Part shown: positions 1-57,403 of the stretch, one piece after another | How positions within the stretch are numbered: position 1 is the stretch's first letter | Layout: every line of letters starts with the position of its first letter | NCBI GenBank assembly: GCA_023391315.1 | Contig: JAEWBD010000420.1 | Coordinates: 1 to 57,403, forward strand | DNA: 57,403 nucleotides | From: Bacteroidota bacterium | GTDB lineage: Bacteria > Bacteroidota > Bacteroidia > Chitinophagales > Chitinophagaceae | Reading direction: 5' to 3' | Program-made: the position numbers and the translations under genes | Notes under the pieces: generated by a model | The model's database searches: none | What the model was told of the DNA's origin: nothing | The model's input: only the letters and a program-made list of their open reading frames with translations

Positions 1-225
1 CGTTGTATCAACGCCTGTATCAATTACTGCAACTATTACAGGCGTTGATTTTTTTCCTTTTAAAAGATCATAAGCTTTATTAAGGCTTATACCATCCACA
101 AAATCAGCGGCAGAATCCTGCTGATACCATATTTTCGTATTGATATGGTTAACACTGTTTTGGGCGTTAACTGAAAAACTGCAGCAAACAAAAACCAGCA
201 TCACAATAGCACTCGGTAAACGCAT
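1..225 (-). CDS. S8 (subtilisin-family) serine peptidase, N-terminal part (runs off the window)
   Basis: Not in ORF track. Manual translation from ATG 225: MRLPSAIVMLVFVCCSFSVNAQ...KGKKSTPVIVAVIDTGVDTT, i.e. signal peptide plus the subtilase catalytic Asp motif VAVIDTGVD. Confidence 0.85.
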   Translation of the reverse strand, partial: MRLPSAIVMLVFVCCSFSVNAQNSVNHINTKIWYQQDSAADFVDGISLNKAYDLLKGKKSTPVIVAVIDTGVDTT

Positions 226-385
226 AATAAACTTGATTTTTAAGACGACAAATATCTTTAACAGATAAAGAGTAAATTTTTAAAGAAAGGCAATTTAGGA
301 AACTATTAGTAAAGATAATGGGTGATATGTGAAGGAATACCAAAAAGAACTTCGCAATTATTTTATCATATTTAATTACAAAAAA

Positions 386-1201
386 ATGTATAAGAACCTT
401 AATGTTTTAATGTTACTAATCACAGGTTTATTTATTTTAAACATAAAGCTGCAGGCACAAACAATACCGGTTGATTCAGGTTATTTTAAATCGTTTGACA
501 ATACAAAGATTTATTATGAAATACGGGGCAATGGTTTCCCTGTTTTACTGGTACACGGTTTTATTGTGAACAGTAATTCATGGCGGCATGCGGCTTTATA
601 CGACAGCCTTATTGCTGCAGGAAATAAAGTAATATTGGTGGATTTGCGGGGTAACGGCAAATCTGATAAACCCCATACCGATGCCGCATATAATAACGAT
701 GCGGAAGCAAAAGATTTAATGCTGTTATTAAAACATCTCCACATAAATAAATATGATGTTGTGGGTTATTCGAGAGGTTCAATTATAACAGCAAGATTGC
801 TCGCATTAGATAAAAATGTGCATAAGGCAGTCATGGGCGGCATGGGCTCGGATTTTACCAATCCTTACTGGCCGCGGCGCATACAGTTTTATCATGCATT
901 AGCATTTGACACGGTGGCTTCGCTGCATGCAATGGTGCAGCATGTGCAGAAAGCGGGATTAGACCAGCAGGCACTTGCTTTCCTTCAAAAATACCAGCCT
1001 TCCACGCCAAAAGAAGTATTGGCAAAGATTAAAACGCCTGTGTTGGTTATTCACGGAGACAGTGATGTTGATAATGGCAACGCAGATGAGCTGGCCTCAT
1101 TCTTTCCTAATGCAACAACAGCAGTTACTCCCGGTGATCATAACCATGCGGCTTCTACGCCTGAATTTGCTAAAGCCGTGATGGCGTTTTTGAGAAATTG
1201 A
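386..1201 (+). CDS. Secreted alpha/beta-fold hydrolase
   Basis: HGF oxyanion motif, DLRGNGKSD, GYSRG nucleophile elbow, HGDSD and GDH; signal peptide; ATG 386 preferred over GTG 329. Confidence 0.88.
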   Translation: MYKNLNVLMLLITGLFILNIKLQAQTIPVDSGYFKSFDNTKIYYEIRGNGFPVLLVHGFIVNSNSWRHAALYDSLIAAGNKVILVDLRGNGKSDKPHTDAAYNNDAEAKDLMLLLKHLHINKYDVVGYSRGSIITARLLALDKNVHKAVMGGMGSDFTNPYWPRRIQFYHALAFDTVASLHAMVQHVQKAGLDQQALAFLQKYQPSTPKEVLAKIKTPVLVIHGDSDVDNGNADELASFFPNATTAVTPGDHNHAASTPEFAKAVMAFLRN

Positions 1202-1220
1202 AGTGCTTGGTTATAATAGT

Positions 1221-1760
1221 TTATTGATTGGAAGCAACTTCTTTACCACGTATCCTGATTTCCTGTGATTTTTTAATATTGCTATCGCTTTTTGTAAGCA
1301 ATTTAATAAGCCCTAAATCAATGTTTTCCTTTGCATTCTTAAATTTATCAATATCTATTCGAAGTATATCATTTTCATCAACAAGGTATTTGTCATAATC
1401 TGCATTTATAAGGTTTCCATCAATTGTAAAAACCGCAGGCTTATTTTTTAAATTAGTGTATTTATTTTTTAAATCAGTTAAAGAAATTAATTGGGGCTCA
1501 TATCCCTTTTTTGTAGTAATATAAACTTGTCCAGAGTATTCTATACCGTCAATATTTATAGCTTCATTAATCACATTAATGTTGTCTATGATTTTCGTAT
1601 TGAAAGATGAAATATTAACAAACCGGCCATTTAAAAAGTAAGCTGGCGTATGGGTCGCAGTGTCTTTGTTCGCATACACAATTTTAATTGAAGAATCAAT
1701 TGTTTGTCCATAAATAAATGTTGTTGAAGCAAGCATTGCTAATAAAAAAAGCTGTTTCAT
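1221..1760 (-). CDS. Secreted hypothetical protein with two TonB-plug-like segments
   Basis: 179-aa ORF, signal peptide; PAYFLNG..GQVYITTK and PAVFTIDG..GLIKLLTK. Confidence 0.65.
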   Translation of the reverse strand: MKQLFLLAMLASTTFIYGQTIDSSIKIVYANKDTATHTPAYFLNGRFVNISSFNTKIIDNINVINEAINIDGIEYSGQVYITTKKGYEPQLISLTDLKNKYTNLKNKPAVFTIDGNLINADYDKYLVDENDILRIDIDKFKNAKENIDLGLIKLLTKSDSNIKKSQEIRIRGKEVASNQ

Positions 1761-1893
1761 AATATTTGGTTTTTAGGTTAATGTATATACTCCTTAATGT
1801 TGTATGTCTTCTCAAATTTAAGAGTTAAAAATGCTCCAAATCAATATCGTAATACCAGGCAGGTTTTGATGGTATCGATAAATAATTGCAGAA

Positions 1894-2097
1894 TTACAAT
1901 TTCAGGGATTTATTAAAGAAATCATTTTTCAGACTGCTCCACTCATGTTTTAAAATGCTATAGTAAACTGTGTTGCGCCTGAAGCCATCATACATTAACG
2001 TGTGGTGTCTTAAAATGCCTTCAAATTTTCCCCCGACTTTTTCAATTGCTTTTCTTGATGTTATATTTCTTTCGTCTGTTTTAAACTAAACTCTTTC
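1894..2097 (-). pseudogene. C-terminal remnant of a RimJ/RimL-type GNAT acetyltransferase
   Basis: Manual translation ERV*FKTDERNITSRKAIEKVGGKFEGILRHHTLMYDGFRRNTVYYSILKHEW...; in-frame TAG at 2086-2088; N-terminal half absent. Confidence 0.8.
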
Positions 2098-2145
2098 AGG
2101 CGGGATGTGTTACTTATTCAAAATAGGGCGTTTTTTATTCTGCCA

Positions 2146-2634
2146 TTAGTTGTCAAGTTTGTAAATCAATTCTTCAATTTCTTTTTGACGGGCATTTGCA
2201 AAACCCCTGTCAGAGCCGATTTTGACAAAACCACATTTTTCTAACACTTTCTGGGAACCGACATTGTCAAATGCAACTCGTCCAAATATTGGTCTTGCAG
2301 TTTCCATGTCTAAAAAATCTTTAAGAGCTTTTGTCGCTATTCCGTGTCCCCAAAATTTTCTATCTATCCAATAAGTGATTTCTGCGTCTCCTTCCATTAC
2401 AAACTTGGCAATACTTCCCACAATAATATTGCCGAGAACGATTGTTTGATTATTTACTGTAGGTTCGTCTAATAATTTTGTGTATTTGCTTAAGTAAGCA
2501 GGTTTGTCTACCGGGTCTTTGGGCATAAATGCAGCTAAATAACCACCTTCCTTGTCAAGTTGAAATTCAAATAAAATATCCAAGTCGGCTACTTCTGTCG
2601 GTCTGAGTTTTATGTCAAGTTTGCTATTCGTCAT
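2146..2634 (-). CDS. GNAT N-acetyltransferase (RimJ/RimL family)
   Basis: YWIDRKFWGHGIAT acetyl-CoA motif and DNVGSQKVLEKCGF; likely start ATG 2634. Confidence 0.9.
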   Translation of the reverse strand: MTNSKLDIKLRPTEVADLDILFEFQLDKEGGYLAAFMPKDPVDKPAYLSKYTKLLDEPTVNNQTIVLGNIIVGSIAKFVMEGDAEITYWIDRKFWGHGIATKALKDFLDMETARPIFGRVAFDNVGSQKVLEKCGFVKIGSDRGFANARQKEIEELIYKLDN

Positions 2635-2882
2635 TAACGTTATGCGTATTTGAATTCTACCTGTATGTGTTGTCTTAAAATGCCATAACACGCTAATTTA
2701 TATTATTAAACCACACTTTACAAAGCGTTTCCATTGTTGAAAATAAAAACTTTAATCTTCATTCTTTTTGTATTGTCGTTGCGCAATACAGTTTATTATT
2801 CAATCTATTTTTCTACAGAAATAAGAATGATGTATAGCAAAGGAGCCGGCAGGTTTAAAGGCCCACCAGCCCTTTTAAACAT

Positions 2883-4037
2883 TTAATTCTCCATTATCGC
2901 TTCCCTTCTGAAACCAATCACTTTTGTTTTAACCGGTTCAGGATTTACGTCATCAGCATTTGTTATCTCAGCTAGCGTTAACGGTTTATTGATCTCAGTT
3001 TTTAATCCCAAATGATCGTTCAGTTTTCTTGCTTTATCAACCGACAATTTTCCAAACTCATATCTCGCTATCAATCTTCCTTTGCGCAGCAGAGCGCTGT
3101 CAATAAATGCAAGTTCACTGTTGAACGTACAGATGATCTGCACATTCAAACAATCGCTCAGCAATCCATCGCTGATGTTCAGCAGATTGCTTACACTGCT
3201 CTGGCTGCTGTATTTTCTGTCCATTATAATATTTTCAGCGTCTTCAATTACCAGCACTGCATTTGGATTATCCAATAATAAATCCATGAATTCAGGATTC
3301 ATCAGGTTGCCTGCAACACTTGGAGCAACAAACATCACCTTCTTCTTAAGATTACCAATCAGGTATCTTAAGTAAGTTGTTTTACCGGTACCTGGCAAGC
3401 CATGCAGCAATACAATACCCTTATCATTTTCTTTGCCTAATCTTTCCTTTATTACCGCATCTACTGCTTTAAAATCATCGTTATAATAAAGATCAATGTC
3501 CAATGTTGTTGGCTTGATGGATAATGTTTTAAGATCAAGATTATTGTTGTTTAAAGAAATGATATTGATCTCATAATCCTTCTCTTTTTGCCGCGCTTTG
3601 CAGGTTTTAAAATCTGCAAGGACTATTCTCGCCAGGTCATAACTTGCTGTATCAAAGTAAACATCGCTCCAGTCATCCATCATTCGTATAACAATCTTAT
3701 TTTCCAGCACAAACAATGTTTTGGAAAAACGAACAGTATCATCATCCCAGTTGTGATAAATACGCTGAAAAGATTCCAGCACATTGCCATACTTATTTGT
3801 TTTTACCAAATCAAAAAGTTTGTTGATATCAACATTTCCTATGTATGCTACACAAGGCACCGTATTAAAAACCACTGTATAAAAATATCTTGGTTCAATG
3901 AAATAATTATCAAAGAACTGGGCAGTATTGCCCGCCTTTATCTTCGAAATTTTCAGCCTGTATTTCCACTTGCTTTTATAATTGTGTAGTATTGATACAA
4001 TGCATATTATTATTACAATACTTATTATTGAGCCCAT
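2883..4037 (-). CDS. AAA+ family ATPase with N-terminal membrane anchor
   Basis: Walker A GLPGTGKT, Walker B VLVIEDAE, SRH-like DSALLRKGR; hydrophobic N-terminus. Confidence 0.88.
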   Translation of the reverse strand: MGSIISIVIIICIVSILHNYKSKWKYRLKISKIKAGNTAQFFDNYFIEPRYFYTVVFNTVPCVAYIGNVDINKLFDLVKTNKYGNVLESFQRIYHNWDDDTVRFSKTLFVLENKIVIRMMDDWSDVYFDTASYDLARIVLADFKTCKARQKEKDYEINIISLNNNNLDLKTLSIKPTTLDIDLYYNDDFKAVDAVIKERLGKENDKGIVLLHGLPGTGKTTYLRYLIGNLKKKVMFVAPSVAGNLMNPEFMDLLLDNPNAVLVIEDAENIIMDRKYSSQSSVSNLLNISDGLLSDCLNVQIICTFNSELAFIDSALLRKGRLIARYEFGKLSVDKARKLNDHLGLKTEINKPLTLAEITNADDVNPEPVKTKVIGFRREAIMEN

Positions 4038-4062
4038 AATTATTTGTTTTTCGACCGGGCAT

Positions 4063-4102
4063 AAAAAACCCGGCCATTATTAATTTTATTTATGGCCGGG
4101 TT
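4063..4102 (-). terminator. Intrinsic terminator/attenuator upstream of the AAA ATPase
   Basis: Minus strand aacccggccat...atggccgggtt followed by a T-run, about 25 nt before the ATG. Confidence 0.75.
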
Positions 4103-4119
4103 ATACAAATGCTACATAA

Positions 4120-4161
4120 CTACGACCGTAATTTGTTTTTAATTATTGAATGCATTATCAT
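4120..4161 (-). CDS. Candidate 13-aa leader peptide MIMHSIIKNKLRS
   Basis: Short ORF after an A-rich start region, ending 17 nt upstream of the terminator hairpin. Confidence 0.45.
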   Translation of the reverse strand: MIMHSIIKNKLRS

Positions 4162-4234
4162 TATCTTTTATCTAGCAGAGGAGCATTATAAAAACTATAT
4201 CTGTTAATTATAAAAATCCACTCAAAATCCTGGT

Positions 4235-5653
4235 TCAGACCTTTACCTTCTTCCACCCGCCACGTTTAAAAAAATACCATGCAACAATAGTGATCAACGT
4301 TTCAGCTACAGGTATGGATACGAATACACCTGTTGGCCCAAAATCGAAATATAAAGTGAGCAGGTACGCTAATGGTATCTGGAAAAACCAAAAGCCTGCA
4401 AGGTTTATCCACGTTGGCGTCCAGCTATCCCCGGCGCCGTTGAAAGCATTTGCCATTACCATGCCTATACCATAAAATATATAACCTGAGGCCATGATGC
4501 GCAATGCCTTTACAGCAATTTCCTTTACCGCCTCATCGTTGGTAAAAAAGCTAATAACAGGATAGGCGCCTAACAGGAATATTAATGATACAAGCCCCAT
4601 AAATACACCATTATATTTTGCTGTTTTTATAACACTCTCTTCTGCACGCTGCAACTGTTTTGCGCCAAGGTTTTGGCCAACCAATGTTGCGGCGGCATTG
4701 CTTAATCCCCAGGCGGGCAGTATAAAAAATACCACCACCCGTAATGCTGTTTGATAACCTGCAGATGTTACACTGTGGCCGGTATCCGCTACCAGTCTTG
4801 CCAGCACCACCCAACTGCATGAAGCAATAATAAACTGGAACACTGCTGGCGCCGCAATATTGATAAGCGATTTGAGAATTGACCAGTCAACATTAAAATG
4901 CCTGCGTTGTATTTTAATAATGCCATCACCTTTGAATAAATGATATAACTGGTAACACACGCCAATGCCTCTTCCCGTAGTAGTTGCTATGGCTGCACCT
5001 GTTAAGCCAAGTGCCGGAACGGGGCCAAGGCCGCGGATAAGCACCGGGCAGAGAATGATATTGCAAATATTGGCAAGCCACAAACTCTTCATAGCCATTG
5101 ATGCATCACCTGCACCGCGAAATATGCCATTGATAAGAAAAAGCAGCATGATAATTACATCGCTTCCCATATCAATGCGGGCGAAGGTGGTACCTATGGC
5201 TACCGTTCTTTCATCAGCGCCCATAGCCCGCAAAATATCGTCAGCAAATACAACACCCAGTATGCTTAGTATGATGGCTATTGAACAGGCTAGCCATAAT
5301 GACTGAACGGCTGAATGCGCCGCTTCATCGGCATTCTTCTCTCCTATCCGCCTTGATACTACCGCTGTTGCTGCCATGCTTAAACCAAAAGCAGCAGAAT
5401 ATATAATTGAAAGAACTGATTCGGTTAAACTTACAGATTGTAATGTGTGTTCGGCATCAGGTAAATGCCCCACAAAAAATAAATCTACCAATGCAAATAC
5501 ACTCTCCATGCTCATTTCCAATATCATTGGTATAGCCAGCATGATGATGGCTTTGCGTAAACTGCCTTGTGTATAATCCATTTCAACACCCCTGATGGCA
5601 TTGCCGGCAAGTGCCAAAAAGCCTTTTGACTTATAGGTTAGTCGTCTCAACAT
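4235..5653 (-). CDS. MATE family efflux transporter
   Basis: About 12 TM segments; LAIPMILE, VDLFFVGHL, RRIGEKN, GQNLGAK, RGAGD motifs. Confidence 0.93.
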   Translation of the reverse strand: MLRRLTYKSKGFLALAGNAIRGVEMDYTQGSLRKAIIMLAIPMILEMSMESVFALVDLFFVGHLPDAEHTLQSVSLTESVLSIIYSAAFGLSMAATAVVSRRIGEKNADEAAHSAVQSLWLACSIAIILSILGVVFADDILRAMGADERTVAIGTTFARIDMGSDVIIMLLFLINGIFRGAGDASMAMKSLWLANICNIILCPVLIRGLGPVPALGLTGAAIATTTGRGIGVCYQLYHLFKGDGIIKIQRRHFNVDWSILKSLINIAAPAVFQFIIASCSWVVLARLVADTGHSVTSAGYQTALRVVVFFILPAWGLSNAAATLVGQNLGAKQLQRAEESVIKTAKYNGVFMGLVSLIFLLGAYPVISFFTNDEAVKEIAVKALRIMASGYIFYGIGMVMANAFNGAGDSWTPTWINLAGFWFFQIPLAYLLTLYFDFGPTGVFVSIPVAETLITIVAWYFFKRGGWKKVKV

Positions 5654-5704
5654 TTTAATTTGGTTTTAAATATTTTGTTATACTAAAATTCTCAGGCGGG
5701 CAAT

Positions 5705-5727
5705 AAAAAACCCCGTTGGTAGCGGGG
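5705..5727 (-). terminator. Intrinsic terminator/attenuator upstream of the MATE gene
   Basis: Minus strand ccccgct-acc-aacgggg followed by tttttt. Confidence 0.7.
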
Positions 5728-5757
5728 CTGTTTATAATCAGTTAGTAACAGTTGTGT

Positions 5758-5853
5758 TTAGCTGAAATAAGCTGCTATGCCCGCAATCGGATTGTTTACC
5801 GGGACGAAATTTATTTCCCAGGTATCATCCTTTTGTATAAATGAGCATAACAT
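5758..5853 (-). CDS. Candidate 31-aa leader peptide MLCSFIQKDDTWEINFVPVNNPIAGIAAYFS
   Basis: Open frame lying between a promoter-like site and the terminator. Confidence 0.45.
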   Translation of the reverse strand: MLCSFIQKDDTWEINFVPVNNPIAGIAAYFS

Positions 5854-5880
5854 TTTCACTGTTCAATTTTTTTAGAGACG

Positions 5881-5911
5881 CGAAGTTGGGGATATTTTTA
5901 TTACCCACAAA
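5881..5911 (-). promoter_or_regulatory. Bacteroidota housekeeping-type promoter for leader/MATE
   Basis: TTTG-N19-CAACTTCG on the minus strand, close to the TTTG-N19-21-TAnnTTTG consensus. Confidence 0.5.
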
Positions 5912-5986
5912 TTTTTTTAAGATTTTTTTTAGATTTTTTTTATTAGTGAAATGCTATTGTATAACAACCTGTAATTAATTATAGAA

Positions 5987-6349
5987 TTAATATTGATTGG
6001 TGCTTAGCAAAACCAATGTGCAGGCCTGCATTGGCTGTATATTATTTTCAAGTGCAAGTTCAGCCAGCTCTTCGTTTTCAGCGCCGGGATTAAAGATGAT
6101 TCGTTTAGGATGCAACGAGAGAATATAATCGTAATACTGTTTTTGATTCTGGGCGTTCAAATAAAGCGTTACCGTATCCACATCTTCAACATTAATGGTT
6201 TCGTTTATTATATCAATATCATTTATCTGCCCTTTTCTTTTGCCGATAGGTATTACGGTATGCCCATGCGCTGCCAGCCTGCCGGTTGCAAGATTGCTGT
6301 ATCGTGCGGGATTGGGAGATGCCCCTAATACTACAGTTTTTTTATTCAT
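5987..6349 (-). CDS. CoA-binding protein (YccU-like)
   Basis: VVLGASPNPARYS, DTVTLYL, IIFNPGAEN, ACTLVLL; likely start ATG 6349. Confidence 0.9.
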   Translation of the reverse strand: MNKKTVVLGASPNPARYSNLATGRLAAHGHTVIPIGKRKGQINDIDIINETINVEDVDTVTLYLNAQNQKQYYDYILSLHPKRIIFNPGAENEELAELALENNIQPMQACTLVLLSTNQY

Positions 6350-6414
6350 ATTGAAAATTATAAATATTGTAAAAATCCGAAAAATGTTTGATGAAAGATT
6401 TGTTGTTAAACCTT

Positions 6415-6422
6415 TACATTTG
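6415..6422 (+). promoter_or_regulatory. -7 promoter box for the tRNA
   Basis: TACATTTG matches TAnnTTTG, 11 nt upstream of the tRNA. Confidence 0.6.
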
Positions 6423-6433
6423 CGGCAATTAAT

Positions 6434-6505
6434 GGCCCTGTAGTTCAATGGATAGAATAGAAGTTTCCTAAACTTTAGATACAGGTTCGATTCCTGTCGG
6501 GGCTA
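6434..6505 (+). tRNA. tRNA-Arg (anticodon CCT), CCA not encoded
   Basis: Acceptor GGCCCTG/CGGGGCT, D-arm, anticodon arm GAAGT-TTCCTAA-ACTTT, T-arm ACAGG-TTCGATT-CCTGT. Confidence 0.95.
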
Positions 6506-6513
6506 CTTACTTC

Positions 6514-6551
6514 CGGAAGGCATGTTTTAATACTTGCTTTCCGTTTTTTTT
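6514..6551 (+). terminator. tRNA terminator
   Basis: cggaaggca...tgctttccg followed by a T-run. Confidence 0.7.
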
Positions 6552-6790
6552 GGTGAACCCCCGATCCTGTGAATATTCGGCCAGATGTTATAAATACCAC
6601 TGCTGCAGATTGCCAACAGCGCACTTCTAAACAAGGCTTTATTAGCTTTTGAATAATCAATATTGATACCAGATTGAAGAAACAGTGAGTTTTGAAAAAA
6701 GGGCGTAACCGAAAAATGAAACGGGTAGGATAAACCCCGGGTTATATTACGGGTGCTTAATCTTATTCAATTAAATTTTTGAACTGCGTC

Positions 6791-6826
6791 AAAAAAAATT
6801 TCCCGCCAGGAATGGCAGGAAATTTT
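6791..6826 (-). terminator. Terminator, probably of the hpf transcript
   Basis: Minus strand aaaatttcctgcca-ttcc-tggcgggaaatttt plus T-run. Confidence 0.7.
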
Positions 6827-6913
6827 CAACCCTAAACCCTTAAAAAGCTAAGTTACGAACAAGTTCGCAAATATTCAAATGAAATTAGAGGAACCGGAAA
6901 GTGGTATGTCAGG

Positions 6914-7141
6914 CTACCGCTTTTTATTAATCGTTTTTAATCGCAAAGAATCAAGCTTGCGCAATAACGATGGCAGCGTTATATATTTTCTCCTCGCATA
7001 ATGCATCATAACAAATAAAAGAGGTATAGTAAGCATGAGCAATCAATGGAAGCCCGAACCACTAAAATATTCCGGCCTAATTATCACGCAGTTTATAAGC
7101 ACAATAATTAAAAAAACGGCCAGGAATAGCAGAATGTATTT
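6914..7141 (-). pseudogene. Degraded small membrane-protein frame resembling the N-terminal TM hairpin of the 15314 protein
   Basis: KYILLFLAVFLIIVLINCVIIRPEYFSGSGFH*LLMLTIPLLFVMMHYARRK...; internal TGA at 7043-7045; no intact start for the full frame. Confidence 0.35.
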
Positions 7142-7174
7142 TTATTTCGAGATATTATAATGCGATTTGATTAA

Positions 7175-7489
7175 CTATACAATTACTACTCTTTCGGCAA
7201 GTAACCTGCTTTTATTTCTTCTTAAAATTTCCTGCAGCACATCCACCGATTGCGAAACGGCCCTGCGATAACCTATACTGCTTTTTTTCACATAGTGATC
7301 ATAGCCGGGCACTTCCAGTCTTATCTCGCATAACCTGTTTTCATGTTTTTTGCTTGCACCTTTTCTAAGAATTACGTTCGCACGAATAATGTTATCGCAT
7401 TGGTCGAATAACTTTTTTACTTTCTCTTTTATGAATGCTTCAAGATCTTTGCCTGCTTTAAAATCTACCGATTTGATAATGATGTTCAT
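7175..7489 (-). CDS. hpf: Ribosome hibernation promoting factor / RaiA (sigma54 modulation, S30EA family)
   Basis: 104 aa; LEAFIKEKVKKL, CEIRLEVPG pattern typical of short HPF. Confidence 0.85.
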   Translation of the reverse strand: MNIIIKSVDFKAGKDLEAFIKEKVKKLFDQCDNIIRANVILRKGASKKHENRLCEIRLEVPGYDHYVKKSSIGYRRAVSQSVDVLQEILRRNKSRLLAERVVIV

Positions 7490-7556
7490 AAGATTATTTT
7501 ATAGTGAAGAAATATTTCAAAAGCAATAATTAATTGCATGACTTTCAGCCTTTATT

Positions 7557-7614
7557 CAAAGCTAAATTGAAGTTATTAGAAAGGGGTTAAGAACAAATTA
7601 GAAAGTCATTAAAT
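7557..7614 (-). promoter_or_regulatory. hpf promoter with 4 heptamer repeats at 11-bp period
   Basis: Minus strand ATTTAAT-n4-TTCTAAT-n4-TCTTAAC-n4-TTCTAAT-n10-TAGCTTTG. Confidence 0.75.
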
Positions 7615-9005
7615 TATTTTTGACGCACATTTTCGGCAATTGGAAGCTGAATTAAAAAAGTCGTGCCTTTGTTTACGATGGAGTTAACTTTTATTTGTCC
7701 TTTATGCAATTTAATAATGCGGTATACCAGCGGCAGGCCTACGCCAAAACCTTTTGTTGATTTGCTGTCTTCACTTCTGTAAAACGGCTGAAAAATATTT
7801 TTCAGATCACTTTCAGCAATACCTTTTCCATCATCTTCAATAATAATATAAATTTCTTTAGGCTGAACGAGTAATTTTACTACTGCATGATGGTCCGTCG
7901 AATATTTGCAGGAGTTAGAAACAACATTTTTTATAGCGGAAAGCAATAGCTCGGCATTGCCAAATACCAATAACCTGTCTTCATTTTCCGGCAATTGTTC
8001 AAACTCCAGCTTCACGGAATATTCTTTATCCACTTTTGTAATCTCGCCCGGCAACTGCATCAGTATTTCATCAATTCTAATTGAATTAATTTCAATACCA
8101 CCCTTTATGCCTGATACTGTTGCAAATTCCAATAATGTTTGTGTAAGTTTAGCCAGGTTGCGCACATCCTGGTAAACGGATTGCATGATGCCGCGGTACT
8201 CTTTAGCCTCCCTGTTTCGCTGCAGCGATACTTCCAGTTGGCTTGAAATTGAAGTAAGCGGCGTGGTTAATTCATGAGACACAGAAGAAATAAACCTGCG
8301 TTGCATTTCAAAGCTTTGCTGCAAACGGTCTAATAACTCATTTAAGGTTTCTGTAAGATAATTCCATTCATCTCTCGCACTCCCGGGTTTTATCCTGTGC
8401 TCAAGATTCTGTGCTGAAATGTCTTTCACATCATCTGCAATCTTCTTTATCGGCTTCAATAATATGTTTGAAAAAACATAACCCAGTGTAAACGCGGCCA
8501 GGTTGCCGCATGCAAAAATTATCAGTAAAATAATTTTGAGATGATGCAGGTTACGCTTGCCTTCTTCATCAAATGCAGCAGCTATAATAACAGGATGATA
8601 ATTAACCCCGGTATCGTACCAGGCAACGACTTCACGGTTGCCATCGGTAAAAAAATATGCTTTATCAATTCTTGCCTTGTCCAGTATGGCGGCAGTAACC
8701 TGCAAACTATCCTGTGGCATATCACTGTCAGTATATATTTTTTCATTAAAAGAATTATATACCTGTATCGTTTTATCGCGCATTGGTATCACCGTAAGTG
8801 AATCTATCTTTTTCATCAGCGCAGGGTTAAAGGCCGCGGTATCGTTCAGCATGTTGGCCGTGGTTATAGCCTGGTTTGTTAAATGCGCCTTCATATTTTC
8901 CAGTCTGATGTTGTAAAAAAAATAATAAATGCTGCCGCAAAACAGCCCAAGTAATACACACAGTATGAATGTAAACAGCAAGGTTATTTTTATTCTTACA
9001 TGCAT
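7614..9005 (-). CDS. HAMP-domain sensor histidine kinase (CusS/ArlS-like)
   Basis: Two TM helices, HAMP, H-box SHELTTPL, N box NVVSNSCKYS, DDGKGI, GFGVGL. Confidence 0.95.
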   Translation of the reverse strand: MHVRIKITLLFTFILCVLLGLFCGSIYYFFYNIRLENMKAHLTNQAITTANMLNDTAAFNPALMKKIDSLTVIPMRDKTIQVYNSFNEKIYTDSDMPQDSLQVTAAILDKARIDKAYFFTDGNREVVAWYDTGVNYHPVIIAAAFDEEGKRNLHHLKIILLIIFACGNLAAFTLGYVFSNILLKPIKKIADDVKDISAQNLEHRIKPGSARDEWNYLTETLNELLDRLQQSFEMQRRFISSVSHELTTPLTSISSQLEVSLQRNREAKEYRGIMQSVYQDVRNLAKLTQTLLEFATVSGIKGGIEINSIRIDEILMQLPGEITKVDKEYSVKLEFEQLPENEDRLLVFGNAELLLSAIKNVVSNSCKYSTDHHAVVKLLVQPKEIYIIIEDDGKGIAESDLKNIFQPFYRSEDSKSTKGFGVGLPLVYRIIKLHKGQIKVNSIVNKGTTFLIQLPIAENVRQK

Positions 9006-9691
9006 CAGTGGTCCTTTAAAATATAGCCCATGCCCACATGGGTTTGAATTAATTTATGTTCAAATTGTTTATCCACTTTATTACGCAGGTAACTTATATA
9101 AACGTCAATAACATTTGTATTGGTTTCAAAATCCACATCCCACACATTAATCGCTATATCCACTCTTGAAACAACTTTGTTTTTATTTCGAAGCAGGTAT
9201 TCAAGCAGTTGAAATTCCTTTGCAGTAAGATTAATTGCCCTGCCATCCCTTTTTACTTCTTTACTGTCGAGATTCATTTCAAGGTCTGCCGCTTTTAAAA
9301 TATTCCCAACCGGTAAATTTTGGTTCACTGTTCGTTTTAGCAATACCCTTATTTTTAACAGGAGCTCTTTAAATTCAAAGGGCTTTACCATATAATCATC
9401 AGCGCCTGATTCATACCCTTCAATCTTGTCGTTCAGCGCACTCATAGAAGTAAGCATGAGTATGGGTATTTGTTGATTTTTGGCGCGAATGGCTTTACAC
9501 AAATCATAACCGTTCATGCCGGGAAGGTTTATGTCGAGAATAATAAGATCAAACTCTTTTGCGCAGAATAAATGATAACCCAGTTTTCCATCGTAAGCAA
9601 CTTCAACGCTAAAGCCAATTTCATCAAGCCCGAACTTTAAAGTATCGGCAATTTTTTTTTCATCTTCAACAATCAATATTTTTCTTTCCAT
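9005..9691 (-). CDS. OmpR/PhoB-family response regulator
   Basis: Receiver ILIVEDE/LDINLP/KPF; winged helix LTAKEFQLL, VIDVYISYLRNK, THVGMGY. Confidence 0.96.
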   Translation of the reverse strand: MERKILIVEDEKKIADTLKFGLDEIGFSVEVAYDGKLGYHLFCAKEFDLIILDINLPGMNGYDLCKAIRAKNQQIPILMLTSMSALNDKIEGYESGADDYMVKPFEFKELLLKIRVLLKRTVNQNLPVGNILKAADLEMNLDSKEVKRDGRAINLTAKEFQLLEYLLRNKNKVVSRVDIAINVWDVDFETNTNVIDVYISYLRNKVDKQFEHKLIQTHVGMGYILKDH

Positions 9692-9758
9692 ATATAAAAA
9701 CAGCCATTATTTTAAGCAATTTACTTCTTCTCATTTTAGGCTAAAAAAATCAACCCGG

Positions 9759-9816
9759 TTCTAATCATATTCTAATGCGCCGTTAATGCCAGGTTAATGG
9801 CCCGTACGTAGTTTTG
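9759..9816 (+). promoter_or_regulatory. Promoter of the RIC-like/SPFH/USP/acnA run with 4 heptamer repeats
   Basis: TTCTAAT(9759) TTCTAAT(9770) CGTTAAT(9781) GGTTAAT(9792), n10, TAGTTTTG(9809). Confidence 0.8.
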
Positions 9817-9882
9817 AAAGTTATTATTCTGGTGAAGTATTCACCGTTAGGCCTGCATTGCAAAACAATTAAAAAGTTCGAT

Positions 9883-10506
9883 ATGAATACAATACAGCTA
9901 ATCAATCTAAAAAACACTGTTAGCGAAAATTATTTTACCGCAAAAAATTTAAACGATGCTGATATTAGCCGCCATGAAATAAACGATGCAACTAACCGTA
10001 GAAATAACAATAAGCTTAATGCGGACGTTCTTATCGATTACATTATTAAAACGCATCATGCTTTTGCGAAAAAAAGTACAATTGCCATTTATAACCTCAC
10101 GCAAAAAGTTGCATATCGTCACAGTGAAAAACATGTAGAATTAAAAAAGTTTAACGAAATCGCCTTTCTTTTCTTTCACCATTTGTTAAATCAAATGTTG
10201 AAAGAAGAGCAGTCCTTGTTTCCCTATGTAAGGCAAATAATGAGTGAACTAAAATATCAAGGCAAAAACAATAATGCTATTATACAACCTTTAAAAGAAA
10301 AGCTGCAATTGCAGCAGGCTGAACTTCAAAAATCTTTTGATTACCTGAAAACCTTCAGGGAAATAACAAACGATTACAAAGTACCGCAGGATGCATGCAG
10401 CTATTACACATCATTATTTGACAAGATGAAAGAACTTGAAAGCGACCTCGTTATCCATTTCCATTTGGAAGCTGATATTCTTTTCAGTTTGTGTAACAAG
10501 AGCTAA
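9883..10506 (+). CDS. Hemerythrin-fold RIC/YtfE-like protein, degenerate
   Basis: LIDYIIKTHH, KEEQSLFP, VPQDAC, DLVIHFHLE align with the RIC C-domain; TTG 9814 overlaps the -7 box, so ATG 9883 is preferred. Confidence 0.8.
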   Translation: MNTIQLINLKNTVSENYFTAKNLNDADISRHEINDATNRRNNNKLNADVLIDYIIKTHHAFAKKSTIAIYNLTQKVAYRHSEKHVELKKFNEIAFLFFHHLLNQMLKEEQSLFPYVRQIMSELKYQGKNNNAIIQPLKEKLQLQQAELQKSFDYLKTFREITNDYKVPQDACSYYTSLFDKMKELESDLVIHFHLEADILFSLCNKS

Positions 10507-10583
10507 CAAAGGATCTAAAAATAAATGAAATAAAATTTAAACCGTTTTAATCTCATTACTATTAATAATTTAAACACGATTAA

Positions 10584-11495
10584 ATGACAACACAAGCTTT
10601 ATCTATTATAATAGCAGGAATAGTATTTTTCTTTTTCCTGGGTATAAAAATAGTGCGCCCCACACACAGGGGCTTAATTGAAAGACTGGGTAAATATCAC
10701 AAGTTTGCTACGCCTGGCTTTCATTGGATCATTCCTTTCATAGATAAAATGTATGCGGTAAACGTAACGGAACAAATGGTGGATGCACAGCCACAGGAAA
10801 TTATTACCAACGATAACCTGAATGCAAGTGTGGATGCACAGGTATATTTTAAGGTTATAGAAACAGAGGAAAGCGTAAAAAATTCGCAGTACAATGTAAA
10901 TGATTACAGGCGGCAAATTGTAAACCTTGCCCGCACCACGCTCAGGAATATTATCGGAACACTCACATTAAGGTCCGCAAACAGTGAGAGAGGAAAGATA
11001 AATGCGGAGTTGCACAACACGCTTAGAAACGAAACATCAAACTGGGGCATTGTAATTGTACGCACAGAATTAAAAGAAATAGACCCGCCACGGGATGTGC
11101 AGGATACAATGAACAAAGTGGTGAAAGCAGAAAACGAAAAAATAGCGGCGATTGATTATGCCACTGCAACGGAAACGGCAGCAGATGGCGTAAAACGTGC
11201 AAAGATTAAAGAAGCAGAAGGCTATAAACGCGCTAAAATATTGCATGCCGAAGGTGAAGCTGAAGCCATTATGCTGGTAAATGAAGCTGCTGACAAATAC
11301 TTTACGGGCAATGCGCAGTTATTAAAAAAGCTGGAAACCGTTGAGGCTTCCCTTAAATCGAATGCAAAGATTGTGGTACCAACAGGTGCTGAGCTGGTGA
11401 ATATTATCGGCGATATGGCGGGCGTATTACCCATTCATACAACAAAGAATGAAAACGGGGAAAGCAAAAATACGCTGCTCTCCACACCTGTATAA
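10584..11495 (+). CDS. SPFH/band 7 (stomatin-like) membrane protein
   Basis: N-terminal TM, ERLGKY, PGFHWIIPFID, TTLRNIIG, WGIVIVRTEL. Confidence 0.93.
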   Translation: MTTQALSIIIAGIVFFFFLGIKIVRPTHRGLIERLGKYHKFATPGFHWIIPFIDKMYAVNVTEQMVDAQPQEIITNDNLNASVDAQVYFKVIETEESVKNSQYNVNDYRRQIVNLARTTLRNIIGTLTLRSANSERGKINAELHNTLRNETSNWGIVIVRTELKEIDPPRDVQDTMNKVVKAENEKIAAIDYATATETAADGVKRAKIKEAEGYKRAKILHAEGEAEAIMLVNEAADKYFTGNAQLLKKLETVEASLKSNAKIVVPTGAELVNIIGDMAGVLPIHTTKNENGESKNTLLSTPV

Positions 11496-11582
11496 ATTAG
11501 CAGGTATGATGTTTAAAATAACATGAATGAAAATTGCCCTGCCGCTGATGATTGAATTTCTTAAATATTAAATTTGTATAAA

Positions 11583-12056
11583 ATGAAGTTATTAATTGCT
11601 CTTGACAACAATACCGGCGCTCATCATATTGCTCAAGCCGGTTATAAATTAGCGGAGGCATTGCATGCGCATACCGTTTTGCTGCATGTAACTTCTAATG
11701 CAACCTATTACGCTTCCCCTAACTACTCACCTATATTGGGATACAATAATTTTAATAATGCAGAAGCTGTTCAAACAGACACAGGCGAGAAATTGAAAAC
11801 GGCTGCGGAAGATTACCTGGATAATGTAAAGTGGAACCTGGGAGATAAAACTATTGAAACAGTTGTAAAGGAAGGAGACTATGCAGAAAGCATACTTGAA
11901 ACAGCAAATGAAATAAAAGCAGATATGATAGTGATGGGAACGCACAGCCGCAAAGGGCTGGATAAAGTACTGCTGGGTAGCGTAGCTGAAAATGTTTTAC
12001 ATCATACAAACATACCGTTGTTCATTATTCCGGTAAAGCCTGCAGCGGCAGGATAA
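11583..12056 (+). CDS. Universal stress protein (UspA family)
   Basis: LLIALD, ADMIVMGTHSRKGLDKVLLGSVAENVL; ATG 11583 preferred. Confidence 0.95.
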   Translation: MKLLIALDNNTGAHHIAQAGYKLAEALHAHTVLLHVTSNATYYASPNYSPILGYNNFNNAEAVQTDTGEKLKTAAEDYLDNVKWNLGDKTIETVVKEGDYAESILETANEIKADMIVMGTHSRKGLDKVLLGSVAENVLHHTNIPLFIIPVKPAAAG

Positions 12057-12112
12057 TATACAGGCACAGGCTTTATTTAATTAGCAGGCAGCGGTAATAT
12101 AAACTAAACACC

Positions 12113-14890
12113 ATGTCAAAAGATCTTTATCAAACAAAAAAATTACTCACCACTAAAAACGGAACGTTTACTTACTATAGTCTTGCAGAATTGGAAAAAC
12201 AGGGGCATAATATCAGCAGGCTGCCTTTTTCCATTCGTATTCTTTTAGAAAATGCACTGCGCAATTTTGATGATTTCGCGGTAACAAAAGAAAACATCGA
12301 AACCATTCTTCAATGGCAGCCGGAAGGTTCGGATAAAGATATTCCCTTTAAACCTGCCCGCGTTTTAATGCAGGATTTCACCGGCGTTCCCGCCGTAGTG
12401 GATATTGCTTCGCTGCGTGCCGAAATAGCGCGAAAGGGCAAAAATCCTGATGAAATAAACCCCTTAATTCCTGTTGATCTTGTAATTGACCACTCGGTGC
12501 AGGTAGATTATTTTGGAACTGAATACGCTTATAACCGTAATATGGATGAAGAGTATAAGCGTAACCAGGAACGCTACCAGTTTCTTAAATGGGCGCAAAA
12601 ATCATTTACCAATTTCAGCGTGGTGCCGCCGGGAATGGGCATTTGCCACCAGGTAAATCTCGAATACCTTTCAAAAGGTGTAATAGAGCGCAACGGTGAA
12701 ATTTTTCCAGATACTTTAGTGGGCACCGATAGCCACACACCCATGGTAAACGGTATTGGCGTAGTGGCCTGGGGCGTGGGTGGTATTGAAGCGGAAGCCG
12801 CCATTTTAGGGCAGCCCATTTATTTTATAACGCCGCAGGTGATAGGGCTAAAATTAACCGGCAGGTTGCCACTGGGTTCCACCGCAACAGATCTGGTACT
12901 TTCCATTGCTGAACTTTTAAGGAAATATGGCGTGGTTGGAAAATTTGTAGAAGTGTTCGGCCCGGGCCTCGACAATCTTTCTGTTCCCGACAGGGCCACA
13001 ATTGGCAATATGTCACCTGAATTTGGCTGCACCATCACCTATTTCCCGGTAGATGATAAAACCCTGGAATATATGCGCAGGAGTAACCGTTCGGAAGAAC
13101 AGGTGAAACTGGTAGAAGATTACTGCAAAGCGAATATGCTTTGGCGCACCGGTACTGAAGACATTCATTACACAGATATTATAGACCTGGATATTTCAAC
13201 AATAGAACCTTCGGTTGCCGGGCCAAAACGCCCGCAGGACAAAATTTTATTAAAAAATTTCAAATCAAAATTTATAAGCCTTTTAGATGAAACCTATGGC
13301 CGCAAATACACAGAAGATAAACAATTAAGCCGGTGGATGGCTGAAGGTGGCAGCCAACCTGTAACGCAACCAAAAACCGAATTAACGCCCGAACCGGAAA
13401 TTGAAGAAACCGTTGTAAACGGAATGAAGAATGTATGGGTAACCATTGGCGAAGAAAGTTTTATGCTTTCAGATGGCGCCGTAGCTATTGCTGCCATTAC
13501 ATCATGCACCAATACTTCCAATCCGTTTGTAATGGTAGGTGCTGGCTTGGTGGCAAGAAAAGCAAGGGAACATGGATTGAAAACAAAACCCTGGGTAAAA
13601 ACTTCGTTGGCGCCCGGCTCCAAAGTGGTAACAGATTATCTTGAAAAAGCTGATTTGTTAGACGACCTGGAAGCTATGCAGTTTCATACAGTGGGTTATG
13701 GCTGCACCTCCTGCATTGGCAACTCCGGCCCTTTGCCCACTTTTGTTGCCAAAGCCGTGGAAGAACATGATGTTGTAGTAGCCTCCGTTCTTTCCGGCAA
13801 CCGCAATTTTGAAGCAAGGATTCACCCCCAGGTAAAAATGAATTTTTTAATGTCGCCAATGCTGGTGGTAGCATATGCTATTGCGGGCCGGGTGGATGTG
13901 GATTTAATAAATGAACCCATAAGTTTTGACCCGAACCAGCAGCCTGTTTATTTAAAAGATATATGGCCTGCTGATGATGAGATAAATGAGTTAATGCGCA
14001 GTGTGCTTTCTCCAAATGACTTTGCAAAAAATTATGCAGAAATTTTTGAAGGCAATGATATATGGAGAAACCTTGATGTGCCGGATGAAAGATTATACCA
14101 GTGGGATGAAAATTCCACTTACATCAAGGAAGTCCCTTTTTTTTATAATATTTCTGATGATGCACCACCTTTAAATGATATTCATGATGCAAGAGCTTTA
14201 TTGGTGCTGGGCGATAGCATTACAACAGATCATATTTCACCAGCCGGGCAGTTTAATGAATCTTCTTCTGCAGGTAAATATTTAATAAGCCGCGGTGTAA
14301 AAAGAGAGAATTTTAATTCCTATGGTTCAAGAAGAGGAAATGATGAGGTAATGGTACGCGGCACTTTTGCCAATGTGCGCATAAAAAATAAACTGGCGCA
14401 GAAAGAAGGCAGCTTTACAAAATATTTTCCCACCGGCGAGGAACTTTCTGTATATGATGCCTCCATAAAATATAAACAAACACAAACGCCGTTAGTGGTG
14501 CTGGCTGGTAAAGAATATGGCAGCGGTTCATCACGTGACTGGGCGGCGAAAGGCGCATTCCTGCTGGGTATTAAAGCCGTACTTGCAGAAAGTTATGAAC
14601 GTATACACAGGAGCAACCTGGTAGGAATGGGCGTTTTACCACTTCAATATAAACCAGGCGATACGGCGGAAAGTTTAGGCCTTACCGGCAATGAAGTATT
14701 TACTATATCGGGCATTGCTGAAGACATAAAGCCGCTAAAAAAAGTGCAGGTAATTGCTAAAAAAGAAGATGGCAGTGAAATTAAATTTGAAGCAATTGCC
14801 CGGGTAGATTCAAAAATAGAAATAGAGTATTACAGAAACGGTGGAATATTACAATATGTATTAAGACAGTTTTTAAAAAAGACAAGCTAA
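12113..14890 (+). CDS. acnA: Aconitate hydratase A
   Basis: RVLMQDFTGVPAVVD, GTDSHT, AAITSCTNTSNP, GYGCTSCIGNSG, YGSGSSRDWAAKG. Confidence 0.97.
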   Translation: MSKDLYQTKKLLTTKNGTFTYYSLAELEKQGHNISRLPFSIRILLENALRNFDDFAVTKENIETILQWQPEGSDKDIPFKPARVLMQDFTGVPAVVDIASLRAEIARKGKNPDEINPLIPVDLVIDHSVQVDYFGTEYAYNRNMDEEYKRNQERYQFLKWAQKSFTNFSVVPPGMGICHQVNLEYLSKGVIERNGEIFPDTLVGTDSHTPMVNGIGVVAWGVGGIEAEAAILGQPIYFITPQVIGLKLTGRLPLGSTATDLVLSIAELLRKYGVVGKFVEVFGPGLDNLSVPDRATIGNMSPEFGCTITYFPVDDKTLEYMRRSNRSEEQVKLVEDYCKANMLWRTGTEDIHYTDIIDLDISTIEPSVAGPKRPQDKILLKNFKSKFISLLDETYGRKYTEDKQLSRWMAEGGSQPVTQPKTELTPEPEIEETVVNGMKNVWVTIGEESFMLSDGAVAIAAITSCTNTSNPFVMVGAGLVARKAREHGLKTKPWVKTSLAPGSKVVTDYLEKADLLDDLEAMQFHTVGYGCTSCIGNSGPLPTFVAKAVEEHDVVVASVLSGNRNFEARIHPQVKMNFLMSPMLVVAYAIAGRVDVDLINEPISFDPNQQPVYLKDIWPADDEINELMRSVLSPNDFAKNYAEIFEGNDIWRNLDVPDERLYQWDENSTYIKEVPFFYNISDDAPPLNDIHDARALLVLGDSITTDHISPAGQFNESSSAGKYLISRGVKRENFNSYGSRRGNDEVMVRGTFANVRIKNKLAQKEGSFTKYFPTGEELSVYDASIKYKQTQTPLVVLAGKEYGSGSSRDWAAKGAFLLGIKAVLAESYERIHRSNLVGMGVLPLQYKPGDTAESLGLTGNEVFTISGIAEDIKPLKKVQVIAKKEDGSEIKFEAIARVDSKIEIEYYRNGGILQYVLRQFLKKTS

Positions 14891-14926
14891 TCACTTAAAC
14901 AAATTATATCCTTCTTCCAAATGATT

Positions 14927-14973
14927 ACATTAGAATAAGATTAGAAGAATGATTTCTAATCTTATTCTAATGT
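14927..14973. repeat. Perfect 20-bp inverted repeat with 7-nt spacer
   Basis: acattagaataagattagaa (14927-14946) / ttctaatcttattctaatgt (14954-14973). Confidence 0.9.
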
Positions 14974-15011
14974 TCCCTTAATGCCGGGTTAATACCCGGT
15001 ACCTAATTTTG
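14954..15011 (+). promoter_or_regulatory. Promoter of the glutamate-synthase-like/rnk unit with 4 heptamer repeats
   Basis: TTCTAAT(14954) TTCTAAT(14965) CCTTAAT(14976) GGTTAAT(14987), n10, TAATTTTG(15004). Confidence 0.8.
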
Positions 15012-15313
15012 AATAAATGTAACAGGTATGTAAGGCCGGTAGCTTTTTATTACAGGTACCGGATTTTTCATCTATAAAATTATATACGAAGCGTTCAAGC
15101 CATGACAAGCATTAAAAAATATTTTCAATATATCTTCTGCCGGCAATTCTTGCCCGGGGTGCTGTCATGCTATACCTGTATTTCTTACATAGGTAATCAA
15201 CGATTGCCTTATTACCCAAATTTTAAGGACTTTAATAAGTAATCCCCCGCTCTGGTTTAAATACAGACCCGGGGGTGGGTTTTGTATTTTTTTAATCATA
15301 AAAACTTATTATT

Positions 15314-16882
15314 ATGTCCGGCAAACGAAAAATTGTTTCGGCAAGCAATATTATTATAGCCTTACTTGTATTTGTCAATGTTATCATCTTACAGGCCGCT
15401 TTTATTGGAAATGAAAAATGGTATTGGGCGCTTGCCATAAGCCTGCCATTGTTAGTACTGGCTATTTTAAATATCCGTCAAAAAAAACATGCGATTTTAC
15501 GCAACTTTCCCGTGATAGGGTATTTGCGTTATCTTCTTGAATCAATACGGCCGGAGATAAGACAATACTTTTTTGAATCGGAGCTGGACGGAAAACCTTT
15601 TAGCCGCCGGCAGCGGTCCATCGTTTACCAGAGAGCAAAAAATGAAAAAGAAACGGTAGCTTTTGGTATGCAGGCAGACCCTAATGCGCCCGGTTTTGAG
15701 TGGGCTGCACATTCGGCGTATCCAAAAACTTTGCATGAAAAAGATTTGACGGTATTGATTCGCAACCAATACTGTCTGCAACCTTACAGGGCAAGCATTT
15801 ATAATATTGGTGCAATGAGTTATGGCGCCCTCAGCAAAACAGCCATTATGGCCCTGAATAAGGGCGCAAAACTGGGTGGCTTTGCCCATAATACAGGAGA
15901 AGGTGGCATAAGCGAATATCATCTTGGTGGTGGCGATCTCATTTGGCAAATCGGTACAGGTTATTTTGGGTGCCGCAATGAAAAGGGAGAATTCCATCCA
16001 CTTGCATTCCGCAAAAATGCATTGCGCCCGCAGGTAAAAATGATTGAGCTAAAATTATCGCAGGGTGCCAAGCCCGGCCATGGCGGCATTCTGCCTGCAT
16101 CAAAAAATACAGAAGAAATAGCTGCCATAAGACAGGTGCAGCCTCATACCGTGGTGCATTCGCCCGCAGCGCATTCGGCATTTAATACGCCGGAAGGAAT
16201 GGTGCAGTTTCTTCAATTACTCAGGGAATTATCAGATGGTAAACCGGTTGGCTTCAAAATATGTATTGGCGATAAACAGGAATTTATTGATATCTGCCAG
16301 GCCATAAAAAACTCCGGTTGTATTCCCGATTTTATTTCAGTTGATGGCGGTGAAGGCGGCACCGGCGCTGCCCCGTTAGAATTTACCGATCACCTGGGTA
16401 TGCCGTTATACGAAGCCCTCGCTTTTGTAAAGCGGGCATTGGATGAATATGGCTTGTCAGGCAACATTAAAATAATTGCCGCGGGTAAAATAATTACGGC
16501 ATTCGATATACTTAAGGCAATAGGGCTTGGCGCTTCTGCCTGTTACAGCGCAAGAGGAATGATGTTTGCGTTGGGCTGCATACAGGCATTAATATGCGAT
16601 TCGGGTAAATGTCCTGTTGGCGTAGCCACACAAAACCCGGCTTTATATAAAGGCCTCGATCCTGCTGATAAAGGCGTGCGGGTTTTCAATTATCACTTAA
16701 ATACCATTAAAGCAACTAAAGAACTGATGGGCGCCTGTGGATTTGCACGCATTGAAAGCGTTCATGCTGCAAAGTTTTTTAGAAGAACAGACGCTCAAAC
16801 AACCAGGAGCTTCGAAGAAATATATTTCAACAAAATAAACGAGTTTAAACAACAACAAAATTTTGAGCCACAATTAAATTAA
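15314..16882 (+). CDS. FMN-binding glutamate synthase family protein (stand-alone FMN domain with N-terminal TM hairpin)
   Basis: AMSYGALS, NTGEGG, KLSQGAKPGHGG, DGGEGGTGAAP, Fe-S motif CIQALICDSGKCP. Confidence 0.93.
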   Translation: MSGKRKIVSASNIIIALLVFVNVIILQAAFIGNEKWYWALAISLPLLVLAILNIRQKKHAILRNFPVIGYLRYLLESIRPEIRQYFFESELDGKPFSRRQRSIVYQRAKNEKETVAFGMQADPNAPGFEWAAHSAYPKTLHEKDLTVLIRNQYCLQPYRASIYNIGAMSYGALSKTAIMALNKGAKLGGFAHNTGEGGISEYHLGGGDLIWQIGTGYFGCRNEKGEFHPLAFRKNALRPQVKMIELKLSQGAKPGHGGILPASKNTEEIAAIRQVQPHTVVHSPAAHSAFNTPEGMVQFLQLLRELSDGKPVGFKICIGDKQEFIDICQAIKNSGCIPDFISVDGGEGGTGAAPLEFTDHLGMPLYEALAFVKRALDEYGLSGNIKIIAAGKIITAFDILKAIGLGASACYSARGMMFALGCIQALICDSGKCPVGVATQNPALYKGLDPADKGVRVFNYHLNTIKATKELMGACGFARIESVHAAKFFRRTDAQTTRSFEEIYFNKINEFKQQQNFEPQLN

Positions 16883-16888
16883 AAACAA

Positions 16889-17302
16889 ATGAAGAAGATA
16901 AAAGACACGCTTGTTTTAAGACAAGATGATTATGCATTATTGATTTCTTATCTGAACCATGCCCGCAGAAATTCAAGTATTGACAGGCAGAATGCAGATG
17001 AGCTTACCGCTGAGTTAAAGAAAGCAACCCTTGTGGACAATGCTGACTTTCCACCCGATGTGGTTGGGTTAAATTCTAAAGTCCGGATAAAAACAGACGA
17101 TAAAAATGAGGAAATGGAATTGATGATTGTTACGCCTGATAAAGCAAATATCAAAGAGAAAAAAATTTCCATCATGGCGCCAATAGGAACAGCTTTAATT
17201 GGTTTCCGCGAGGGACAAAAAGTAAAATGGAAAGTGCCATCGGGCCATAAAACATTTACTATTTTAAATGTTATGAATGATTATAGCGGAAACCCAGCAT
17301 AA
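16889..17302 (+). CDS. rnk: Rnk / GreA-GreB family transcription factor
   Basis: PDVVGLNSKV, ISIMAPIGTALIG, WKVPSG; short N-terminal coiled coil as in Rnk. Confidence 0.8.
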   Translation: MKKIKDTLVLRQDDYALLISYLNHARRNSSIDRQNADELTAELKKATLVDNADFPPDVVGLNSKVRIKTDDKNEEMELMIVTPDKANIKEKKISIMAPIGTALIGFREGQKVKWKVPSGHKTFTILNVMNDYSGNPA

Positions 17303-17368
17303 TAAACTGTTATCGGATGTCTATCTGCAGCGGATAGAATTCAAATATCGGCCAGCAGCGGATCGCGC

Positions 17369-17402
17369 AAAGCTGTTCAATATTGAACAGCTTTTGCTTT
17401 GT
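17369..17402 (+). terminator. Palindromic terminator
   Basis: aaagctgttcaatattgaacagcttt (perfect palindrome) followed by T-rich tail. Confidence 0.7.
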
Positions 17403-17703
17403 TATGTAACTACAAAATTTAATCAATAGTTTGCGGCGAACCCTGCAAAGTGTTTAAGAACTGATAAGCAAACACAACCCTTGCCGCATATTTTAGTAAA
17501 CCGCTAACCTGCGTTCAAACTGGCATATACCTATGCACATATATTTATAGTTTAATATAAACATTTAAAAAATGTTAGGCTTTTATACCTAATCTATTAT
17601 TTTATTCAGGAATTTAATTACAACCTAATGATTTTAGTAATCAGGGATAAAAAAGTTAATTGCTGTAACCTTGTAAGACCTTCTTTAATTAAATCTGTAT
17701 CTG

Positions 17704-20700
17704 ATGAAACAAAATTTTACGCTTGTTTTTCTTTTATTGGTATTATTTCTTGCAGGTTTCCATAAAAATGTAAAAGCACAATCTGTTTTAGATCCCAATG
17801 ACCCGGTAATCAATTACGATCCGCAGAACCCACCCACAGAACCGCCTTATGGTCAGATAGGCAAATGGGTTAGAACAAAAAATGTATCATGGAATTCAGA
17901 TTCTTATAAGGCCTACATCTACGAAGGCTCCTGTTTCCGCTTAAAATTTCCCAAAACTTATAACCCCACAGTAAATGATGGTAAAAAATATCCAATGGCA
18001 ATCGTATTTCATGGCGGTGGGGAAAGTGGTCCTATAACGGATAATGAAAGTCAATTATATCATGGTGGCAAGCCTTATATGGATGCAGTTGACAATGGCA
18101 CATTCGATGGGTATGTGTTGTTCATGCAAAGCCAGGGGTTCTGGGGCGTTACCTCCTATCAAAGGGTGATTGATATTATTGATTATATCGTTCAATATAA
18201 TAAGCTTGATCCCTTTTGCATGAGCGTAAACGGTTTGTCTTCCGGCGGACAGGCATCGTGGGATATGATTCTTAATTATCCTGATTATATAGGGGCATCA
18301 TTACCCATGTCAAGCGTATCTATCGGCTATAAAGAGCCTTCCGTAGTGAATAAACTAAAGTTTACACCTATATGGAATTTCCAGGGCGAGCTCGATGGCT
18401 CGCCTTCACCCTCTACCGCACAACAGGTACGCGACGCTATGCTTGCTGCAGGTGCAAATTATCGTTACTCTGAGTATGCCAATACAGCGCATAGCACATG
18501 GGACAAGGCATTTGCTGAACCCGATTTTTTTCCGTTCATACTAAGAGGGTACAGCTCTAACCCCTGGGTTTTATATGGCAGGACCGGGTTTTGTACCGGC
18601 GACGCCATAAATGTTACCATTGGCGTTGCAACCGGGTTTGATAAATATGAATGGAAAAAAAACGGGAACCTTATTGCCGGCGCCACCGGCAATACAATTA
18701 CAACAACTTCATTTGGAATTTATGAGGCAAGGGTTTTAAGAGGAACATTATGGTCTGACTGGTCGCGTATACCGGTGAATATACATGTAACACCACCTAC
18801 AAAAGCGCCACCAATAAAGGTTTCAGGCTTAATGAGCCCTGTAATTGTTTCCGGGGATGGTAAAAATTATGTCAATCTTGAAATACCCGACAGTGGTTAT
18901 ACCAGCTATACCTGGAAGAAAGCCGGCAACAGCACTGTGCTGGGAACCGAAAGAATATTCAAGGCAACAGAGCCGGGTAATTACACAGTTTCTGTAACAG
19001 AAGAATATAGTTGTTCCAGCATTCCGTCTGACCCCTTTTTAGTGGTGAATGCCGCTGGGCAAAATGCTCCACCGCCTGCTACCAACCTGGTTGCCAATGC
19101 CAATTCGGGAACGGAAGTTTTGCTTACCTGGTTAGATAACCCGCATCCCTCATATAACGAAACAGCCTTTGAAATTTACAGAAGCCAGTCTGCCACAGGA
19201 GGATTTAGCTACATTGGCAAGGCCCCATCCGATAGTTTGGAATACAGGGATGCTACCGCTTCTCCGGGTTTAAATTATTATTATAAAGTAAGAGCTATAA
19301 ACAATAATGGGGCAGCTGCAATGTCGAATATTGCCAATACAATTACAACTGTCGACAACATTGCGCCGACGGCGCCGGCTAACCTTCAAATTGTTTATAC
19401 AACCAATTCTTCTATAAAAATTTCATGGAGCAGTTCAACGGATAATATTGGCGTAACCGGTTACCAGGTATTTTTAAACGGTGAGAAAAGTTATGTTTCC
19501 ACCGATACATCTTTTTTAATAAGCGGCCTTAAAACAGGGCAACGCTATACTATTTATGTAAAGGCTGCAGATTCAAGCGGCAATATTTCCCCGCAAAGCG
19601 AAATTAAAAGCGCAGCGGCCGTTTTAAATGGCCTGGTATATAAATATTATGAAGGTTATTGGAAAAATGTCCCGGACTTTAATACACTTACACCTTTGGA
19701 AACAGGCATCACCCCTAACGTTAACCTGAAGCCTGCACGGCGGCAGCCTCAGCTTGCATTTCTTTGGGAGGGCTATATAAATATTCCCGTTGATGGCACC
19801 TACACTTTTACCACTAATTCAGATGATGGCAGCAAATTTTGGCTTAATGAATATGATCCCGGTATTATGCCGTTTATAAATAATGACGATGGGGTGAGAA
19901 AATCTGCCAAGTCAAAATCCAACTCCATTATACTTAAAAAAGGCCTCTACCCTATAAGTCTCGGATATTTTCAGAATAAGGGCCCCAGAACAATGCAGTT
20001 AGCGTGGTCATGCAAAGAGCTGTTTGGAAACACAACAACACGTATAATTGCCAACATGTATTTCAAAAGCGATTATGTACCTGAAGGAACAGCGCCGAAG
20101 AAACCATTAAACCTCCAGGCAGCAGCAACATCGTTCGATAAAATAAATCTTACCTGGACAGATAACAGTAACAATGAAACCGGCTTCCAGGTTTACAGGA
20201 AAGTGGTGAACGGAACAGAAGAGATCATCCATACAACGGCAGCAGGAGTTTCAGCTTTTACAGATTCAGGTTTAAACCCGCGCACAAAATACATTTACCG
20301 CGTAAACGCTGTAAACGAATTTGGCACTTCTGCAAAAACGCCGTTAGTAAATGCTACCACCACAGCCATGCCGGCTATAAAAACGCCCACATTATTTAAA
20401 GCAACAACGCTATCTTCCTCATCAGTTAAATTAACGTGGAAAGACAACAATACCACAGAAACCGGCTACCAGGTATTCAGGTCTGTATCAGACAGCCTGC
20501 ATTTTAAACCTGCTGCTATATTACCGGAAAACAGCAGTACTTATACAGATAGTAATCTTTATGGAAACATGGTTTACTATTATAAAGTGAAAGCCATAAA
20601 TAGTTTGGCAACGTCTCAGGCTACGGTTGCAGTAAAAGGCATCACGTTAAACAACAGGCCTTTAATAGATAATGGTTTTTTAAACAGTCAGCAATTAACG

Positions 20701-23700
20701 GTAAAGGCTGGCGCGCAAACGATTGTACAGATTAATGCAAGCGATGCGGATGGTGACCGGCTTACTTTCTCATTTTCCAATATTCCATCTTTTGCAGGTT
20801 TTACAGATAATGGAAACGGAACAGCAACGTTTGCCTTCAATCCATTAAGCACCAATACCGGAACATATAACGGGTTAAAAATTCGTGTTACAGATACACA
20901 TGGCGGTAAAGACAGCCTGGTGTTTACACTTATTGTAAATACGAATACAAATCCGGTTATGGATTCCATAGCGGATTATACAGTAAGCGAAGGCGGGCAT
21001 TTGAATATAACATTAAATGCAACCGACCCCAATACTGCTCAAACACTTCAATGGTCAGTTAAAGGTTTGCCCGCTGGCTATTCCATTTCACCCATAGATA
21101 ACAGATCTGCAGCATTGATAATAAATCCTGGTTACGATGCCTCCGGCATATATAATGCAGAAGTGACGGTAAATGATGGCGCAGGTGGAATTGTAAAACG
21201 CAGTTTTATACTAACTGTATCCGATTATGATCCTAACCTGGAGGTTTATATAAGATTCAAAGATCGAAATGATATGGGCGCGCCGTGGAATAATATAACC
21301 TCAGTAAACACTCCGGTTTTAAAAGATAATCTTGGCAGAACAACCAATATCGGGTTGAATTTGCAAACAAGCTGGTGGTCAGTATGGCATGAAGGCCCTT
21401 CAACAGGTAACAACTCCGGCATTTATCCTGATAATGTTTTGAAGGATTATTATTATTTCGGAGTTTTCGGAGGCCCGGAAACCGTTACAAGCCAGATTAC
21501 AGGGCTGGATACTTCAAGAAAATACAGCATTAGTTTTTATGCCGGCAGTGTTTGGATAGGGGCTTCAGATAATGGCACTACCGTTTATACAATCGGGTCG
21601 CAGTCCAAATCTTTATATGTTCAGGGCAATACGACCAATACTGCAGATTTTAAAGACATTAAACCTGCAGCCAACGGCACGATCACCTTTACCATGTCAA
21701 AAGGCGCTAACACGCCTGTTGGTTACCTCAATGCCATCACTATTAAATCTTTCTATACAGATTCTATCAGGCCGGTGAAGCCTGCATCTTTACAGGCTTC
21801 TTACATTGCCGGGCAGGGTGTTCAGTTAACGTGGAATGATGTAGCTTATAATGAAACAAAATACCAGGTATATCGTTCATTTGGTTCAGGCAGCGGCTTT
21901 ACTTTAATAGCAGATAGTCTTGACATAAATACAGAAAGTTATATTGACAATTCTGTATCAGGCAACACCGGCTATTTCTATTTTGTACAAGCCGTAAACA
22001 ATACAGGAGCTTCTATTCCTTCCGATACGGCAAGTATAGTCACAGCCAATAAAGTTCCGGCAATAACACCCATAGCCAATGTTTCCATTAAAAATAACCA
22101 GCAGAAAAACATTGATATACTGTCGACAGATGATAGCAGTGATAACATTGTGCTTAGTGTTGAAAACCTGCCTTCATTTGCAACATTTACTGACAATGGA
22201 AATGGCACAGGGCGCATTGCCGTCAATCCAACAAACGGCATAACAGGAAGGTTCGATGATATTACAGTAACAGCTACTGATAACCATAATGCATCAGGCT
22301 CTGTAACGTTTAGCATAACAGTAACGGATCAGAATATTCAATCTGTTTATATTAATTTCTCTAATGGTGCAATGGCGCCGTCACCATGGAATAATTTTAC
22401 AGCATGGCCTTCGGCCAATGCCGGAATATCAGGGTTAAAAGATGATGCGAACATTACTACCGGCATTTCTTTAAAACTTCTGAATGGCTTCCAGGGTAAT
22501 ATTGCAGGTGGAATGCAACCTGGCAATGATTATAATCTATACCCGCAGGAAGTAGTGCGCACCGGCGAATATGAGGGCAGTTCAAAAATTGATTCCATGA
22601 AAATTTCAGGGCTTGATCAAACTAAAAAATACAACTTCATTTTCTTCAGCAGCCATGATGATGGATTAAACGGAAATACAAGGTTTGAAATAAACGGGCA
22701 GGCCGTAACGCTGGATGCTGCTTATAATATTAATAAAACGGTGCAGATAAACGGCATTACGCCTAACGGCGCCGGTGAGGTAACTATAAAAATATCAAAG
22801 GCAGCCGGAGCAGATTATGCTTATATAAATTCACTGGTTATTCAAAGCTATAGCAGCTCGCTTCAGCTTTTAGCGCCTGCAGATTTATTCGTTAAAGAAG
22901 TAACTAAAAATATGGTGAAGCTGCAATGGGCCGACAGAAGTTTTGATGAAACAGGCTTCGAAATATGGCGTGCAACAGACAGCAATGCAGTATATACTTT
23001 ACAGAAAACCGTAGCTGCAAATGTTACAGCATTTACAGATTCAAACCTGCTTTCTGCAAAAACCTATTATTATTCAGTAAGGGCTGTAAAACCAGGAGCG
23101 CAATCAGGCTTTTGCAATACAGTTGCCGCTACTACTTACGCACAGGTTATTTATGTGAATTTCACTTTTCAAAACCAGGCTAACGTACCCTGGAATAATA
23201 CATTAGCATTACCGGAAGATGGTTTAGTGTGGAATAATCTTTTGGATGATTCGGGTATCCCATCGTCCATTAGTTTGCAACAAACGGGCATTTTTGCCGG
23301 CATATATGCACCGGGTATGAACACAGGCAATAACTCCGGCGTATTCCCCGATAAAGTTTTAGCTGATAGTTATGGGTTGTTTACAGGGCAAAGTGCAACC
23401 ATGAAAGTAACGGGACTGAATGTTAACCTTACATATGATTTTACATTCTTTGCAAGCTCGCAGGCAGGAGGAGATGTGAATTCCTCTTATACGGTCAATG
23501 GTAAAAAAGCCGTATTGAATGCTTCGCTAAATACCAAAGGCACTATAACGGTTTATAATGTTCAGCCAGATGAAAATGGAGAAGCGGTTATTTCCATTGC
23601 ACCCAATACACTTACCTCGCAGTTTGGATTACTTGGCGCTCTTTTAATTAAAGAACATGAAGCTTCAGGTAATGCACCGTCAACAGAAAATACGTTGGCA

Positions 23701-24036
23701 TCAGCAACACTTATTGCTGCAATAAATAAAACTGCCGGAACATCTTCTTTACAGGCTGCTGATATAATAACAGGGAATAAAGTTGCTGCTTATCCTAATC
23801 CTTTTGTAAACGACTTTACAGTGGATTTATCTTTAACTAAACCAGATAATATCAGGCTTGAATTATACGCTATTAATGGTTTGCTCATTTTAAATAAAAA
23901 CATTGGAAACCTTCCGGAAGGAAAACATAGTTTTAAAATCAAGCCTGATGCCAGTATAAAACCAGGCACTTATATTTTAAAAATATTGTACAGGGATGCA
24001 AATGCGGCCAGCTATTTTAAATTATTAAAACAATAA
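17704..24036 (+). CDS. Large T9SS-secreted multidomain protein: alpha/beta hydrolase + FN3 + PA14 + Ig/cadherin-like + three repeated beta-modules + type A CTD
   Basis: Signal peptide; HGGGE, GLSSGG, QGELD, AHSTW; multiple LTWxDNxxxETGFxxYR FN3 repeats; PA14 YTFTTNSDDGS; CTD AYPNPF...KLLKQ. Confidence 0.88.
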   Translation: MKQNFTLVFLLLVLFLAGFHKNVKAQSVLDPNDPVINYDPQNPPTEPPYGQIGKWVRTKNVSWNSDSYKAYIYEGSCFRLKFPKTYNPTVNDGKKYPMAIVFHGGGESGPITDNESQLYHGGKPYMDAVDNGTFDGYVLFMQSQGFWGVTSYQRVIDIIDYIVQYNKLDPFCMSVNGLSSGGQASWDMILNYPDYIGASLPMSSVSIGYKEPSVVNKLKFTPIWNFQGELDGSPSPSTAQQVRDAMLAAGANYRYSEYANTAHSTWDKAFAEPDFFPFILRGYSSNPWVLYGRTGFCTGDAINVTIGVATGFDKYEWKKNGNLIAGATGNTITTTSFGIYEARVLRGTLWSDWSRIPVNIHVTPPTKAPPIKVSGLMSPVIVSGDGKNYVNLEIPDSGYTSYTWKKAGNSTVLGTERIFKATEPGNYTVSVTEEYSCSSIPSDPFLVVNAAGQNAPPPATNLVANANSGTEVLLTWLDNPHPSYNETAFEIYRSQSATGGFSYIGKAPSDSLEYRDATASPGLNYYYKVRAINNNGAAAMSNIANTITTVDNIAPTAPANLQIVYTTNSSIKISWSSSTDNIGVTGYQVFLNGEKSYVSTDTSFLISGLKTGQRYTIYVKAADSSGNISPQSEIKSAAAVLNGLVYKYYEGYWKNVPDFNTLTPLETGITPNVNLKPARRQPQLAFLWEGYINIPVDGTYTFTTNSDDGSKFWLNEYDPGIMPFINNDDGVRKSAKSKSNSIILKKGLYPISLGYFQNKGPRTMQLAWSCKELFGNTTTRIIANMYFKSDYVPEGTAPKKPLNLQAAATSFDKINLTWTDNSNNETGFQVYRKVVNGTEEIIHTTAAGVSAFTDSGLNPRTKYIYRVNAVNEFGTSAKTPLVNATTTAMPAIKTPTLFKATTLSSSSVKLTWKDNNTTETGYQVFRSVSDSLHFKPAAILPENSSTYTDSNLYGNMVYYYKVKAINSLATSQATVAVKGITLNNRPLIDNGFLNSQQLTVKAGAQTIVQINASDADGDRLTFSFSNIPSFAGFTDNGNGTATFAFNPLSTNTGTYNGLKIRVTDTHGGKDSLVFTLIVNTNTNPVMDSIADYTVSEGGHLNITLNATDPNTAQTLQWSVKGLPAGYSISPIDNRSAALIINPGYDASGIYNAEVTVNDGAGGIVKRSFILTVSDYDPNLEVYIRFKDRNDMGAPWNNITSVNTPVLKDNLGRTTNIGLNLQTSWWSVWHEGPSTGNNSGIYPDNVLKDYYYFGVFGGPETVTSQITGLDTSRKYSISFYAGSVWIGASDNGTTVYTIGSQSKSLYVQGNTTNTADFKDIKPAANGTITFTMSKGANTPVGYLNAITIKSFYTDSIRPVKPASLQASYIAGQGVQLTWNDVAYNETKYQVYRSFGSGSGFTLIADSLDINTESYIDNSVSGNTGYFYFVQAVNNTGASIPSDTASIVTANKVPAITPIANVSIKNNQQKNIDILSTDDSSDNIVLSVENLPSFATFTDNGNGTGRIAVNPTNGITGRFDDITVTATDNHNASGSVTFSITVTDQNIQSVYINFSNGAMAPSPWNNFTAWPSANAGISGLKDDANITTGISLKLLNGFQGNIAGGMQPGNDYNLYPQEVVRTGEYEGSSKIDSMKISGLDQTKKYNFIFFSSHDDGLNGNTRFEINGQAVTLDAAYNINKTVQINGITPNGAGEVTIKISKAAGADYAYINSLVIQSYSSSLQLLAPADLFVKEVTKNMVKLQWADRSFDETGFEIWRATDSNAVYTLQKTVAANVTAFTDSNLLSAKTYYYSVRAVKPGAQSGFCNTVAATTYAQVIYVNFTFQNQANVPWNNTLALPEDGLVWNNLLDDSGIPSSISLQQTGIFAGIYAPGMNTGNNSGVFPDKVLADSYGLFTGQSATMKVTGLNVNLTYDFTFFASSQAGGDVNSSYTVNGKKAVLNASLNTKGTITVYNVQPDENGEAVISIAPNTLTSQFGLLGALLIKEHEASGNAPSTENTLASATLIAAINKTAGTSSLQAADIITGNKVAAYPNPFVNDFTVDLSLTKPDNIRLELYAINGLLILNKNIGNLPEGKHSFKIKPDASIKPGTYILKILYRDANAASYFKLLKQ

Positions 24037-24059
24037 TTATAAACCGTAATTAAATCAAT

Positions 24060-24099
24060 AAAAAAATGCTTCCCTTCAAAACAAGGGCAGCATTTTTTT
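24060..24099. terminator. Bidirectional terminator
   Basis: aaaaaatgcttccctt...aagggcagcatttttt between convergent genes. Confidence 0.75.
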
Positions 24100-24118
24100 A
24101 TTCGCTTTGCGAGGTTAA

Positions 24119-24676
24119 TTAAACTGCATTTGCAAAACGCCATCTTGCAAACGCCAGTAATGCCAGCAGGCTTATCTTATTGTCATTTTGATCTTCTTTC
24201 CAAAAACCCACTGTTTTACTTTTTCCGGCAACCATGGCTATCTTCTCTCCCTGTTCCCGGCCTTCCGCAGAATAAAAAAGTGCAAGCGAATTATTACCCG
24301 TTTTCTGCAGTTGCAAAAGTTCTTTTACGGGTATGGCCATTCCTTTATCAGCGCCCTTGGCATTGGCAAACTTCCATTCTTTCACTTTATTGCCACTGGC
24401 GTCTTTTAAGGTTATAACCCTGTTGCTGGCCAGCTTTTCAGGTGCATTGCACTGATAGTAATAAATAACCACCTGCTCATTACTGTTTGCCTCACTCACA
24501 GGCAAATTATTAAGGCTTAAAGGCTGGTTTAATGCACGTTTTAAAACGAGTTTTTTGCCAATATAAATTTCATAATAATCAAGCCCTGCATTGGCCTGTA
24601 CCATAAATGCAGTGAGGCAGATGGCTGCAAACAAACCTGCTTTCAGCGCTGCTTTTTTGAAGAACAAATTTTTCAT
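24119..24676 (-). CDS. Secreted hypothetical protein
   Basis: Signal-peptide-like MKNLFFKKAALKAGLFAAICLTAF; start ATG 24676; divergent from LytS/LytTR. Confidence 0.75.
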   Translation of the reverse strand: MKNLFFKKAALKAGLFAAICLTAFMVQANAGLDYYEIYIGKKLVLKRALNQPLSLNNLPVSEANSNEQVVIYYYQCNAPEKLASNRVITLKDASGNKVKEWKFANAKGADKGMAIPVKELLQLQKTGNNSLALFYSAEGREQGEKIAMVAGKSKTVGFWKEDQNDNKISLLALLAFARWRFANAV

Positions 24677-24884
24677 GATCAGATATTTTACGATGAACAA
24701 TAAATTGTTATCAAAGTAAATGCATGGTGTTGCCTGGAAATAATTTGTTTGATTAACTGCATCATAATCTTGATGTATTGCTTTATCATGAAAATGCTGC
24801 ACTGCTTTATTGCATTTCATCATGCAAAACCTGCATTTTGAATAAAGGACGGCGGCATGCTGCAAATTGTTTATAATTTTAAGA

Positions 24885-25904
24885 ATGCATCTTTTCAGCA
24901 GGTATAAAATTGATCATATTATATTCTGGATTATTACAACAGTATTTTACGCTTATGTAACCACAGATGTTTTGCAAAAGACAGGCGCATGGCATTACTG
25001 GCTGAATATTTTTATCCGCAATGCACTGTTATTGCTTATTTGCTATACAAATATTTATTACCTGTTTCCTTCCTTTTTTAAAAAAGGCAAATACATTTTA
25101 TATGGCCTGCTCGTTTTTTGCTGCCTGGTGTTTTTTACCGTGTTTAAAAATTTACACGACACATGGCTGCATGGTTATATAGCAGGTAATGTTCAGAAGC
25201 AAAATTTCTTTTACAATACCTTTTATAATTTTTCCGTCGCCTTTTTCTATATGTGTTTTACCATGGCACTTATATTAAGCAAGAACTGGTATAAACAACA
25301 TTTATTATTACAGAAGATACAGGTGGAAAATCTTGAAACGGAGTTACGTTATCTCAAAGCGCAAATAAACCCGCACTTTCTTTTTAATTCCATCAATACT
25401 ATTTATTTCCAGATTGACAAGCATAATGCCGCGGCGCGCTCATCGCTGCAAAAATTTTCTGAACTGCTGCGCTACCAGTTGTATGAATGCAATGAAGAGC
25501 AGGTTGCTATTGAAAAAGAAATTGAATATTTAAAAAGCTATATCGATCTGCAGCGTTTGCGCAGACAAAATAATTATCACATTTGTTTTGAAGTTGAGGA
25601 AGGTGTACGTGATTTTTCCATCGCTCCATTATTACTTATGCCTTTTGTTGAAAACGCTTTCAAGCATGTTTCCCGCCATACGGATAAACCTAACAGTATA
25701 AAGATTTGTTTGTGCAGGCGGGACAATTTATTGCTTTTTAATGTGGCAAATTCAAAAAACAATCAGCCTGCAACATCAAAAGACAGCATAGGGTTAAAGA
25801 ATGTAAAACGAAGGCTGGAACTGTTGTATGCAAACAAATATGAATTACAAATAAACAATGAGCTCTCAACTTATGCTGTTCATTTAAAATTACAGTTGCC
25901 ATGA
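24885..25904 (+). CDS. LytS/YehU-type membrane sensor histidine kinase
   Basis: Four TM helices, LKAQINPHFLFN, PFVENAFKH, IGLKNVKRRL; ATG 24885 preferred. Confidence 0.94.
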   Translation: MHLFSRYKIDHIIFWIITTVFYAYVTTDVLQKTGAWHYWLNIFIRNALLLLICYTNIYYLFPSFFKKGKYILYGLLVFCCLVFFTVFKNLHDTWLHGYIAGNVQKQNFFYNTFYNFSVAFFYMCFTMALILSKNWYKQHLLLQKIQVENLETELRYLKAQINPHFLFNSINTIYFQIDKHNAAARSSLQKFSELLRYQLYECNEEQVAIEKEIEYLKSYIDLQRLRRQNNYHICFEVEEGVRDFSIAPLLLMPFVENAFKHVSRHTDKPNSIKICLCRRDNLLLFNVANSKNNQPATSKDSIGLKNVKRRLELLYANKYELQINNELSTYAVHLKLQLP

Positions 25905-26614
25905 TAAAATGCATAGTCGTTGATGATGAACCTTTTGCTCAAAAAGGACTAAAAGAATACATTGAAGAAGTGGATTTTTTAGAACTTATTGGTGTGTGTG
26001 ATAATGCTATGCAGGCATATCCTTTCATTAATAAAGGCGAAGCTGATCTTATTTTACTTGACATAGAAATGCCTGGATTATCAGGTATAGATTTTCTAAA
26101 ATCATTGCACTACATGCCGGCTGTTATATTCACAACCGCATATCCGCAATATGCTTTGCAGGGCTATGATTTGGATATAATTGATTATCTCGTAAAGCCT
26201 ATATCGTTCCAGCGGTTTTTAAAAGCGGTTACCAAGGCAAAGCATTTTCTCGCTGATAAAATGAAAGATGCTTCTCAAACGGCAGGTGAAAATGATTATT
26301 TCTTTTTAAAAGTTAACCAGCAGGTGGAAAGGATATTTTATAAAGAAGTTTTGTTTGTTGAAGCCATGCAGAATTATGTTGCCGTTCATCTCAATAACAA
26401 AAAGCTGATCAGCTATATTACTATTTCAAACATGGAAAAGCGGCTGCCTGCCAATCTTTTTATGCGCATACATAAATCATATATAGCAGCGCTGCATAAA
26501 ATAGATTCCATATCGGGCAACAAAATAATGATTCATACACACACATTGCCTTTAAGCCGCAATACAAAAGAAAAACTGATGCAGGCCGTTGATGGCAAAC
26601 TTGTTAAGAGGTAA
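25901..26614 (+). CDS. LytTR-family response regulator
   Basis: IVVDDEP, LDIEMP, DYLVKP, FMRIHKSYI. Confidence 0.95.
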   Translation: MIKCIVVDDEPFAQKGLKEYIEEVDFLELIGVCDNAMQAYPFINKGEADLILLDIEMPGLSGIDFLKSLHYMPAVIFTTAYPQYALQGYDLDIIDYLVKPISFQRFLKAVTKAKHFLADKMKDASQTAGENDYFFLKVNQQVERIFYKEVLFVEAMQNYVAVHLNNKKLISYITISNMEKRLPANLFMRIHKSYIAALHKIDSISGNKIMIHTHTLPLSRNTKEKLMQAVDGKLVKR

Positions 26615-26629
26615 TTTTTTGTACTTAGA

Positions 26630-27316
26630 TTAACGGCTGAGCGCCTTTAAACCTTCTTCATTAATTATCGCAATGTCTTTACCATTTGTTTTAATTAACC
26701 CGGTTTCTGTAAACTCTGTCATTAATCTATATACCGATTCGTAAGTGGCGCCTATAAATGCTGAAATATCCTGGCGGGAAATAGTAAAAGCAATATAACC
26801 TTCAGTGTTTACACCAAACTTATCCTGAAGTTCTAATAAAGCTTTGGCTGCACGGCCTTTTACGGGCAAGTGTGCCAGGTCGCGCATACGCTGTTCTGAA
26901 AGCTGTAATTCATCTGCCATAAACATCATAAAATCATACATAAATTGTATGTTCACTTTAAGCGTTGCGACAAAAAAATCGAGGCTCAAAAAGCAGATGG
27001 TGCAATTCGTTAAAGCGGTTGCCGTAATGGGATAAGAAATATTATTTGTTGAAAGCCCGCGGTGGCCAACGATATCATAATTATGCGCAAACCGCAGTAT
27101 AAGCTCTTTATCTTCGCCCCAATGTTTATGCACTTTTATCACACCTTCCAGCATAAAATAAACACCTTCAACTTTATCGCCTTCTTTAAATAAGATTTCT
27201 CCTTTTTTATAATCAATAATTTCCCGGTTAGCATCTAATGCAGGCCGCCATTCTTTAAGGCATTTTTGATAAAGAAAAGAATCGGCTGCATCAAAATTCC
27301 CTTTATGTTCTTTCAT
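26630..27316 (-). CDS. Crp/Fnr family transcriptional regulator
   Basis: cNMP domain KKGEILFKEGD; HTH SRQDISAFIGATYESVYR; ATG 27316 preferred. Confidence 0.92.
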   Translation of the reverse strand: MKEHKGNFDAADSFLYQKCLKEWRPALDANREIIDYKKGEILFKEGDKVEGVYFMLEGVIKVHKHWGEDKELILRFAHNYDIVGHRGLSTNNISYPITATALTNCTICFLSLDFFVATLKVNIQFMYDFMMFMADELQLSEQRMRDLAHLPVKGRAAKALLELQDKFGVNTEGYIAFTISRQDISAFIGATYESVYRLMTEFTETGLIKTNGKDIAIINEEGLKALSR

Positions 27317-27485
27317 GCGGATAAAGATAAACAGGAAGTATGTTTCTGCCGCAGGATATAGGTCCAATATAAAATCGCAGTTAATGAGTTTTGGGGAATT
27401 TACCTGGCCGTTCTTCTAACCATGTAAGGCATGTAGGCGGATGTCAGCAATTTGTAGTAATGTTTTCTTACGTTTCTAACATCGC

Positions 27486-28247
27486 TTACATGGGCGCACT
27501 TATATTTATCAAATCAGGAATTGCAGAAAATAATTTTGACTTTAAATTCACCACTTCTCCAATTATAATCACAGCCGGGTTCTCGAGCCCTGCATGTTGC
27601 GCCCTGAAATAAATGTCCCTCACTTTTCCTGTAACCATTTTTGATTGAGGCGTAGTGCCATTTTGAATAATGGCAACAGCGGTTTCACCTTTACCATACC
27701 CGGTAAATATTTCCATTATAGCTTCCAGTTTGCTCATTGCCATTAATATAATAACTGTGGCTGTTGACTGCGCTGCAAGTTTTATATCGTTTGATAATTC
27801 ACCGCTGCGCGTAGTGCCGGTAACCACCCAAAAGCTTTCGCTTATGCCGCGGCAGGTAAGTGGTATCATTTCGGAAGCCGGCGCCGCCAGCGCGCTGGAT
27901 ATGCCGGGCACCATTTCCACTTCCATACCTGCTCCAACAGCAGCGTCAATTTCTTCCTGCGCCCGGCCAAATACAAAAGGGTCGCCGCCCTTAAGCCGTA
28001 CTATGTTCTTGTATTTTGTACCATATTCTATAATAAGATGGTTTATCTCCTGCTGGCTTAATACATGACAGCCATATCGCTTGCCCACAAATATCTTTTC
28101 AGTTGCATTAAGTGCGTATTCCAGTAGTGCTTTATTAGCCAGCGCATCATACAATATCACGTCGGCCCGCTGTAAAATTTTTATGGCTTTTAAAGTGATA
28201 AGTTCAGGATCGCCCGGGCCTGCACCAACCAATATAAGCTTACTCAT
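27486..28247 (-). CDS. cobA: Uroporphyrinogen-III C-methyltransferase
   Basis: LVGAGPGDPELIT, RLKGGDPFVFGR, VPGISS. Confidence 0.95.
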   Translation of the reverse strand: MSKLILVGAGPGDPELITLKAIKILQRADVILYDALANKALLEYALNATEKIFVGKRYGCHVLSQQEINHLIIEYGTKYKNIVRLKGGDPFVFGRAQEEIDAAVGAGMEVEMVPGISSALAAPASEMIPLTCRGISESFWVVTGTTRSGELSNDIKLAAQSTATVIILMAMSKLEAIMEIFTGYGKGETAVAIIQNGTTPQSKMVTGKVRDIYFRAQHAGLENPAVIIIGEVVNLKSKLFSAIPDLINISAPM

Positions 28248-28423
28248 ATTAATATTATTTTAAAAAATATATAATATTTTATGGCACTAAATTAAAAATT
28301 ATATTGAAAAACATATTACTTTCACAATATTATTTAAATAATAATATGATTAATTAATTCAATTTTATTGTTTAAATAACAAGATTGTTTGCCAATTATA
28401 AATATTAATAAAAATTATACTGT

Positions 28424-30943
28424 ATGAGAATACTTATAATTGGTAATGGAATGGTTGGCCACAAATTCTGTGAAAAACTGGTAAGCAAGAAGCTGCCCAA
28501 TCTCGAAATAACTGTTTTTGGGGAAGAACAATATGCCGCTTACGACCGTGTGCACCTCAGCAGTTTTTTTGAAGGCAAAACCGTTGATGACCTTACCCTG
28601 GCGCCTGCCGGATGGTATAAAGAAAATGGCATCAACCTGCACCTCGGCGACCCCGTACAAGCCATTAACCGTACAGCCAAACTCGTGCATACCTTCAAAG
28701 GCTTTGTAATGCATTATGACATACTGGTACTGGCTACAGGATCTTCTGCTTTTGTACCCCGCATTGAAGGAGTTGAAAAAGAAGGCGTTTTCCTGTACCG
28801 CACCATCGAAGACCTCCATCTTATACAGGCGTATGCCGCAAAAGCCAAAACCGGCGCTGTTATAGGCGGCGGATTGTTAGGCCTGGAAGCAGCTAAAGCG
28901 TTGCTCGACCTGGGCATTGCGGATACACACGTTATAGAATTTGCCCAACGGTTAATGCCCCGCCAGTTAGATGAAACCGGCTCCCAAATGCTGATGACCG
29001 TTTTAACCGGCCTCGGCCTTACCATTCACACCAATACCAATACAACAAAGATCACAGGCAAAAATGCTATTACGGGCATGCAGTTCGCTGATGGCACCTC
29101 GCTTAAAACAGATATGCTGGTTATTTCTGCTGGCATTAAGCCCCGCGGCGAGTTGGCGCTTGAATGTGGCCTGGAAACCGGCATGAATGGCGGCATTGTG
29201 GTAAATAATGCCATGCAAACTTCCGATGAATCTATCTACGCTATCGGCGAATGTGCTTTATATAATGAGATGATCTATGGCCTGGTAGCGCCCGGCTACG
29301 AAATGGCGGAAATAGTGGCGCTGGAAATATGCGCAATGGTTGACAAAACCCAATCATCCGCCAGGAAACAATTTACCGGTTTTGATATGAGCACGAAATT
29401 AAAGCTGGTAGGCACCGACGTTGCCAGCTTTGGTGATCCTTTTGCCAGTGGCGATGACGTTCGCAATATTGTTTTACAGGACACTGTAAAAGGTATTTAT
29501 AAAAGGATAAATGTTTCAGCCGATGGTAAATATCTATTAGGCGGTATTCTCGTAGGCGATGCTGCTCAATACAATTTACTCCTGCAAACCTGTAAAAACA
29601 AAATCCTGTTGCCGCCACATCCTGAAGATGTGATACTCCCGGCAAGGGAAGCTAAAAAAGATAATAGCGCCGGCATTGTTGCTTTGCCTGATGATGCTTT
29701 GATATGCAGCTGTGAAAGCGTTTCCAAATTAACTATTTGCCAATCGGTTTCCGAAAGCGGCTGTGAAACAGTGGATGCCATCAAAAAATGTACAAAAGCT
29801 GGTACAGGCTGCGGCGGCTGCCTGCCTATGATTAAAGACCTCATGGTACATACCATGAAGCAGCAGGGAAAATATGTGCGGAACGTATTATGCGAACATT
29901 TTCAATACAGCCGCCAGGAGCTTTTTGATCTTATAAAAATACATGAACTTAAAACCTATAACGACGTTTTAGACCAGCTTGGTACCGGTGATGGCTGCGA
30001 AGTATGCAAACCCGCTGTTTCTTCCATCATTGCCAGTTTGTGGAATGAAATGGTGCTCGCAAAAGGCAACGACACTGCCCAGGACAGCAACGACCGCTTT
30101 CTTGCCAATATTCAAAAGGGCGGCACTTATTCCGTAGTGCCACGCATTCCCGGTGGCGAAATCACACCCGAAAAATTAATTGTCATAGGCGAGGTTGCAA
30201 AGAAATATGGTTTATACACCAAAATAACCGGCGCCCAGCGTATAGATATGTTTGGCGCACACCTCAGTGACCTTCCCTTCATCTGGAGTGAATTGATTGA
30301 AGCAGGTTTTGAAAGCGGCCATGCTTATGGTAAAGCATTGCGCACCGTGAAAAGTTGCGTGGGCACAACCTGGTGCCGCTTTGGCTTGCAGGACAGTGTA
30401 AGCTTTGCCATTCAGGTGGAAGAACGCTACCGCGGGTTAAGAGCGCCGCATAAAATAAAATCTGCCGTTTCGGGTTGCATCAGGGAATGTGCCGAAGCAC
30501 AAAGCAAAGACTTCGGCATTATTGCCACAGAGAAAGGATGGAATTTATATGTATGTGGCAATGGCGGCAGTAAGCCACAACATGCCCTGTTATTAGCAAC
30601 TGATATTGACAGCGAAACCTGCATTAAATACATTGACCGTTTTTTGATGTTTTATATCCGCACTGCCGACCCGCTCAACCGTACCGCCACCTGGCTTAAT
30701 AAAATGGAAAGCGGCATAGACTACCTGCGCAATGTGGTAGTGAATGACAGCCTTGGAATGGCTGAACAATGGGAACAGGAGATGCAGCAACTGGTAAACG
30801 CTTATCAGTGTGAATGGAAAGCTGCTATCAACAGCCCCGAAATAAGAAAACGCTTTAATCATTTTATAAATGTGCCCGGAGAAAAAGATCCAACTGTTCA
30901 GTTCGATCAGTTAAGAGAGCAAAAGAAAGCTGCTAACTGGTAA
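28424..30943 (+). CDS. nirB: NAD(P)H nitrite reductase large subunit
   Basis: GNGMVG, GGGLLGLE, BFD-like CSC/CGGC, KSCVGTTWCRFG, SGCIRECAEAQ. Confidence 0.96.
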   Translation: MRILIIGNGMVGHKFCEKLVSKKLPNLEITVFGEEQYAAYDRVHLSSFFEGKTVDDLTLAPAGWYKENGINLHLGDPVQAINRTAKLVHTFKGFVMHYDILVLATGSSAFVPRIEGVEKEGVFLYRTIEDLHLIQAYAAKAKTGAVIGGGLLGLEAAKALLDLGIADTHVIEFAQRLMPRQLDETGSQMLMTVLTGLGLTIHTNTNTTKITGKNAITGMQFADGTSLKTDMLVISAGIKPRGELALECGLETGMNGGIVVNNAMQTSDESIYAIGECALYNEMIYGLVAPGYEMAEIVALEICAMVDKTQSSARKQFTGFDMSTKLKLVGTDVASFGDPFASGDDVRNIVLQDTVKGIYKRINVSADGKYLLGGILVGDAAQYNLLLQTCKNKILLPPHPEDVILPAREAKKDNSAGIVALPDDALICSCESVSKLTICQSVSESGCETVDAIKKCTKAGTGCGGCLPMIKDLMVHTMKQQGKYVRNVLCEHFQYSRQELFDLIKIHELKTYNDVLDQLGTGDGCEVCKPAVSSIIASLWNEMVLAKGNDTAQDSNDRFLANIQKGGTYSVVPRIPGGEITPEKLIVIGEVAKKYGLYTKITGAQRIDMFGAHLSDLPFIWSELIEAGFESGHAYGKALRTVKSCVGTTWCRFGLQDSVSFAIQVEERYRGLRAPHKIKSAVSGCIRECAEAQSKDFGIIATEKGWNLYVCGNGGSKPQHALLLATDIDSETCIKYIDRFLMFYIRTADPLNRTATWLNKMESGIDYLRNVVVNDSLGMAEQWEQEMQQLVNAYQCEWKAAINSPEIRKRFNHFINVPGEKDPTVQFDQLREQKKAANW

Positions 30944-31017
30944 AACAATCTTCGTGTTTAGAAATAAAAGAGGCCTCTAACAGTTTGCCTGCCATCAACC
31001 AAAAAAATCAACAAACT

Positions 31018-31386
31018 ATGATGCTACATGAAACCAATGTAAAAAAAAGTAACTGGTTCGCCGCTTGCCGCGTGGAAGATGTGGCAGAGAACGGTGGCGT
31101 TTGTGTAAAATACGAAGACACGCAAATAGCGTTATTCTATTTTACCCGCCGCAACGAATGGTATGCGACACAAAACGAATGCCCGCATAAAAAGCAAATG
31201 GCTTTAAGCAGGGGGATGATCGGCACTAAAAACGATGAACCGAAAGTAGCCTGCCCGTTTCATAAAAAAACTTTTTCGCTGGCCACAGGCGAATGTTTAA
31301 GCGGTGATGAATGCGCTATTAAAACTTACCCGGTAAAAGTGGAGCATGGCATTGTGTTTATTGGCGTAGGTGAAACAATGGAATAA
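31018..31386 (+). CDS. nirD: Nitrite reductase small subunit (Rieske)
   Basis: NECPHK, VACPFHKK. Confidence 0.94.
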   Translation: MMLHETNVKKSNWFAACRVEDVAENGGVCVKYEDTQIALFYFTRRNEWYATQNECPHKKQMALSRGMIGTKNDEPKVACPFHKKTFSLATGECLSGDECAIKTYPVKVEHGIVFIGVGETME

Positions 31387-31455
31387 GGCATTGTTTAATT
31401 GTTGTAACGGGTTATTGCCAGAGAGCATTACCATTTGCCTGTTTTGAAGGCACAT

Positions 31456-31489
31456 GGTCAGACGCATACTGCGTCAGACCAGTAGCAGG
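31456..31489 (+). repeat. REP-like palindrome, copy 1
   Basis: GGTCAGACGC-atact-GCGTCAGACC-agtagcagg; second copy at 48281. Confidence 0.7.
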
Positions 31490-31585
31490 AACCTTCAAAA
31501 ACTTCATTACAAAACCATTCTTCATTTAAACCAACATCAAACGATATTTCTTAAACCAATTGCTAATAATTAAAAATTAAAACTT

Positions 31586-32410
31586 ATGGATTATGTATCC
31601 CCCAAAGAAGTAGCAGGCGCCATGATGCATGCTGCCGTTGCCAAATCATCGTTACCGGTAAAAGACCTGCTTATCCGCAGCATGCTTTCAGGTGCATTAC
31701 TGGCAATCTCTGTTGTACTGGCCTTTGCGGCTGTAACACAAACAAAAATTCCGCTCATCGGCGCCATAGTTTTCCCGGTTGGCTTTGTAATTATCATTGC
31801 ACTCGGCCTTGAGCTGGTAACCGGAAGTTTTGCCCTGGTACCACTTGCTTTTCTTGAAAAGAAGATAAGCGCAGGCACTATGCTTAAAAACCTGTTCTGG
31901 GTTTTTACAGGTAACCTTATCGGCAGCCTGTTGTTTGCTTTTTTTTACTGGGCTGCTTCAACGCAGATGGGAACAGCAACTACACCGGGTGCTGTGGAAC
32001 AAATGATGGTTACCGTGGCTGAAAGGAAAACCATTGCTTATGCGCAAATTGGCGGAGCAGGTTTGGCTACTGCATTTGTAAAAGCTATTCTCTGTAACTG
32101 GATGGTTTGCATGGGTGTGGTAATGGGTCTTACATCAAAATCAACCATTGGCAAAATCTTTTGTGCAGGTATGCCTATTTTCATCTTCTTCGCCTTAGGT
32201 TATGAACATGCTGTTGTAAATATGTTCGTAATACCCGCAGGAATGATGTTTGGCGCCAAAGTTTCCATCAGCGACTGGTGGCTGTATAACCAGCTTATTG
32301 TAACTGCAGGCAATATAGTTGGTGGGCTTGTATTTACAGGCATGGCTATTTATTATACGCACGGGAAACAAACAGAAGACCAGGAACTGATGCTTCAAAA
32401 AGCTGCATAA
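31586..32410 (+). CDS. Formate/nitrite transporter (FNT, NirC-like)
   Basis: FPVGF, ELVTG, KAILCNWMVC, EHAVVNMF, GNIVGG. Confidence 0.93.
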   Translation: MDYVSPKEVAGAMMHAAVAKSSLPVKDLLIRSMLSGALLAISVVLAFAAVTQTKIPLIGAIVFPVGFVIIIALGLELVTGSFALVPLAFLEKKISAGTMLKNLFWVFTGNLIGSLLFAFFYWAASTQMGTATTPGAVEQMMVTVAERKTIAYAQIGGAGLATAFVKAILCNWMVCMGVVMGLTSKSTIGKIFCAGMPIFIFFALGYEHAVVNMFVIPAGMMFGAKVSISDWWLYNQLIVTAGNIVGGLVFTGMAIYYTHGKQTEDQELMLQKAA

Positions 32411-32511
32411 TTAAAAAGCAGCCAGGCTTCGTTTTACAGGATTTTATTTTAAAACAATTATGCATTTTCCATACAAAAATGCATACGATATTTTATTGTC
32501 AATTTTTCAAT

Positions 32512-33870
32512 ATGAAACCAATATTAAAAACCATAATTGCCGGGTTAACGGCTTCTTGTTTCTATAGTACCGCCTCGGCGCAATTAACCGTATCGGCACA
32601 ATTACGTACAAGAACAGAATACCGCGACGGGTTGGGAGCACCCTTACCAAAAGATGCAAACCCGGCATTGTTTACTTCACAGCGCACAAGATTATCAGCG
32701 GGCTTCAGCACTTACAGGCTGAAATTAGGCATAGCCATACAGGACGTGCGGGTTTGGGGCCAGGATGGTTCAACCATCAACCGCACAACAACGCAGGATA
32801 ATAACGGGCTGATGCTACATGAAGCCTGGGCAGAAATTGGCCTCACAGATACATCCAACAAAAGATATAGCATGGCCCTTAAATTAGGCAGGCAGGAAAT
32901 AATTTATGATGATGAGCGATTGATGGGTAATCTCGACTGGCCGCAGCCGGCACGGCGCCACGATGCGGCCCTGCTGCAATTCAATTCAAGCCGATGGATG
33001 GTACATGCCGGTTTTGCATTTAACCAGAATAAAGAAAATGTAAGCGACACAAAATATAATCCAACGCCTGCCGGTAATTATGCAGCCAATACAAACGGCG
33101 GCAGCATGTATAAAAGTTTTGAATACCTCTATGCCGACAGGAAATATGAACAGGGTAATGTTTCTTTTTTATTCTTTAGCGACCAGTTCAGCAAATATCA
33201 TAACGACCTAACGAATGATGTACCCTTAAAGGTTTGGGATAATGGTACCTGGACAAGGTTTACTACAGGATTTTATACCACAAACAATTTTAATAAAATA
33301 AACTTCTCCGCTTCGGCATACTACCAGTTTGGAGAAAATGCATCAGGAGAAAAATTATCAGGAGCTTTGCTATCGGTCAGCGCTTTTTACAAAGTGAATA
33401 AAAAGTTTAGTGTTGGTCCCGGTATTGATTATACACCGGGTGGTTCAACCGGCAATAAAAGCCATGCTTTTGACCCGCTCTATGGAACGCCGCACAAATT
33501 CTGGGGGTTGATGGATTATTTTTATGCAGGCAGTGGTTTTGGCAATAAAGGTTTAATGGATTATTATCTGAAAGCAAAGTATACAGCATCTTCGTCATTC
33601 GCGTTTATGGCAGGCATTCATCAGTTTAACAGCAGCAGCCCTGTATATAACAATGATGGTAATAAATTGAGCCGCAATTTTGGAGCAGAAGCTGATATCA
33701 CCGCCAGCTATGCGCTTACCAAAATAATAGGCTTTGAAGCAGGTTACAGCCATTTCTTTTCTACTGCATCGCTGGCATCAACTGGCGTAAAGAATATAAC
33801 GAATGCACAGAGCAATAATAACTGGGCTTATCTGATGATAAAGATTCAGCCATCTTTTAATTTTAAATAA
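32512..33870 (+). CDS. Alginate export family outer-membrane beta-barrel
   Basis: Signal peptide, QLRTRTEYRDG, QDVRVWG, GRQEIIYDD, FDPLYGTPHKFWGLMDYF. Confidence 0.82.
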   Translation: MKPILKTIIAGLTASCFYSTASAQLTVSAQLRTRTEYRDGLGAPLPKDANPALFTSQRTRLSAGFSTYRLKLGIAIQDVRVWGQDGSTINRTTTQDNNGLMLHEAWAEIGLTDTSNKRYSMALKLGRQEIIYDDERLMGNLDWPQPARRHDAALLQFNSSRWMVHAGFAFNQNKENVSDTKYNPTPAGNYAANTNGGSMYKSFEYLYADRKYEQGNVSFLFFSDQFSKYHNDLTNDVPLKVWDNGTWTRFTTGFYTTNNFNKINFSASAYYQFGENASGEKLSGALLSVSAFYKVNKKFSVGPGIDYTPGGSTGNKSHAFDPLYGTPHKFWGLMDYFYAGSGFGNKGLMDYYLKAKYTASSSFAFMAGIHQFNSSSPVYNNDGNKLSRNFGAEADITASYALTKIIGFEAGYSHFFSTASLASTGVKNITNAQSNNNWAYLMIKIQPSFNFK

Positions 33871-33891
33871 AGTGACATAACAACGATCTTC

Positions 33892-33934
33892 TTATAATAA
33901 TACCTGCAATCAAACATTGCAGGTATTATTATAA
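33892..33934. terminator. Perfect 19-bp inverted repeat between convergent genes
   Basis: ttataataatacctgcaat-caaac-attgcaggtattattataa. Confidence 0.75.
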
Positions 33935-33953
33935 CAGATTGAGCAAGGCAAAA

Positions 33954-35993
33954 TCACTTTGCCTTCTTCACTTCAATTAAAAGATTCTCTTTGAAGTTAA
34001 CTTTTAGCTTAGGATTATCGCCGTTAATTATTCCAAGGTTTTTATTATTTACATAATCATAAACGCTATATTTTTTACCTGCATCCAACCCTCTTAATTC
34101 AACTTCACCATTAAAATCTGGGTTGTAAAAACTGTAATACATGATGTCGCCTTTTTGTATGCAATAAGTTTCAGGATGATCGTAACCAATATCATATAAA
34201 TCGCCGCGAAAGATGCCTTTGCTTAACATCTTTTCATTATAAATATTCAGCCACTTTTCAAACAGCTTTTCCTTTTCCGGTGTTAATAAATTTTCATCTT
34301 TACTTTTTACGCCTGTTGCAGGATAAACAAATTTTGTTCCCGGCACCGCGCCAATACCAATTTGCGAAGCAAAATCTTCTTTGGTATCTGTAAGTTCAAC
34401 ATGATCGCCGAAATAAGCTGTTTGCGGCATCAATGCTTTATATATTTTATTCTTTAACCGCACCTGCCAGCTACTGGTTGGATCGCTTGCTACAAACTGG
34501 TTGGTATAAGGCATGTGATAAAAATTCATTACATCGCCGCACGGGCAAAATTCAATCACGGCATCGGGTTTTATACTTTTTGCCGTTTCATAAATTATTT
34601 TAAACAGCAACGGCAGTTTTTCAAAACTTTGTTCCGGATAATCAACATTATGGTCGCCATAATCAGGTGCGCATGCATTCATATACTGGCCATCTAATTT
34701 CAGTGCATCAAAACCCCAGTCCTGCATAAACATTTTTACAGTGTTCCTCGTTTCTTCAATTACTGCTTTATCAGTGGGCGACATATAATAAGCATCCCAC
34801 CAGGTTATATATTGCGGCGCCCCGTTTTCCTGCTGCAACAAAATATCAGGATGTGCTTTCAACACTTTACTGGCGGGATCTGCAGCCATGGGCGCCCACC
34901 ATAATACAGCTTTCATTCCTTGCGCATGAATACTGTCAACAAAAGCTTTCATCTCATCATCACCACCGGGAAAATGTTCTTTGTTCGTATGCCAGTCACC
35001 TTCCGCCTGCTGAAAGCCATCATCCAGCCCAACCCATTTAAAGCCCAGTTCCTTTACTTTGGGCAGCGTATTTAAAATCTCCTTTAGAGTAAAATCCCTT
35101 TCATAACCCCAAGCGCACCAGATTGGCTCAAATGCAGCGGGTTCGGCAGTTGCAGGCTTTACACCTTTTGTTTGCATGAAGTTTGAAAAGTTGCGCAACG
35201 TGGCAAAACAATCCCTTTCATGCACGCTTACAAAGGTTTCAAAAGTGTGCAGCGTATCATTTGGCTTTAAAATTTCCGGCTCCGGGTACTCATACTGTAA
35301 ACTCATATTCGCAGCATCTGCATATTGATCAAAATCTATTGGCAATGAGACAAGTTTGGCAACAGCTTCTGTATTGCCAACCGCAATGCCTGCATCCTTT
35401 CTCCATAAATCAATAACCGGAATGCCGCCGCCATAATCTGAAGCATTCATACCCATGAAATTTTTTTCATGAAAGCCGCGATTTACTTTTTGAACCCAGT
35501 CACGGCGGTCTGCATGCGAACTGCCCTGGAAGCTCCAGAATGCTGTTGTATCACTTGATGGCAATACATTGTATTCATTATTCACCCATTTTATAACAGG
35601 CAATTCCTTATTACTTTTATTGATGTATTGCACATTGAAATAAGCCGCATCGGGGAAATTATTATATGTTTTTATAGAAAGGATTTTATCAATGTGATTG
35701 ATATTATCCGATCCGAAAAATTTCCATTCAACACCGTTTCCTGCGGCATCATTAATGTTGTTCTTTTCTTTTTTTATAAGATGAAAATTCTTCGCAGTAA
35801 AATATTTCGTTTGAATATATTCTGATGAAGAGAAACCATTGGTTAACGGTTTTGCATTATTGAACGTTGTATTCACCTTTGTCTGCAAATCATCATTCAC
35901 TTCAATTTTTAAACTTTGATTGGTGATAATAGTTTGCGCTGTTGCAATACCAACAACACAACAACTTAGTAATGTTATGAATATTTTCTTCAT
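33954..35993 (-). CDS. Glycoside hydrolase family 36 (alpha-galactosidase/galactosaminidase-like), secreted
   Basis: WCAWGY, GLDDGFQ..GDW, LWWAP, nucleophile motif LKLDG, EFCPCG; signal peptide. Confidence 0.85.
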   Translation of the reverse strand: MKKIFITLLSCCVVGIATAQTIITNQSLKIEVNDDLQTKVNTTFNNAKPLTNGFSSSEYIQTKYFTAKNFHLIKKEKNNINDAAGNGVEWKFFGSDNINHIDKILSIKTYNNFPDAAYFNVQYINKSNKELPVIKWVNNEYNVLPSSDTTAFWSFQGSSHADRRDWVQKVNRGFHEKNFMGMNASDYGGGIPVIDLWRKDAGIAVGNTEAVAKLVSLPIDFDQYADAANMSLQYEYPEPEILKPNDTLHTFETFVSVHERDCFATLRNFSNFMQTKGVKPATAEPAAFEPIWCAWGYERDFTLKEILNTLPKVKELGFKWVGLDDGFQQAEGDWHTNKEHFPGGDDEMKAFVDSIHAQGMKAVLWWAPMAADPASKVLKAHPDILLQQENGAPQYITWWDAYYMSPTDKAVIEETRNTVKMFMQDWGFDALKLDGQYMNACAPDYGDHNVDYPEQSFEKLPLLFKIIYETAKSIKPDAVIEFCPCGDVMNFYHMPYTNQFVASDPTSSWQVRLKNKIYKALMPQTAYFGDHVELTDTKEDFASQIGIGAVPGTKFVYPATGVKSKDENLLTPEKEKLFEKWLNIYNEKMLSKGIFRGDLYDIGYDHPETYCIQKGDIMYYSFYNPDFNGEVELRGLDAGKKYSVYDYVNNKNLGIINGDNPKLKVNFKENLLIEVKKAK

Positions 35994-36057
35994 CTCTAAA
36001 TAATTTCTTTGTGTATTACGACTTCGCCAAACATGAAATGCCGAAGTAACACAAGGT

Positions 36058-37137
36058 TTATTTGTAATTATTTAAAATCTTTTCCGCGTTCTTTCTGTAT
36101 AATTTTTCCAGTACTTCTTTAGGCAAATCCAATCCATATAAAGCCCAATGATAATTGAACATTTCTATTTCATAAAAATGTTCATCGGCGCTTTCCAAAA
36201 TTCTGAACGTGGTTAAATACATGTGCTCTTCAGGGCTATTGTCTGTGCCATACAATAGCCTGTCTTGGTATTTTGTAATAAAAGCCGCAGCATACCTCGG
36301 CACCGGTGCAATCTCCGCATAACGCGCCGCGATATCAGCATATAAATTCGGATACTTATCCAGCATGTTACCCAGCACCTGCAAATTAGAACATGAGTTT
36401 GCCAAATGACAGGCAATAAAAATTGTTGCAGGGTTATCACGCACAGCATTCTCCAAAGACTTTATTAACGCATCATGATCAAGCTTTCCCGGTTTATTCA
36501 TATCCACATGCCATTTGGATGCATTCATCAAACCATCATTCGTGCTGTCGGGCGTTTCATACATCCATTCATCTTCCGCCACATGAATGCTTACAGGCAT
36601 ACGCAGCGCTGCACATTTTTCAAGCAACGGCTTCATTTGCGGATCATCAATATGCAAACCCTTTCCCGGCGTTGGTTTTGAATACAACTCGCCTTCACCT
36701 TTATCACCTAATTCACCCACACCTTTGGCTCCTTTTTTATAACATCTTTCCAATTCTTCCACAGCATGTTTTTGCCAACCCGTCGCGCCATAACCCGTAT
36801 AATCAAGGCCGCACCACAACTCAAACCTGCCGGGGTATTTACTGTATTTCTCTACGGCGCTGTCAAAACCTTTGCCGGTGGCATAAGTAAGCACCATGGT
36901 TTTCTTGATATTCATTTTATCCATCAGCTTAACCCAGTCGTCCACATCTTTTTGTGTTTGGATATAATCATGTGAATGCATATCAATGATTGGAAAAGCA
37001 GCTTTCGTTATGTTGGCCGCAGGCGTTTTATAAATAGATACAGGCCTGTAATTATTCAATAATAATTTATCAGCTTCTGTTTGTGCGAAAGCGTGATGTG
37101 CAATCATAAATGCACAAGCGACGAATATTTTTTTCAT
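36058..37137 (-). CDS. Amidohydrolase-2 family metallohydrolase with signal peptide
   Basis: IDMHSH, GVGEL, SIHVAE, ACHL, LYGTD; N-terminus MKKIFVACAFMIAHHAFAQ. Confidence 0.88.
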   Translation of the reverse strand: MKKIFVACAFMIAHHAFAQTEADKLLLNNYRPVSIYKTPAANITKAAFPIIDMHSHDYIQTQKDVDDWVKLMDKMNIKKTMVLTYATGKGFDSAVEKYSKYPGRFELWCGLDYTGYGATGWQKHAVEELERCYKKGAKGVGELGDKGEGELYSKPTPGKGLHIDDPQMKPLLEKCAALRMPVSIHVAEDEWMYETPDSTNDGLMNASKWHVDMNKPGKLDHDALIKSLENAVRDNPATIFIACHLANSCSNLQVLGNMLDKYPNLYADIAARYAEIAPVPRYAAAFITKYQDRLLYGTDNSPEEHMYLTTFRILESADEHFYEIEMFNYHWALYGLDLPKEVLEKLYRKNAEKILNNYK

Positions 37138-37204
37138 AATACGACCTGTTTGCTTTAAGAGATATAAAAAGCACGAACCTGTTAAGCCCGGCCATTCATC
37201 AATC

Positions 37205-38020
37205 TTACATATTAATTACATCAAGTTTTCTAACAATCAAATCCTTCACTGCATCAATCGCTTTCGGAAACACTTTACGCAAATCAATCTCATCACTTTC
37301 CGCCAATAATGATTGCAGTTTTTTCATAAAAGTGTTTTTTGTTTCTGTTGCAAGATTGATTTTGCTGATGCCGCTGTGAATGGCTTCCTGCAATTGTGCA
37401 TCCGGAATACCGCTGCTGCCATGCAATACAAGTGCACAATTCACTGCAGTCCGTATTTCCTTTAAGCGGTCAATGCGCAGCTTTGGTATTTCTTTATAAA
37501 AGCCATGTGCATTACCAATGGCAATTGCCAACGCATCGATACCTGTTGCTTCAACAAAACGTTTCGCATCATCAGCGCTCGTTGGTTCAAATGTGTGCGA
37601 TTGGTTAAGTTTGGCTATATAACCCAATTCAGCTTCCACATTTGCTTTATAATGTTCAGCAATTTTTACAGTCTCTTTTGTAATGCGCACGTTTTCATCA
37701 AATGGTTTTTCGCTGGCATCAATCATCACGCTGTCAAAGCCGGCATCCAGGCATTTTGTAATAACTTCAATGCTGCTGCCATGATCGAGGTGCACCCACC
37801 CTTCCACATTAAATTCTTTCAGCATAACCTTTGCCATTGCAATAGCCGGTTCGATTCCAAGATATTGCAGTGAGCTCTCACTTAACTGTAAGATCAGGCT
37901 GCTGTTTGTTTGCTTTGCAGCCAGCAATAAACCCTTTAATGTCTCAAAATTGTAGAAGTTCACCGCCAGCAATGCTTTACTTTCTTTGGTGCATGCCGCC
38001 AGCTTTTCTTTCATCGTCAT
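37205..38020 (-). CDS. Class II aldolase (tagatose/fructose-bisphosphate aldolase)
   Basis: HLDHG, SVMIDAS, VEAELG, IGNAHG, VLHGSSG, KINLAT. Confidence 0.92.
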   Translation of the reverse strand: MTMKEKLAACTKESKALLAVNFYNFETLKGLLLAAKQTNSSLILQLSESSLQYLGIEPAIAMAKVMLKEFNVEGWVHLDHGSSIEVITKCLDAGFDSVMIDASEKPFDENVRITKETVKIAEHYKANVEAELGYIAKLNQSHTFEPTSADDAKRFVEATGIDALAIAIGNAHGFYKEIPKLRIDRLKEIRTAVNCALVLHGSSGIPDAQLQEAIHSGISKINLATETKNTFMKKLQSLLAESDEIDLRKVFPKAIDAVKDLIVRKLDVINM

Positions 38021-38970
38021 TGTATGGTATAATTAAATTTTTGGAGTACTGATTTTTTTACAGACTGCAAATCGATGAATGCCGCAGTGCCCCCGTAAGC
38101 TGTTGTATTTAATGCGCCGCAAACAGCACCCATTTCTGTACTTTCCTTTAATGATTTGTCGCGAATGAATTGCCGTATAAACCCGGCATCAAAACTGTCG
38201 CCGGCACCAATGGCATCGGCAAAATCATCATTCATAAATGCAGGCTGTTCTATCACTTCATTTTTATAAAAAGCCGTGGCGCCTTCAATGCTGTTTTTTA
38301 CAACAATAATGTTGGCAAAACTTTGTATTGAAGTAACGGCATCCTGTATATTTTCTTTACTGGTTATATTTTTTAATTCTTCTGTGTTAGGCATGAATAC
38401 ATCAACATTTGGCAGTAAATTTTTCCAGTCACAGTCCCATTTTTCATAAGTATCCCATTGCGGATCGAGAGAAGTAGTTAAGCCAATATCTTTTGCGCGT
38501 TTAAACAATTTTACGAGGCCGGGTTTTAATGCCGGCTGAATAAAAACGGAACTTACATGAAGGTGCCTGGCATTGTGCAGCATAGTATCCGTTATATCCT
38601 TTTCACTCAATGCATTGTTGGCGCCGGGATAAGTAACCATGGCCCGGTTTTGTTCGAAATTAAAAGCGACCGTAACACCCGTTTGCAATGAATTATTCAG
38701 AATAATATTATCTGTGGCAACATTCTTTACTTCAAGGTCTTTAACGATCTTCTTTCCAAAGTCATCGTTGCCTATGCAGCCGCAATAATTAACGGAAACA
38801 CCCAGTGCGCTTAGGTTTGAAGCGAAGATGGCGGAGCTGCTTCCAAGCGTATAAACCATTTTATCGGCAAGAATTTCTTTGCCGGTTTCAGGAAATTGTG
38901 GAAGCCCGCTTAAAATAAGGTCGATGTTTAATTCGCCGGCAACAAGTACATCAAATTTTTTATCCTGCAC
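38017..38970 (-). CDS. PfkB family carbohydrate kinase
   Basis: GNDDFG, FMPNTEE, DAIGAGDSFDAGF; GTG start. Confidence 0.93.
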   Translation of the reverse strand: MQDKKFDVLVAGELNIDLILSGLPQFPETGKEILADKMVYTLGSSSAIFASNLSALGVSVNYCGCIGNDDFGKKIVKDLEVKNVATDNIILNNSLQTGVTVAFNFEQNRAMVTYPGANNALSEKDITDTMLHNARHLHVSSVFIQPALKPGLVKLFKRAKDIGLTTSLDPQWDTYEKWDCDWKNLLPNVDVFMPNTEELKNITSKENIQDAVTSIQSFANIIVVKNSIEGATAFYKNEVIEQPAFMNDDFADAIGAGDSFDAGFIRQFIRDKSLKESTEMGAVCGALNTTAYGGTAAFIDLQSVKKSVLQKFNYTIQ

Positions 38971-39029
38971 GTTTTAACTGAAATTTTAAAAATGAAAATT
39001 CAATTTTATTAACTGCGGTTATTCATAAT

Positions 39030-40205
39030 TTATATAGTCATACTGGCTTCAAAAGGATAAATAATTACGCCCTGCACTACCCTTGATATGGCGCCATTCA
39101 CCGACGGGTTATCAGGCGACAAACCAACAGCGAGACTTTTATAAAAAGCCAGTAACTGCGCCGGCACTATCGCACAAACAGGAAGAAAATCTTCTTCAAT
39201 GCATTCCTGCCCGTCATCAAAATTTATTTGCGCATTTACCTCAACAATATTTTCCTTTTTTTCAGATACAGCCAGTTCATACAAAGCATTATTGCCGGTT
39301 TTCATAGCACCAGCAAGATCGTATTCATATTGCTTTACATAATCATTGCTGCTGAAAAAATATACCACCAATGTTTGTTCATCAATTACAGCCTTGGGCC
39401 CGTGACGCAGGCCGAGATAACTGTCTTCTTTACAGATTATTTTTCCGTCAGTTAATTCCTGCAGCTTAAGCGCCGCTTCAGTTGCTGTGCCAAACAAATT
39501 TCCTGAGCCGAGAAACATGGCACGCCTGAAATCTTTGGCAGCCGTTTTCTGCAACATAACTAATGCACCTGATAATATATGCCCGGCTGCCTTTATTAAT
39601 AATTGTACCTGATCTTTTATAATGGATGGATGATTGATATATGCCATCATCAATCCTGTTAATAACATACCCGAATAGCTGCCGGTCATAGCCAGGCTTT
39701 TATCATTAGCCTTTTCAGGCAATACGAAAACATATTTGGGGTTAGATGTTTCATATTGCGCCAGCGAACCGTTTTCATCGCAGGTAATAATAAGATGAAA
39801 ACATTTTTTTGAAAATGCATCAGCCAGTTTAAGTGCAGCGTTGCTTTCAGGACTGTTGCCACTCCTGGCAAACGATATAATCAATGATGTTTGTTCTGTA
39901 TTAAAATAATCCTGCGGATGGGAAACAATGTTGGTGGTAGCAATGGCCCTGCTTTGAATTTTTGTATTCCTGAAAAAAGGGCCTTCAAGTGAAAGGCCGA
40001 TAAACGCGCTTGTGCCTGCACCTGTAAAAATAATATTATCCACTTCTTTATAAGCACGGGAAAGAAATGCGTGAACATCATCCCTGTACTCAAAAAATAA
40101 ATGTTCGATAGCATTCCATAAATCAGGCTGGCCGGCAATTTCTGCAGCCGTTAAATATGCGCCTTTTCCTTTTAAGTAACTTTCATCCAGACTAAGCAAT
40201 TGCAT
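39030..40205 (-). CDS. agaS: AgaS-like SIS-domain galactosamine-6-phosphate deaminase/isomerase
   Basis: TAAEIAGQP, TGAGTSAF, SFARSGNSPES, AMTGSY, LRHGPKA, NGAISRVVQGV; ATG 40205 preferred. Confidence 0.88.
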   Translation of the reverse strand: MQLLSLDESYLKGKGAYLTAAEIAGQPDLWNAIEHLFFEYRDDVHAFLSRAYKEVDNIIFTGAGTSAFIGLSLEGPFFRNTKIQSRAIATTNIVSHPQDYFNTEQTSLIISFARSGNSPESNAALKLADAFSKKCFHLIITCDENGSLAQYETSNPKYVFVLPEKANDKSLAMTGSYSGMLLTGLMMAYINHPSIIKDQVQLLIKAAGHILSGALVMLQKTAAKDFRRAMFLGSGNLFGTATEAALKLQELTDGKIICKEDSYLGLRHGPKAVIDEQTLVVYFFSSNDYVKQYEYDLAGAMKTGNNALYELAVSEKKENIVEVNAQINFDDGQECIEEDFLPVCAIVPAQLLAFYKSLAVGLSPDNPSVNGAISRVVQGVIIYPFEASMTI

Positions 40206-40222
40206 GAAGTAAGGTTTAAAAA

Positions 40223-40281
40223 CAAAAGTAATGATTATAAATTTATCTTTCAAAATCTTTCTATTTTCTTCATAATCTTTC
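40223..40281. promoter_or_regulatory. agaS -7 box and AgaR-type operator (CTTTC at 10-bp period)
   Basis: TACTTTTG (minus, 40223-40230); ATCTTTC at 40245, 40255, 40275 and degenerate TTTCTTC at 40265. Confidence 0.72.
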
Positions 40282-40356
40282 TATTTAAATAATAATATCA
40301 AACTTAAGATTGTTTTTCACCTATTATTCTGATATATTAGCTAAAATTTTACATCC

Positions 40357-41142
40357 ATGGCTGAAAGAAAAGAAAGATTTACAGTATCGAGACGAAAGAA
40401 AATACTGGAACATATAAAGGAAAGCGGCGAAGTGATGGTAACACAACTGAGCCGGGAATTTAATGTGAGTGAAGTAACCATTCGCAACGATCTTGAACAC
40501 CTGGAAAGAAAGAACCTGCTTGTGCGTGCAAGGGGCGGCGCCATTCATACCGAAAACCATGTGGGGATAGACCAGCGCATTACAGAAAAACATAAAATTC
40601 ATGCGGCAGAAAAAGCAGCTATTGGCAAAATGGCTTCTTCGTTAATTAATGATGGTGAAACCATAATAATTGACAGCGGCACCACTACGGCAGAAATTGT
40701 AAAACACCTGGATGGGATAAAACATTTGAATGTTATTACCAATGCATTGAATATTGCCAATTTACTGGCGGCGCACCCGGCTGTGAATGTAATAATCCCG
40801 GGTGGCTATTTAAGGCAGAATGCCATGAGCCTGGTAGGGCCGTTGGCAGAAAAAAACCTGCGCAATTTTTTTGTTGATAAAGTTTTCTTAAGCACCGATG
40901 GCTTTGATACCAAACAGGGCATTTTTACGCCTAACATTGATGAAGCACATTTAAACGGGATTATGATTGAGATTGCCAAAGAAGTTATCCTCGTAACCGA
41001 CAGCAGTAAGTTTAAAAGAAAAAGCCTGGCTTTTATTTGCGGGCTTGATAAGATCAAGAAAGTGGTTACCGATAATGGTATTGCCATTGATGACAAAAAA
41101 CGTTTGGAGGAAGCAGGTATTGAAGTACTGGTTGCAGGATAA
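40357..41142 (+). CDS. agaR: DeoR-family repressor AgaR
   Basis: VSEVTIRNDL, DSGTTT, VITNALNIA, DSSKF; divergent from agaS. Confidence 0.88.
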   Translation: MAERKERFTVSRRKKILEHIKESGEVMVTQLSREFNVSEVTIRNDLEHLERKNLLVRARGGAIHTENHVGIDQRITEKHKIHAAEKAAIGKMASSLINDGETIIIDSGTTTAEIVKHLDGIKHLNVITNALNIANLLAAHPAVNVIIPGGYLRQNAMSLVGPLAEKNLRNFFVDKVFLSTDGFDTKQGIFTPNIDEAHLNGIMIEIAKEVILVTDSSKFKRKSLAFICGLDKIKKVVTDNGIAIDDKKRLEEAGIEVLVAG

Positions 41143-41173
41143 GAATTAACTACAGGTATAAGCTATTGATTGC

Positions 41174-42316
41174 TTATTCAGTTTGTAATCCTTTAACCAA
41201 ATGCCTTAGTTCACCTTCAACAAATTGATTTGGCTTCCATTGTTTGTAAATATTATCTAAAAGAAATGTATCAAAGGCATTTAATCCTAGTGCCATCGCC
41301 CCTCCTATTCCAGGATTGATAGCTTCTAGTATAGCTGCAGCGCCCGTAAACAAATAAAATCTTATTGCCTTAAAATCTAATCGTTCTAATATATTTTTCT
41401 CTGCAATCTTCCTCTGATATTCTCGCATCAAGTTAGCATCATTGGGTAATTCTCGAATCCAATCCTTATATTTTCTTGCATTTCTTAAAATAGGTAAAAT
41501 AGCCCTAATTAATATTTGTTTATTGTTTATCGCTTCCCTAAGTGCCCTTGAATTATCATATACGTAATGATTAAAAACTTCTATCTCACTATTACTCTTA
41601 CTACTTTTTTCAAGTAACGAGTTCGCCTTGAGTCTTATGATTGAAGAGTTATATTCAGGCAAAGAGATTTCAGATGAAAAATCTGACATAACTTGTAGAT
41701 CTTCAACACAATTTATCATAGCTAAAACAGGAGTGTCGCTTGTACTATAATCTTTATTGAAAGGAATGTTTGTATTTATTGTGAAATGATAGTCATCTTT
41801 GAATTCAAGATTATAATATTGATTTGAAGAATCAATATTTTTTTCTAATGGAAATCTTTTAGTTGTTTCTAACAAAACCTTGTTTTTGAAATTTTCATCT
41901 TTTATTTGTTCTGTTAATGCCTTATTGAGTGTTTTTGGTAATTGGTATATTTTTATAAGACGGCTGATCTTTTTGGCAAATTTTTTACTTTTAAATTCGT
42001 CCTTAGAATATTGGAAACTCTGTTCGAAAAGTTCTTTTTCTAGATCGACATCTTTGATTCCAAACGAGTCGAGCGAAAGTATTCCTCCTTGATTTATTAT
42101 TCCAACATGCGAATTATTAAAATAGACTTCTAAATCGGGCGACTTTAATAATTCTTCTAAAACATTTACATCGGCTAATTTGAATAATGATTCTAATTCT
42201 CCCCTTCCTACATGAACAACAGTTTTATCATAATAAAGCATACTTTCAATCATCTGGCCATAATCTAAATGGAATTCTCTTGCACCATTTGGCCTTATAA
42301 CTATGGTTTCGAACAT
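41174..42316 (-). CDS. AT-rich hypothetical protein inserted in the PUL
   Basis: 380-aa ORF, no motif recognised; composition visibly differs from the flanks. Confidence 0.75.
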   Translation of the reverse strand: MFETIVIRPNGAREFHLDYGQMIESMLYYDKTVVHVGRGELESLFKLADVNVLEELLKSPDLEVYFNNSHVGIINQGGILSLDSFGIKDVDLEKELFEQSFQYSKDEFKSKKFAKKISRLIKIYQLPKTLNKALTEQIKDENFKNKVLLETTKRFPLEKNIDSSNQYYNLEFKDDYHFTINTNIPFNKDYSTSDTPVLAMINCVEDLQVMSDFSSEISLPEYNSSIIRLKANSLLEKSSKSNSEIEVFNHYVYDNSRALREAINNKQILIRAILPILRNARKYKDWIRELPNDANLMREYQRKIAEKNILERLDFKAIRFYLFTGAAAILEAINPGIGGAMALGLNAFDTFLLDNIYKQWKPNQFVEGELRHLVKGLQTE

Positions 42317-42388
42317 GAATTGAAGATATTAAACAAAATCCACATTTAAATATAGTGAGTTTAGTCAGTAGATAGTATATAAAACAAC

Positions 42389-43255
42389 TTATTCGCTCAG
42401 CAACACAATAGCCACTGCAGCCAATATTAACCCGATTAATAAAACTGTTCCGGGGAAAACGGCGTAAATAATTAAAGAAATAATGATCGTTATTACAGGC
42501 GACAACCCCGTAAGCGGCACCACGATGATCGCTTTTCCATAGCGCAGCGCATATACTAAAGTAAGCGCCCCGATAGCATTTAATATTTGAATTATAAATG
42601 CGAGGTAAGGCCCTTTAAACCCCCAGTTGATGGGTTGCGAAAAATCGGTCATCCATATGGCAAAAGGCGATAGTAACAAAGCGCCGATAGCCATGTACAT
42701 AAATATACTTTCGGCTTTCATAGTATTATTGCTAAACTTCATTACATATGCCTGCAATCCCCACATAATAAAAACAATTACTGAAAGCCATAGCCAGCTA
42801 TTACCCGAAGTTTCGCTGCCTGTTAATTTCGGGTTGGCCAGGAAAACCGCCGCAATTAATGCAAGCGATATGCCTATCCAGTGTTTTTTATTGGTATGCT
42901 CTTTTAAGAAGGCAACAGATAAAATAATTGTCAGCACCGGGAACAATGATATTAGTGGAAATACTATGTAAGCAGGGCCTTCGCGCAGCGCTTCAAATAA
43001 AATTAATTGCCCACCGGCGCCAAGCAAACCTACTATTAACCCTAAAAAAACAGAACGCTTATCCGTTTCGGGCTTCCATTTTATAATGTTTAATGCCACC
43101 AATGCACAAGGCACCATCGTCAGGCTCCATACCACATAACCTAATGTTGCAGGAAAACCCGCTTTTTCGGGTATCTCAATAAAAGCGCCCCATACACCCC
43201 AGAATACCGTAGTGATTATCGCATAAAACAGCCAGAGTTTAGACGACTTTATCAT
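42389..43255 (-). CDS. DMT/EamA family transporter
   Basis: About 10 TM helices in two repeats; FWGVWG, GPAYIVFPL, GKAIIVVPL. Confidence 0.9.
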   Translation of the reverse strand: MIKSSKLWLFYAIITTVFWGVWGAFIEIPEKAGFPATLGYVVWSLTMVPCALVALNIIKWKPETDKRSVFLGLIVGLLGAGGQLILFEALREGPAYIVFPLISLFPVLTIILSVAFLKEHTNKKHWIGISLALIAAVFLANPKLTGSETSGNSWLWLSVIVFIMWGLQAYVMKFSNNTMKAESIFMYMAIGALLLSPFAIWMTDFSQPINWGFKGPYLAFIIQILNAIGALTLVYALRYGKAIIVVPLTGLSPVITIIISLIIYAVFPGTVLLIGLILAAVAIVLLSE

Positions 43256-43328
43256 TCGTTATAATGATTTTTTATTTGATAAAAATAACCATAAAAAAGT
43301 TTTAATATTTTTTATTTTGTTTTTATTT

Positions 43329-43394
43329 CTTTCGTTATCTTTGGTTTTGTTTTAAATCTTTCGAATAATTTAAATACGGAAAGGTAAACATTTC
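43329..43394. promoter_or_regulatory. Second AgaR-type operator between the EamA gene and susC
   Basis: CTTTC 43329, CTTTG 43339, CTTTC 43358, inverted GAAAG 43379, ATTTC 43390. Confidence 0.6.
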
Positions 43395-43603
43395 GAAACA
43401 GGCTCTGCTGCCTGAACTAAAATAGACTGATTTGATACGATAGCGATGCTGGGTATAATAACTAAAGTATGCTGATTTTGAATGCAGTAGCTTATTGTTA
43501 AACCATTAAAAGATATGGGGATTTAAATAAGCCCGTGCAACCAACAGATTAAAAATTAACCGGTGAGAATTATATGTGACAATTAAAAACAAACCAACGC
43601 TAC

Positions 43604-46597
43604 ATGAAAAAAATATTGTTGTTGCCATTAGTATTTACTGCCCTGTTTGCATCTGCCCAAACAAGGCCGCTGGAAGGTAAAGTTGTTTCGGCAACTGATC
43701 AGCATGCGGTAAGCAAAGCGTCCATCACTATTAAAAACGGTAAATCATTCATTGCTGATGACAGCGGCCGTTTCAGGATTGAAGTGCCTTCCGGCGCATT
43801 TTCATTAACTGTCAGTTCTATTGGCTTTGCGTCGCAGGATGTGGCTGTAAATACAGCAGATAATAATATTACCATACAGCTTATTGAAACAGATAAGAAT
43901 TTAAATGAAGTGGTTGTTGTTGGCTACAGTGATAAAAAGAAAGGCGAGTTAACCAGTTCCGTTGCAGTTGTAGATGCCGGCAAATTAAAAGATGTAACCA
44001 CCAATGATGTGGGCAGCATGCTGCAGGGAAAAGTAGCAGGCCTGCAGGTAGTGAACAGTTCAGGCGTGCCTGGCGCCAATGCAGAAATACGGCTGCGTGG
44101 CGTTTCGTCTATCAATGCATCGCAATCGCCTTTGTATGTGGTGGATGGAATAATCGGCGGTAACTTCGATCCCAATGATGTGGAAAGTATCACTGTTTTA
44201 AAAGATGCCGCAGCAACCGCCATGTATGGCTCGCAGGCCAATGCGGGCGTAATAGTGGTTACCACCAAAAGGGCCAAAACAAACAAAACGGCTTTTGAAT
44301 TTAAAGCCACAACAGGTTTTCGCACGCCGGATTTTGGCAAGCTTGATATGATGAATGGCGAACAGTTATACAACTATCAAAAAGAATTCTACCGCGACTA
44401 TATTCCAACTGATACGGGTAACTCCTATAAAATCGACCTGTTGAAATTTTATGCGGAAAGACCGCGTGAATTACAAGACCAAGATCATAACTGGATGACG
44501 ACAATTTTTAATCCTGCATTCATGCAGAATTATTACTTCTCCATTTCAGGCAGAACAGACAAGAACGATTATTACCTCGGCGCATCTTATTATAACGAAG
44601 ACGGCACCTTTAAGAACACAAAATTCCAGCGCGTTAATTTAAGGGCGTCTTCAACGTTGCATTTCAACCCAAAAATATCTTTAACCAATACCATTAATAT
44701 AAGCGGTATTACAGGCACAAGCTATGATTACAATGATATTTATTATGCATTCCTAAACCTGCCCTGGGATAACCCTTACGACAGCGCAGGCAAGCCTGTT
44801 TATGTAGATGGCAACTCTTCTTTCAAATGGTGGAGCAGGGATAAAGTAAACCCCTTACACACCATCGATCATTCAGCTCATCCATACAAAGGTTTTGATG
44901 TGAACTACGATCTTAACTTTAATTATCAAATAACCAACTGGCTGGCCTTTTCAAGCACCAACCGCATTGGCGCAAGCTACAGCAAGAGCACTAATTATTA
45001 TTCAGGCGATGTTGCCGGGCAATATCATGGAACGGGTTATCTGGATGAAAGCAGCATATTAAGTTACAGCGGCATTTCAAATGATCTTTTAAAATTCAAT
45101 TTTAAGTTTGGCAATCACCAGTTAAGCGGCCTTGCAGGCGTTGCATTTGAAGGCGGCAAAACAGAAACAATAGGAGCTTCCGGCCGAGGCCTGCCTTTTA
45201 ATTTAAGGGTATTAAATGTTGTATCAAGCAATTTAAGCGTGAATGGATATTATGACCAGTCGGCATTAATATCTTATATCTCGCAGGTTAACTACAGTTA
45301 TAAAAACAAATATTTCTTAACCGGCTCTTACCGCGTGGATGGCTCAACAGCTTTTCAAAAAAATAACCGTTACGGTTCATTCCCTGCCATATCTGCCGGA
45401 TGGTTAATAAGCAATGAAGATTTTTTGAAAGATAATCATGTAATTGATCTCTTAAAAATACGCGGCGGTTATGGCGTAACAGGCACACAGGATATTGGCG
45501 CTTCCCGTTACCTGGGGTTGTATTCATTAACCAGCCAATACAACAATGAATCTGCAGCAACGCCATCACAACTGCCAAGCCCTAACTTAACATGGGAAAG
45601 TAAATATCAAACAAACATTGGCGTTGATATAGATTTCTTCAAACGTATTTCTTTATCTGTTGATGTATATAAAAATCAAACAAAGAATTTGTTATTGCAG
45701 GTGTCGCAGCCATTGTCTGTCGGTTTTGAAACAAGATGGGAAAATTCAGGAGAGATAGAAAATAAGGGTTTGGAAATTGCTTTATCAACTATTAATATCC
45801 GGAACAAAAATTTTTCATGGACAACGGATTTCAACATCAGCTTTAATACAAATACGCTGCAAAAATTACCGGCAAATTTTGTAAAAACAGGTTCATGGGC
45901 CATCTCTCAAACCTATCGCAACGGCGGTAATCTTTACGAGTTCTATATGCCCGTATGGAAAGGCGTTGACCCACAAACAGGCGCACCTTTATGGGAAAAA
46001 ATTACCAAAGATGCTGATGGCAATGTCACGGCAAAAGAAACCACGTCAAGCTATGCCGAAGCCACTTTGCAGGAGGTGGGTTCTGCCTTGCCGAAATACC
46101 AGGGCGGCTTTACCAATACATTCACGTATAAAAATTTCTCTTTGAGCGCTAACCTGTATTTCCTGTATGGCAACAAAGTTTACAGTAACGATCTGCGCTT
46201 TGTAATGAACGATGGCAACGAGCCTTACTATAATCAAATTGTACTGCCATCAGGTTACAGCATCTGGACGAAGCCCGGCGACATCGCCACCAATCCTAGC
46301 CCGCAAAACGCGGCTAATTCAACAGAAACATCAACAAGATATTTGCAGAACGGCAGCTATCTTTCCATACGCAATATTTCGCTTGGTTATAACCTGCCGC
46401 AAAGCTTGGCCACAAGGCTTGGCCTGCAGAACATCGCGGTTACAGTTACGGCAGATAATGTTTATACGTTCACCAAATTCCTAGGCCAGGATCCGCAAAC
46501 AACTATCCAGTCAGATATTTATACAACGCCCGGCGTAAGCGATTTCAAATATCCCAACAATCACCAGTATTTATTAAACATCAACATAAAATTTTAA
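43604..46597 (+). CDS. susC: SusC/RagA family TonB-dependent transporter
   Basis: LNEVVVVGY, PLYVVDG, VLKDAAATAMYGSQANAGVIVVTTK, YRVDGS, NLTWES, C-terminal Phe. Confidence 0.96.
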   Translation: MKKILLLPLVFTALFASAQTRPLEGKVVSATDQHAVSKASITIKNGKSFIADDSGRFRIEVPSGAFSLTVSSIGFASQDVAVNTADNNITIQLIETDKNLNEVVVVGYSDKKKGELTSSVAVVDAGKLKDVTTNDVGSMLQGKVAGLQVVNSSGVPGANAEIRLRGVSSINASQSPLYVVDGIIGGNFDPNDVESITVLKDAAATAMYGSQANAGVIVVTTKRAKTNKTAFEFKATTGFRTPDFGKLDMMNGEQLYNYQKEFYRDYIPTDTGNSYKIDLLKFYAERPRELQDQDHNWMTTIFNPAFMQNYYFSISGRTDKNDYYLGASYYNEDGTFKNTKFQRVNLRASSTLHFNPKISLTNTINISGITGTSYDYNDIYYAFLNLPWDNPYDSAGKPVYVDGNSSFKWWSRDKVNPLHTIDHSAHPYKGFDVNYDLNFNYQITNWLAFSSTNRIGASYSKSTNYYSGDVAGQYHGTGYLDESSILSYSGISNDLLKFNFKFGNHQLSGLAGVAFEGGKTETIGASGRGLPFNLRVLNVVSSNLSVNGYYDQSALISYISQVNYSYKNKYFLTGSYRVDGSTAFQKNNRYGSFPAISAGWLISNEDFLKDNHVIDLLKIRGGYGVTGTQDIGASRYLGLYSLTSQYNNESAATPSQLPSPNLTWESKYQTNIGVDIDFFKRISLSVDVYKNQTKNLLLQVSQPLSVGFETRWENSGEIENKGLEIALSTINIRNKNFSWTTDFNISFNTNTLQKLPANFVKTGSWAISQTYRNGGNLYEFYMPVWKGVDPQTGAPLWEKITKDADGNVTAKETTSSYAEATLQEVGSALPKYQGGFTNTFTYKNFSLSANLYFLYGNKVYSNDLRFVMNDGNEPYYNQIVLPSGYSIWTKPGDIATNPSPQNAANSTETSTRYLQNGSYLSIRNISLGYNLPQSLATRLGLQNIAVTVTADNVYTFTKFLGQDPQTTIQSDIYTTPGVSDFKYPNNHQYLLNINIKF

Positions 46598-46600
46598 GCC

Positions 46601-48277
46601 ATGAAGAATAAGAAAACCATAAAGAGAAATTTTATGTTACCGGCAGGTGATACAATGATCAAGCACGGTTGTGTCACTCCCTTGTACCGTATATTTTCAT
46701 GGCAGCAACGCGGCCAGGCACCTAAATCATCATCCTGTTTATTTAATATAACAATGCCAGTTTCGCTCCGCATCTATACAACAGCAATATTGTTATGCAT
46801 GATCACCTTCAGCAGTTGTATAAAGGATGTTTCGCCCAGCGATTCCATTACAACAGAAACGCTTACTTCAACAACGGAAGGTTTAACCAACGCGGTTAAT
46901 GGCGCTTACGCTTTGTTTAAAGATCATGTAATGTTTAACGGCACGGCGGATGACAACAATATGTATTTGCGCCAGTTTTTCCAGTTATCAGATTTTGCCA
47001 GCGATGATATTGTTTGTTCACAGGTAACAGAAGATCCTTTGTTTTACAGTTTCAGTTTAGACCACTCTCCCACACAAACCAATACACGTTATTTCTGGTA
47101 CATATCTTATAAGATCATCAGCGATTGCAATACCGTAATTGAGGCAGTAGAAAAAGAACCAACAGATGATCCTGTAAGAAAACAATTATTGGGCGAATGT
47201 TACTTCCTGAGAGCCTTTGCGCATTTCAATCTTGTAAGATTATTTGCAAGGCCATACACGCAGGATAAATCAGCACCAGGCATTATTTTAAGAACATCTA
47301 CCAGCGATCCTTCAGAAAAAGCAAGATCAACCGTTGAAGAAGTGTATGCACAGGTTGTTGCAGATGCATTAAAGGCAGCAGACTTAATGGATGCATCGCG
47401 TGGTGTGCAGTATGCCAGCAAAGAAGCTGCAGAGGCATTGCTGTCAAGGGTGTATTTATACATGGATGATAATGCCAACGCAGCAGCTTATGCTACTAAA
47501 GTAATCAGCTCCGGAAGGTTTGCATTAACAACGGCAAACACATTTCCGCAAATGTTTGCAAATGCAGTGGGCGCTTCTGAAACCATTTTCTGTATTGCCT
47601 TTACAGATAAAGAAGATTATGGCAAATTCGGTTCTATCGCTTCCATGATATTCAGCGATGGCAACAGTGGCTGGGGTGAAGAATTTGCCACTTCATCATT
47701 AAGGAATTTAATGGGCACACATCCCGAAGATGTGCGCTGGGATTATATTGTACCGCTTGAAGATGGCAACGGCGGTATTGCAAAAAAGAATGGTATTGAA
47801 ACTTATTATATCAGCAAATTTTCTTTCCAGGATGGCAGTCCCACTTTAAGCTCACCCATTATGTTCAGGCTTGCAGAAATGTATTTAAACCGTGCAGAGG
47901 CCGAAGCAAAAACCGGCAACACAAAAGCTGCATTGGATGATGTGGATGCTATAAGAAAGAACCGCGGCCTGCAAAACAGTTTATACAATGGCAAAGTGCC
48001 TAATGGCATGACTTTACTGGACGTGGTATTGAATGAAAGGCGCATAGAGCTTGCCTTTGAAGGTCAGCGCACCTTTGATGTATATCGCAATAATAAAACA
48101 ATGAACAGAACCTATTGGGGCTATCATTTGCCGGGTTTAAAGGAAACGGATATTAACCTGTCAAAAACGCCAACGGGCTATAGCAATATGATTGTAGAGC
48201 CGACAGATAACAGGATTATCTATTACATTCCAATTGATGAAATACAGAGTAATTCATTATGCACACAAAATCCGTAA
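46601..48277 (+). CDS. susD: SusD/RagB family lipoprotein
   Basis: FSSC lipobox, GECYFLRAFAHFNLVR, FRLAEMYLNRAEA, ERRIELAFEG; start uncertain (46601 or 46754). Confidence 0.94.
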   Translation: MKNKKTIKRNFMLPAGDTMIKHGCVTPLYRIFSWQQRGQAPKSSSCLFNITMPVSLRIYTTAILLCMITFSSCIKDVSPSDSITTETLTSTTEGLTNAVNGAYALFKDHVMFNGTADDNNMYLRQFFQLSDFASDDIVCSQVTEDPLFYSFSLDHSPTQTNTRYFWYISYKIISDCNTVIEAVEKEPTDDPVRKQLLGECYFLRAFAHFNLVRLFARPYTQDKSAPGIILRTSTSDPSEKARSTVEEVYAQVVADALKAADLMDASRGVQYASKEAAEALLSRVYLYMDDNANAAAYATKVISSGRFALTTANTFPQMFANAVGASETIFCIAFTDKEDYGKFGSIASMIFSDGNSGWGEEFATSSLRNLMGTHPEDVRWDYIVPLEDGNGGIAKKNGIETYYISKFSFQDGSPTLSSPIMFRLAEMYLNRAEAEAKTGNTKAALDDVDAIRKNRGLQNSLYNGKVPNGMTLLDVVLNERRIELAFEGQRTFDVYRNNKTMNRTYWGYHLPGLKETDINLSKTPTGYSNMIVEPTDNRIIYYIPIDEIQSNSLCTQNP

Positions 48278-48280
48278 CAC

Positions 48281-48316
48281 GGTCAGACGCCTTTAGGGCG
48301 TCAGACCGATAGCAGG
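48281..48316 (+). repeat. REP-like palindrome, copy 2
   Basis: GGTCAGACGCC-tttag-GGCGTCAGACC-gatagcagg. Confidence 0.7.
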
Positions 48317-48362
48317 TACATTAAAAAAATATCAGTAAAGCAGGTTTATAAAATCATTACAA

Positions 48363-49232
48363 ATGAAAAAAACTAATCTCACCATTTTAATCGCTGCATT
48401 AATTGCAGCTGTTAATTTTTCTTCCTGCAAAAAAGATTCAGATAATCCGCAGCCATTCGTGTTTTATAGTTTAAGCATTGATGGCGCAACCGTTTCCTTT
48501 ACCAACAAATCTGAAGACGCCGTGAGTTATAAATGGGATTTTGGCGATGGCACCACATCAACAGATGAAAGCCCCACGCACACTTATCCCGGCAAAGGAA
48601 AATATGTACCAACATTATATGCCACAACATCTGCAGGCGTTACCGGCGAAGCATCAACGGTAATACATATAGCAAAAGTTTCAGGCATTAAACTCGACGA
48701 TAATTCATTGTCAGACTGGGATACGGTTGCAACCAATGTTATAACAGCGGGCGCACATTCCGGCAACTTTATTAAAGCCAAGTTTGATTATGATGCCAAC
48801 TATGTATATGTTTATTTTGAACAGAATACAAAAAAATCTGACGGCAATATTTACGACCTGTATATTGATGCTGACAACAATATCAATACAGGTTTGCTAA
48901 CCGGTGAAATTCCAAATGGCGGTTACGAAGTTTTACTTGAAGGAACCATATTCGATGACTGGCTTGACCCTTATTATTTCATTGGAACAGACCAGCAGAA
49001 CTTTGGCAACTATACTTATCAAAACCTCAACGAATTTTATAAAGTTGGGGCAGTGGTTCAAAGTGGTGGCGTACAAAAATTTGAATTCGGACTTAGCAGG
49101 AGTAAGATAAAAGGCTTAACCGGTAAAGGATTGAAGATTGGTGTGCAGGTTGCGGCAAACGACTGGAGCGCTATCATTGGTTATTCGCCCGATCAAAGCA
49201 CGGATGCGTTTTATCTTGACATGAGTGAATAG
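48363..49232 (+). CDS. PKD-domain surface lipoprotein (candidate surface glycan-binding protein)
   Basis: FSSC lipobox, YKWDFGDG..PTHTY PKD motif, position downstream of susD. Confidence 0.85.
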   Translation: MKKTNLTILIAALIAAVNFSSCKKDSDNPQPFVFYSLSIDGATVSFTNKSEDAVSYKWDFGDGTTSTDESPTHTYPGKGKYVPTLYATTSAGVTGEASTVIHIAKVSGIKLDDNSLSDWDTVATNVITAGAHSGNFIKAKFDYDANYVYVYFEQNTKKSDGNIYDLYIDADNNINTGLLTGEIPNGGYEVLLEGTIFDDWLDPYYFIGTDQQNFGNYTYQNLNEFYKVGAVVQSGGVQKFEFGLSRSKIKGLTGKGLKIGVQVAANDWSAIIGYSPDQSTDAFYLDMSE

Positions 49233-49265
49233 CTTCTAAAGATATAACTGCATTATTCTAATAAC

Positions 49266-50816
49266 ATGTTCCAATCATTCATGAAAAAAAATCTTTTGCT
49301 AATTGCCGGCATTATATCAATTATTGATTTTGTTCAATGCAATAAAATTGGGAACCCTGTAACCTATATGCCGCCTGCAACAGATACTGTTTATTATGAT
49401 GAAAGCAGCGATGATTTCGCCAATCCTGAACGAGGCTTTTATCGTGCCACAGAAACTTATGTATCAAACTACGAACCACTCGATGTGGAGACGATGAAAA
49501 CCTGGCGCAGCCTGCAACAAGCTGATGATGGCAATTATAAAGTATATAGCACGCTGGTGTTCAGGAATATAATTTTAGATGGATTTACTAATAAGAATTT
49601 AACGCAGGATGTTCTGAACAATATCGGAAACGATTTTAAGGCAGCCCGTGAAGCAGGTCTTAAGCTCATCGTTCGTTTCTGTTATACTATTACAGCTAAC
49701 AGCGGCGCCTGCCCGGAAGGTTTTATATGCCCCCAATATGGTGACGCACCAAAAAATATTGTACTGGCGCAGATAGCGCAGTTAAAACCCATACTGCAGG
49801 ATAATGCTGATGTTATTGCCTGCATGCAGATGGGGTTCATAGGTACCTGGGGTGAAAATTACTACAGCGATTATTTTGGCGACCCCTCATCAAATGGAAA
49901 AGGAAAATTATTGGATAAGAACTGGAGCGATAAGAATGAAATATTAAAAGCCTTACTATGTGCATTGCCGCAAAGCCGCATGATACAGGTGCGCACGCCG
50001 CAAATGAAACAACGGTATGTGTATGGCGTTAACGCTCCAACATCATCCGCAGCTTTAACCGATGCACAGGCTTTCGATGAAAGTGATGCTGCCCGCATCG
50101 GGTTTCATAATGATTGCTTTCTTTCATCGCCCAACGATTACGGCACTTATGATGATTATGGCAATTCATCATCGCCGCGTGCAGACGCCTATTCCATATT
50201 GCATTTGTATTCGGCGGCAGATGGGAAATTCACGGTTGTTGGCGGCGAAACCTGCGATGATACTTACAGCCCCGAAAACAATTGTGAAAACAGCGGCAAG
50301 GCACAAACAGAAATGGCGAATATGCATTACAGTTTTTTAAACTGCGCTTATAATAATGATGTCAACAACGACTGGCAAACAGAAGGTTGCATGGATGCCA
50401 TTAAAAAGAATTTAGGTTACAGGTTTGTTTTAAGAGATGGTGTTTTTCCAAAAGAGCCTGTTAAAGCAGGCATGCAGTTGCCATTTACGCTGAACATTAA
50501 TAATGTGGGTTATGCTTCGCCATATAATGCGAGGCCTGTGCAACTCATCATGCGTAATCAATCAACCAGGCAGGAATTTGTTTATGTGATTGATACTGAT
50601 ATCAGAAAATGGTATAGTGGCTTAACTTCACTTACTGTAAAAATTGTAACACAAAATAATATGCCGGCCGGCATTTATGATTTGTTTTTAAATATGCCCG
50701 ATGCATACGCCTCACTTTCGTCAAACCCTGCTTATTCCATTCGCCTGGCAAATACAAATGTTTGGGAAGAAACAACAGGTTACAACAGTTTGAACAAATC
50801 TGTAACAATACAATAG
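49266..50816 (+). CDS. DUF4874/DUF4832-type lipoprotein, putative glycoside hydrolase
   Basis: NPERGFY, GFIGTWGE, RIGFHNDCFL, GGETC, LGYRF motifs recalled for this family. Confidence 0.72.
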   Translation: MFQSFMKKNLLLIAGIISIIDFVQCNKIGNPVTYMPPATDTVYYDESSDDFANPERGFYRATETYVSNYEPLDVETMKTWRSLQQADDGNYKVYSTLVFRNIILDGFTNKNLTQDVLNNIGNDFKAAREAGLKLIVRFCYTITANSGACPEGFICPQYGDAPKNIVLAQIAQLKPILQDNADVIACMQMGFIGTWGENYYSDYFGDPSSNGKGKLLDKNWSDKNEILKALLCALPQSRMIQVRTPQMKQRYVYGVNAPTSSAALTDAQAFDESDAARIGFHNDCFLSSPNDYGTYDDYGNSSSPRADAYSILHLYSAADGKFTVVGGETCDDTYSPENNCENSGKAQTEMANMHYSFLNCAYNNDVNNDWQTEGCMDAIKKNLGYRFVLRDGVFPKEPVKAGMQLPFTLNINNVGYASPYNARPVQLIMRNQSTRQEFVYVIDTDIRKWYSGLTSLTVKIVTQNNMPAGIYDLFLNMPDAYASLSSNPAYSIRLANTNVWEETTGYNSLNKSVTIQ

Positions 50817-50878
50817 AATACCGGCTCTGTAAGCTTGCATTATTGCAGGCGTTAAAAGGGCAACAATTAATTGCCGTT

Positions 50879-50970
50879 AAAAAACAAGCATCGCATAGAC
50901 ATGCAACGCCAATCGTCTTATGAGAAAAATCACACCACTCTTAATATATTTTCAACAGTTATACTTAAAT
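50879..50970 (-). ncRNA. Candidate orphan small RNA
   Basis: Minus-strand TAGCTTTG box (50977-50984), no ORF downstream, then hairpin gcgttgcat-gtct-atgcgatgc plus ttgtttttt. Confidence 0.4.
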
Positions 50971-51128
50971 ATGAAGCAAAGCTATTGATGCTTTATTCGC
51001 CATCGTTTACCTGCCGGTTAAGAATAAATGAAGCAATGATTAAATTATCCATTGAAACAAAAACATAATTTTTGTTTAATAACCGATTTGCATTTTTTAT
51101 TTATGATGTTTGCAGAAAATATGGAAAG

Positions 51129-52229
51129 ATGAACTGGTATAATATAAAAAATATTGAAACAGTTGATTCGCCTGCATTGATCGTTTATAAAGAACGGGTG
51201 CAGCAAAACATTCAGTCGGTATTTAACATGCGGGAAGCAGCTTTTCTTAGGCCACATGTAAAAACAAACAAGATGGCTGAGGTTTGCAGCATGATGCTGA
51301 GCGCAGGCATTACAAAATTTAAATGCGCCACCATTGCTGAAGCGGAGATGCTGGGCATGGTAAAAGCGCCGGATGTTTTGCTCGCTTACCAACCCACACC
51401 CGTAAAAGCCAAACGGCTGGTAACGCTTATTAAACAATACCCGTCAACGAATTTTTCCTGTTTAATTGACGATGCGGATAATGCAGAAAACATTTCCGAT
51501 ATTTTTTGGGATAACGATATTTCTCTTGATGTTTTTATAGACGTGAATGTTGGCCAGAACAGAACCGGCATAAAGCCATCGAATGCTTTTGATCTTTTTG
51601 AAACCTGTATGGATTTGAAAGGCATTCATATTACCGGCCTGCATGTTTATGACGGGCATATCCGTGATACAGATGTTGATGAACGGAAGCAAAAAACAGA
51701 TACAGCTTTTCAACAGGCTGTTGAACTGTCAGAAAAGATAGCGTCATCCTTCAATATAAAATTAAAGATGGTTGCAGGCGGCTCACCAACCTTCCCGGTA
51801 CATGCCCAACGCAAAGATGTTGAATGCAGCCCCGGCACTTTTGTATTTTGGGATTATGGCTATAAAACACAATTTCCGGATGAACCTTTCGATTATGCAG
51901 CATTGGTAATATCAAGGGTTATTTCTATAGTTGATGAACATACTATTTGTATTGACCTCGGCCATAAATCGGTTGCCGCAGAAAATGTAATTGAAAAGCG
52001 CGTTCATTTTTTGAATGCAGAAAATGTACAACCGCTCGGCCAAAGCGAAGAACATTTGGTGTTGAAGGTTGAAGATGCTGCGTTATACAAAGTAGGCGAT
52101 ACGCTGTATGGTGTGCCATATCATATTTGTCCTACTGTAGCTTTGTATGAAAGGGCCATTGTTGTTGAAAATAACGAGGCGGTTGATGAATGGAAAGTGA
52201 TTGCGAGGGACAGGAAAATAACTATCTGA
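51129..52229 (+). CDS. D-TA family PLP-dependent enzyme (D-threonine aldolase/D-serine dehydratase-like)
   Basis: LRPHVKT (PLP Lys), KCATIAEAE, YDGH, DLGHKS, SEEH, PYHICPT; ATG 51129 preferred. Confidence 0.9.
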   Translation: MNWYNIKNIETVDSPALIVYKERVQQNIQSVFNMREAAFLRPHVKTNKMAEVCSMMLSAGITKFKCATIAEAEMLGMVKAPDVLLAYQPTPVKAKRLVTLIKQYPSTNFSCLIDDADNAENISDIFWDNDISLDVFIDVNVGQNRTGIKPSNAFDLFETCMDLKGIHITGLHVYDGHIRDTDVDERKQKTDTAFQQAVELSEKIASSFNIKLKMVAGGSPTFPVHAQRKDVECSPGTFVFWDYGYKTQFPDEPFDYAALVISRVISIVDEHTICIDLGHKSVAAENVIEKRVHFLNAENVQPLGQSEEHLVLKVEDAALYKVGDTLYGVPYHICPTVALYERAIVVENNEAVDEWKVIARDRKITI

Positions 52230-52343
52230 GCAGGGAAAAAATTTTTGGATTGACGGGATAGAAAAACCATTTAGTTGCTACACAAGGTCTTTAATAAAAA
52301 AATCAGTATAATCTTTAAATCATTCAAAATCCAGGTTCAGACA

Positions 52344-53408
52344 ATGTTTACGATAGATGCACATTTAGACCTTAGCATGAATGCCATGGAATGGAACCGC
52401 GACCTGCGCAAAACTGTTTTTGAACTGCGGGAAAGTGAAGCTGGTTTAAACGATAAGCCCGACAGGGCAAAAGGAACAGTTGCTTTTCCTGAATTGCGAA
52501 AAGGCAATATTGGTTTGGTTGTCGCCACACAAATTGCCAGGTATGTGGCGCCTGGAAGTCCTTTACCCGGCTGGCATTCGCCGCAGCAGGCATGGGCGCA
52601 AACACAGGCCCAGCTTGCATGGTATAAAAGCATGGAAGAATGCAACGAAATAAAAATGATAACAACGGTTAATGCATTAAATGAACATATTGAAGTATGG
52701 ATAAATGATGATACTCAAAAACCTATTGGTTATATTTTAAGCCTGGAAGGTGCAGATTCACTGGTTGATATAAGTTATGTGGAGCGTGCATATAATTATG
52801 GATTACGTGCTATCGGGCCGGCACATTATGGACCCGGCCGTTATGCCAATGGTACGGACGCAACCGGCCATTTGAATGAAGATGGGAAAACCTTGCTGAA
52901 AGAAATGGAACGATTAAATATTATTTTGGATGCAACGCATTTATGTGATGATGCATTTTGGGATGCAATGGATTTATTTCAAGGGCATGTGTGGGCAAGC
53001 CATAATAATTGCAGAAAATTCGTGAACCACAACCGTCAATACAGCGATGAACAGATAAAAATTTTAATTGAACGTGGTGCTGTTATTGGTGGTGCGTTTG
53101 ATGCCTGGATGCTGGTGCCTGGCTGGAAGCGCGGCGTATCAACACCTCAATCAACCCATTGCAATATGGAGAAGGTAATTGATAATATTGATCATATTTG
53201 CCAGTTGGCAGGTAATGCTTTGCATGTTGGTATTGGCAGCGATTTGGATGGCGCTTTTGGCAAAGAGCAATGTCCTTATGACCTTGAAACAATTGCAGAC
53301 CTTGATAAAATTCCTTCTTTGTTATTGCAACGTGGTTATTCAAATCCTGATATTGAAAATATCATGCATGGCAACTGGCTTAGGTTTTTGCGCAAAGCGT
53401 GGGGTTAA
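52344..53408 (+). CDS. Membrane dipeptidase (peptidase M19)
   Basis: DAHLD, SLEGAD, DATH, ASHNN, GIGSDLDG, GNWLRF; ATG 52344 preferred. Confidence 0.92.
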   Translation: MFTIDAHLDLSMNAMEWNRDLRKTVFELRESEAGLNDKPDRAKGTVAFPELRKGNIGLVVATQIARYVAPGSPLPGWHSPQQAWAQTQAQLAWYKSMEECNEIKMITTVNALNEHIEVWINDDTQKPIGYILSLEGADSLVDISYVERAYNYGLRAIGPAHYGPGRYANGTDATGHLNEDGKTLLKEMERLNIILDATHLCDDAFWDAMDLFQGHVWASHNNCRKFVNHNRQYSDEQIKILIERGAVIGGAFDAWMLVPGWKRGVSTPQSTHCNMEKVIDNIDHICQLAGNALHVGIGSDLDGAFGKEQCPYDLETIADLDKIPSLLLQRGYSNPDIENIMHGNWLRFLRKAWG

Positions 53409-53587
53409 TAATGTATTTCAACAAATAACAGATTATCGCAGTATGCTACTTGTTACAACTTTAGCGGTGGTAAAATTGTGCCGCACAGAGTATGAGAGCT
53501 GGCTGAGCAATAATAATATCGCTTTTGACCCTGTGTTCTCTGTGCGACAATCAAAACATTTAATTCAGAAAATTATAAGCGAGGCCA

Positions 53588-54940
53588 TTATTTATTTTCA
53601 TTCATGGCTGTAACAGGTGTATCCCTGAAATTATTTGGTGACGGTTTATTCTTATCACGTTCAAGATCGTTCTTATTGTAGGTTATCCGGAAGATAGTGC
53701 CTTTATTGTCATCGCTTACATATAAAGCGCCATCGGGCCCTTGCGCCAAACCGCATGGACGATGAACAGCACGGCCACTTGCTGTACTGTCGGCGCCGCC
53801 GGAAAAGCCATCTGCAAAGACTTCCCAGTCTCCATCGGGCACACCGTTTTTAAAGGGCTGGAACACTACAAAGAAACCTGCCTGTGGCTCCGGCGAACGG
53901 TTCCATGAACCATGAAAGGCAATGAAAGCGCCATTTTTATATTTTTCAGGAAACATATCTCCGGTATAAAACAACAGGCCATCGGGCGCAAGGTGTGCCG
54001 GATAGGCAGCAACCGGGTCAATAAAATTACTGTCTAATGTTTTTTCGCCATCACCGCCATATTCCGGCATTAATATTTTTTTCTTTTTGAAAGGATCATA
54101 ATAGATATAAGGCCAGCCTGCATTATCTCCATTGTTTAGAGCATACATGCATTCAGCCGGCAACTGCGCACTTTGTTTGTCATTAAAATATTTGGGAAAT
54201 AAAGTGCTGAGCTGGTCGCGGCCATGCTGCATTACAAATAACTTTTTAGCCGCATCATTCCATGCTATGGCAACCACATTGCGCAGGCCTGTTGCATAAC
54301 GAACGCCATCGCCGTATTGCTGGTCTTTTTTATCAGCGCTGAACATCCATACGCCACCTGCTGAATCAAGCAAAGGGCAACCCGGCATACCCATGGAACC
54401 CGGCGTTCTGTCGTTTTCCTGGCAGGAATTGGACGGGCAGCCAATAGGTATAAACATATTGCCTTTATCATCAAACATAATAGACTTGGTTGCATGCTGA
54501 TTCCTGTCAATTAAACCCGTTACAATACGTTCCGGTTTTGACGTATCGGTAACATGATTATCTGCATCCAGCTTATAACGGAATATTTCCGTGTTGGAAG
54601 CGGTATATAAATAACCATCATGTATCTGAACACCCGTGCCACCAAAATCTCCGAAGCCATACAGCAGTTTTCCTTTGCCACCCTCCTCATGCAATAATAA
54701 AGTGCCAACGCCTTTTACCGGCTGCGCAAGCCGCACATAAATATCATTTTGCGGCGTTACAATAAGGTGCCTTGCACGGCCAAGAGAATCGGCAACTATA
54801 TTGGAAGAAAACCCTGCCGGCAATGTAAGGCCGCCATCGTTTAATGAAGAAACTTCTTCTTTGGTATTGGTATTACAGGAACCAATAAGCACAAGCATAA
54901 AAGCTGTACATGCAAAACGAAAGATTGATGTGAATTTCAT
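53588..54940 (-). CDS. Glucose/sorbosone dehydrogenase-like beta-propeller lipoprotein
   Basis: GSC lipobox, ATGLRN, GWPY, AHLAPDGL, AFHGSWNR, RPCGLAQGPDGALYVSDD. Confidence 0.88.
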   Translation of the reverse strand: MKFTSIFRFACTAFMLVLIGSCNTNTKEEVSSLNDGGLTLPAGFSSNIVADSLGRARHLIVTPQNDIYVRLAQPVKGVGTLLLHEEGGKGKLLYGFGDFGGTGVQIHDGYLYTASNTEIFRYKLDADNHVTDTSKPERIVTGLIDRNQHATKSIMFDDKGNMFIPIGCPSNSCQENDRTPGSMGMPGCPLLDSAGGVWMFSADKKDQQYGDGVRYATGLRNVVAIAWNDAAKKLFVMQHGRDQLSTLFPKYFNDKQSAQLPAECMYALNNGDNAGWPYIYYDPFKKKKILMPEYGGDGEKTLDSNFIDPVAAYPAHLAPDGLLFYTGDMFPEKYKNGAFIAFHGSWNRSPEPQAGFFVVFQPFKNGVPDGDWEVFADGFSGGADSTASGRAVHRPCGLAQGPDGALYVSDDNKGTIFRITYNKNDLERDKNKPSPNNFRDTPVTAMNENK

Positions 54941-55117
54941 GTATGATATGTTATAGATTATGATTATACAGCAACGCTAAGCCGGCATAAACTTAGCAAT
55001 AATTCAACGCATGTAAAAATTGAGAGGATTATAAATTGTTTACCAGTAAGTGAACTTCGTGCTTCTTCATATTCTTTGAGTCTGCGCGGTACAAAAAAAT
55101 AATCAAACAAAATAGTT

Positions 55118-56446
55118 TTAATGCGCATTACTTTCAACCCTGTTAATACAATTCATCAACGCACGGAAAACATGATAAGTACCTTTCCAGATATGCGCTT
55201 TCAATGCTGTTTTACGCTGTGGTTCGTTATCCAACCCTTCTTCATACCAATCACCATGTTCATGGTCTATTAAATAAGTTTGCGCATATTGCCATTCCTT
55301 AAAAAACTTTTGCCTGTATTGCATTGCATCTTTTGGATACATGTAAGAAAACAGTTGCAATGTATTCAGCGCTTCTGCCTGCGCCCACCAGTTCTTGCTT
55401 TTGTTGATGATGGTACAGCCCGGTTTATCCTTGAAATAATATCCTTCATCATAAAAACCACCAAGCGAACTATCCCATCCATTGTTTAGTGCATGATCCA
55501 CCATTTTCTTGCCAATTGCAAGTGTTTTATCATCAGCCTTGCCATATAAAATTTCTGAAGCTTCCTGCATTAAATAAGCTGTTTCCACATCGTGCCCGAA
55601 TGAAACATGATCAAGGAATTTATGTTTCAGGATAGATTGCTCAGATGAATCGCGGAACGTAACAGGTTTCCAGTCGTATGTAAAAAATAATTGCAGGTAA
55701 CCCTTATCTGTTACAATCTTATCCCTTATCAGCCGCAGCATTTCTTCCAGCCTTGTTCTTACGAGGCTGTCAGGCCACACTTTATACAACTCAGTAAATG
55801 CTTCAAGCAGATGAATAGAACTGTTTTGATCTTTATAGCCAACATCAGAAGTGCTTTGCACATCAACCGTTCTTTTTACACGGGAACCCTCCCTGTTTAA
55901 ATGTTGATAATAGCCTTTATAAATTGAATCATGGCTGTTTTTTTCAAGCCATTTAAAACCTGCCTTTGCAAGATTTAAAGCAGCGGTATCATGCGAACAT
56001 TCATAATAAGCACTTAACCCGTAAATGGCAAATGCGTTGCCATAAGCTTCTTTAATGGTGCTTTTGGGTGTGCCGTCTCTTGTAACGAGATTATAAAAAC
56101 CGCCATAAGTTGCATCCCACATTTTATCACGCAGGAAATAAAATCCATGACGCGACATTGAAATATAAGTTGTATCCTTATAAAACATAGCCGCCTTTGC
56201 TGTTGACCAGATATGCCTTGCCTGCGTTACGATCATTTTATCCTGTGTGCCGGCAGCCTTAAAATCGTATGTGAAAGTGCTGAGGTAGCCGCCGTATAAA
56301 GTATCTGTATTTTGCGGATAATATTTATCGAGCAAACCTTGCCTGGCGGCATACTGCATTTGCGCTGCGATGGTATCAAGGTTAGTTGTTTGAGCAGAAG
56401 ATACTGCCGGCAGCAACGAAACAAAAATGAATGATCGTAATAGCAT
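55118..56446 (-). CDS. AGE family epimerase (cellobiose 2-epimerase-like) with signal peptide
   Basis: QARHIW, YGNAFAIYGL, NSSIHLLEAF, SFGHDVETAYL, WWAQAE, WKGTYH; ATG 56446 preferred. Confidence 0.88.
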   Translation of the reverse strand: MLLRSFIFVSLLPAVSSAQTTNLDTIAAQMQYAARQGLLDKYYPQNTDTLYGGYLSTFTYDFKAAGTQDKMIVTQARHIWSTAKAAMFYKDTTYISMSRHGFYFLRDKMWDATYGGFYNLVTRDGTPKSTIKEAYGNAFAIYGLSAYYECSHDTAALNLAKAGFKWLEKNSHDSIYKGYYQHLNREGSRVKRTVDVQSTSDVGYKDQNSSIHLLEAFTELYKVWPDSLVRTRLEEMLRLIRDKIVTDKGYLQLFFTYDWKPVTFRDSSEQSILKHKFLDHVSFGHDVETAYLMQEASEILYGKADDKTLAIGKKMVDHALNNGWDSSLGGFYDEGYYFKDKPGCTIINKSKNWWAQAEALNTLQLFSYMYPKDAMQYRQKFFKEWQYAQTYLIDHEHGDWYEEGLDNEPQRKTALKAHIWKGTYHVFRALMNCINRVESNAH

Positions 56447-56565
56447 TTGTTTAAGTTTTAAATCAAACAACAATATTTTTTTATTAAAGCACAAACATGT
56501 TCTTGATTAAACTGTGTAGTTATGTGTATGCACACAGCAAGTCTCTGGCCCGGATGTTATTTAAA

Positions 56566-57403
56566 CTAAATCACAAACTCTCCATCTCTATAAATTATTT
56601 TTTCCGCACCATCTTTTAATAAAGCGGTTACGGTCCTGTTATCCGTACTTATAATATCTGTATGCACTTTGGGGCAGGAATTATAGCCCATAGCCGCCCA
56701 CTCCTCTTCAGAAATTTTCATCATATCGCCGGGATAAGTGTCTTTATAAGCATTACCCAATGCAATATGCGTGTTGCCATATTCGCCGCCCATATTTTCA
56801 TCAAACAATGTAGTGGCCATAAATTTTGTAATGCGGGAATGACGTTTATCTGTCAATGAAAATTCGCCCACTTTATCAGCATTTTCCTGCGCAATCATTT
56901 CTTTTAAGGCATCTTCATTTTCCGTAGCCGAAGATTCAACAACAACGCCCGCTTTAAATTTTAATGAAACGCCTGCAATACGTTTTCCTGAATAATAGAG
57001 TGGTTGGTTAAACCTTATAAACCCTTCGGTTCCGCGCCAGTCGGGCGAAGTAAATATTTCAAAGCTTGGAATGTTTTTGCCACCGCCGCTTAACCATTTA
57101 CGGTTGTCACCAATCTTTATCGTTAAATCAACGGCCTCACCTTTTATAAACAGTTTCTCAATTGGCAGGGCGTCTAATTTGTCTTTTATCGTTTCAATTT
57201 CCTGTTGCACCTGCCTCCATTTTTGCACAGGGTTATCATCTCTTAAATAACAGGCTTCAATTATCTGTTCCCAATAATCTTCCAGTGAAAGTCCGGCTTC
57301 GTCGGCCATAGATTGCGTGCCATATAAACAAAGCGTCCATGATAATTTACCTGCCTGTTCTTTCTTTTCACGCATGGCCATATATGGCGCCCTTGCACTG
57401 TTC
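56566..57403 (-). CDS. Aminopeptidase, peptidase M29 family (5' end outside the window)
   Basis: NIPSFEIFTSP, GEFSL, TLFDEN, HIALGNAY, VHTD. Confidence 0.92.
   Translation of the reverse strand, partial: NSARAPYMAMREKKEQAGKLSWTLCLYGTQSMADEAGLSLEDYWEQIIEACYLRDDNPVQKWRQVQQEIETIKDKLDALPIEKLFIKGEAVDLTIKIGDNRKWLSGGGKNIPSFEIFTSPDWRGTEGFIRFNQPLYYSGKRIAGVSLKFKAGVVVESSATENEDALKEMIAQENADKVGEFSLTDKRHSRITKFMATTLFDENMGGEYGNTHIALGNAYKDTYPGDMMKISEEEWAAMGYNSCPKVHTDIISTDNRTVTALLKDGAEKIIYRDGEFVI

Follow-up and report, generated by a model that had tools for sequence, protein, structure and literature searches.

A candidate two-component stress and hibernation circuit built on four-heptamer promoters in a Bacteroidota genome

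The window analysed here, a whole stretch of 57,403 nucleotides from a Chitinophagaceae (Bacteroidota) contig, carries a sensor kinase and a response regulator among genes for ribosome hibernation and stress proteins, which raises the question of whether this pair controls its neighbours, and through which sites. An initial annotation had described three promoters with identical sets of four heptamers at an 11-bp period, each set ending 10 nt before a TAnnTTTG box, and the same register was recovered at all three:

7614-7557, minus strand: promoter 1, heptamers 7614-7608, 7603-7597, 7592-7586 and 7581-7575 (ATTTAAT/TTCTAAT/TCTTAAC/TTCTAAT), 10-nt spacer 7574-7565, -7 box TAGCTTTG at 7564-7557
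9759-9816, plus strand: promoter 2, heptamers 9759-9765, 9770-9776, 9781-9787 and 9792-9798 (TTCTAAT/TTCTAAT/CGTTAAT/GGTTAAT), spacer 9799-9808, -7 box TAGTTTTG at 9809-9816
14954-15011, plus strand: promoter 3, heptamers 14954-14960, 14965-14971, 14976-14982 and 14987-14993 (TTCTAAT/TTCTAAT/CCTTAAT/GGTTAAT), spacer 14994-15003, -7 box TAATTTTG at 15004-15011

Three promoters and the genes around them

The pattern common to 3/3 window sites is nnYTAAY four times at an 11-bp period, exactly 10 nt, and then TAnnTTTG. Direct repeats in tandem, spaced by roughly one turn of the helix, were found in these three sites and in 24 distinct sites of the genus. Promoter 1 shares its first base with the end of the kinase stop codon, and promoter 2 is divergent from the regulator gene. 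All three -7 boxes fit the Bacteroidota sigma-A consensus TAnnTTTG, which occupies -12 to -5 according to the excerpt of PMC9723704; setting the boxes at those positions predicted transcription starts at ~7552, ~9821 and ~15016 for promoters 1 to 3. Relative to these predicted starts heptamer 4 would lie at about -29 to -23, overlapping the position of the upstream promoter element, a geometry that would suit class II (polymerase-recruiting) activation.

The assembly (4,504,045 bp, 476 contigs, 94.9% complete) was scanned with a regular expression for TAA[TC] x4 at 11 bp, which returned five matches genome-wide: the three window sites and two overlapping matches on contig C221 that belong to a different, GTAAC-type array. 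A 4-unit matrix, the scan suggested with the initial annotation, gave 30.9-33.7 bits at the three sites and no more than 20.0 bits at any other independent position in the genome. When each site was left out of the matrix in turn, it always ranked third among ~9 million genome positions, with 25.2-31.4 bits vs 18.5-20.9 for the next independent position. The suggestion of a self-contained regulon holds in that this assembly has only the three sites, and in related genomes arrays precede orthologous units.

The regulatory genes and the first two units are as follows:

7614..9005, minus strand: sensor histidine kinase, 463 aa, with two TM helices, a periplasmic PDC-like domain of ~125 aa, HAMP, HisKA and HATPase_c
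9005..9691, minus strand: OmpR/PhoB-family response regulator, 228 aa, Response_reg plus Trans_reg_C, last base overlapping the kinase start by 1 nt
7175..7489, minus strand: hpf, short ribosome hibernation factor, 104 aa (PF02482 37.6 bits, cut-off 23.7), target of promoter 1
6851..7078, minus strand: deletion remnant of a second glutamate-synthase-domain gene copy (blastn and tblastn against L141)
9814..10506, plus strand: hemerythrin/RIC-like di-iron protein (PF01814 24.8 bits, cut-off 25.3; TIGR03652 112 bits, cut-off 204.7; both below)
10584..11495, plus strand: SPFH/Band 7 (stomatin/HflK-like) protein (PF01145 139 bits)
11574..12056, plus strand: universal stress protein, USP (PF00582 103 bits)
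12113..14890, plus strand: aconitate hydratase AcnA (NF006757 1352 bits, cut-off 686)

Profile scores agreed with the initial gene calls, the hemerythrin/RIC-like protein staying below its cut-offs. The mechanically called start of its reading frame, TTG 9814, falls inside the -7 box, and GTG 9832 or ATG 9883 appears the more likely real start. In relatives an intact second glutamate-synthase-domain gene follows hpf (430 aa in G006), with PF01645 in the G006 and G018 copies.

PF00072 (103.7 bits) and PF00486 (88 bits) place the regulator in the OmpR/PhoB family, and its full-length PDB matches are DrrD, RegX3, PrrA and PhoP. It is, as first noted, the only such regulator in the window, and one of seven Trans_reg_C proteins in the genome. 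The best NCBIfam model for the kinase is the heavy-metal sensor kinase family TIGR01386, which covers residues 4-455 at 169.5 bits and does not reach its cut-off of 292.55; the kinase structure model (pLDDT 84.4) gave sensor-domain fold matches to WalK, KinD, CzcS and CusS. A search for a promoter of the regulator operon itself found none.

Array and regulator across relatives

In a genus set of 23 genomes, eight hold an orthologue of the regulator (one partial, at a contig end) and 15 do not. Exact YTAAY x4 arrays numbered 25 in the eight and 0 in the 15; one-mismatch matches in the 15 regulator-less genomes numbered seven, and a reversed-pattern control gave 16 matches across all 23. The proposed tie between the OmpR-family regulator and the repeats is thus supported by comparative evidence. 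Since the matrices and patterns were built from the sites themselves, YTAAY conservation among the collected sites is to some extent built in; the TTC prefixes, the constant -7 box offset and the gene context alone escape this circularity. Related genomes are, moreover, non-independent samples.

Spacers have diverged among relatives at all site types, with heptamers and the 10-nt offset kept. Among the 24 distinct sites of the genus, TAnnTTTG follows heptamer 4 at exactly 10 nt in 16, and four more carry TAnnTTGC. The second part of the Bacteroidota sigma-A consensus is a -33 TTTG element, and none was seen across units 3-4 of the array in any of the 24 (0/24). Without an activator these promoters look incomplete, which suggests activator dependence; the best reading is then activation in the manner of PhoB, with the binding site extending over the -33 region. 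The genus arrays sit 5' of orthologous hpf, hemerythrin/RIC-like, SPFH/USP and GltS-like/rnk units: hpf orthologues lie downstream of the same array in five genus genomes and L031, the promoter 2 array is kept in G003, G006, G011, G012, G018 and L031, and that of promoter 3 in G003, G006, G012, G015 and G018. In G011 and G018 the SPFH orthologue has a four-heptamer array of its own.

Farther afield, we compared 80 loci with regulator homologues and found an array of at least 25 bits in 17/30 Bacteroidota vs 0/50 others, whose maximum was 22.0. In most cases the array is immediately 3' of the kinase gene; from Chitinophagaceae to Bacteroidales it adjoins either the kinase stop codon or the divergent intergenic region of the regulator. 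Arrays precede non-homologous genes in other members of the phylum. A TTCTAAT x4 array stands 3' of the kinase gene in distant Bacteroidota too, where the next genes are mgtA, nhaD or bestrophin, and in 5/5 Bacteroidales loci the homologous pair and TTCTAAT x4 occur directly upstream of mgtA (TIGR01524 1183-1284 bits, cut-off 610.75). In those five mgtA promoters the -7 box is 22 nt, not 10 nt, past the fourth heptamer, so the geometry is not universal. Any link to Mg2+ would come from gene neighbourhood in other orders, not in this genome; beside orthologous regulators, USP genes are the most recurrent target (L032-L034, G021). Matched against the Segatella, Phocaeicola, Arcicella and Mucilaginibacter regulators, the pair in the window scores far above anything else in this genome (e.g. 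230 vs 139 bits). Judged by these comparisons, the system belongs as a single branch to a family spread over the phylum and is not peculiar to this genome.

A leader reading frame in the third unit

Promoter 3 had been assigned to an FMN glutamate-synthase-like gene and rnk. Both genes are present, but the first cistron is a 46-aa leader ORF that had been overlooked:

14929..14972, no strand: perfect 19-bp inverted repeat, right arm formed by promoter 3 heptamers 1-2
15102..15242, plus strand: conserved leader ORF, 46 aa, with an invariant C-terminal (Y/F)YPNFKDFNK
15246..15294, plus strand: GC-rich terminator-like hairpin 3 nt past the leader stop codon, followed by a T-tract (stem also called 15265-15282)
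15314..16882, plus strand: FMN glutamate-synthase-domain protein, 522 aa (PF01645 278 bits)
16889..17302, plus strand: Rnk-like RNA-polymerase secondary-channel factor (GreA/GreB C-terminal PF01272 80.8 bits; NF004396 103.8 bits, just under its cut-off of 109)
17369..17394, plus strand: terminator-like palindrome closing the unit

The leader ORF (46-47 aa) is found in 6/6 genus genomes with promoter 3, and a by-eye comparison of G003 and G018 showed only synonymous changes in its last 10 codons; a search of 120 other genomes of the order did not find it. The hairpin beyond it has -10.6 to -20.6 kcal/mol in six genomes, G018 keeping a shorter, different stem. G015 has lost the glutamate-synthase-domain gene and G018 keeps only 102 aa of it, while leader, hairpin and rnk stay. 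As RNA, the inverted repeat would form a hairpin of -27.4 kcal/mol after acnA; it is present in G006 and G012 and absent in G003 and G015. A conserved short ORF with an adjoining terminator-like hairpin upstream of regulated genes is the layout of a leader-peptide attenuator, and this candidate probably gives the third unit a second, translation-coupled layer of control, in which a ribosome standing on the leader stop codon would mask the hairpin's 5' arm.

Mechanism, alternatives and known systems

We consider it likely that the kinase/regulator pair switches on the three stress units through the four-heptamer sites. As we infer it, the kinase would sense an extracytoplasmic signal through its periplasmic PDC-like domain and phosphorylate the regulator. 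Two head-to-tail regulator dimers would then probably occupy the four direct repeats, heptamers of consensus TTCTAAT at an 11-bp period. The bound heptamers would span roughly -62 to -23 at each of the three sigma-A promoters, which have a good TAnnTTTG and no -33 TTTG, and the regulator over the -33 region would bring in RNA polymerase in the way PhoB does on its Pho boxes. Co-activated as presumptive operons would be hpf; the hemerythrin/RIC-like, SPFH, USP and acnA genes; and the leader ORF with its terminator-like hairpin followed by the glutamate-synthase-domain gene and rnk.

The same regulator could also repress from the same heptamers, blocking polymerase while -62 to -23 is occupied and releasing it when dephosphorylated. 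The array does overlap the region that normally makes the -33 contact, and RprY of P. gingivalis has reportedly been proposed to act as a repressor; family precedent exists in M. tuberculosis PhoP, activator or repressor in the excerpt of PMC11825685. We nevertheless hold repression to be unlikely, given promoters that seem incomplete without an activator (a -33 TTTG in 0/24 distinct sites) and head-to-tail repeats kept 10 nt from the -7 box in all genus sites. Such fixed phasing of repeats to the -7 box is typical of polymerase recruitment, by analogy with the Pho box.

That another factor binds the arrays, one of the six other OmpR-family regulators or an unrelated protein, with adjacency to the pair coincidental or indirect, seems quite improbable. 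Seven Trans_reg_C proteins are available, and homologues at array-less loci (L047, L053-L056) share the recognition-helix region; yet presence and absence of regulator and array match perfectly in the genus (8/8 vs 0/15), and the array keeps its place beside the pair from Chitinophagaceae to Bacteroidales. Beyond the heptamers, sites 2 and 3 have further bases in common, for example TTAATGCC.GGTTAAT and GTAC before the -7 box, and a local inverted duplication lies at 14929-14972, as if the two were copies of one segment and no selected operator. This reading is very hard to credit, because site 1 differs in every spacer with the register kept, relatives' spacers diverge at all site types while heptamers and the 10-nt offset remain, and arrays precede non-homologous genes elsewhere in the phylum.

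Activation by the window's own pair can be set beside several known systems. The regulator is closest to CusR/HprR by sequence, yet under every curated cut-off: CusR/CopR and HprR supply the best-scoring curated models for regulator and kinase, and the modelled sensor domain resembles CzcS/CusS among other PDC folds, but TIGR01387 (cztR_silR_copR) reached 240.5 of 279.2 bits, NF007346 (CusR) 232.9 of 420 and NF008567 (HprR) 200 of 353. The CusR/HprR box is palindrome-like, whereas the operator here is a four-fold direct repeat, and the regulon lacks metal-efflux or msrPQ-type genes.

RprX/RprY is likewise a stress-linked OmpR-family two-component system of Bacteroidota, with Na+ transporters adjoining in some species (PMC6032018, in excerpt). 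The RprY model NF051850 scored 134 bits against a cut-off of 370, so the regulator is not RprY; on the homologues from Segatella, Phocaeicola and Mucilaginibacter it reached 152-155 bits. The RprY papers searched nowhere use the words 'consensus', 'motif' or 'binding site'. The Bacteroidales loci with pair and array directly upstream of mgtA recall enterobacterial PhoP/PhoQ, although PhoP identity was rejected (135 bits, cut-off 336). The PhoP box is a direct repeat at an 11-bp period.

The Pho box sits beside the downstream promoter element and takes the place of the upstream one. It consists of two 11-bp repeats, each of 7 conserved and 4 less conserved bases, in the excerpt of PMC2648988, a layout that the window's arrays match under a winged-helix OmpR/PhoB regulator, in line with the initial argument from 11-bp repeats. 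Streptomyces PhoP, also of the OmpR family, binds several 11-nt direct repeat units (PMC2275107, in excerpt). Here, by contrast with E. coli, TTCTAAT occurs four times vs two CTGTCAT units, at Bacteroidota sigma-A promoters (-7 TAnnTTTG), with a periplasmic-sensor kinase and stress rather than phosphate genes as targets; Streptomyces PhoP differs in phylum, consensus and its phosphate regulon. PhoB identity was rejected (TIGR02154 177 bits, cut-off 296.2; Bacteroidetes PhoB NF053854 177.1, cut-off 270).

A literature search found no description of such a control circuit, in line with the initial annotation, and as far as that search shows it would be new to Bacteroidota. The comparison first drawn was with a DosR-like programme. 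DosR is a NarL/LuxR-type regulator with cytoplasmic haem kinases, whereas the present system pairs a periplasmic-sensor kinase with a regulator whose DNA-binding domain is Trans_reg_C, so a DosR-type regulator was rejected. What stands is that in the DosR system USP genes and an S30AE/HPF-type ribosome stabiliser answer to a single two-component regulator (PMC3390679, in excerpt), and with different regulator families the resemblance is one of gene content only.

Heptamer promoters in the window and the genus

The three promoters that the initial annotation had called architecturally identical do share one layout: at all three sites heptamer starts recur every 11 bp, and a 10-nt spacer separates the last heptamer from the -7 box (TAnnTTTG). 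When the regions were cut into 11-nt units, the boxes 10 nt beyond heptamer 4 read TAGCTTTG, TAGTTTTG and TAATTTTG for promoters 1, 2 and 3, respectively.

Heptamer arrays and two-component genes in the window
7614-7557, minus strand: promoter 1, before hpf (unit 1); ATTTAAT, TTCTAAT, TCTTAAC, TTCTAAT
9759-9816, plus strand: promoter 2, before the hemerythrin/RIC-like, SPFH, USP and acnA genes (unit 2); TTCTAAT, TTCTAAT, CGTTAAT, GGTTAAT
14954-15011, plus strand: promoter 3, before a leader ORF, a GltS-like gene and rnk (unit 3); TTCTAAT, TTCTAAT, CCTTAAT, GGTTAAT
7614-9005, minus strand: histidine kinase gene
9005-9691, minus strand: OmpR/PhoB-family regulator gene

The assembly searched for further sites spans 4.5 Mb in 476 contigs and is 94.9% complete, so fragmented that sites at contig gaps could escape detection. 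Four TAA[TC] units at an 11-bp period matched five times on both strands, comprising the three window sites and two overlapping matches in an unrelated GTAAC-type array on contig C221, and TTCTAAT-N4-TTCTAAT by itself occurred four times where our own arithmetic from base composition gives ~0.2. The matrix scan proposed in the initial annotation scored the window sites at 30.9-33.7 bits and the next independent position in the genome at 20.0. Because that matrix had been trained on the 12 heptamers of the sites it scored, which makes the test circular, it was rerun with each site left out in turn; the omitted site ranked third genome-wide every time, at 25.2-31.4 versus 18.5-20.9 bits. On C221 (698-760), five units of GTAAC type recur every 11 bp ahead of the gene for a 938-aa secreted protein; another OmpR-family regulator probably uses this array as its operator.

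Distinct sites across the genus gave the consensus TTCTAATnnnATTCTAATnTnnnnTTAATnnCnnnCTAAT-n10-TAnnTTTG, with spacers and flanks low in information; its YTAAY columns were imposed by the search pattern, while the TTC prefixes and the fixed-offset -7 box were not. TAnnTTTG lies exactly 10 nt past heptamer 4 in 16 of 24 distinct 70-nt sites, TAnnTTGC is found in four, and three of the last four match 5/6 positions. The TAnnTTGC boxes occupy the same offset (L017/L142:597, L140:8466, L135:632 and L136:138 in the relatives' loci) and resemble TAnnTTGY, a separate promoter class in a Flavobacterium psychrophilum transcriptome paper (PMC9723704). None of the 24 sites has a -33 TTTG at the expected position. 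That paper places the TAnnTTTG box at -12 to -5 in F. psychrophilum, which would put the heptamers at about -62/-56, -51/-45, -40/-34 and -29/-23 and predicts starts near 7552 (minus strand), 9821 and 15016. No -7 box matching better than 5/6 was found for the regulator operon. A scan for sigma-70 hexamers, a model not applicable to Bacteroidota promoters, equalled shuffled sequence (33 vs 33.1). Between 5 and 7% of sampled words were found in possible RNA runs, all as assembled contigs, and in short pieces (e.g. 7244-7511 in hpf, 10035-10269 and 9469-9670); since no piece extends to a predicted start, these runs are uninformative on transcription starts, strand and level.

Association of array and regulator

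Related genomes were searched with fixed patterns, so that divergent sites and full regulons elsewhere are under-counted. Allowing up to three mismatches in 41 related genomes, eight same-genus genomes gave one to four good matches each and the reversed-pattern control gave four. Three-mismatch AT-rich matches in G001, G029, G030 and G038 look like chance; so does the one in G007, although G007 is included in the count of same-genus genomes with a match (9 of 22). Orthologues of the regulator (82-98% identity) occur in 7 of 23 genus genomes including the window's own, and G021 has a further, partial one, cut by a contig end (72% over residues 2-52). The exact YTAAY x4 pattern was found 25 times in the eight genomes with the regulator (3, 3, 3, 4, 2, 2, 4 and 4) and never in the other 15, which hold seven one-mismatch matches; the reversed control gave 16 matches over all 23. 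As related genomes are not independent, we treat this co-occurrence as a strong qualitative association and not as a statistic.

Genes downstream of arrays in seven genus relatives
hpf, array directly 3' of the kinase stop codon: 5 of 7 (G003, G006, G011, G015, G018)
hemerythrin-like gene, divergent from the regulator: 6 of 7 (one mismatch in G015)
GltS-like/rnk unit: 5 of 7
SPFH-DUF488-USP with its own array: G011, G018
DUF4142 gene: G011
USP genes and a second two-component pair: G021

The four-heptamer array before this second OmpR-type regulator/kinase pair (L136:245-2911), which is only 34% identical, suggests a regulatory cascade in the larger G021 genome.

Homologues of the regulator were then sampled at one genome per species, and 80 loci (989 kb) were scanned with the window matrix. 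The closest named homologues come from Chitinophagaceae and Chitinophagales MAGs. Among Bacteroidota loci, 17 of 30 scored at least 25 bits and 20 of 30 at least 23 bits, against 0 of 50 non-Bacteroidota loci at 23 bits or more (maximum 22.0); the score favours AT-rich genomes by base composition, and the AT-rich Bacteroidota loci L047, L053-L056 and L090 nevertheless stay at or below 8.4. Among positive loci, the array mostly begins within ~10-220 bp of the kinase stop codon, an exception being L046, where it lies ~1 kb downstream. Scanning of downstream genes in Chitinophagales relatives (66-89% regulator identity) gave tandem USPs, a hemerythrin protein, hpf, a TPR protein, DUF4399, gpsA with an otsA/otsB fusion, mscS and an outer-membrane efflux protein.

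All five Bacteroidales loci (Segatella copri, a Bacteroides MAG, two Phocaeicola species and a Porphyromonadaceae MAG) carry mgtA downstream (1183-1284 bits, cut-off 610.75), and their -7 box stands a constant 22 nt past heptamer 4. This arrangement suggests that gut Bacteroidales regulate Mg2+ uptake in a PhoPQ-like, so far undescribed way.

TTCTAAT x4 arrays after the kinase gene in Bacteroidales, and targets in other Bacteroidota
L042:9164-9240, L043:9049-9125, L045:9124-9200, L046:10079-10155, L063:9049-9125: Bacteroidales arrays
Arcicella: nhaD
Mucilaginibacter and Pseudosphingobacterium: small ORF and bestrophin
Aureispira: PAP2 protein
Prolixibacteraceae MAG: epimerase

A CitM-type Mg-citrate carrier, indicated for Arcicella by a Pfam CitMHS match, was corrected to NhaD. 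The window pair is by far its own genome's best match to these regulators and to the Segatella kinase (230 vs 139, 237 vs 148, 259 vs 157 and 215 vs 97 bits). The kinase periplasmic domains can be aligned over their whole length, at 21-24% identity, consistent with a single orthologous family that kept its operator while its targets were re-assigned. Family members share the recognition-helix region TN[VF][IV]DVY[IV][NS]YLR[NK]K, which is also present in homologues with no detected array. Judged by its putative targets, the family's physiological theme is ionic, osmotic or envelope stress together with growth arrest.

Curated models placed the window regulator nearest to the heavy-metal family and CusR, then HprR, each under cut-off; it also fell under the cut-offs of the PhoB, OmpR, PhoP and RprY models, as did six homologues under these curated cut-offs. 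RprY was rejected as its identity on that score. The sensor domain was modeled (pLDDT 84.4) as one PDC/PAS-like domain flanked by two long helices, with weak best matches to WalK, KinD, CzcS and CusS (TM 0.3-0.66, identity at most 16% among the matches listed). In this model the kinase sensor is a generic PDC/PAS-like fold, and the match names no ligand.

Gene products and the leader of unit 3

Database models bore out the gene identities claimed for the module: a short HPF, a HAMP/HisKA/HATPase kinase, a Response_reg and Trans_reg_C regulator, Band_7, Usp and AcnA. The gene described as RIC-like encodes a hemerythrin/RIC-like protein slightly under the Pfam and NCBIfam cut-offs, and the supposed FMN glutamate-synthase-like/rnk unit a Glu_synthase-domain protein and an Rnk-like GreA/GreB C-terminal protein (103.8 bits, cut-off 109). 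Relatives have a second Glu_synthase-domain gene after hpf, which in the window is deleted to remnants at 6851-7078 (~960 bp lost compared with G006). The module is followed directly by a 2110-aa ORF (17704-24036).

The ~300 nt between promoter 3 and the GltS-like ATG are conserved in six genomes and contain a leader ORF of 46-47 aa (15102-15242) whose C-terminal (Y/F)YPNFKDFNK is invariant; in G003 and G018, compared by eye, nucleotide changes in its last stretch are all synonymous. A GC hairpin of -10.6 to -20.6 kcal/mol begins 3 nt past the leader stop (a shorter, different stem in G018) and is followed by a T-tract, with the next ATG ~35 nt further; leader and hairpin together span 15102-15294. 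The GltS-like gene is absent from G015 and shrunk to 102 aa in G018, both of which keep leader, hairpin and rnk, so these three form the constant cargo. Leader and hairpin can reasonably be read as a candidate translation-coupled (translation-sensing) attenuator. No match to the peptide's C-terminus was found in 120 further genomes of the order, and it thus looks genus-restricted among the genomes searched. An Rfam search (E <=1) of 6000-18000 returned a tRNA and a sub-threshold DUF805 RNA match, and no known riboswitch in the 300-nt leader. The tRNA gene (6434-6505, RF00005, 66.7 bits) overlaps the mechanical start of an opposite-strand CoA-binding ORF.

A perfect 19-bp inverted repeat (14929-14972), whose right arm is heptamers 1-2 of promoter 3, would as RNA form a -27.4 kcal/mol hairpin just 3' of acnA. 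It occurs only where promoter 3 follows acnA (the window's genome, G006 and G012), and could be an acnA 3' hairpin or terminator, or an additional inverted half-site.

Mechanism and relation to known systems

Array geometry and its association with the regulator point to a probable mechanism in which the local regulator would bind the four head-to-tail heptamers, spanning the missing -33 element, and so placed would activate in a PhoB-like manner. Repression by the regulator from the same site would involve the same heptamers and is unlikely. It is quite improbable that another protein binds the heptamers, given the pairing of array and regulator in the genus; the recognition-helix region shared with array-less homologues speaks for it. 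Mere duplication as the source of array similarity is very hard to credit beside spacers and flanks so low in information.

The analysis yields a precise predicted operator, TTCTAAT-type heptamers x4 with an 11-bp period at a set distance to the -7 box, together with a predicted cognate regulator and a compact group of putative targets joining ribosome hibernation, USPs, a stomatin, AcnA and an RNA-polymerase channel factor. Because Segatella, Bacteroides and Phocaeicola have the pair and the predicted operator ahead of mgtA, the prediction is testable in genetically tractable gut species, where the same operator may explain regulation of Mg2+ uptake.

To our knowledge, few classical (non-hybrid) two-component regulons have been well mapped in Bacteroidota. 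No description of the operator or regulon appeared in the openly accessible literature searched on RprY, on Bacteroidetes OmpR/USP/hibernation regulation, on Bacteroides mgtA and on Chitinophagaceae response regulators. The DosR-like resemblance drawn in the initial annotation is an analogy that holds for gene content alone (PMC3390679). A broader reading, rather unlikely when all its parts are taken jointly, is that the pair and the TTCTAAT x4 operator form an undescribed phylum-wide ionic/envelope-stress signalling system, a functional counterpart of PhoPQ or EnvZ-OmpR. The pair would drive the Mg2+ importer mgtA in gut Bacteroidales, and nhaD and bestrophin channels in Cytophagales and Sphingobacteriales; in soil Chitinophagaceae it would be rewired to growth arrest (hibernation factor, USPs, SPFH, AcnA, Rnk), and the rnk unit of this genus would additionally have a ribosome-sensing arrest-type leader, with an invariant YYPNFKDFNK-stop abutting a terminator. 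If true, the leader would couple translation state to an RNA-polymerase secondary-channel factor. As a kind, an OmpR/PhoB regulator on tandem repeats is well known; this member and its predicted operator and regulon appear new.

Follow-up and report, generated by a model that had tools for sequence, protein, structure and literature searches.

Two-step removal of blood-group A GalNAc by the Flavonifractor plautii enzymes FpGalNAcDeAc and FpGalNase is said to have been described by Rahfeld et al. in 2019. The gene cluster considered here likewise encodes a candidate FpGalNase-type GH36 glycosidase beside an exported metal hydrolase, and the logic of deacetylating first and then cleaving alpha-linked galactosamine (GalN) would fit this pair too. 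Its host is a soil Bacteroidota bacterium of the genus Parafilimonas (Chitinophagaceae; genome of 4.5 Mb, 94.9% complete), so a blood-group antigen is unlikely as the substrate. The two systems differ in that the Parafilimonas partner enzyme is an amidohydrolase-superfamily TIM barrel matching no solved chain in sequence, in that the pair has SusCD genes and an operon for GalN catabolism in the same locus, and in that neither Parafilimonas protein has the carbohydrate-binding modules of the F. plautii enzymes (PMC11762096).

Three other described systems share parts of this arrangement. The aga/gam genes of Escherichia coli and the AgaK/AgaA/AgaS set of Shewanella, in the available portions of their descriptions (PMC12118421, PMC5583593; see also PMC3668189), have in common with it AgaR, an AgaS-family protein and a class II aldolase of the tagatose-bisphosphate type. 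Compared with these, the Parafilimonas cluster is without a PTS, AgaA, AgaK and GatZ/KbaZ, its uptake genes being SusCD with an EamA-type carrier and its kinase a ribokinase-like PfkB protein. Bacteroides thetaiotaomicron BT4240-50, directed at mucin O-glycans and GalNAc, is also a Bacteroidota polysaccharide utilisation locus (PUL) with periplasmic exo-glycosidases and GalNAc-type amino-sugar catabolism; unlike the Parafilimonas cluster it uses GH109 and GH31 GalNAc-ases and a GalNAc 1-kinase, and in the available text on it AgaS and tagatose have zero occurrences each (PMC11992087). Finally, the hydrolases of Pel and galactosaminogalactan named in the sections available of PMC12345266, PelA (GH166), Sph3 (GH135), Ega3 (GH114) and SIR_1591 (DUF4832), belong to biosynthetic operons of producers, which trim or disperse their own matrix. 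The DUF4832 protein of Parafilimonas may be likened to SIR_1591 by domain and fold, as a secreted barrel glycosidase with a beta-amylase-like fold, but its gene belongs to a locus with which a consumer takes up and catabolises the glycan.

The analysed window is a stretch of 57,403 nucleotides, in which all the genes listed in the earlier note were recovered at their positions by ORF, Pfam and NCBIfam analysis (Table 1). A Pfam search found what marks a PUL: SusC and SusD side by side, accompanied by glycoside hydrolases and a regulator. The minus-strand core reads, from 5' to 3', AgaS, PfkB, aldolase, Amidohydro_2 and GH36, so that the AgaS-family, kinase and aldolase genes (the last two overlapping by 4 nt) stand in one tight operon with the GH36 and amidohydrolase genes. 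We favour, with a confidence somewhat above even, the interpretation that this is an AgaR-controlled PUL for a cationic, alpha-linked GalN/GalNAc glycan, Pel-like or galactosaminogalactan-like. The cluster looks made to degrade, take up and metabolise polymers of alpha-linked galactosamine, for example the biofilm glues Pel and fungal galactosaminogalactan, and the biochemistry of the families of two of its enzymes is barely known or unknown.

Table 1. Genes and putative regulatory sites of the Parafilimonas cluster, with positions in the window.
Feature	Position	Strand	Basis
GH36 glycosidase with N-terminal signal peptide	33954..35993	-	Pfam Melibiase
Amidohydro_2 metal hydrolase, exported, with signal peptide	36058..37137	-	PF04909
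Class II ketose-bisphosphate aldolase	37205..38020	-	PF01116, TIGR00167
PfkB-family sugar kinase	38017..38970	-	PF00294
AgaS-family SIS-domain isomerase/deaminase	39030..40253	-	TIGR02815
Putative AgaR operator, agaS-agaR intergenic, three ATCTTTC direct repeats	40245..40281	+	repeat analysis
AgaR, DeoR-type repressor	40357..41142	+	NF040755
380-aa ORF, no family	41174..42316	-	between agaR and EamA
EamA/DMT 10-TM transporter	42389..43255	-	PF00892
Second putative AgaR operator, EamA-susC intergenic, CTTTC-GTT-ATCTTTG ... ATCTTTC	43329..43362	+	repeat analysis
SusC-type TonB-dependent transporter	43604..46597	+	Plug and CarboxypepD_reg domains
SusD-family protein, start codon uncertain	46601..48277	+	SusD-like_3, SusD_RagB
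PKD-domain lipoprotein	48363..49232	+	PKD_4
DUF4874+DUF4832 glycosidase-like protein	49266..50816	+	PF16173, PF16116

Under this interpretation, the polymer would be bound at the cell surface by the PKD lipoprotein and cut by the DUF4874/DUF4832 barrel, as its fold and one characterised relative suggest, and SusC/SusD would, by their family assignment, bring in the oligosaccharides. In the periplasm, the FpGalNase-like GH36 would take off terminal alpha-GalN, and the Amidohydro_2 enzyme would turn terminal or free GalNAc into GalN, the weakest step and one proposed from context, such that all product would end as GalN. EamA, again from its context, would carry GalN across the inner membrane. 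In the cytoplasm GalN would be phosphorylated, AgaS would convert GalN-6-P to tagatose-6-P and ammonia, and a kinase would produce tagatose-1,6-bisphosphate for cleavage by the class II aldolase; PfkB would provide one of the kinase steps, and the other would come from outside the cluster, from PfkA or a ROK kinase.

Regulation may tie the two halves of the cluster together. AgaR scores 284.7 bits against NF040755 (cut-off 260) and has DeoR HTH and DeoRC domains in Pfam. CTTTC repeats occur in all 15 agaS-agaR intergenic regions examined, spaced as CTTTC-N5-CTTTC where the relative is a closer one, and they presumably match the AgaR operator of E. coli. A stricter motif, CTTTC-N3-ATCTTT[CG], has four matches in the 4.5-Mb genome, two in the divergent promoter regions of the cluster and two inside ORFs. 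As no other intergenic region genome-wide contains it, no gene outside the cluster is visibly co-regulated. The repeats are putative AgaR operators at both promoter regions.

The amidohydrolase has PF04909 (66 bits) as its sole Pfam match and belongs to no NCBIfam family; identity as a NagA/AgaA-type deacetylase was dropped, as neither Amidohydro_1 nor TIGR00221 matches. PF04909 includes many proteins that do not hydrolyse amides. The signal peptides previously called on this protein and on GH36 were both borne out, and nearly all amidohydrolase homologues carry one, in agreement with the view that the enzyme is exported. Residues H54, H56, E142, H185, H244 and D299 do not vary among 23 sequences, and an AF2 model (pLDDT 78.9) places them in the superfamily ligand layout, with HxH on strand 1, E142 on strand 4, His on strands 5 and 6 and Asp on strand 8; as modelled, this HxH/E/H/H/D ligand set is typical of hydrolytic superfamily members. 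The best fold matches are the uncharacterised proteins 3irs (Z 22.2) and 3cjp (Z 21.8), followed at Z 17-19 by decarboxylases, lactonases, TatD, phosphotriesterases and deacetylases, and the fold is uninformative on function because the whole superfamily matches about equally. A single-sequence search of solved chains gave no match at E<=0.1, and a profile search at E<=1 nothing beyond one chance match; the F. plautii deacetylase was taken to be among these chains, since its structure is said to be resolved (PMC11762096).

What makes this enzyme a candidate GalNAc de-N-acetylase is its gene context. Among the best 80 amidohydrolase relatives, 26 have GH36 within 10 kb, and a quick tree separates two clades at 100% SH-aLRT, with GH36 in 27 of the 38 rows of one and in none of the 43 rows of the other. 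When 300 further genomes of Bacteroidota were sampled, eight had GH36, nine the amidohydrolase (E<=1e-60) and five both, the two genes being adjacent in four of these five. The relatives' loci, the tree and the genome sample show the two to be tightly tied across the phylum, and since the adjacency recurs in three families its simplest reading is two steps on one substrate. We consider it unlikely, though deserving of serious weight, that the glycan contains GalN/GalNAc while the amidohydrolase performs some other periplasmic hydrolysis, on a sugar lactone, on another N-acyl or ester substituent or in a step tied to N-acetyl transfer, with GalNAc taking a conventional course by way of enzymes encoded outside the cluster, namely a GH109 to release it, a ROK-type kinase and NagA. 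In addition to the breadth of the fold matches and the uncharacterised state of the top two, this alternative draws on the PF04909 lactonases, decarboxylases and hydratases among the matches, and on what the relatives adjoin. In the sister clade, an HGSNAT-like membrane protein is the neighbour in 11 of 53 loci, six of these 11 also having a GH109-like (GFO_IDH_MocA) gene, and in one Parafilimonas genome agaS is divergent from an HGSNAT_cat gene; enzymes of the HGSNAT type add N-acetyl groups to amino sugars, the reverse of deacetylation. In one distant module, GH36 and DUF4832 are separated by genes for an amine oxidase and a cytochrome c, but the window cluster has no oxidoreductase able to make a lactone.

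The description of the locus as being without agaA holds for the window, whose contig carries none of the genome's six nagA-model matches, and does not hold for the genome, which has a nagA above the curated cut-off (G000:C324:5762-6844), a GH109 and five ROK-family matches. A conventional GalNAc route is therefore possible; however, this nagA sits among housekeeping genes, and the strict operator motif marks none of these genes' intergenic regions. The reported lack of a PTS extends beyond the window, no mannose-type PTS EIIC being found even genome-wide (94.9% complete).

The GH36 protein scores 58.5 bits against Pfam Melibiase. Its best solved relatives, over residues 133-675, are the FpGalNase chains 8x1b (E 3.4e-69) and 9awt (E 5.6e-68), titled 'A type blood alpha-D-galactosamine galactosaminidase'; the FpGalNase match reaches 237 bits, against 55 bits (E 3e-14) for the next family among solved structures. 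Nine active-site residues have been named in FpGalNase (PMC11762096), and in an alignment read by eye GH36 is identical at eight of them: D463 corresponds to D434 (nucleophile), D532 to D504 (acid/base), C513 to C485, W317 to W295, D346 to D324, D347 to D325, W387 to W365 and K461 to K432. These eight GH36 residues are conserved in 34-35 of 35 homologues. The specificity-patch residue Y464 is absent, the KxD register giving G435 (Gly in 34 of 35 homologues); the HMMER alignment instead pairs Y464 with Y437, which varies among homologues. In FpGalNase itself, Y464A lowered activity without abolishing it (PMC11762096). Sequence comparison thus makes GH36 a candidate FpGalNase-like exo-alpha-galactosaminidase.

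Improbable, in our judgement, is an ordinary alpha-galactosidase or alpha-N-acetylgalactosaminidase acting on another alpha-Gal/GalNAc glycan, with GalNAc passing through a kinase and NagA to AgaS. GH36 enzymes are mainly alpha-galactosidases and many appear among the structure matches, the FpGalNase match is distant with one specificity-patch residue changed, and NagA can substitute for AgaA in E. coli, according to the part of PMC12118421 available. Yet 55 orders of magnitude in E-value separate FpGalNase, the closest relative of solved structure, from the next (3e-69 versus 3e-14), so that among solved structures GH36 groups with the F. plautii galactosaminidase, as the earlier note had expected, and not with ordinary alpha-galactosidases. 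AgaS would moreover be superfluous for free galactose, and neither the cluster nor its apparent regulon contains a GalNAc kinase or deacetylase of known kinds. Two distant versions of the module also carry an additional GH31, and for one of these, in L129, a search returned PDB 8j53, 'GH31 alpha-galactosidase', with E 3.6e-208; this separate enzyme suggests a different job for GH36.

The preferred reading, a PUL for an alpha-linked GalN/GalNAc glycan, gains detail from the DUF4874/DUF4832 protein, whose gene is the genome's sole DUF4832 gene. It matches PF16173 (144 bits) and PF16116 (197 bits), both above cut-off, and its AF2 model (pLDDT 90) shows a (beta/alpha)8 barrel with a C-terminal beta-sandwich, whose best fold matches are beta-amylases (Z 13.3) and then GH5 enzymes (Z 12-13). 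E197 and E328, after strands 4 and 7, are invariant in 27 sequences. Its lipobox, FVQC, is atypical. In the available text of PMC12345266, SIR_1591 of the Streptococcus intermedius pel operon is the one characterised DUF4832 enzyme; it has a barrel and beta-sandwich with a beta-amylase as best match and disperses Pel-dependent aggregates, the assay being of aggregate dispersal and not an analysis of bonds. Gram-positive pel operons are accompanied by DUF4832 ORFs (PMC7112168, as excerpted), and a rumen cellulosome also holds a DUF4874-DUF4832 protein (PMC7480376, likewise). By its modelled fold and analogy with this one relative, the Parafilimonas protein may be a glycanase for alpha-1,4-GalN/GalNAc polymers. 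The original guess of Pel or galactosaminogalactan as substrate gains support from the published hydrolase, within the scope of that partial account (PMC12345266), and from the GH31 alpha-galactosidase in the two distant loci.

For the cytoplasmic steps, the AgaS-family protein, with two SIS stretches in Pfam, scores 348.6 bits against TIGR02815 (agaS_fam), below the 529.2 cut-off, with the next-best family at 76 bits; translation probably begins at a Met lying 16 codons further downstream, and on family resemblance it would act on GalN-6-P. The aldolase matches PF01116 (281 bits) and TIGR00167 (231.3 bits; cut-off 215.6), all GatY/KbaY/FBA equivalog models in NCBIfam being under cut-off, and is a predicted tagatose-1,6-bisphosphate aldolase. 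PfkB matches PF00294 at 145.5 bits and, in NCBIfam as in the PDB, comes closest to ribokinase/fructokinase-like entries; the LacC/1-PFK model TIGR03168 gives 44.4 bits against a cut-off of 216.4, a shortfall that weakens the case for a LacC but not that for phosphorylation of tagatose-6-P. It would be a tagatose-6-P kinase or a GalN kinase, the tagatose-6-P step being more likely. The mismatch pointed out earlier, of two kinase steps and one kinase, is real for the cluster, which has PfkB only, and fillable from the genome, which has one PfkA elsewhere; E. coli PfkA phosphorylates tagatose-6-P. No GalN kinase was identified.

The PKD lipoprotein (PKD_4, 52.8 bits; lipobox NFSSC, then KKDSDN) is a putative surface glycan-binding protein. 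EamA (PF00892, 106 bits) is present in 16 of 80 loci of amidohydrolase relatives, and the association with the system that had been proposed for it recurs in two distant genomes, where it adjoins GH36 homologues (49% and 67% identity); this context points to EamA as a possible inner-membrane GalN importer.

The synteny survey that the earlier note had called for found the core order kept. P. terrae DSM 28286 shows synteny over the whole cluster, and the five-gene core is colinear in nine of ten related genomes compared, so the arrangement is not due to chance. Distant families of Bacteroidota again combine GH36 with the amidohydrolase and DUF4832, the last being present in 16 of the 300 sampled genomes. 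It is very improbable that two unrelated systems, an operon of aga catabolism and SusCD genes for another polysaccharide, are chance neighbours: three Parafilimonas genomes have the core without adjoining SusC/SusD, AgaR or EamA counterparts (one of them, G021, with a 27%-identical SusC-like gene in the next stretch only), but both promoter regions share the rare operator motif, which all other intergenic DNA of the genome lacks, five of the eight GH36-bearing sampled genomes have DUF4832 no more than 15 kb from GH36, and SusCD lies inside the module at distant loci.

The 380-aa ORF between agaR and the EamA gene was missing from the earlier gene list. It matches no Pfam or NCBIfam family and has a counterpart in none of 15 related loci and none of the 80 loci of amidohydrolase relatives. 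The region has a GC content of 34.5%, and the ORF is probably a strain-specific insertion outside the system.

With moderate confidence, we read the locus as a galactosamine-glycan PUL. The gene list that the earlier note had claimed for positions 33954-50816 was borne out by open reading frames, Pfam and NCBIfam, and, as the gaps in the agaS-PfkB-aldolase-amidohydrolase-GH36 run measure only 59, -4, 67 and 64 bases, this run is very probably a single operon. The N-termini of the GH36 and the amidohydrolase each contain a hydrophobic signal ending in AQ, the PKD protein carries a lipobox followed by acidic residues, and the lipobox of the DUF4832 protein (FVQC) is less typical than that of the PKD protein. 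The host belongs to Parafilimonas (Chitinophagaceae), and in its nearest named genome, P. terrae DSM 28286, the entire cluster is syntenic with protein identities of 88-98%. A synteny survey, which the earlier note had called for, found the five-gene core colinear in nine of the ten related genomes fetched, the tenth containing the GH36 and amidohydrolase only, close to a contig end.

Genes of the candidate galactosamine-glycan locus, with positions in the window
Feature	Position	Strand or orientation	Remark
GH36	33954-35993	minus	last gene of run
Amidohydro_2 hydrolase	36058-37137	minus	
Class II aldolase	37205-38020	minus	
PfkB kinase	38017-38970	minus	gene overlaps aldolase gene
agaS-family	39030-40253	minus	first gene of minus-strand run
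agaR	40357-41142	divergent from agaS run	above curated AgaR cut-off (NCBIfam)
380-aa ORF, no family	41174-42316	minus	between agaR and EamA
EamA carrier	42389-43255	divergent from susC	
susC, susD, PKD lipoprotein, DUF4874+DUF4832 protein	43604-50816	divergent from EamA	

Compared with all solved structures, the GH36 is closest to 8x1b and 9awt/9ayu (E 3.4e-69 to 1.1e-67, residues 133-675), titled "A type blood alpha-D-galactosamine galactosaminidase" and representing Flavonifractor plautii FpGalNase, with the family ranking next at 3e-14. In FpGalNase, residues W317, D346, D347, W387, K461 and D463 are common to alpha-galactosidases, Y464, C513 and D532 are specific to the enzyme, and the mutants D463A, C513A and D532A have almost no activity (PMC11762096). 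With residues paired from the alignment read with a chain offset of 43, the equivalents in the window's GH36 are W295, D324, D325, W365, K432, D434, C485 and D504, each retained by 34-35 of the 35 Bacteroidota homologues. Read in the KxD register, Y464 corresponds to G435, a glycine in 34 of the 35 homologues, while the alternative HMMER alignment pairs Y464 with Y437, which is variable among them. With these residues kept, the protein belongs to the FpGalNase branch and has an intact catalytic apparatus, and it is predicted to favor GalN over Gal or GalNAc. The branch is rare: members turned up in 9 genomes, counting that of the window, out of 301 sampled from Bacteroidota. Another locus, L132 (GH36 at 31% identity), was set aside because its context is unrelated.

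The GH36 is linked to the amidohydrolase well beyond this genome. Relatives of the amidohydrolase numbered 465 with one genome per species, and within 10 kb of the best 80 of these were found GH36 (26), aldolase (25), AgaS (24), PfkB (24), AgaR (20), SusC (18) and EamA (16). DUF4832 lay within this flank in 4 of the best 80, the window's own copy being 13 kb away and thus beyond it. A quick tree of 81 amidohydrolase sequences separated two clades at 100% SH-aLRT. The clade of the window's protein has GH36 in 27 of its 38 rows, at least one of the remaining 11 being truncated at a contig end, and the second clade has it in none of 43. Since the split tracks GH36, the GH36-linked amidohydrolases form an orthologous group of their own. 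Among 300 further Bacteroidota genomes, GH36 was present in eight and the amidohydrolase (E<=1e-60) in nine, and five (G024, G114, G162, G209 and G252) contained both, adjacent in four of the five and spanning three families; chance co-presence would be about 0.2 genomes, a figure to be read with the sampled genomes being related and not independent.

What the amidohydrolase does is less firmly indicated. Its sole Pfam match is PF04909, no NCBIfam family was matched, single-sequence and profile searches against solved chains gave nothing usable, and it does not belong to the NagA/AgaA family. The protein is highly conserved: at E<=1e-5 there are 6063 database proteins, the best 120 of them 64-93% identical, and in the Protein Atlas it falls only in clusters labelled "amidohydrolase family". 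Residues H54, H56, E142, H185, H244 and D299 are invariant and lie on strands 1, 4, 5, 6 and 8 of the model (pLDDT 78.9). The top fold matches, 3irs (Z 22.2, rmsd 2.8, 239 aligned) and 3cjp (Z 21.8), are both uncharacterised, and at Z 17-19 follows the rest of the superfamily, including decarboxylases, lactonases, TatD nucleases, phosphotriesterase-like proteins, the carbohydrate deacetylase PpOngB and the N-acetyltaurine hydrolase PTER. The modeled fold is thus that of a metal-dependent hydrolase-type barrel and is uninformative on substrate. The genome also encodes another PF04909 protein (G000:C283:18043-19071, minus strand), which shares 32% identity with the cluster amidohydrolase.

The earlier note had proposed that the amidohydrolase deacetylates GalNAc, after which GH36 frees GalN for import by EamA. 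The assignment of the GH36 to the FpGalNase branch and its linkage to the amidohydrolase support this proposal, but the deacetylase role itself is weakened by the uninformative fold and by relatives located near HGSNAT-like genes, so that a GalNAc deacetylase step is possible with our confidence falling somewhat short of even. A non-deacetylase role for the amidohydrolase is unlikely in our estimation, and the same silence of the fold on substrate speaks for it, as do a nagA and one GH109 elsewhere in the genome, although this nagA sits among a KdsB-like gene, a CN-hydrolase and fabH, a setting that counts the other way. The earlier statement that the window lacks a PTS and NagA/AgaA extends to the whole genome for a mannose-type PTS, while for NagA/AgaA it is qualified by this nagA, which scores above the cut-off outside the window.

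Further evidence for a non-deacetylase role comes from the sister clade, in which 11 of 53 loci (L066:5836-9916, L068, L073, L074, L076, L079, L081, L082, L086, L105 and L111) encode a 417-aa membrane protein immediately downstream, joined in 6 of these 11 by a GH109-like gene, a GFO_IDH_MocA protein. The membrane protein has no match in Pfam and falls in Atlas clusters in which 16-30% of members are annotated HGSNAT_cat, no more than a lead. Along its entire length it shares 24% identity (E 5e-19) with an HGSNAT_cat/Acyl_transf_3 membrane protein that exceeds the HGSNAT_cat cut-off and, in one Parafilimonas (L025:17038-18198, plus strand), is divergent from agaS, in the place agaR has in the window. 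HGSNAT-type enzymes N-acetylate terminal amino sugars. An N-acetyltransferase beside a periplasmic deacetylase is awkward unless the two have different targets (for example oligomer end and free sugar), which keeps a non-deacetylase role alive. Acting on alpha-GalN ends, the HGSNAT-like and GH109-like pair may represent a counterpart scheme, "acetylate then cleave".

The model of the DUF4874/DUF4832 protein is confident (pLDDT 90) and combines a (beta/alpha)8 barrel with a C-terminal beta-sandwich, with the beta-amylases 7upv and 1b90 (Z 13.3) as best folds and GH5 enzymes at Z 12-13; fold and sequence searches of solved structures found no close relative. Acidic positions on strands 4 and 7 are catalytic in clan GH-A and beta-amylase, and here E197 follows strand 4 and E328 lies at the end of strand 7, both invariant in 27 diverse sequences and predicted to be the catalytic pair. 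PMC12345266 describes SIR_1591, a DUF4832 protein encoded in the pel operon of Streptococcus intermedius, as having a barrel like those of beta-amylases and beta-galactosidases and as dispersing Pel-dependent aggregates as well as PelA does. In streptococci and clostridia, DUF4832 ORFs are contiguous with pel operons, and Pel is an alpha-1,4-GalNAc polymer that is partly de-N-acetylated (PMC7112168). The family comprises 3779 cluster representatives; it was present in 16 of 300 sampled genomes, including five of the eight with GH36 (G024, G068, G114, G209 and G250), always within 15 kb of it, and the window's genome has a single gene.

Two distant loci add a further enzyme. Gene order is SusC-SusD-amidohydrolase-GH36-amine oxidase-cytochrome c-unknown-DUF4832-GH31 in G209 and AgaR / amidohydrolase-GH36-SusC-SusD-unknown-DUF4832-GH31-EamA in G114, and the G114 GH31 matches PDB 8j53, "GH31 alpha-galactosidase", at E 3.6e-208. 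The enzymes of 8j50-8j53 are reportedly specific for alpha-1,4-galactobiose, in which case both loci would unite an alpha-1,4-galactosidase, a galactosaminidase-type GH36 and DUF4832, a combination that corresponds to the sugar set of fungal galactosaminogalactan. A GH31 of the G114 type was searched for in the window's genome and is absent, which would agree with a substrate free of galactose, Pel or polygalactosamine for instance; another possible explanation is a broader range of the GH36.

For the catabolic half, AgaS scored 348.6 bits on the AgaS family model (cut-off 529.2), the next family scoring 76. A dedicated kinase and aldolase are sensible only for tagatose-6-P and not for fructose-6-P, and by analogy with the known pathway (PMC12118421) GalN-6-P is the likely AgaS substrate. 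The PfkB protein is ribokinase/fructokinase-like, with 44 bits on the LacC/1-PFK model. Its gene overlap with the aldolase and the loss of both in L062, a locus that retains AgaS, amidohydrolase and GH36, make us lean slightly towards a tagatose-6-P kinase. The pathway had been described as needing two kinase steps with one kinase present; this holds for the cluster but not for the genome, where one PfkA and five ROK-family matches mean that the second phosphorylation can come from outside, whichever step PfkB takes. GatZ/KbaZ was not found in the genome.

The region between agaS and agaR contains three direct repeats of ATCTTTC, and that between EamA and susC a CTTTC-GTT-ATCTTTG...ATCTTTC group. 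The window has 19 copies of the heptamer, compared with 7.8 +/- 2.6 in shuffled sequences, and CTTTC-N3-ATCTTT[CG] occurs four times in the 4.5-Mb genome (1.9 expected from base composition), two sites lying in the cluster's two promoter regions and the other two within ORFs. CTTTC repeats, known as the AgaR operator in E. coli, were present in all 15 agaS-agaR intergenic regions examined, and the block TTTCTTTCGTTATCTTTG is near-identical in most EamA-susC regions. Judged from these motifs, AgaR would govern both cluster halves through putative CTTTC operators, with an apparent regulon of the cluster alone. A scan for sigma-70 promoters and terminators gave sites no more numerous than in shuffled sequence.

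The locus resembles the two-enzyme system of F. plautii joined to an E. coli-type GalN pathway within a Bacteroidota PUL. A broader reading, doubtful and put forward tentatively, is that the amidohydrolase founds a new periplasmic GalNAc de-N-acetylase family and, with the FpGalNase-type GH36 and DUF4832 as an alpha-1,4-galactosaminoglycanase, would form the first described soil-Bacteroidota Pel/galactosaminogalactan locus, all sugar passing as free GalN into the AgaS/tagatose pathway without PTS or AgaA. Pel and galactosaminogalactan bind together bacterial and fungal biofilms, and to our knowledge all enzymes known to cut them come from producers. If true, this consumer's locus would show soil recycling of these cationic polymers, the DUF4832 glycanase and exo-galactosaminidase could be used for biofilm dispersal, a new deacetylase partner could widen the blood-group A to O enzyme set, and a large uncharacterised PF04909 branch would gain a function and DUF4832 a physiological setting. 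The GalNAc 1-kinase route of B. theta is not used here, and a passage search of PMC11992087 gave no mention of either AgaS or tagatose. Literature searches, covering few subscription journals, found no PUL for Pel or galactosaminogalactan and nothing linking DUF4832, GH36 and PF04909.

Other versions of the module differ in content. GH36 and DUF4832 are adjacent in G250 and about 14 kb apart in G068, and both have a TonB-dependent receptor, a PorV-like protein and a Big_5/beta-propeller protein as neighbors, with neither SusD nor amidohydrolase in the stretches fetched (L125, L130). Proteins with type IX secretion tails occur in G068, and two of the neighboring proteins in L125 carry such tails; the architecture of L125 and L130 includes two family-less proteins of 509-518 aa. 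The propeller was considered as an FpGalNAcDeAc-like replacement for the amidohydrolase and dropped, as it matches YncE/surface-layer proteins and not a deacetylase; its 509-aa neighbor had no match. In a distant version (L127:7624-9831, minus strand), GH36 and DUF4832 are separated by a flavin amine oxidase and a cytochrome c, which hints at an oxidative fate of the amino sugar there.

The 380-aa ORF has no counterpart in any of the two sets of 15 and 80 related loci compared, P. terrae included, and its stretch has 34.5% GC; we therefore interpret this ORF as an insertion specific to the strain and not part of the system, and it looks like a recent one. Flanking repeats were looked for around it and none were found, and it has no Pfam or NCBIfam family, the best PADLOC E-value being 0.03. 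After the DUF4832 gene, a D-serine-dehydratase-like PLP enzyme and an M19 dipeptidase (51072-53408, plus strand) are kept in P. terrae and not in more distant cluster versions, and so probably form a separate unit. Just beyond GH36 lie a formate/nitrite transporter and an alginate-export-type outer-membrane protein (31586-33870, plus strand), and P. terrae is the sole other case in which this pair stands beside the cluster.
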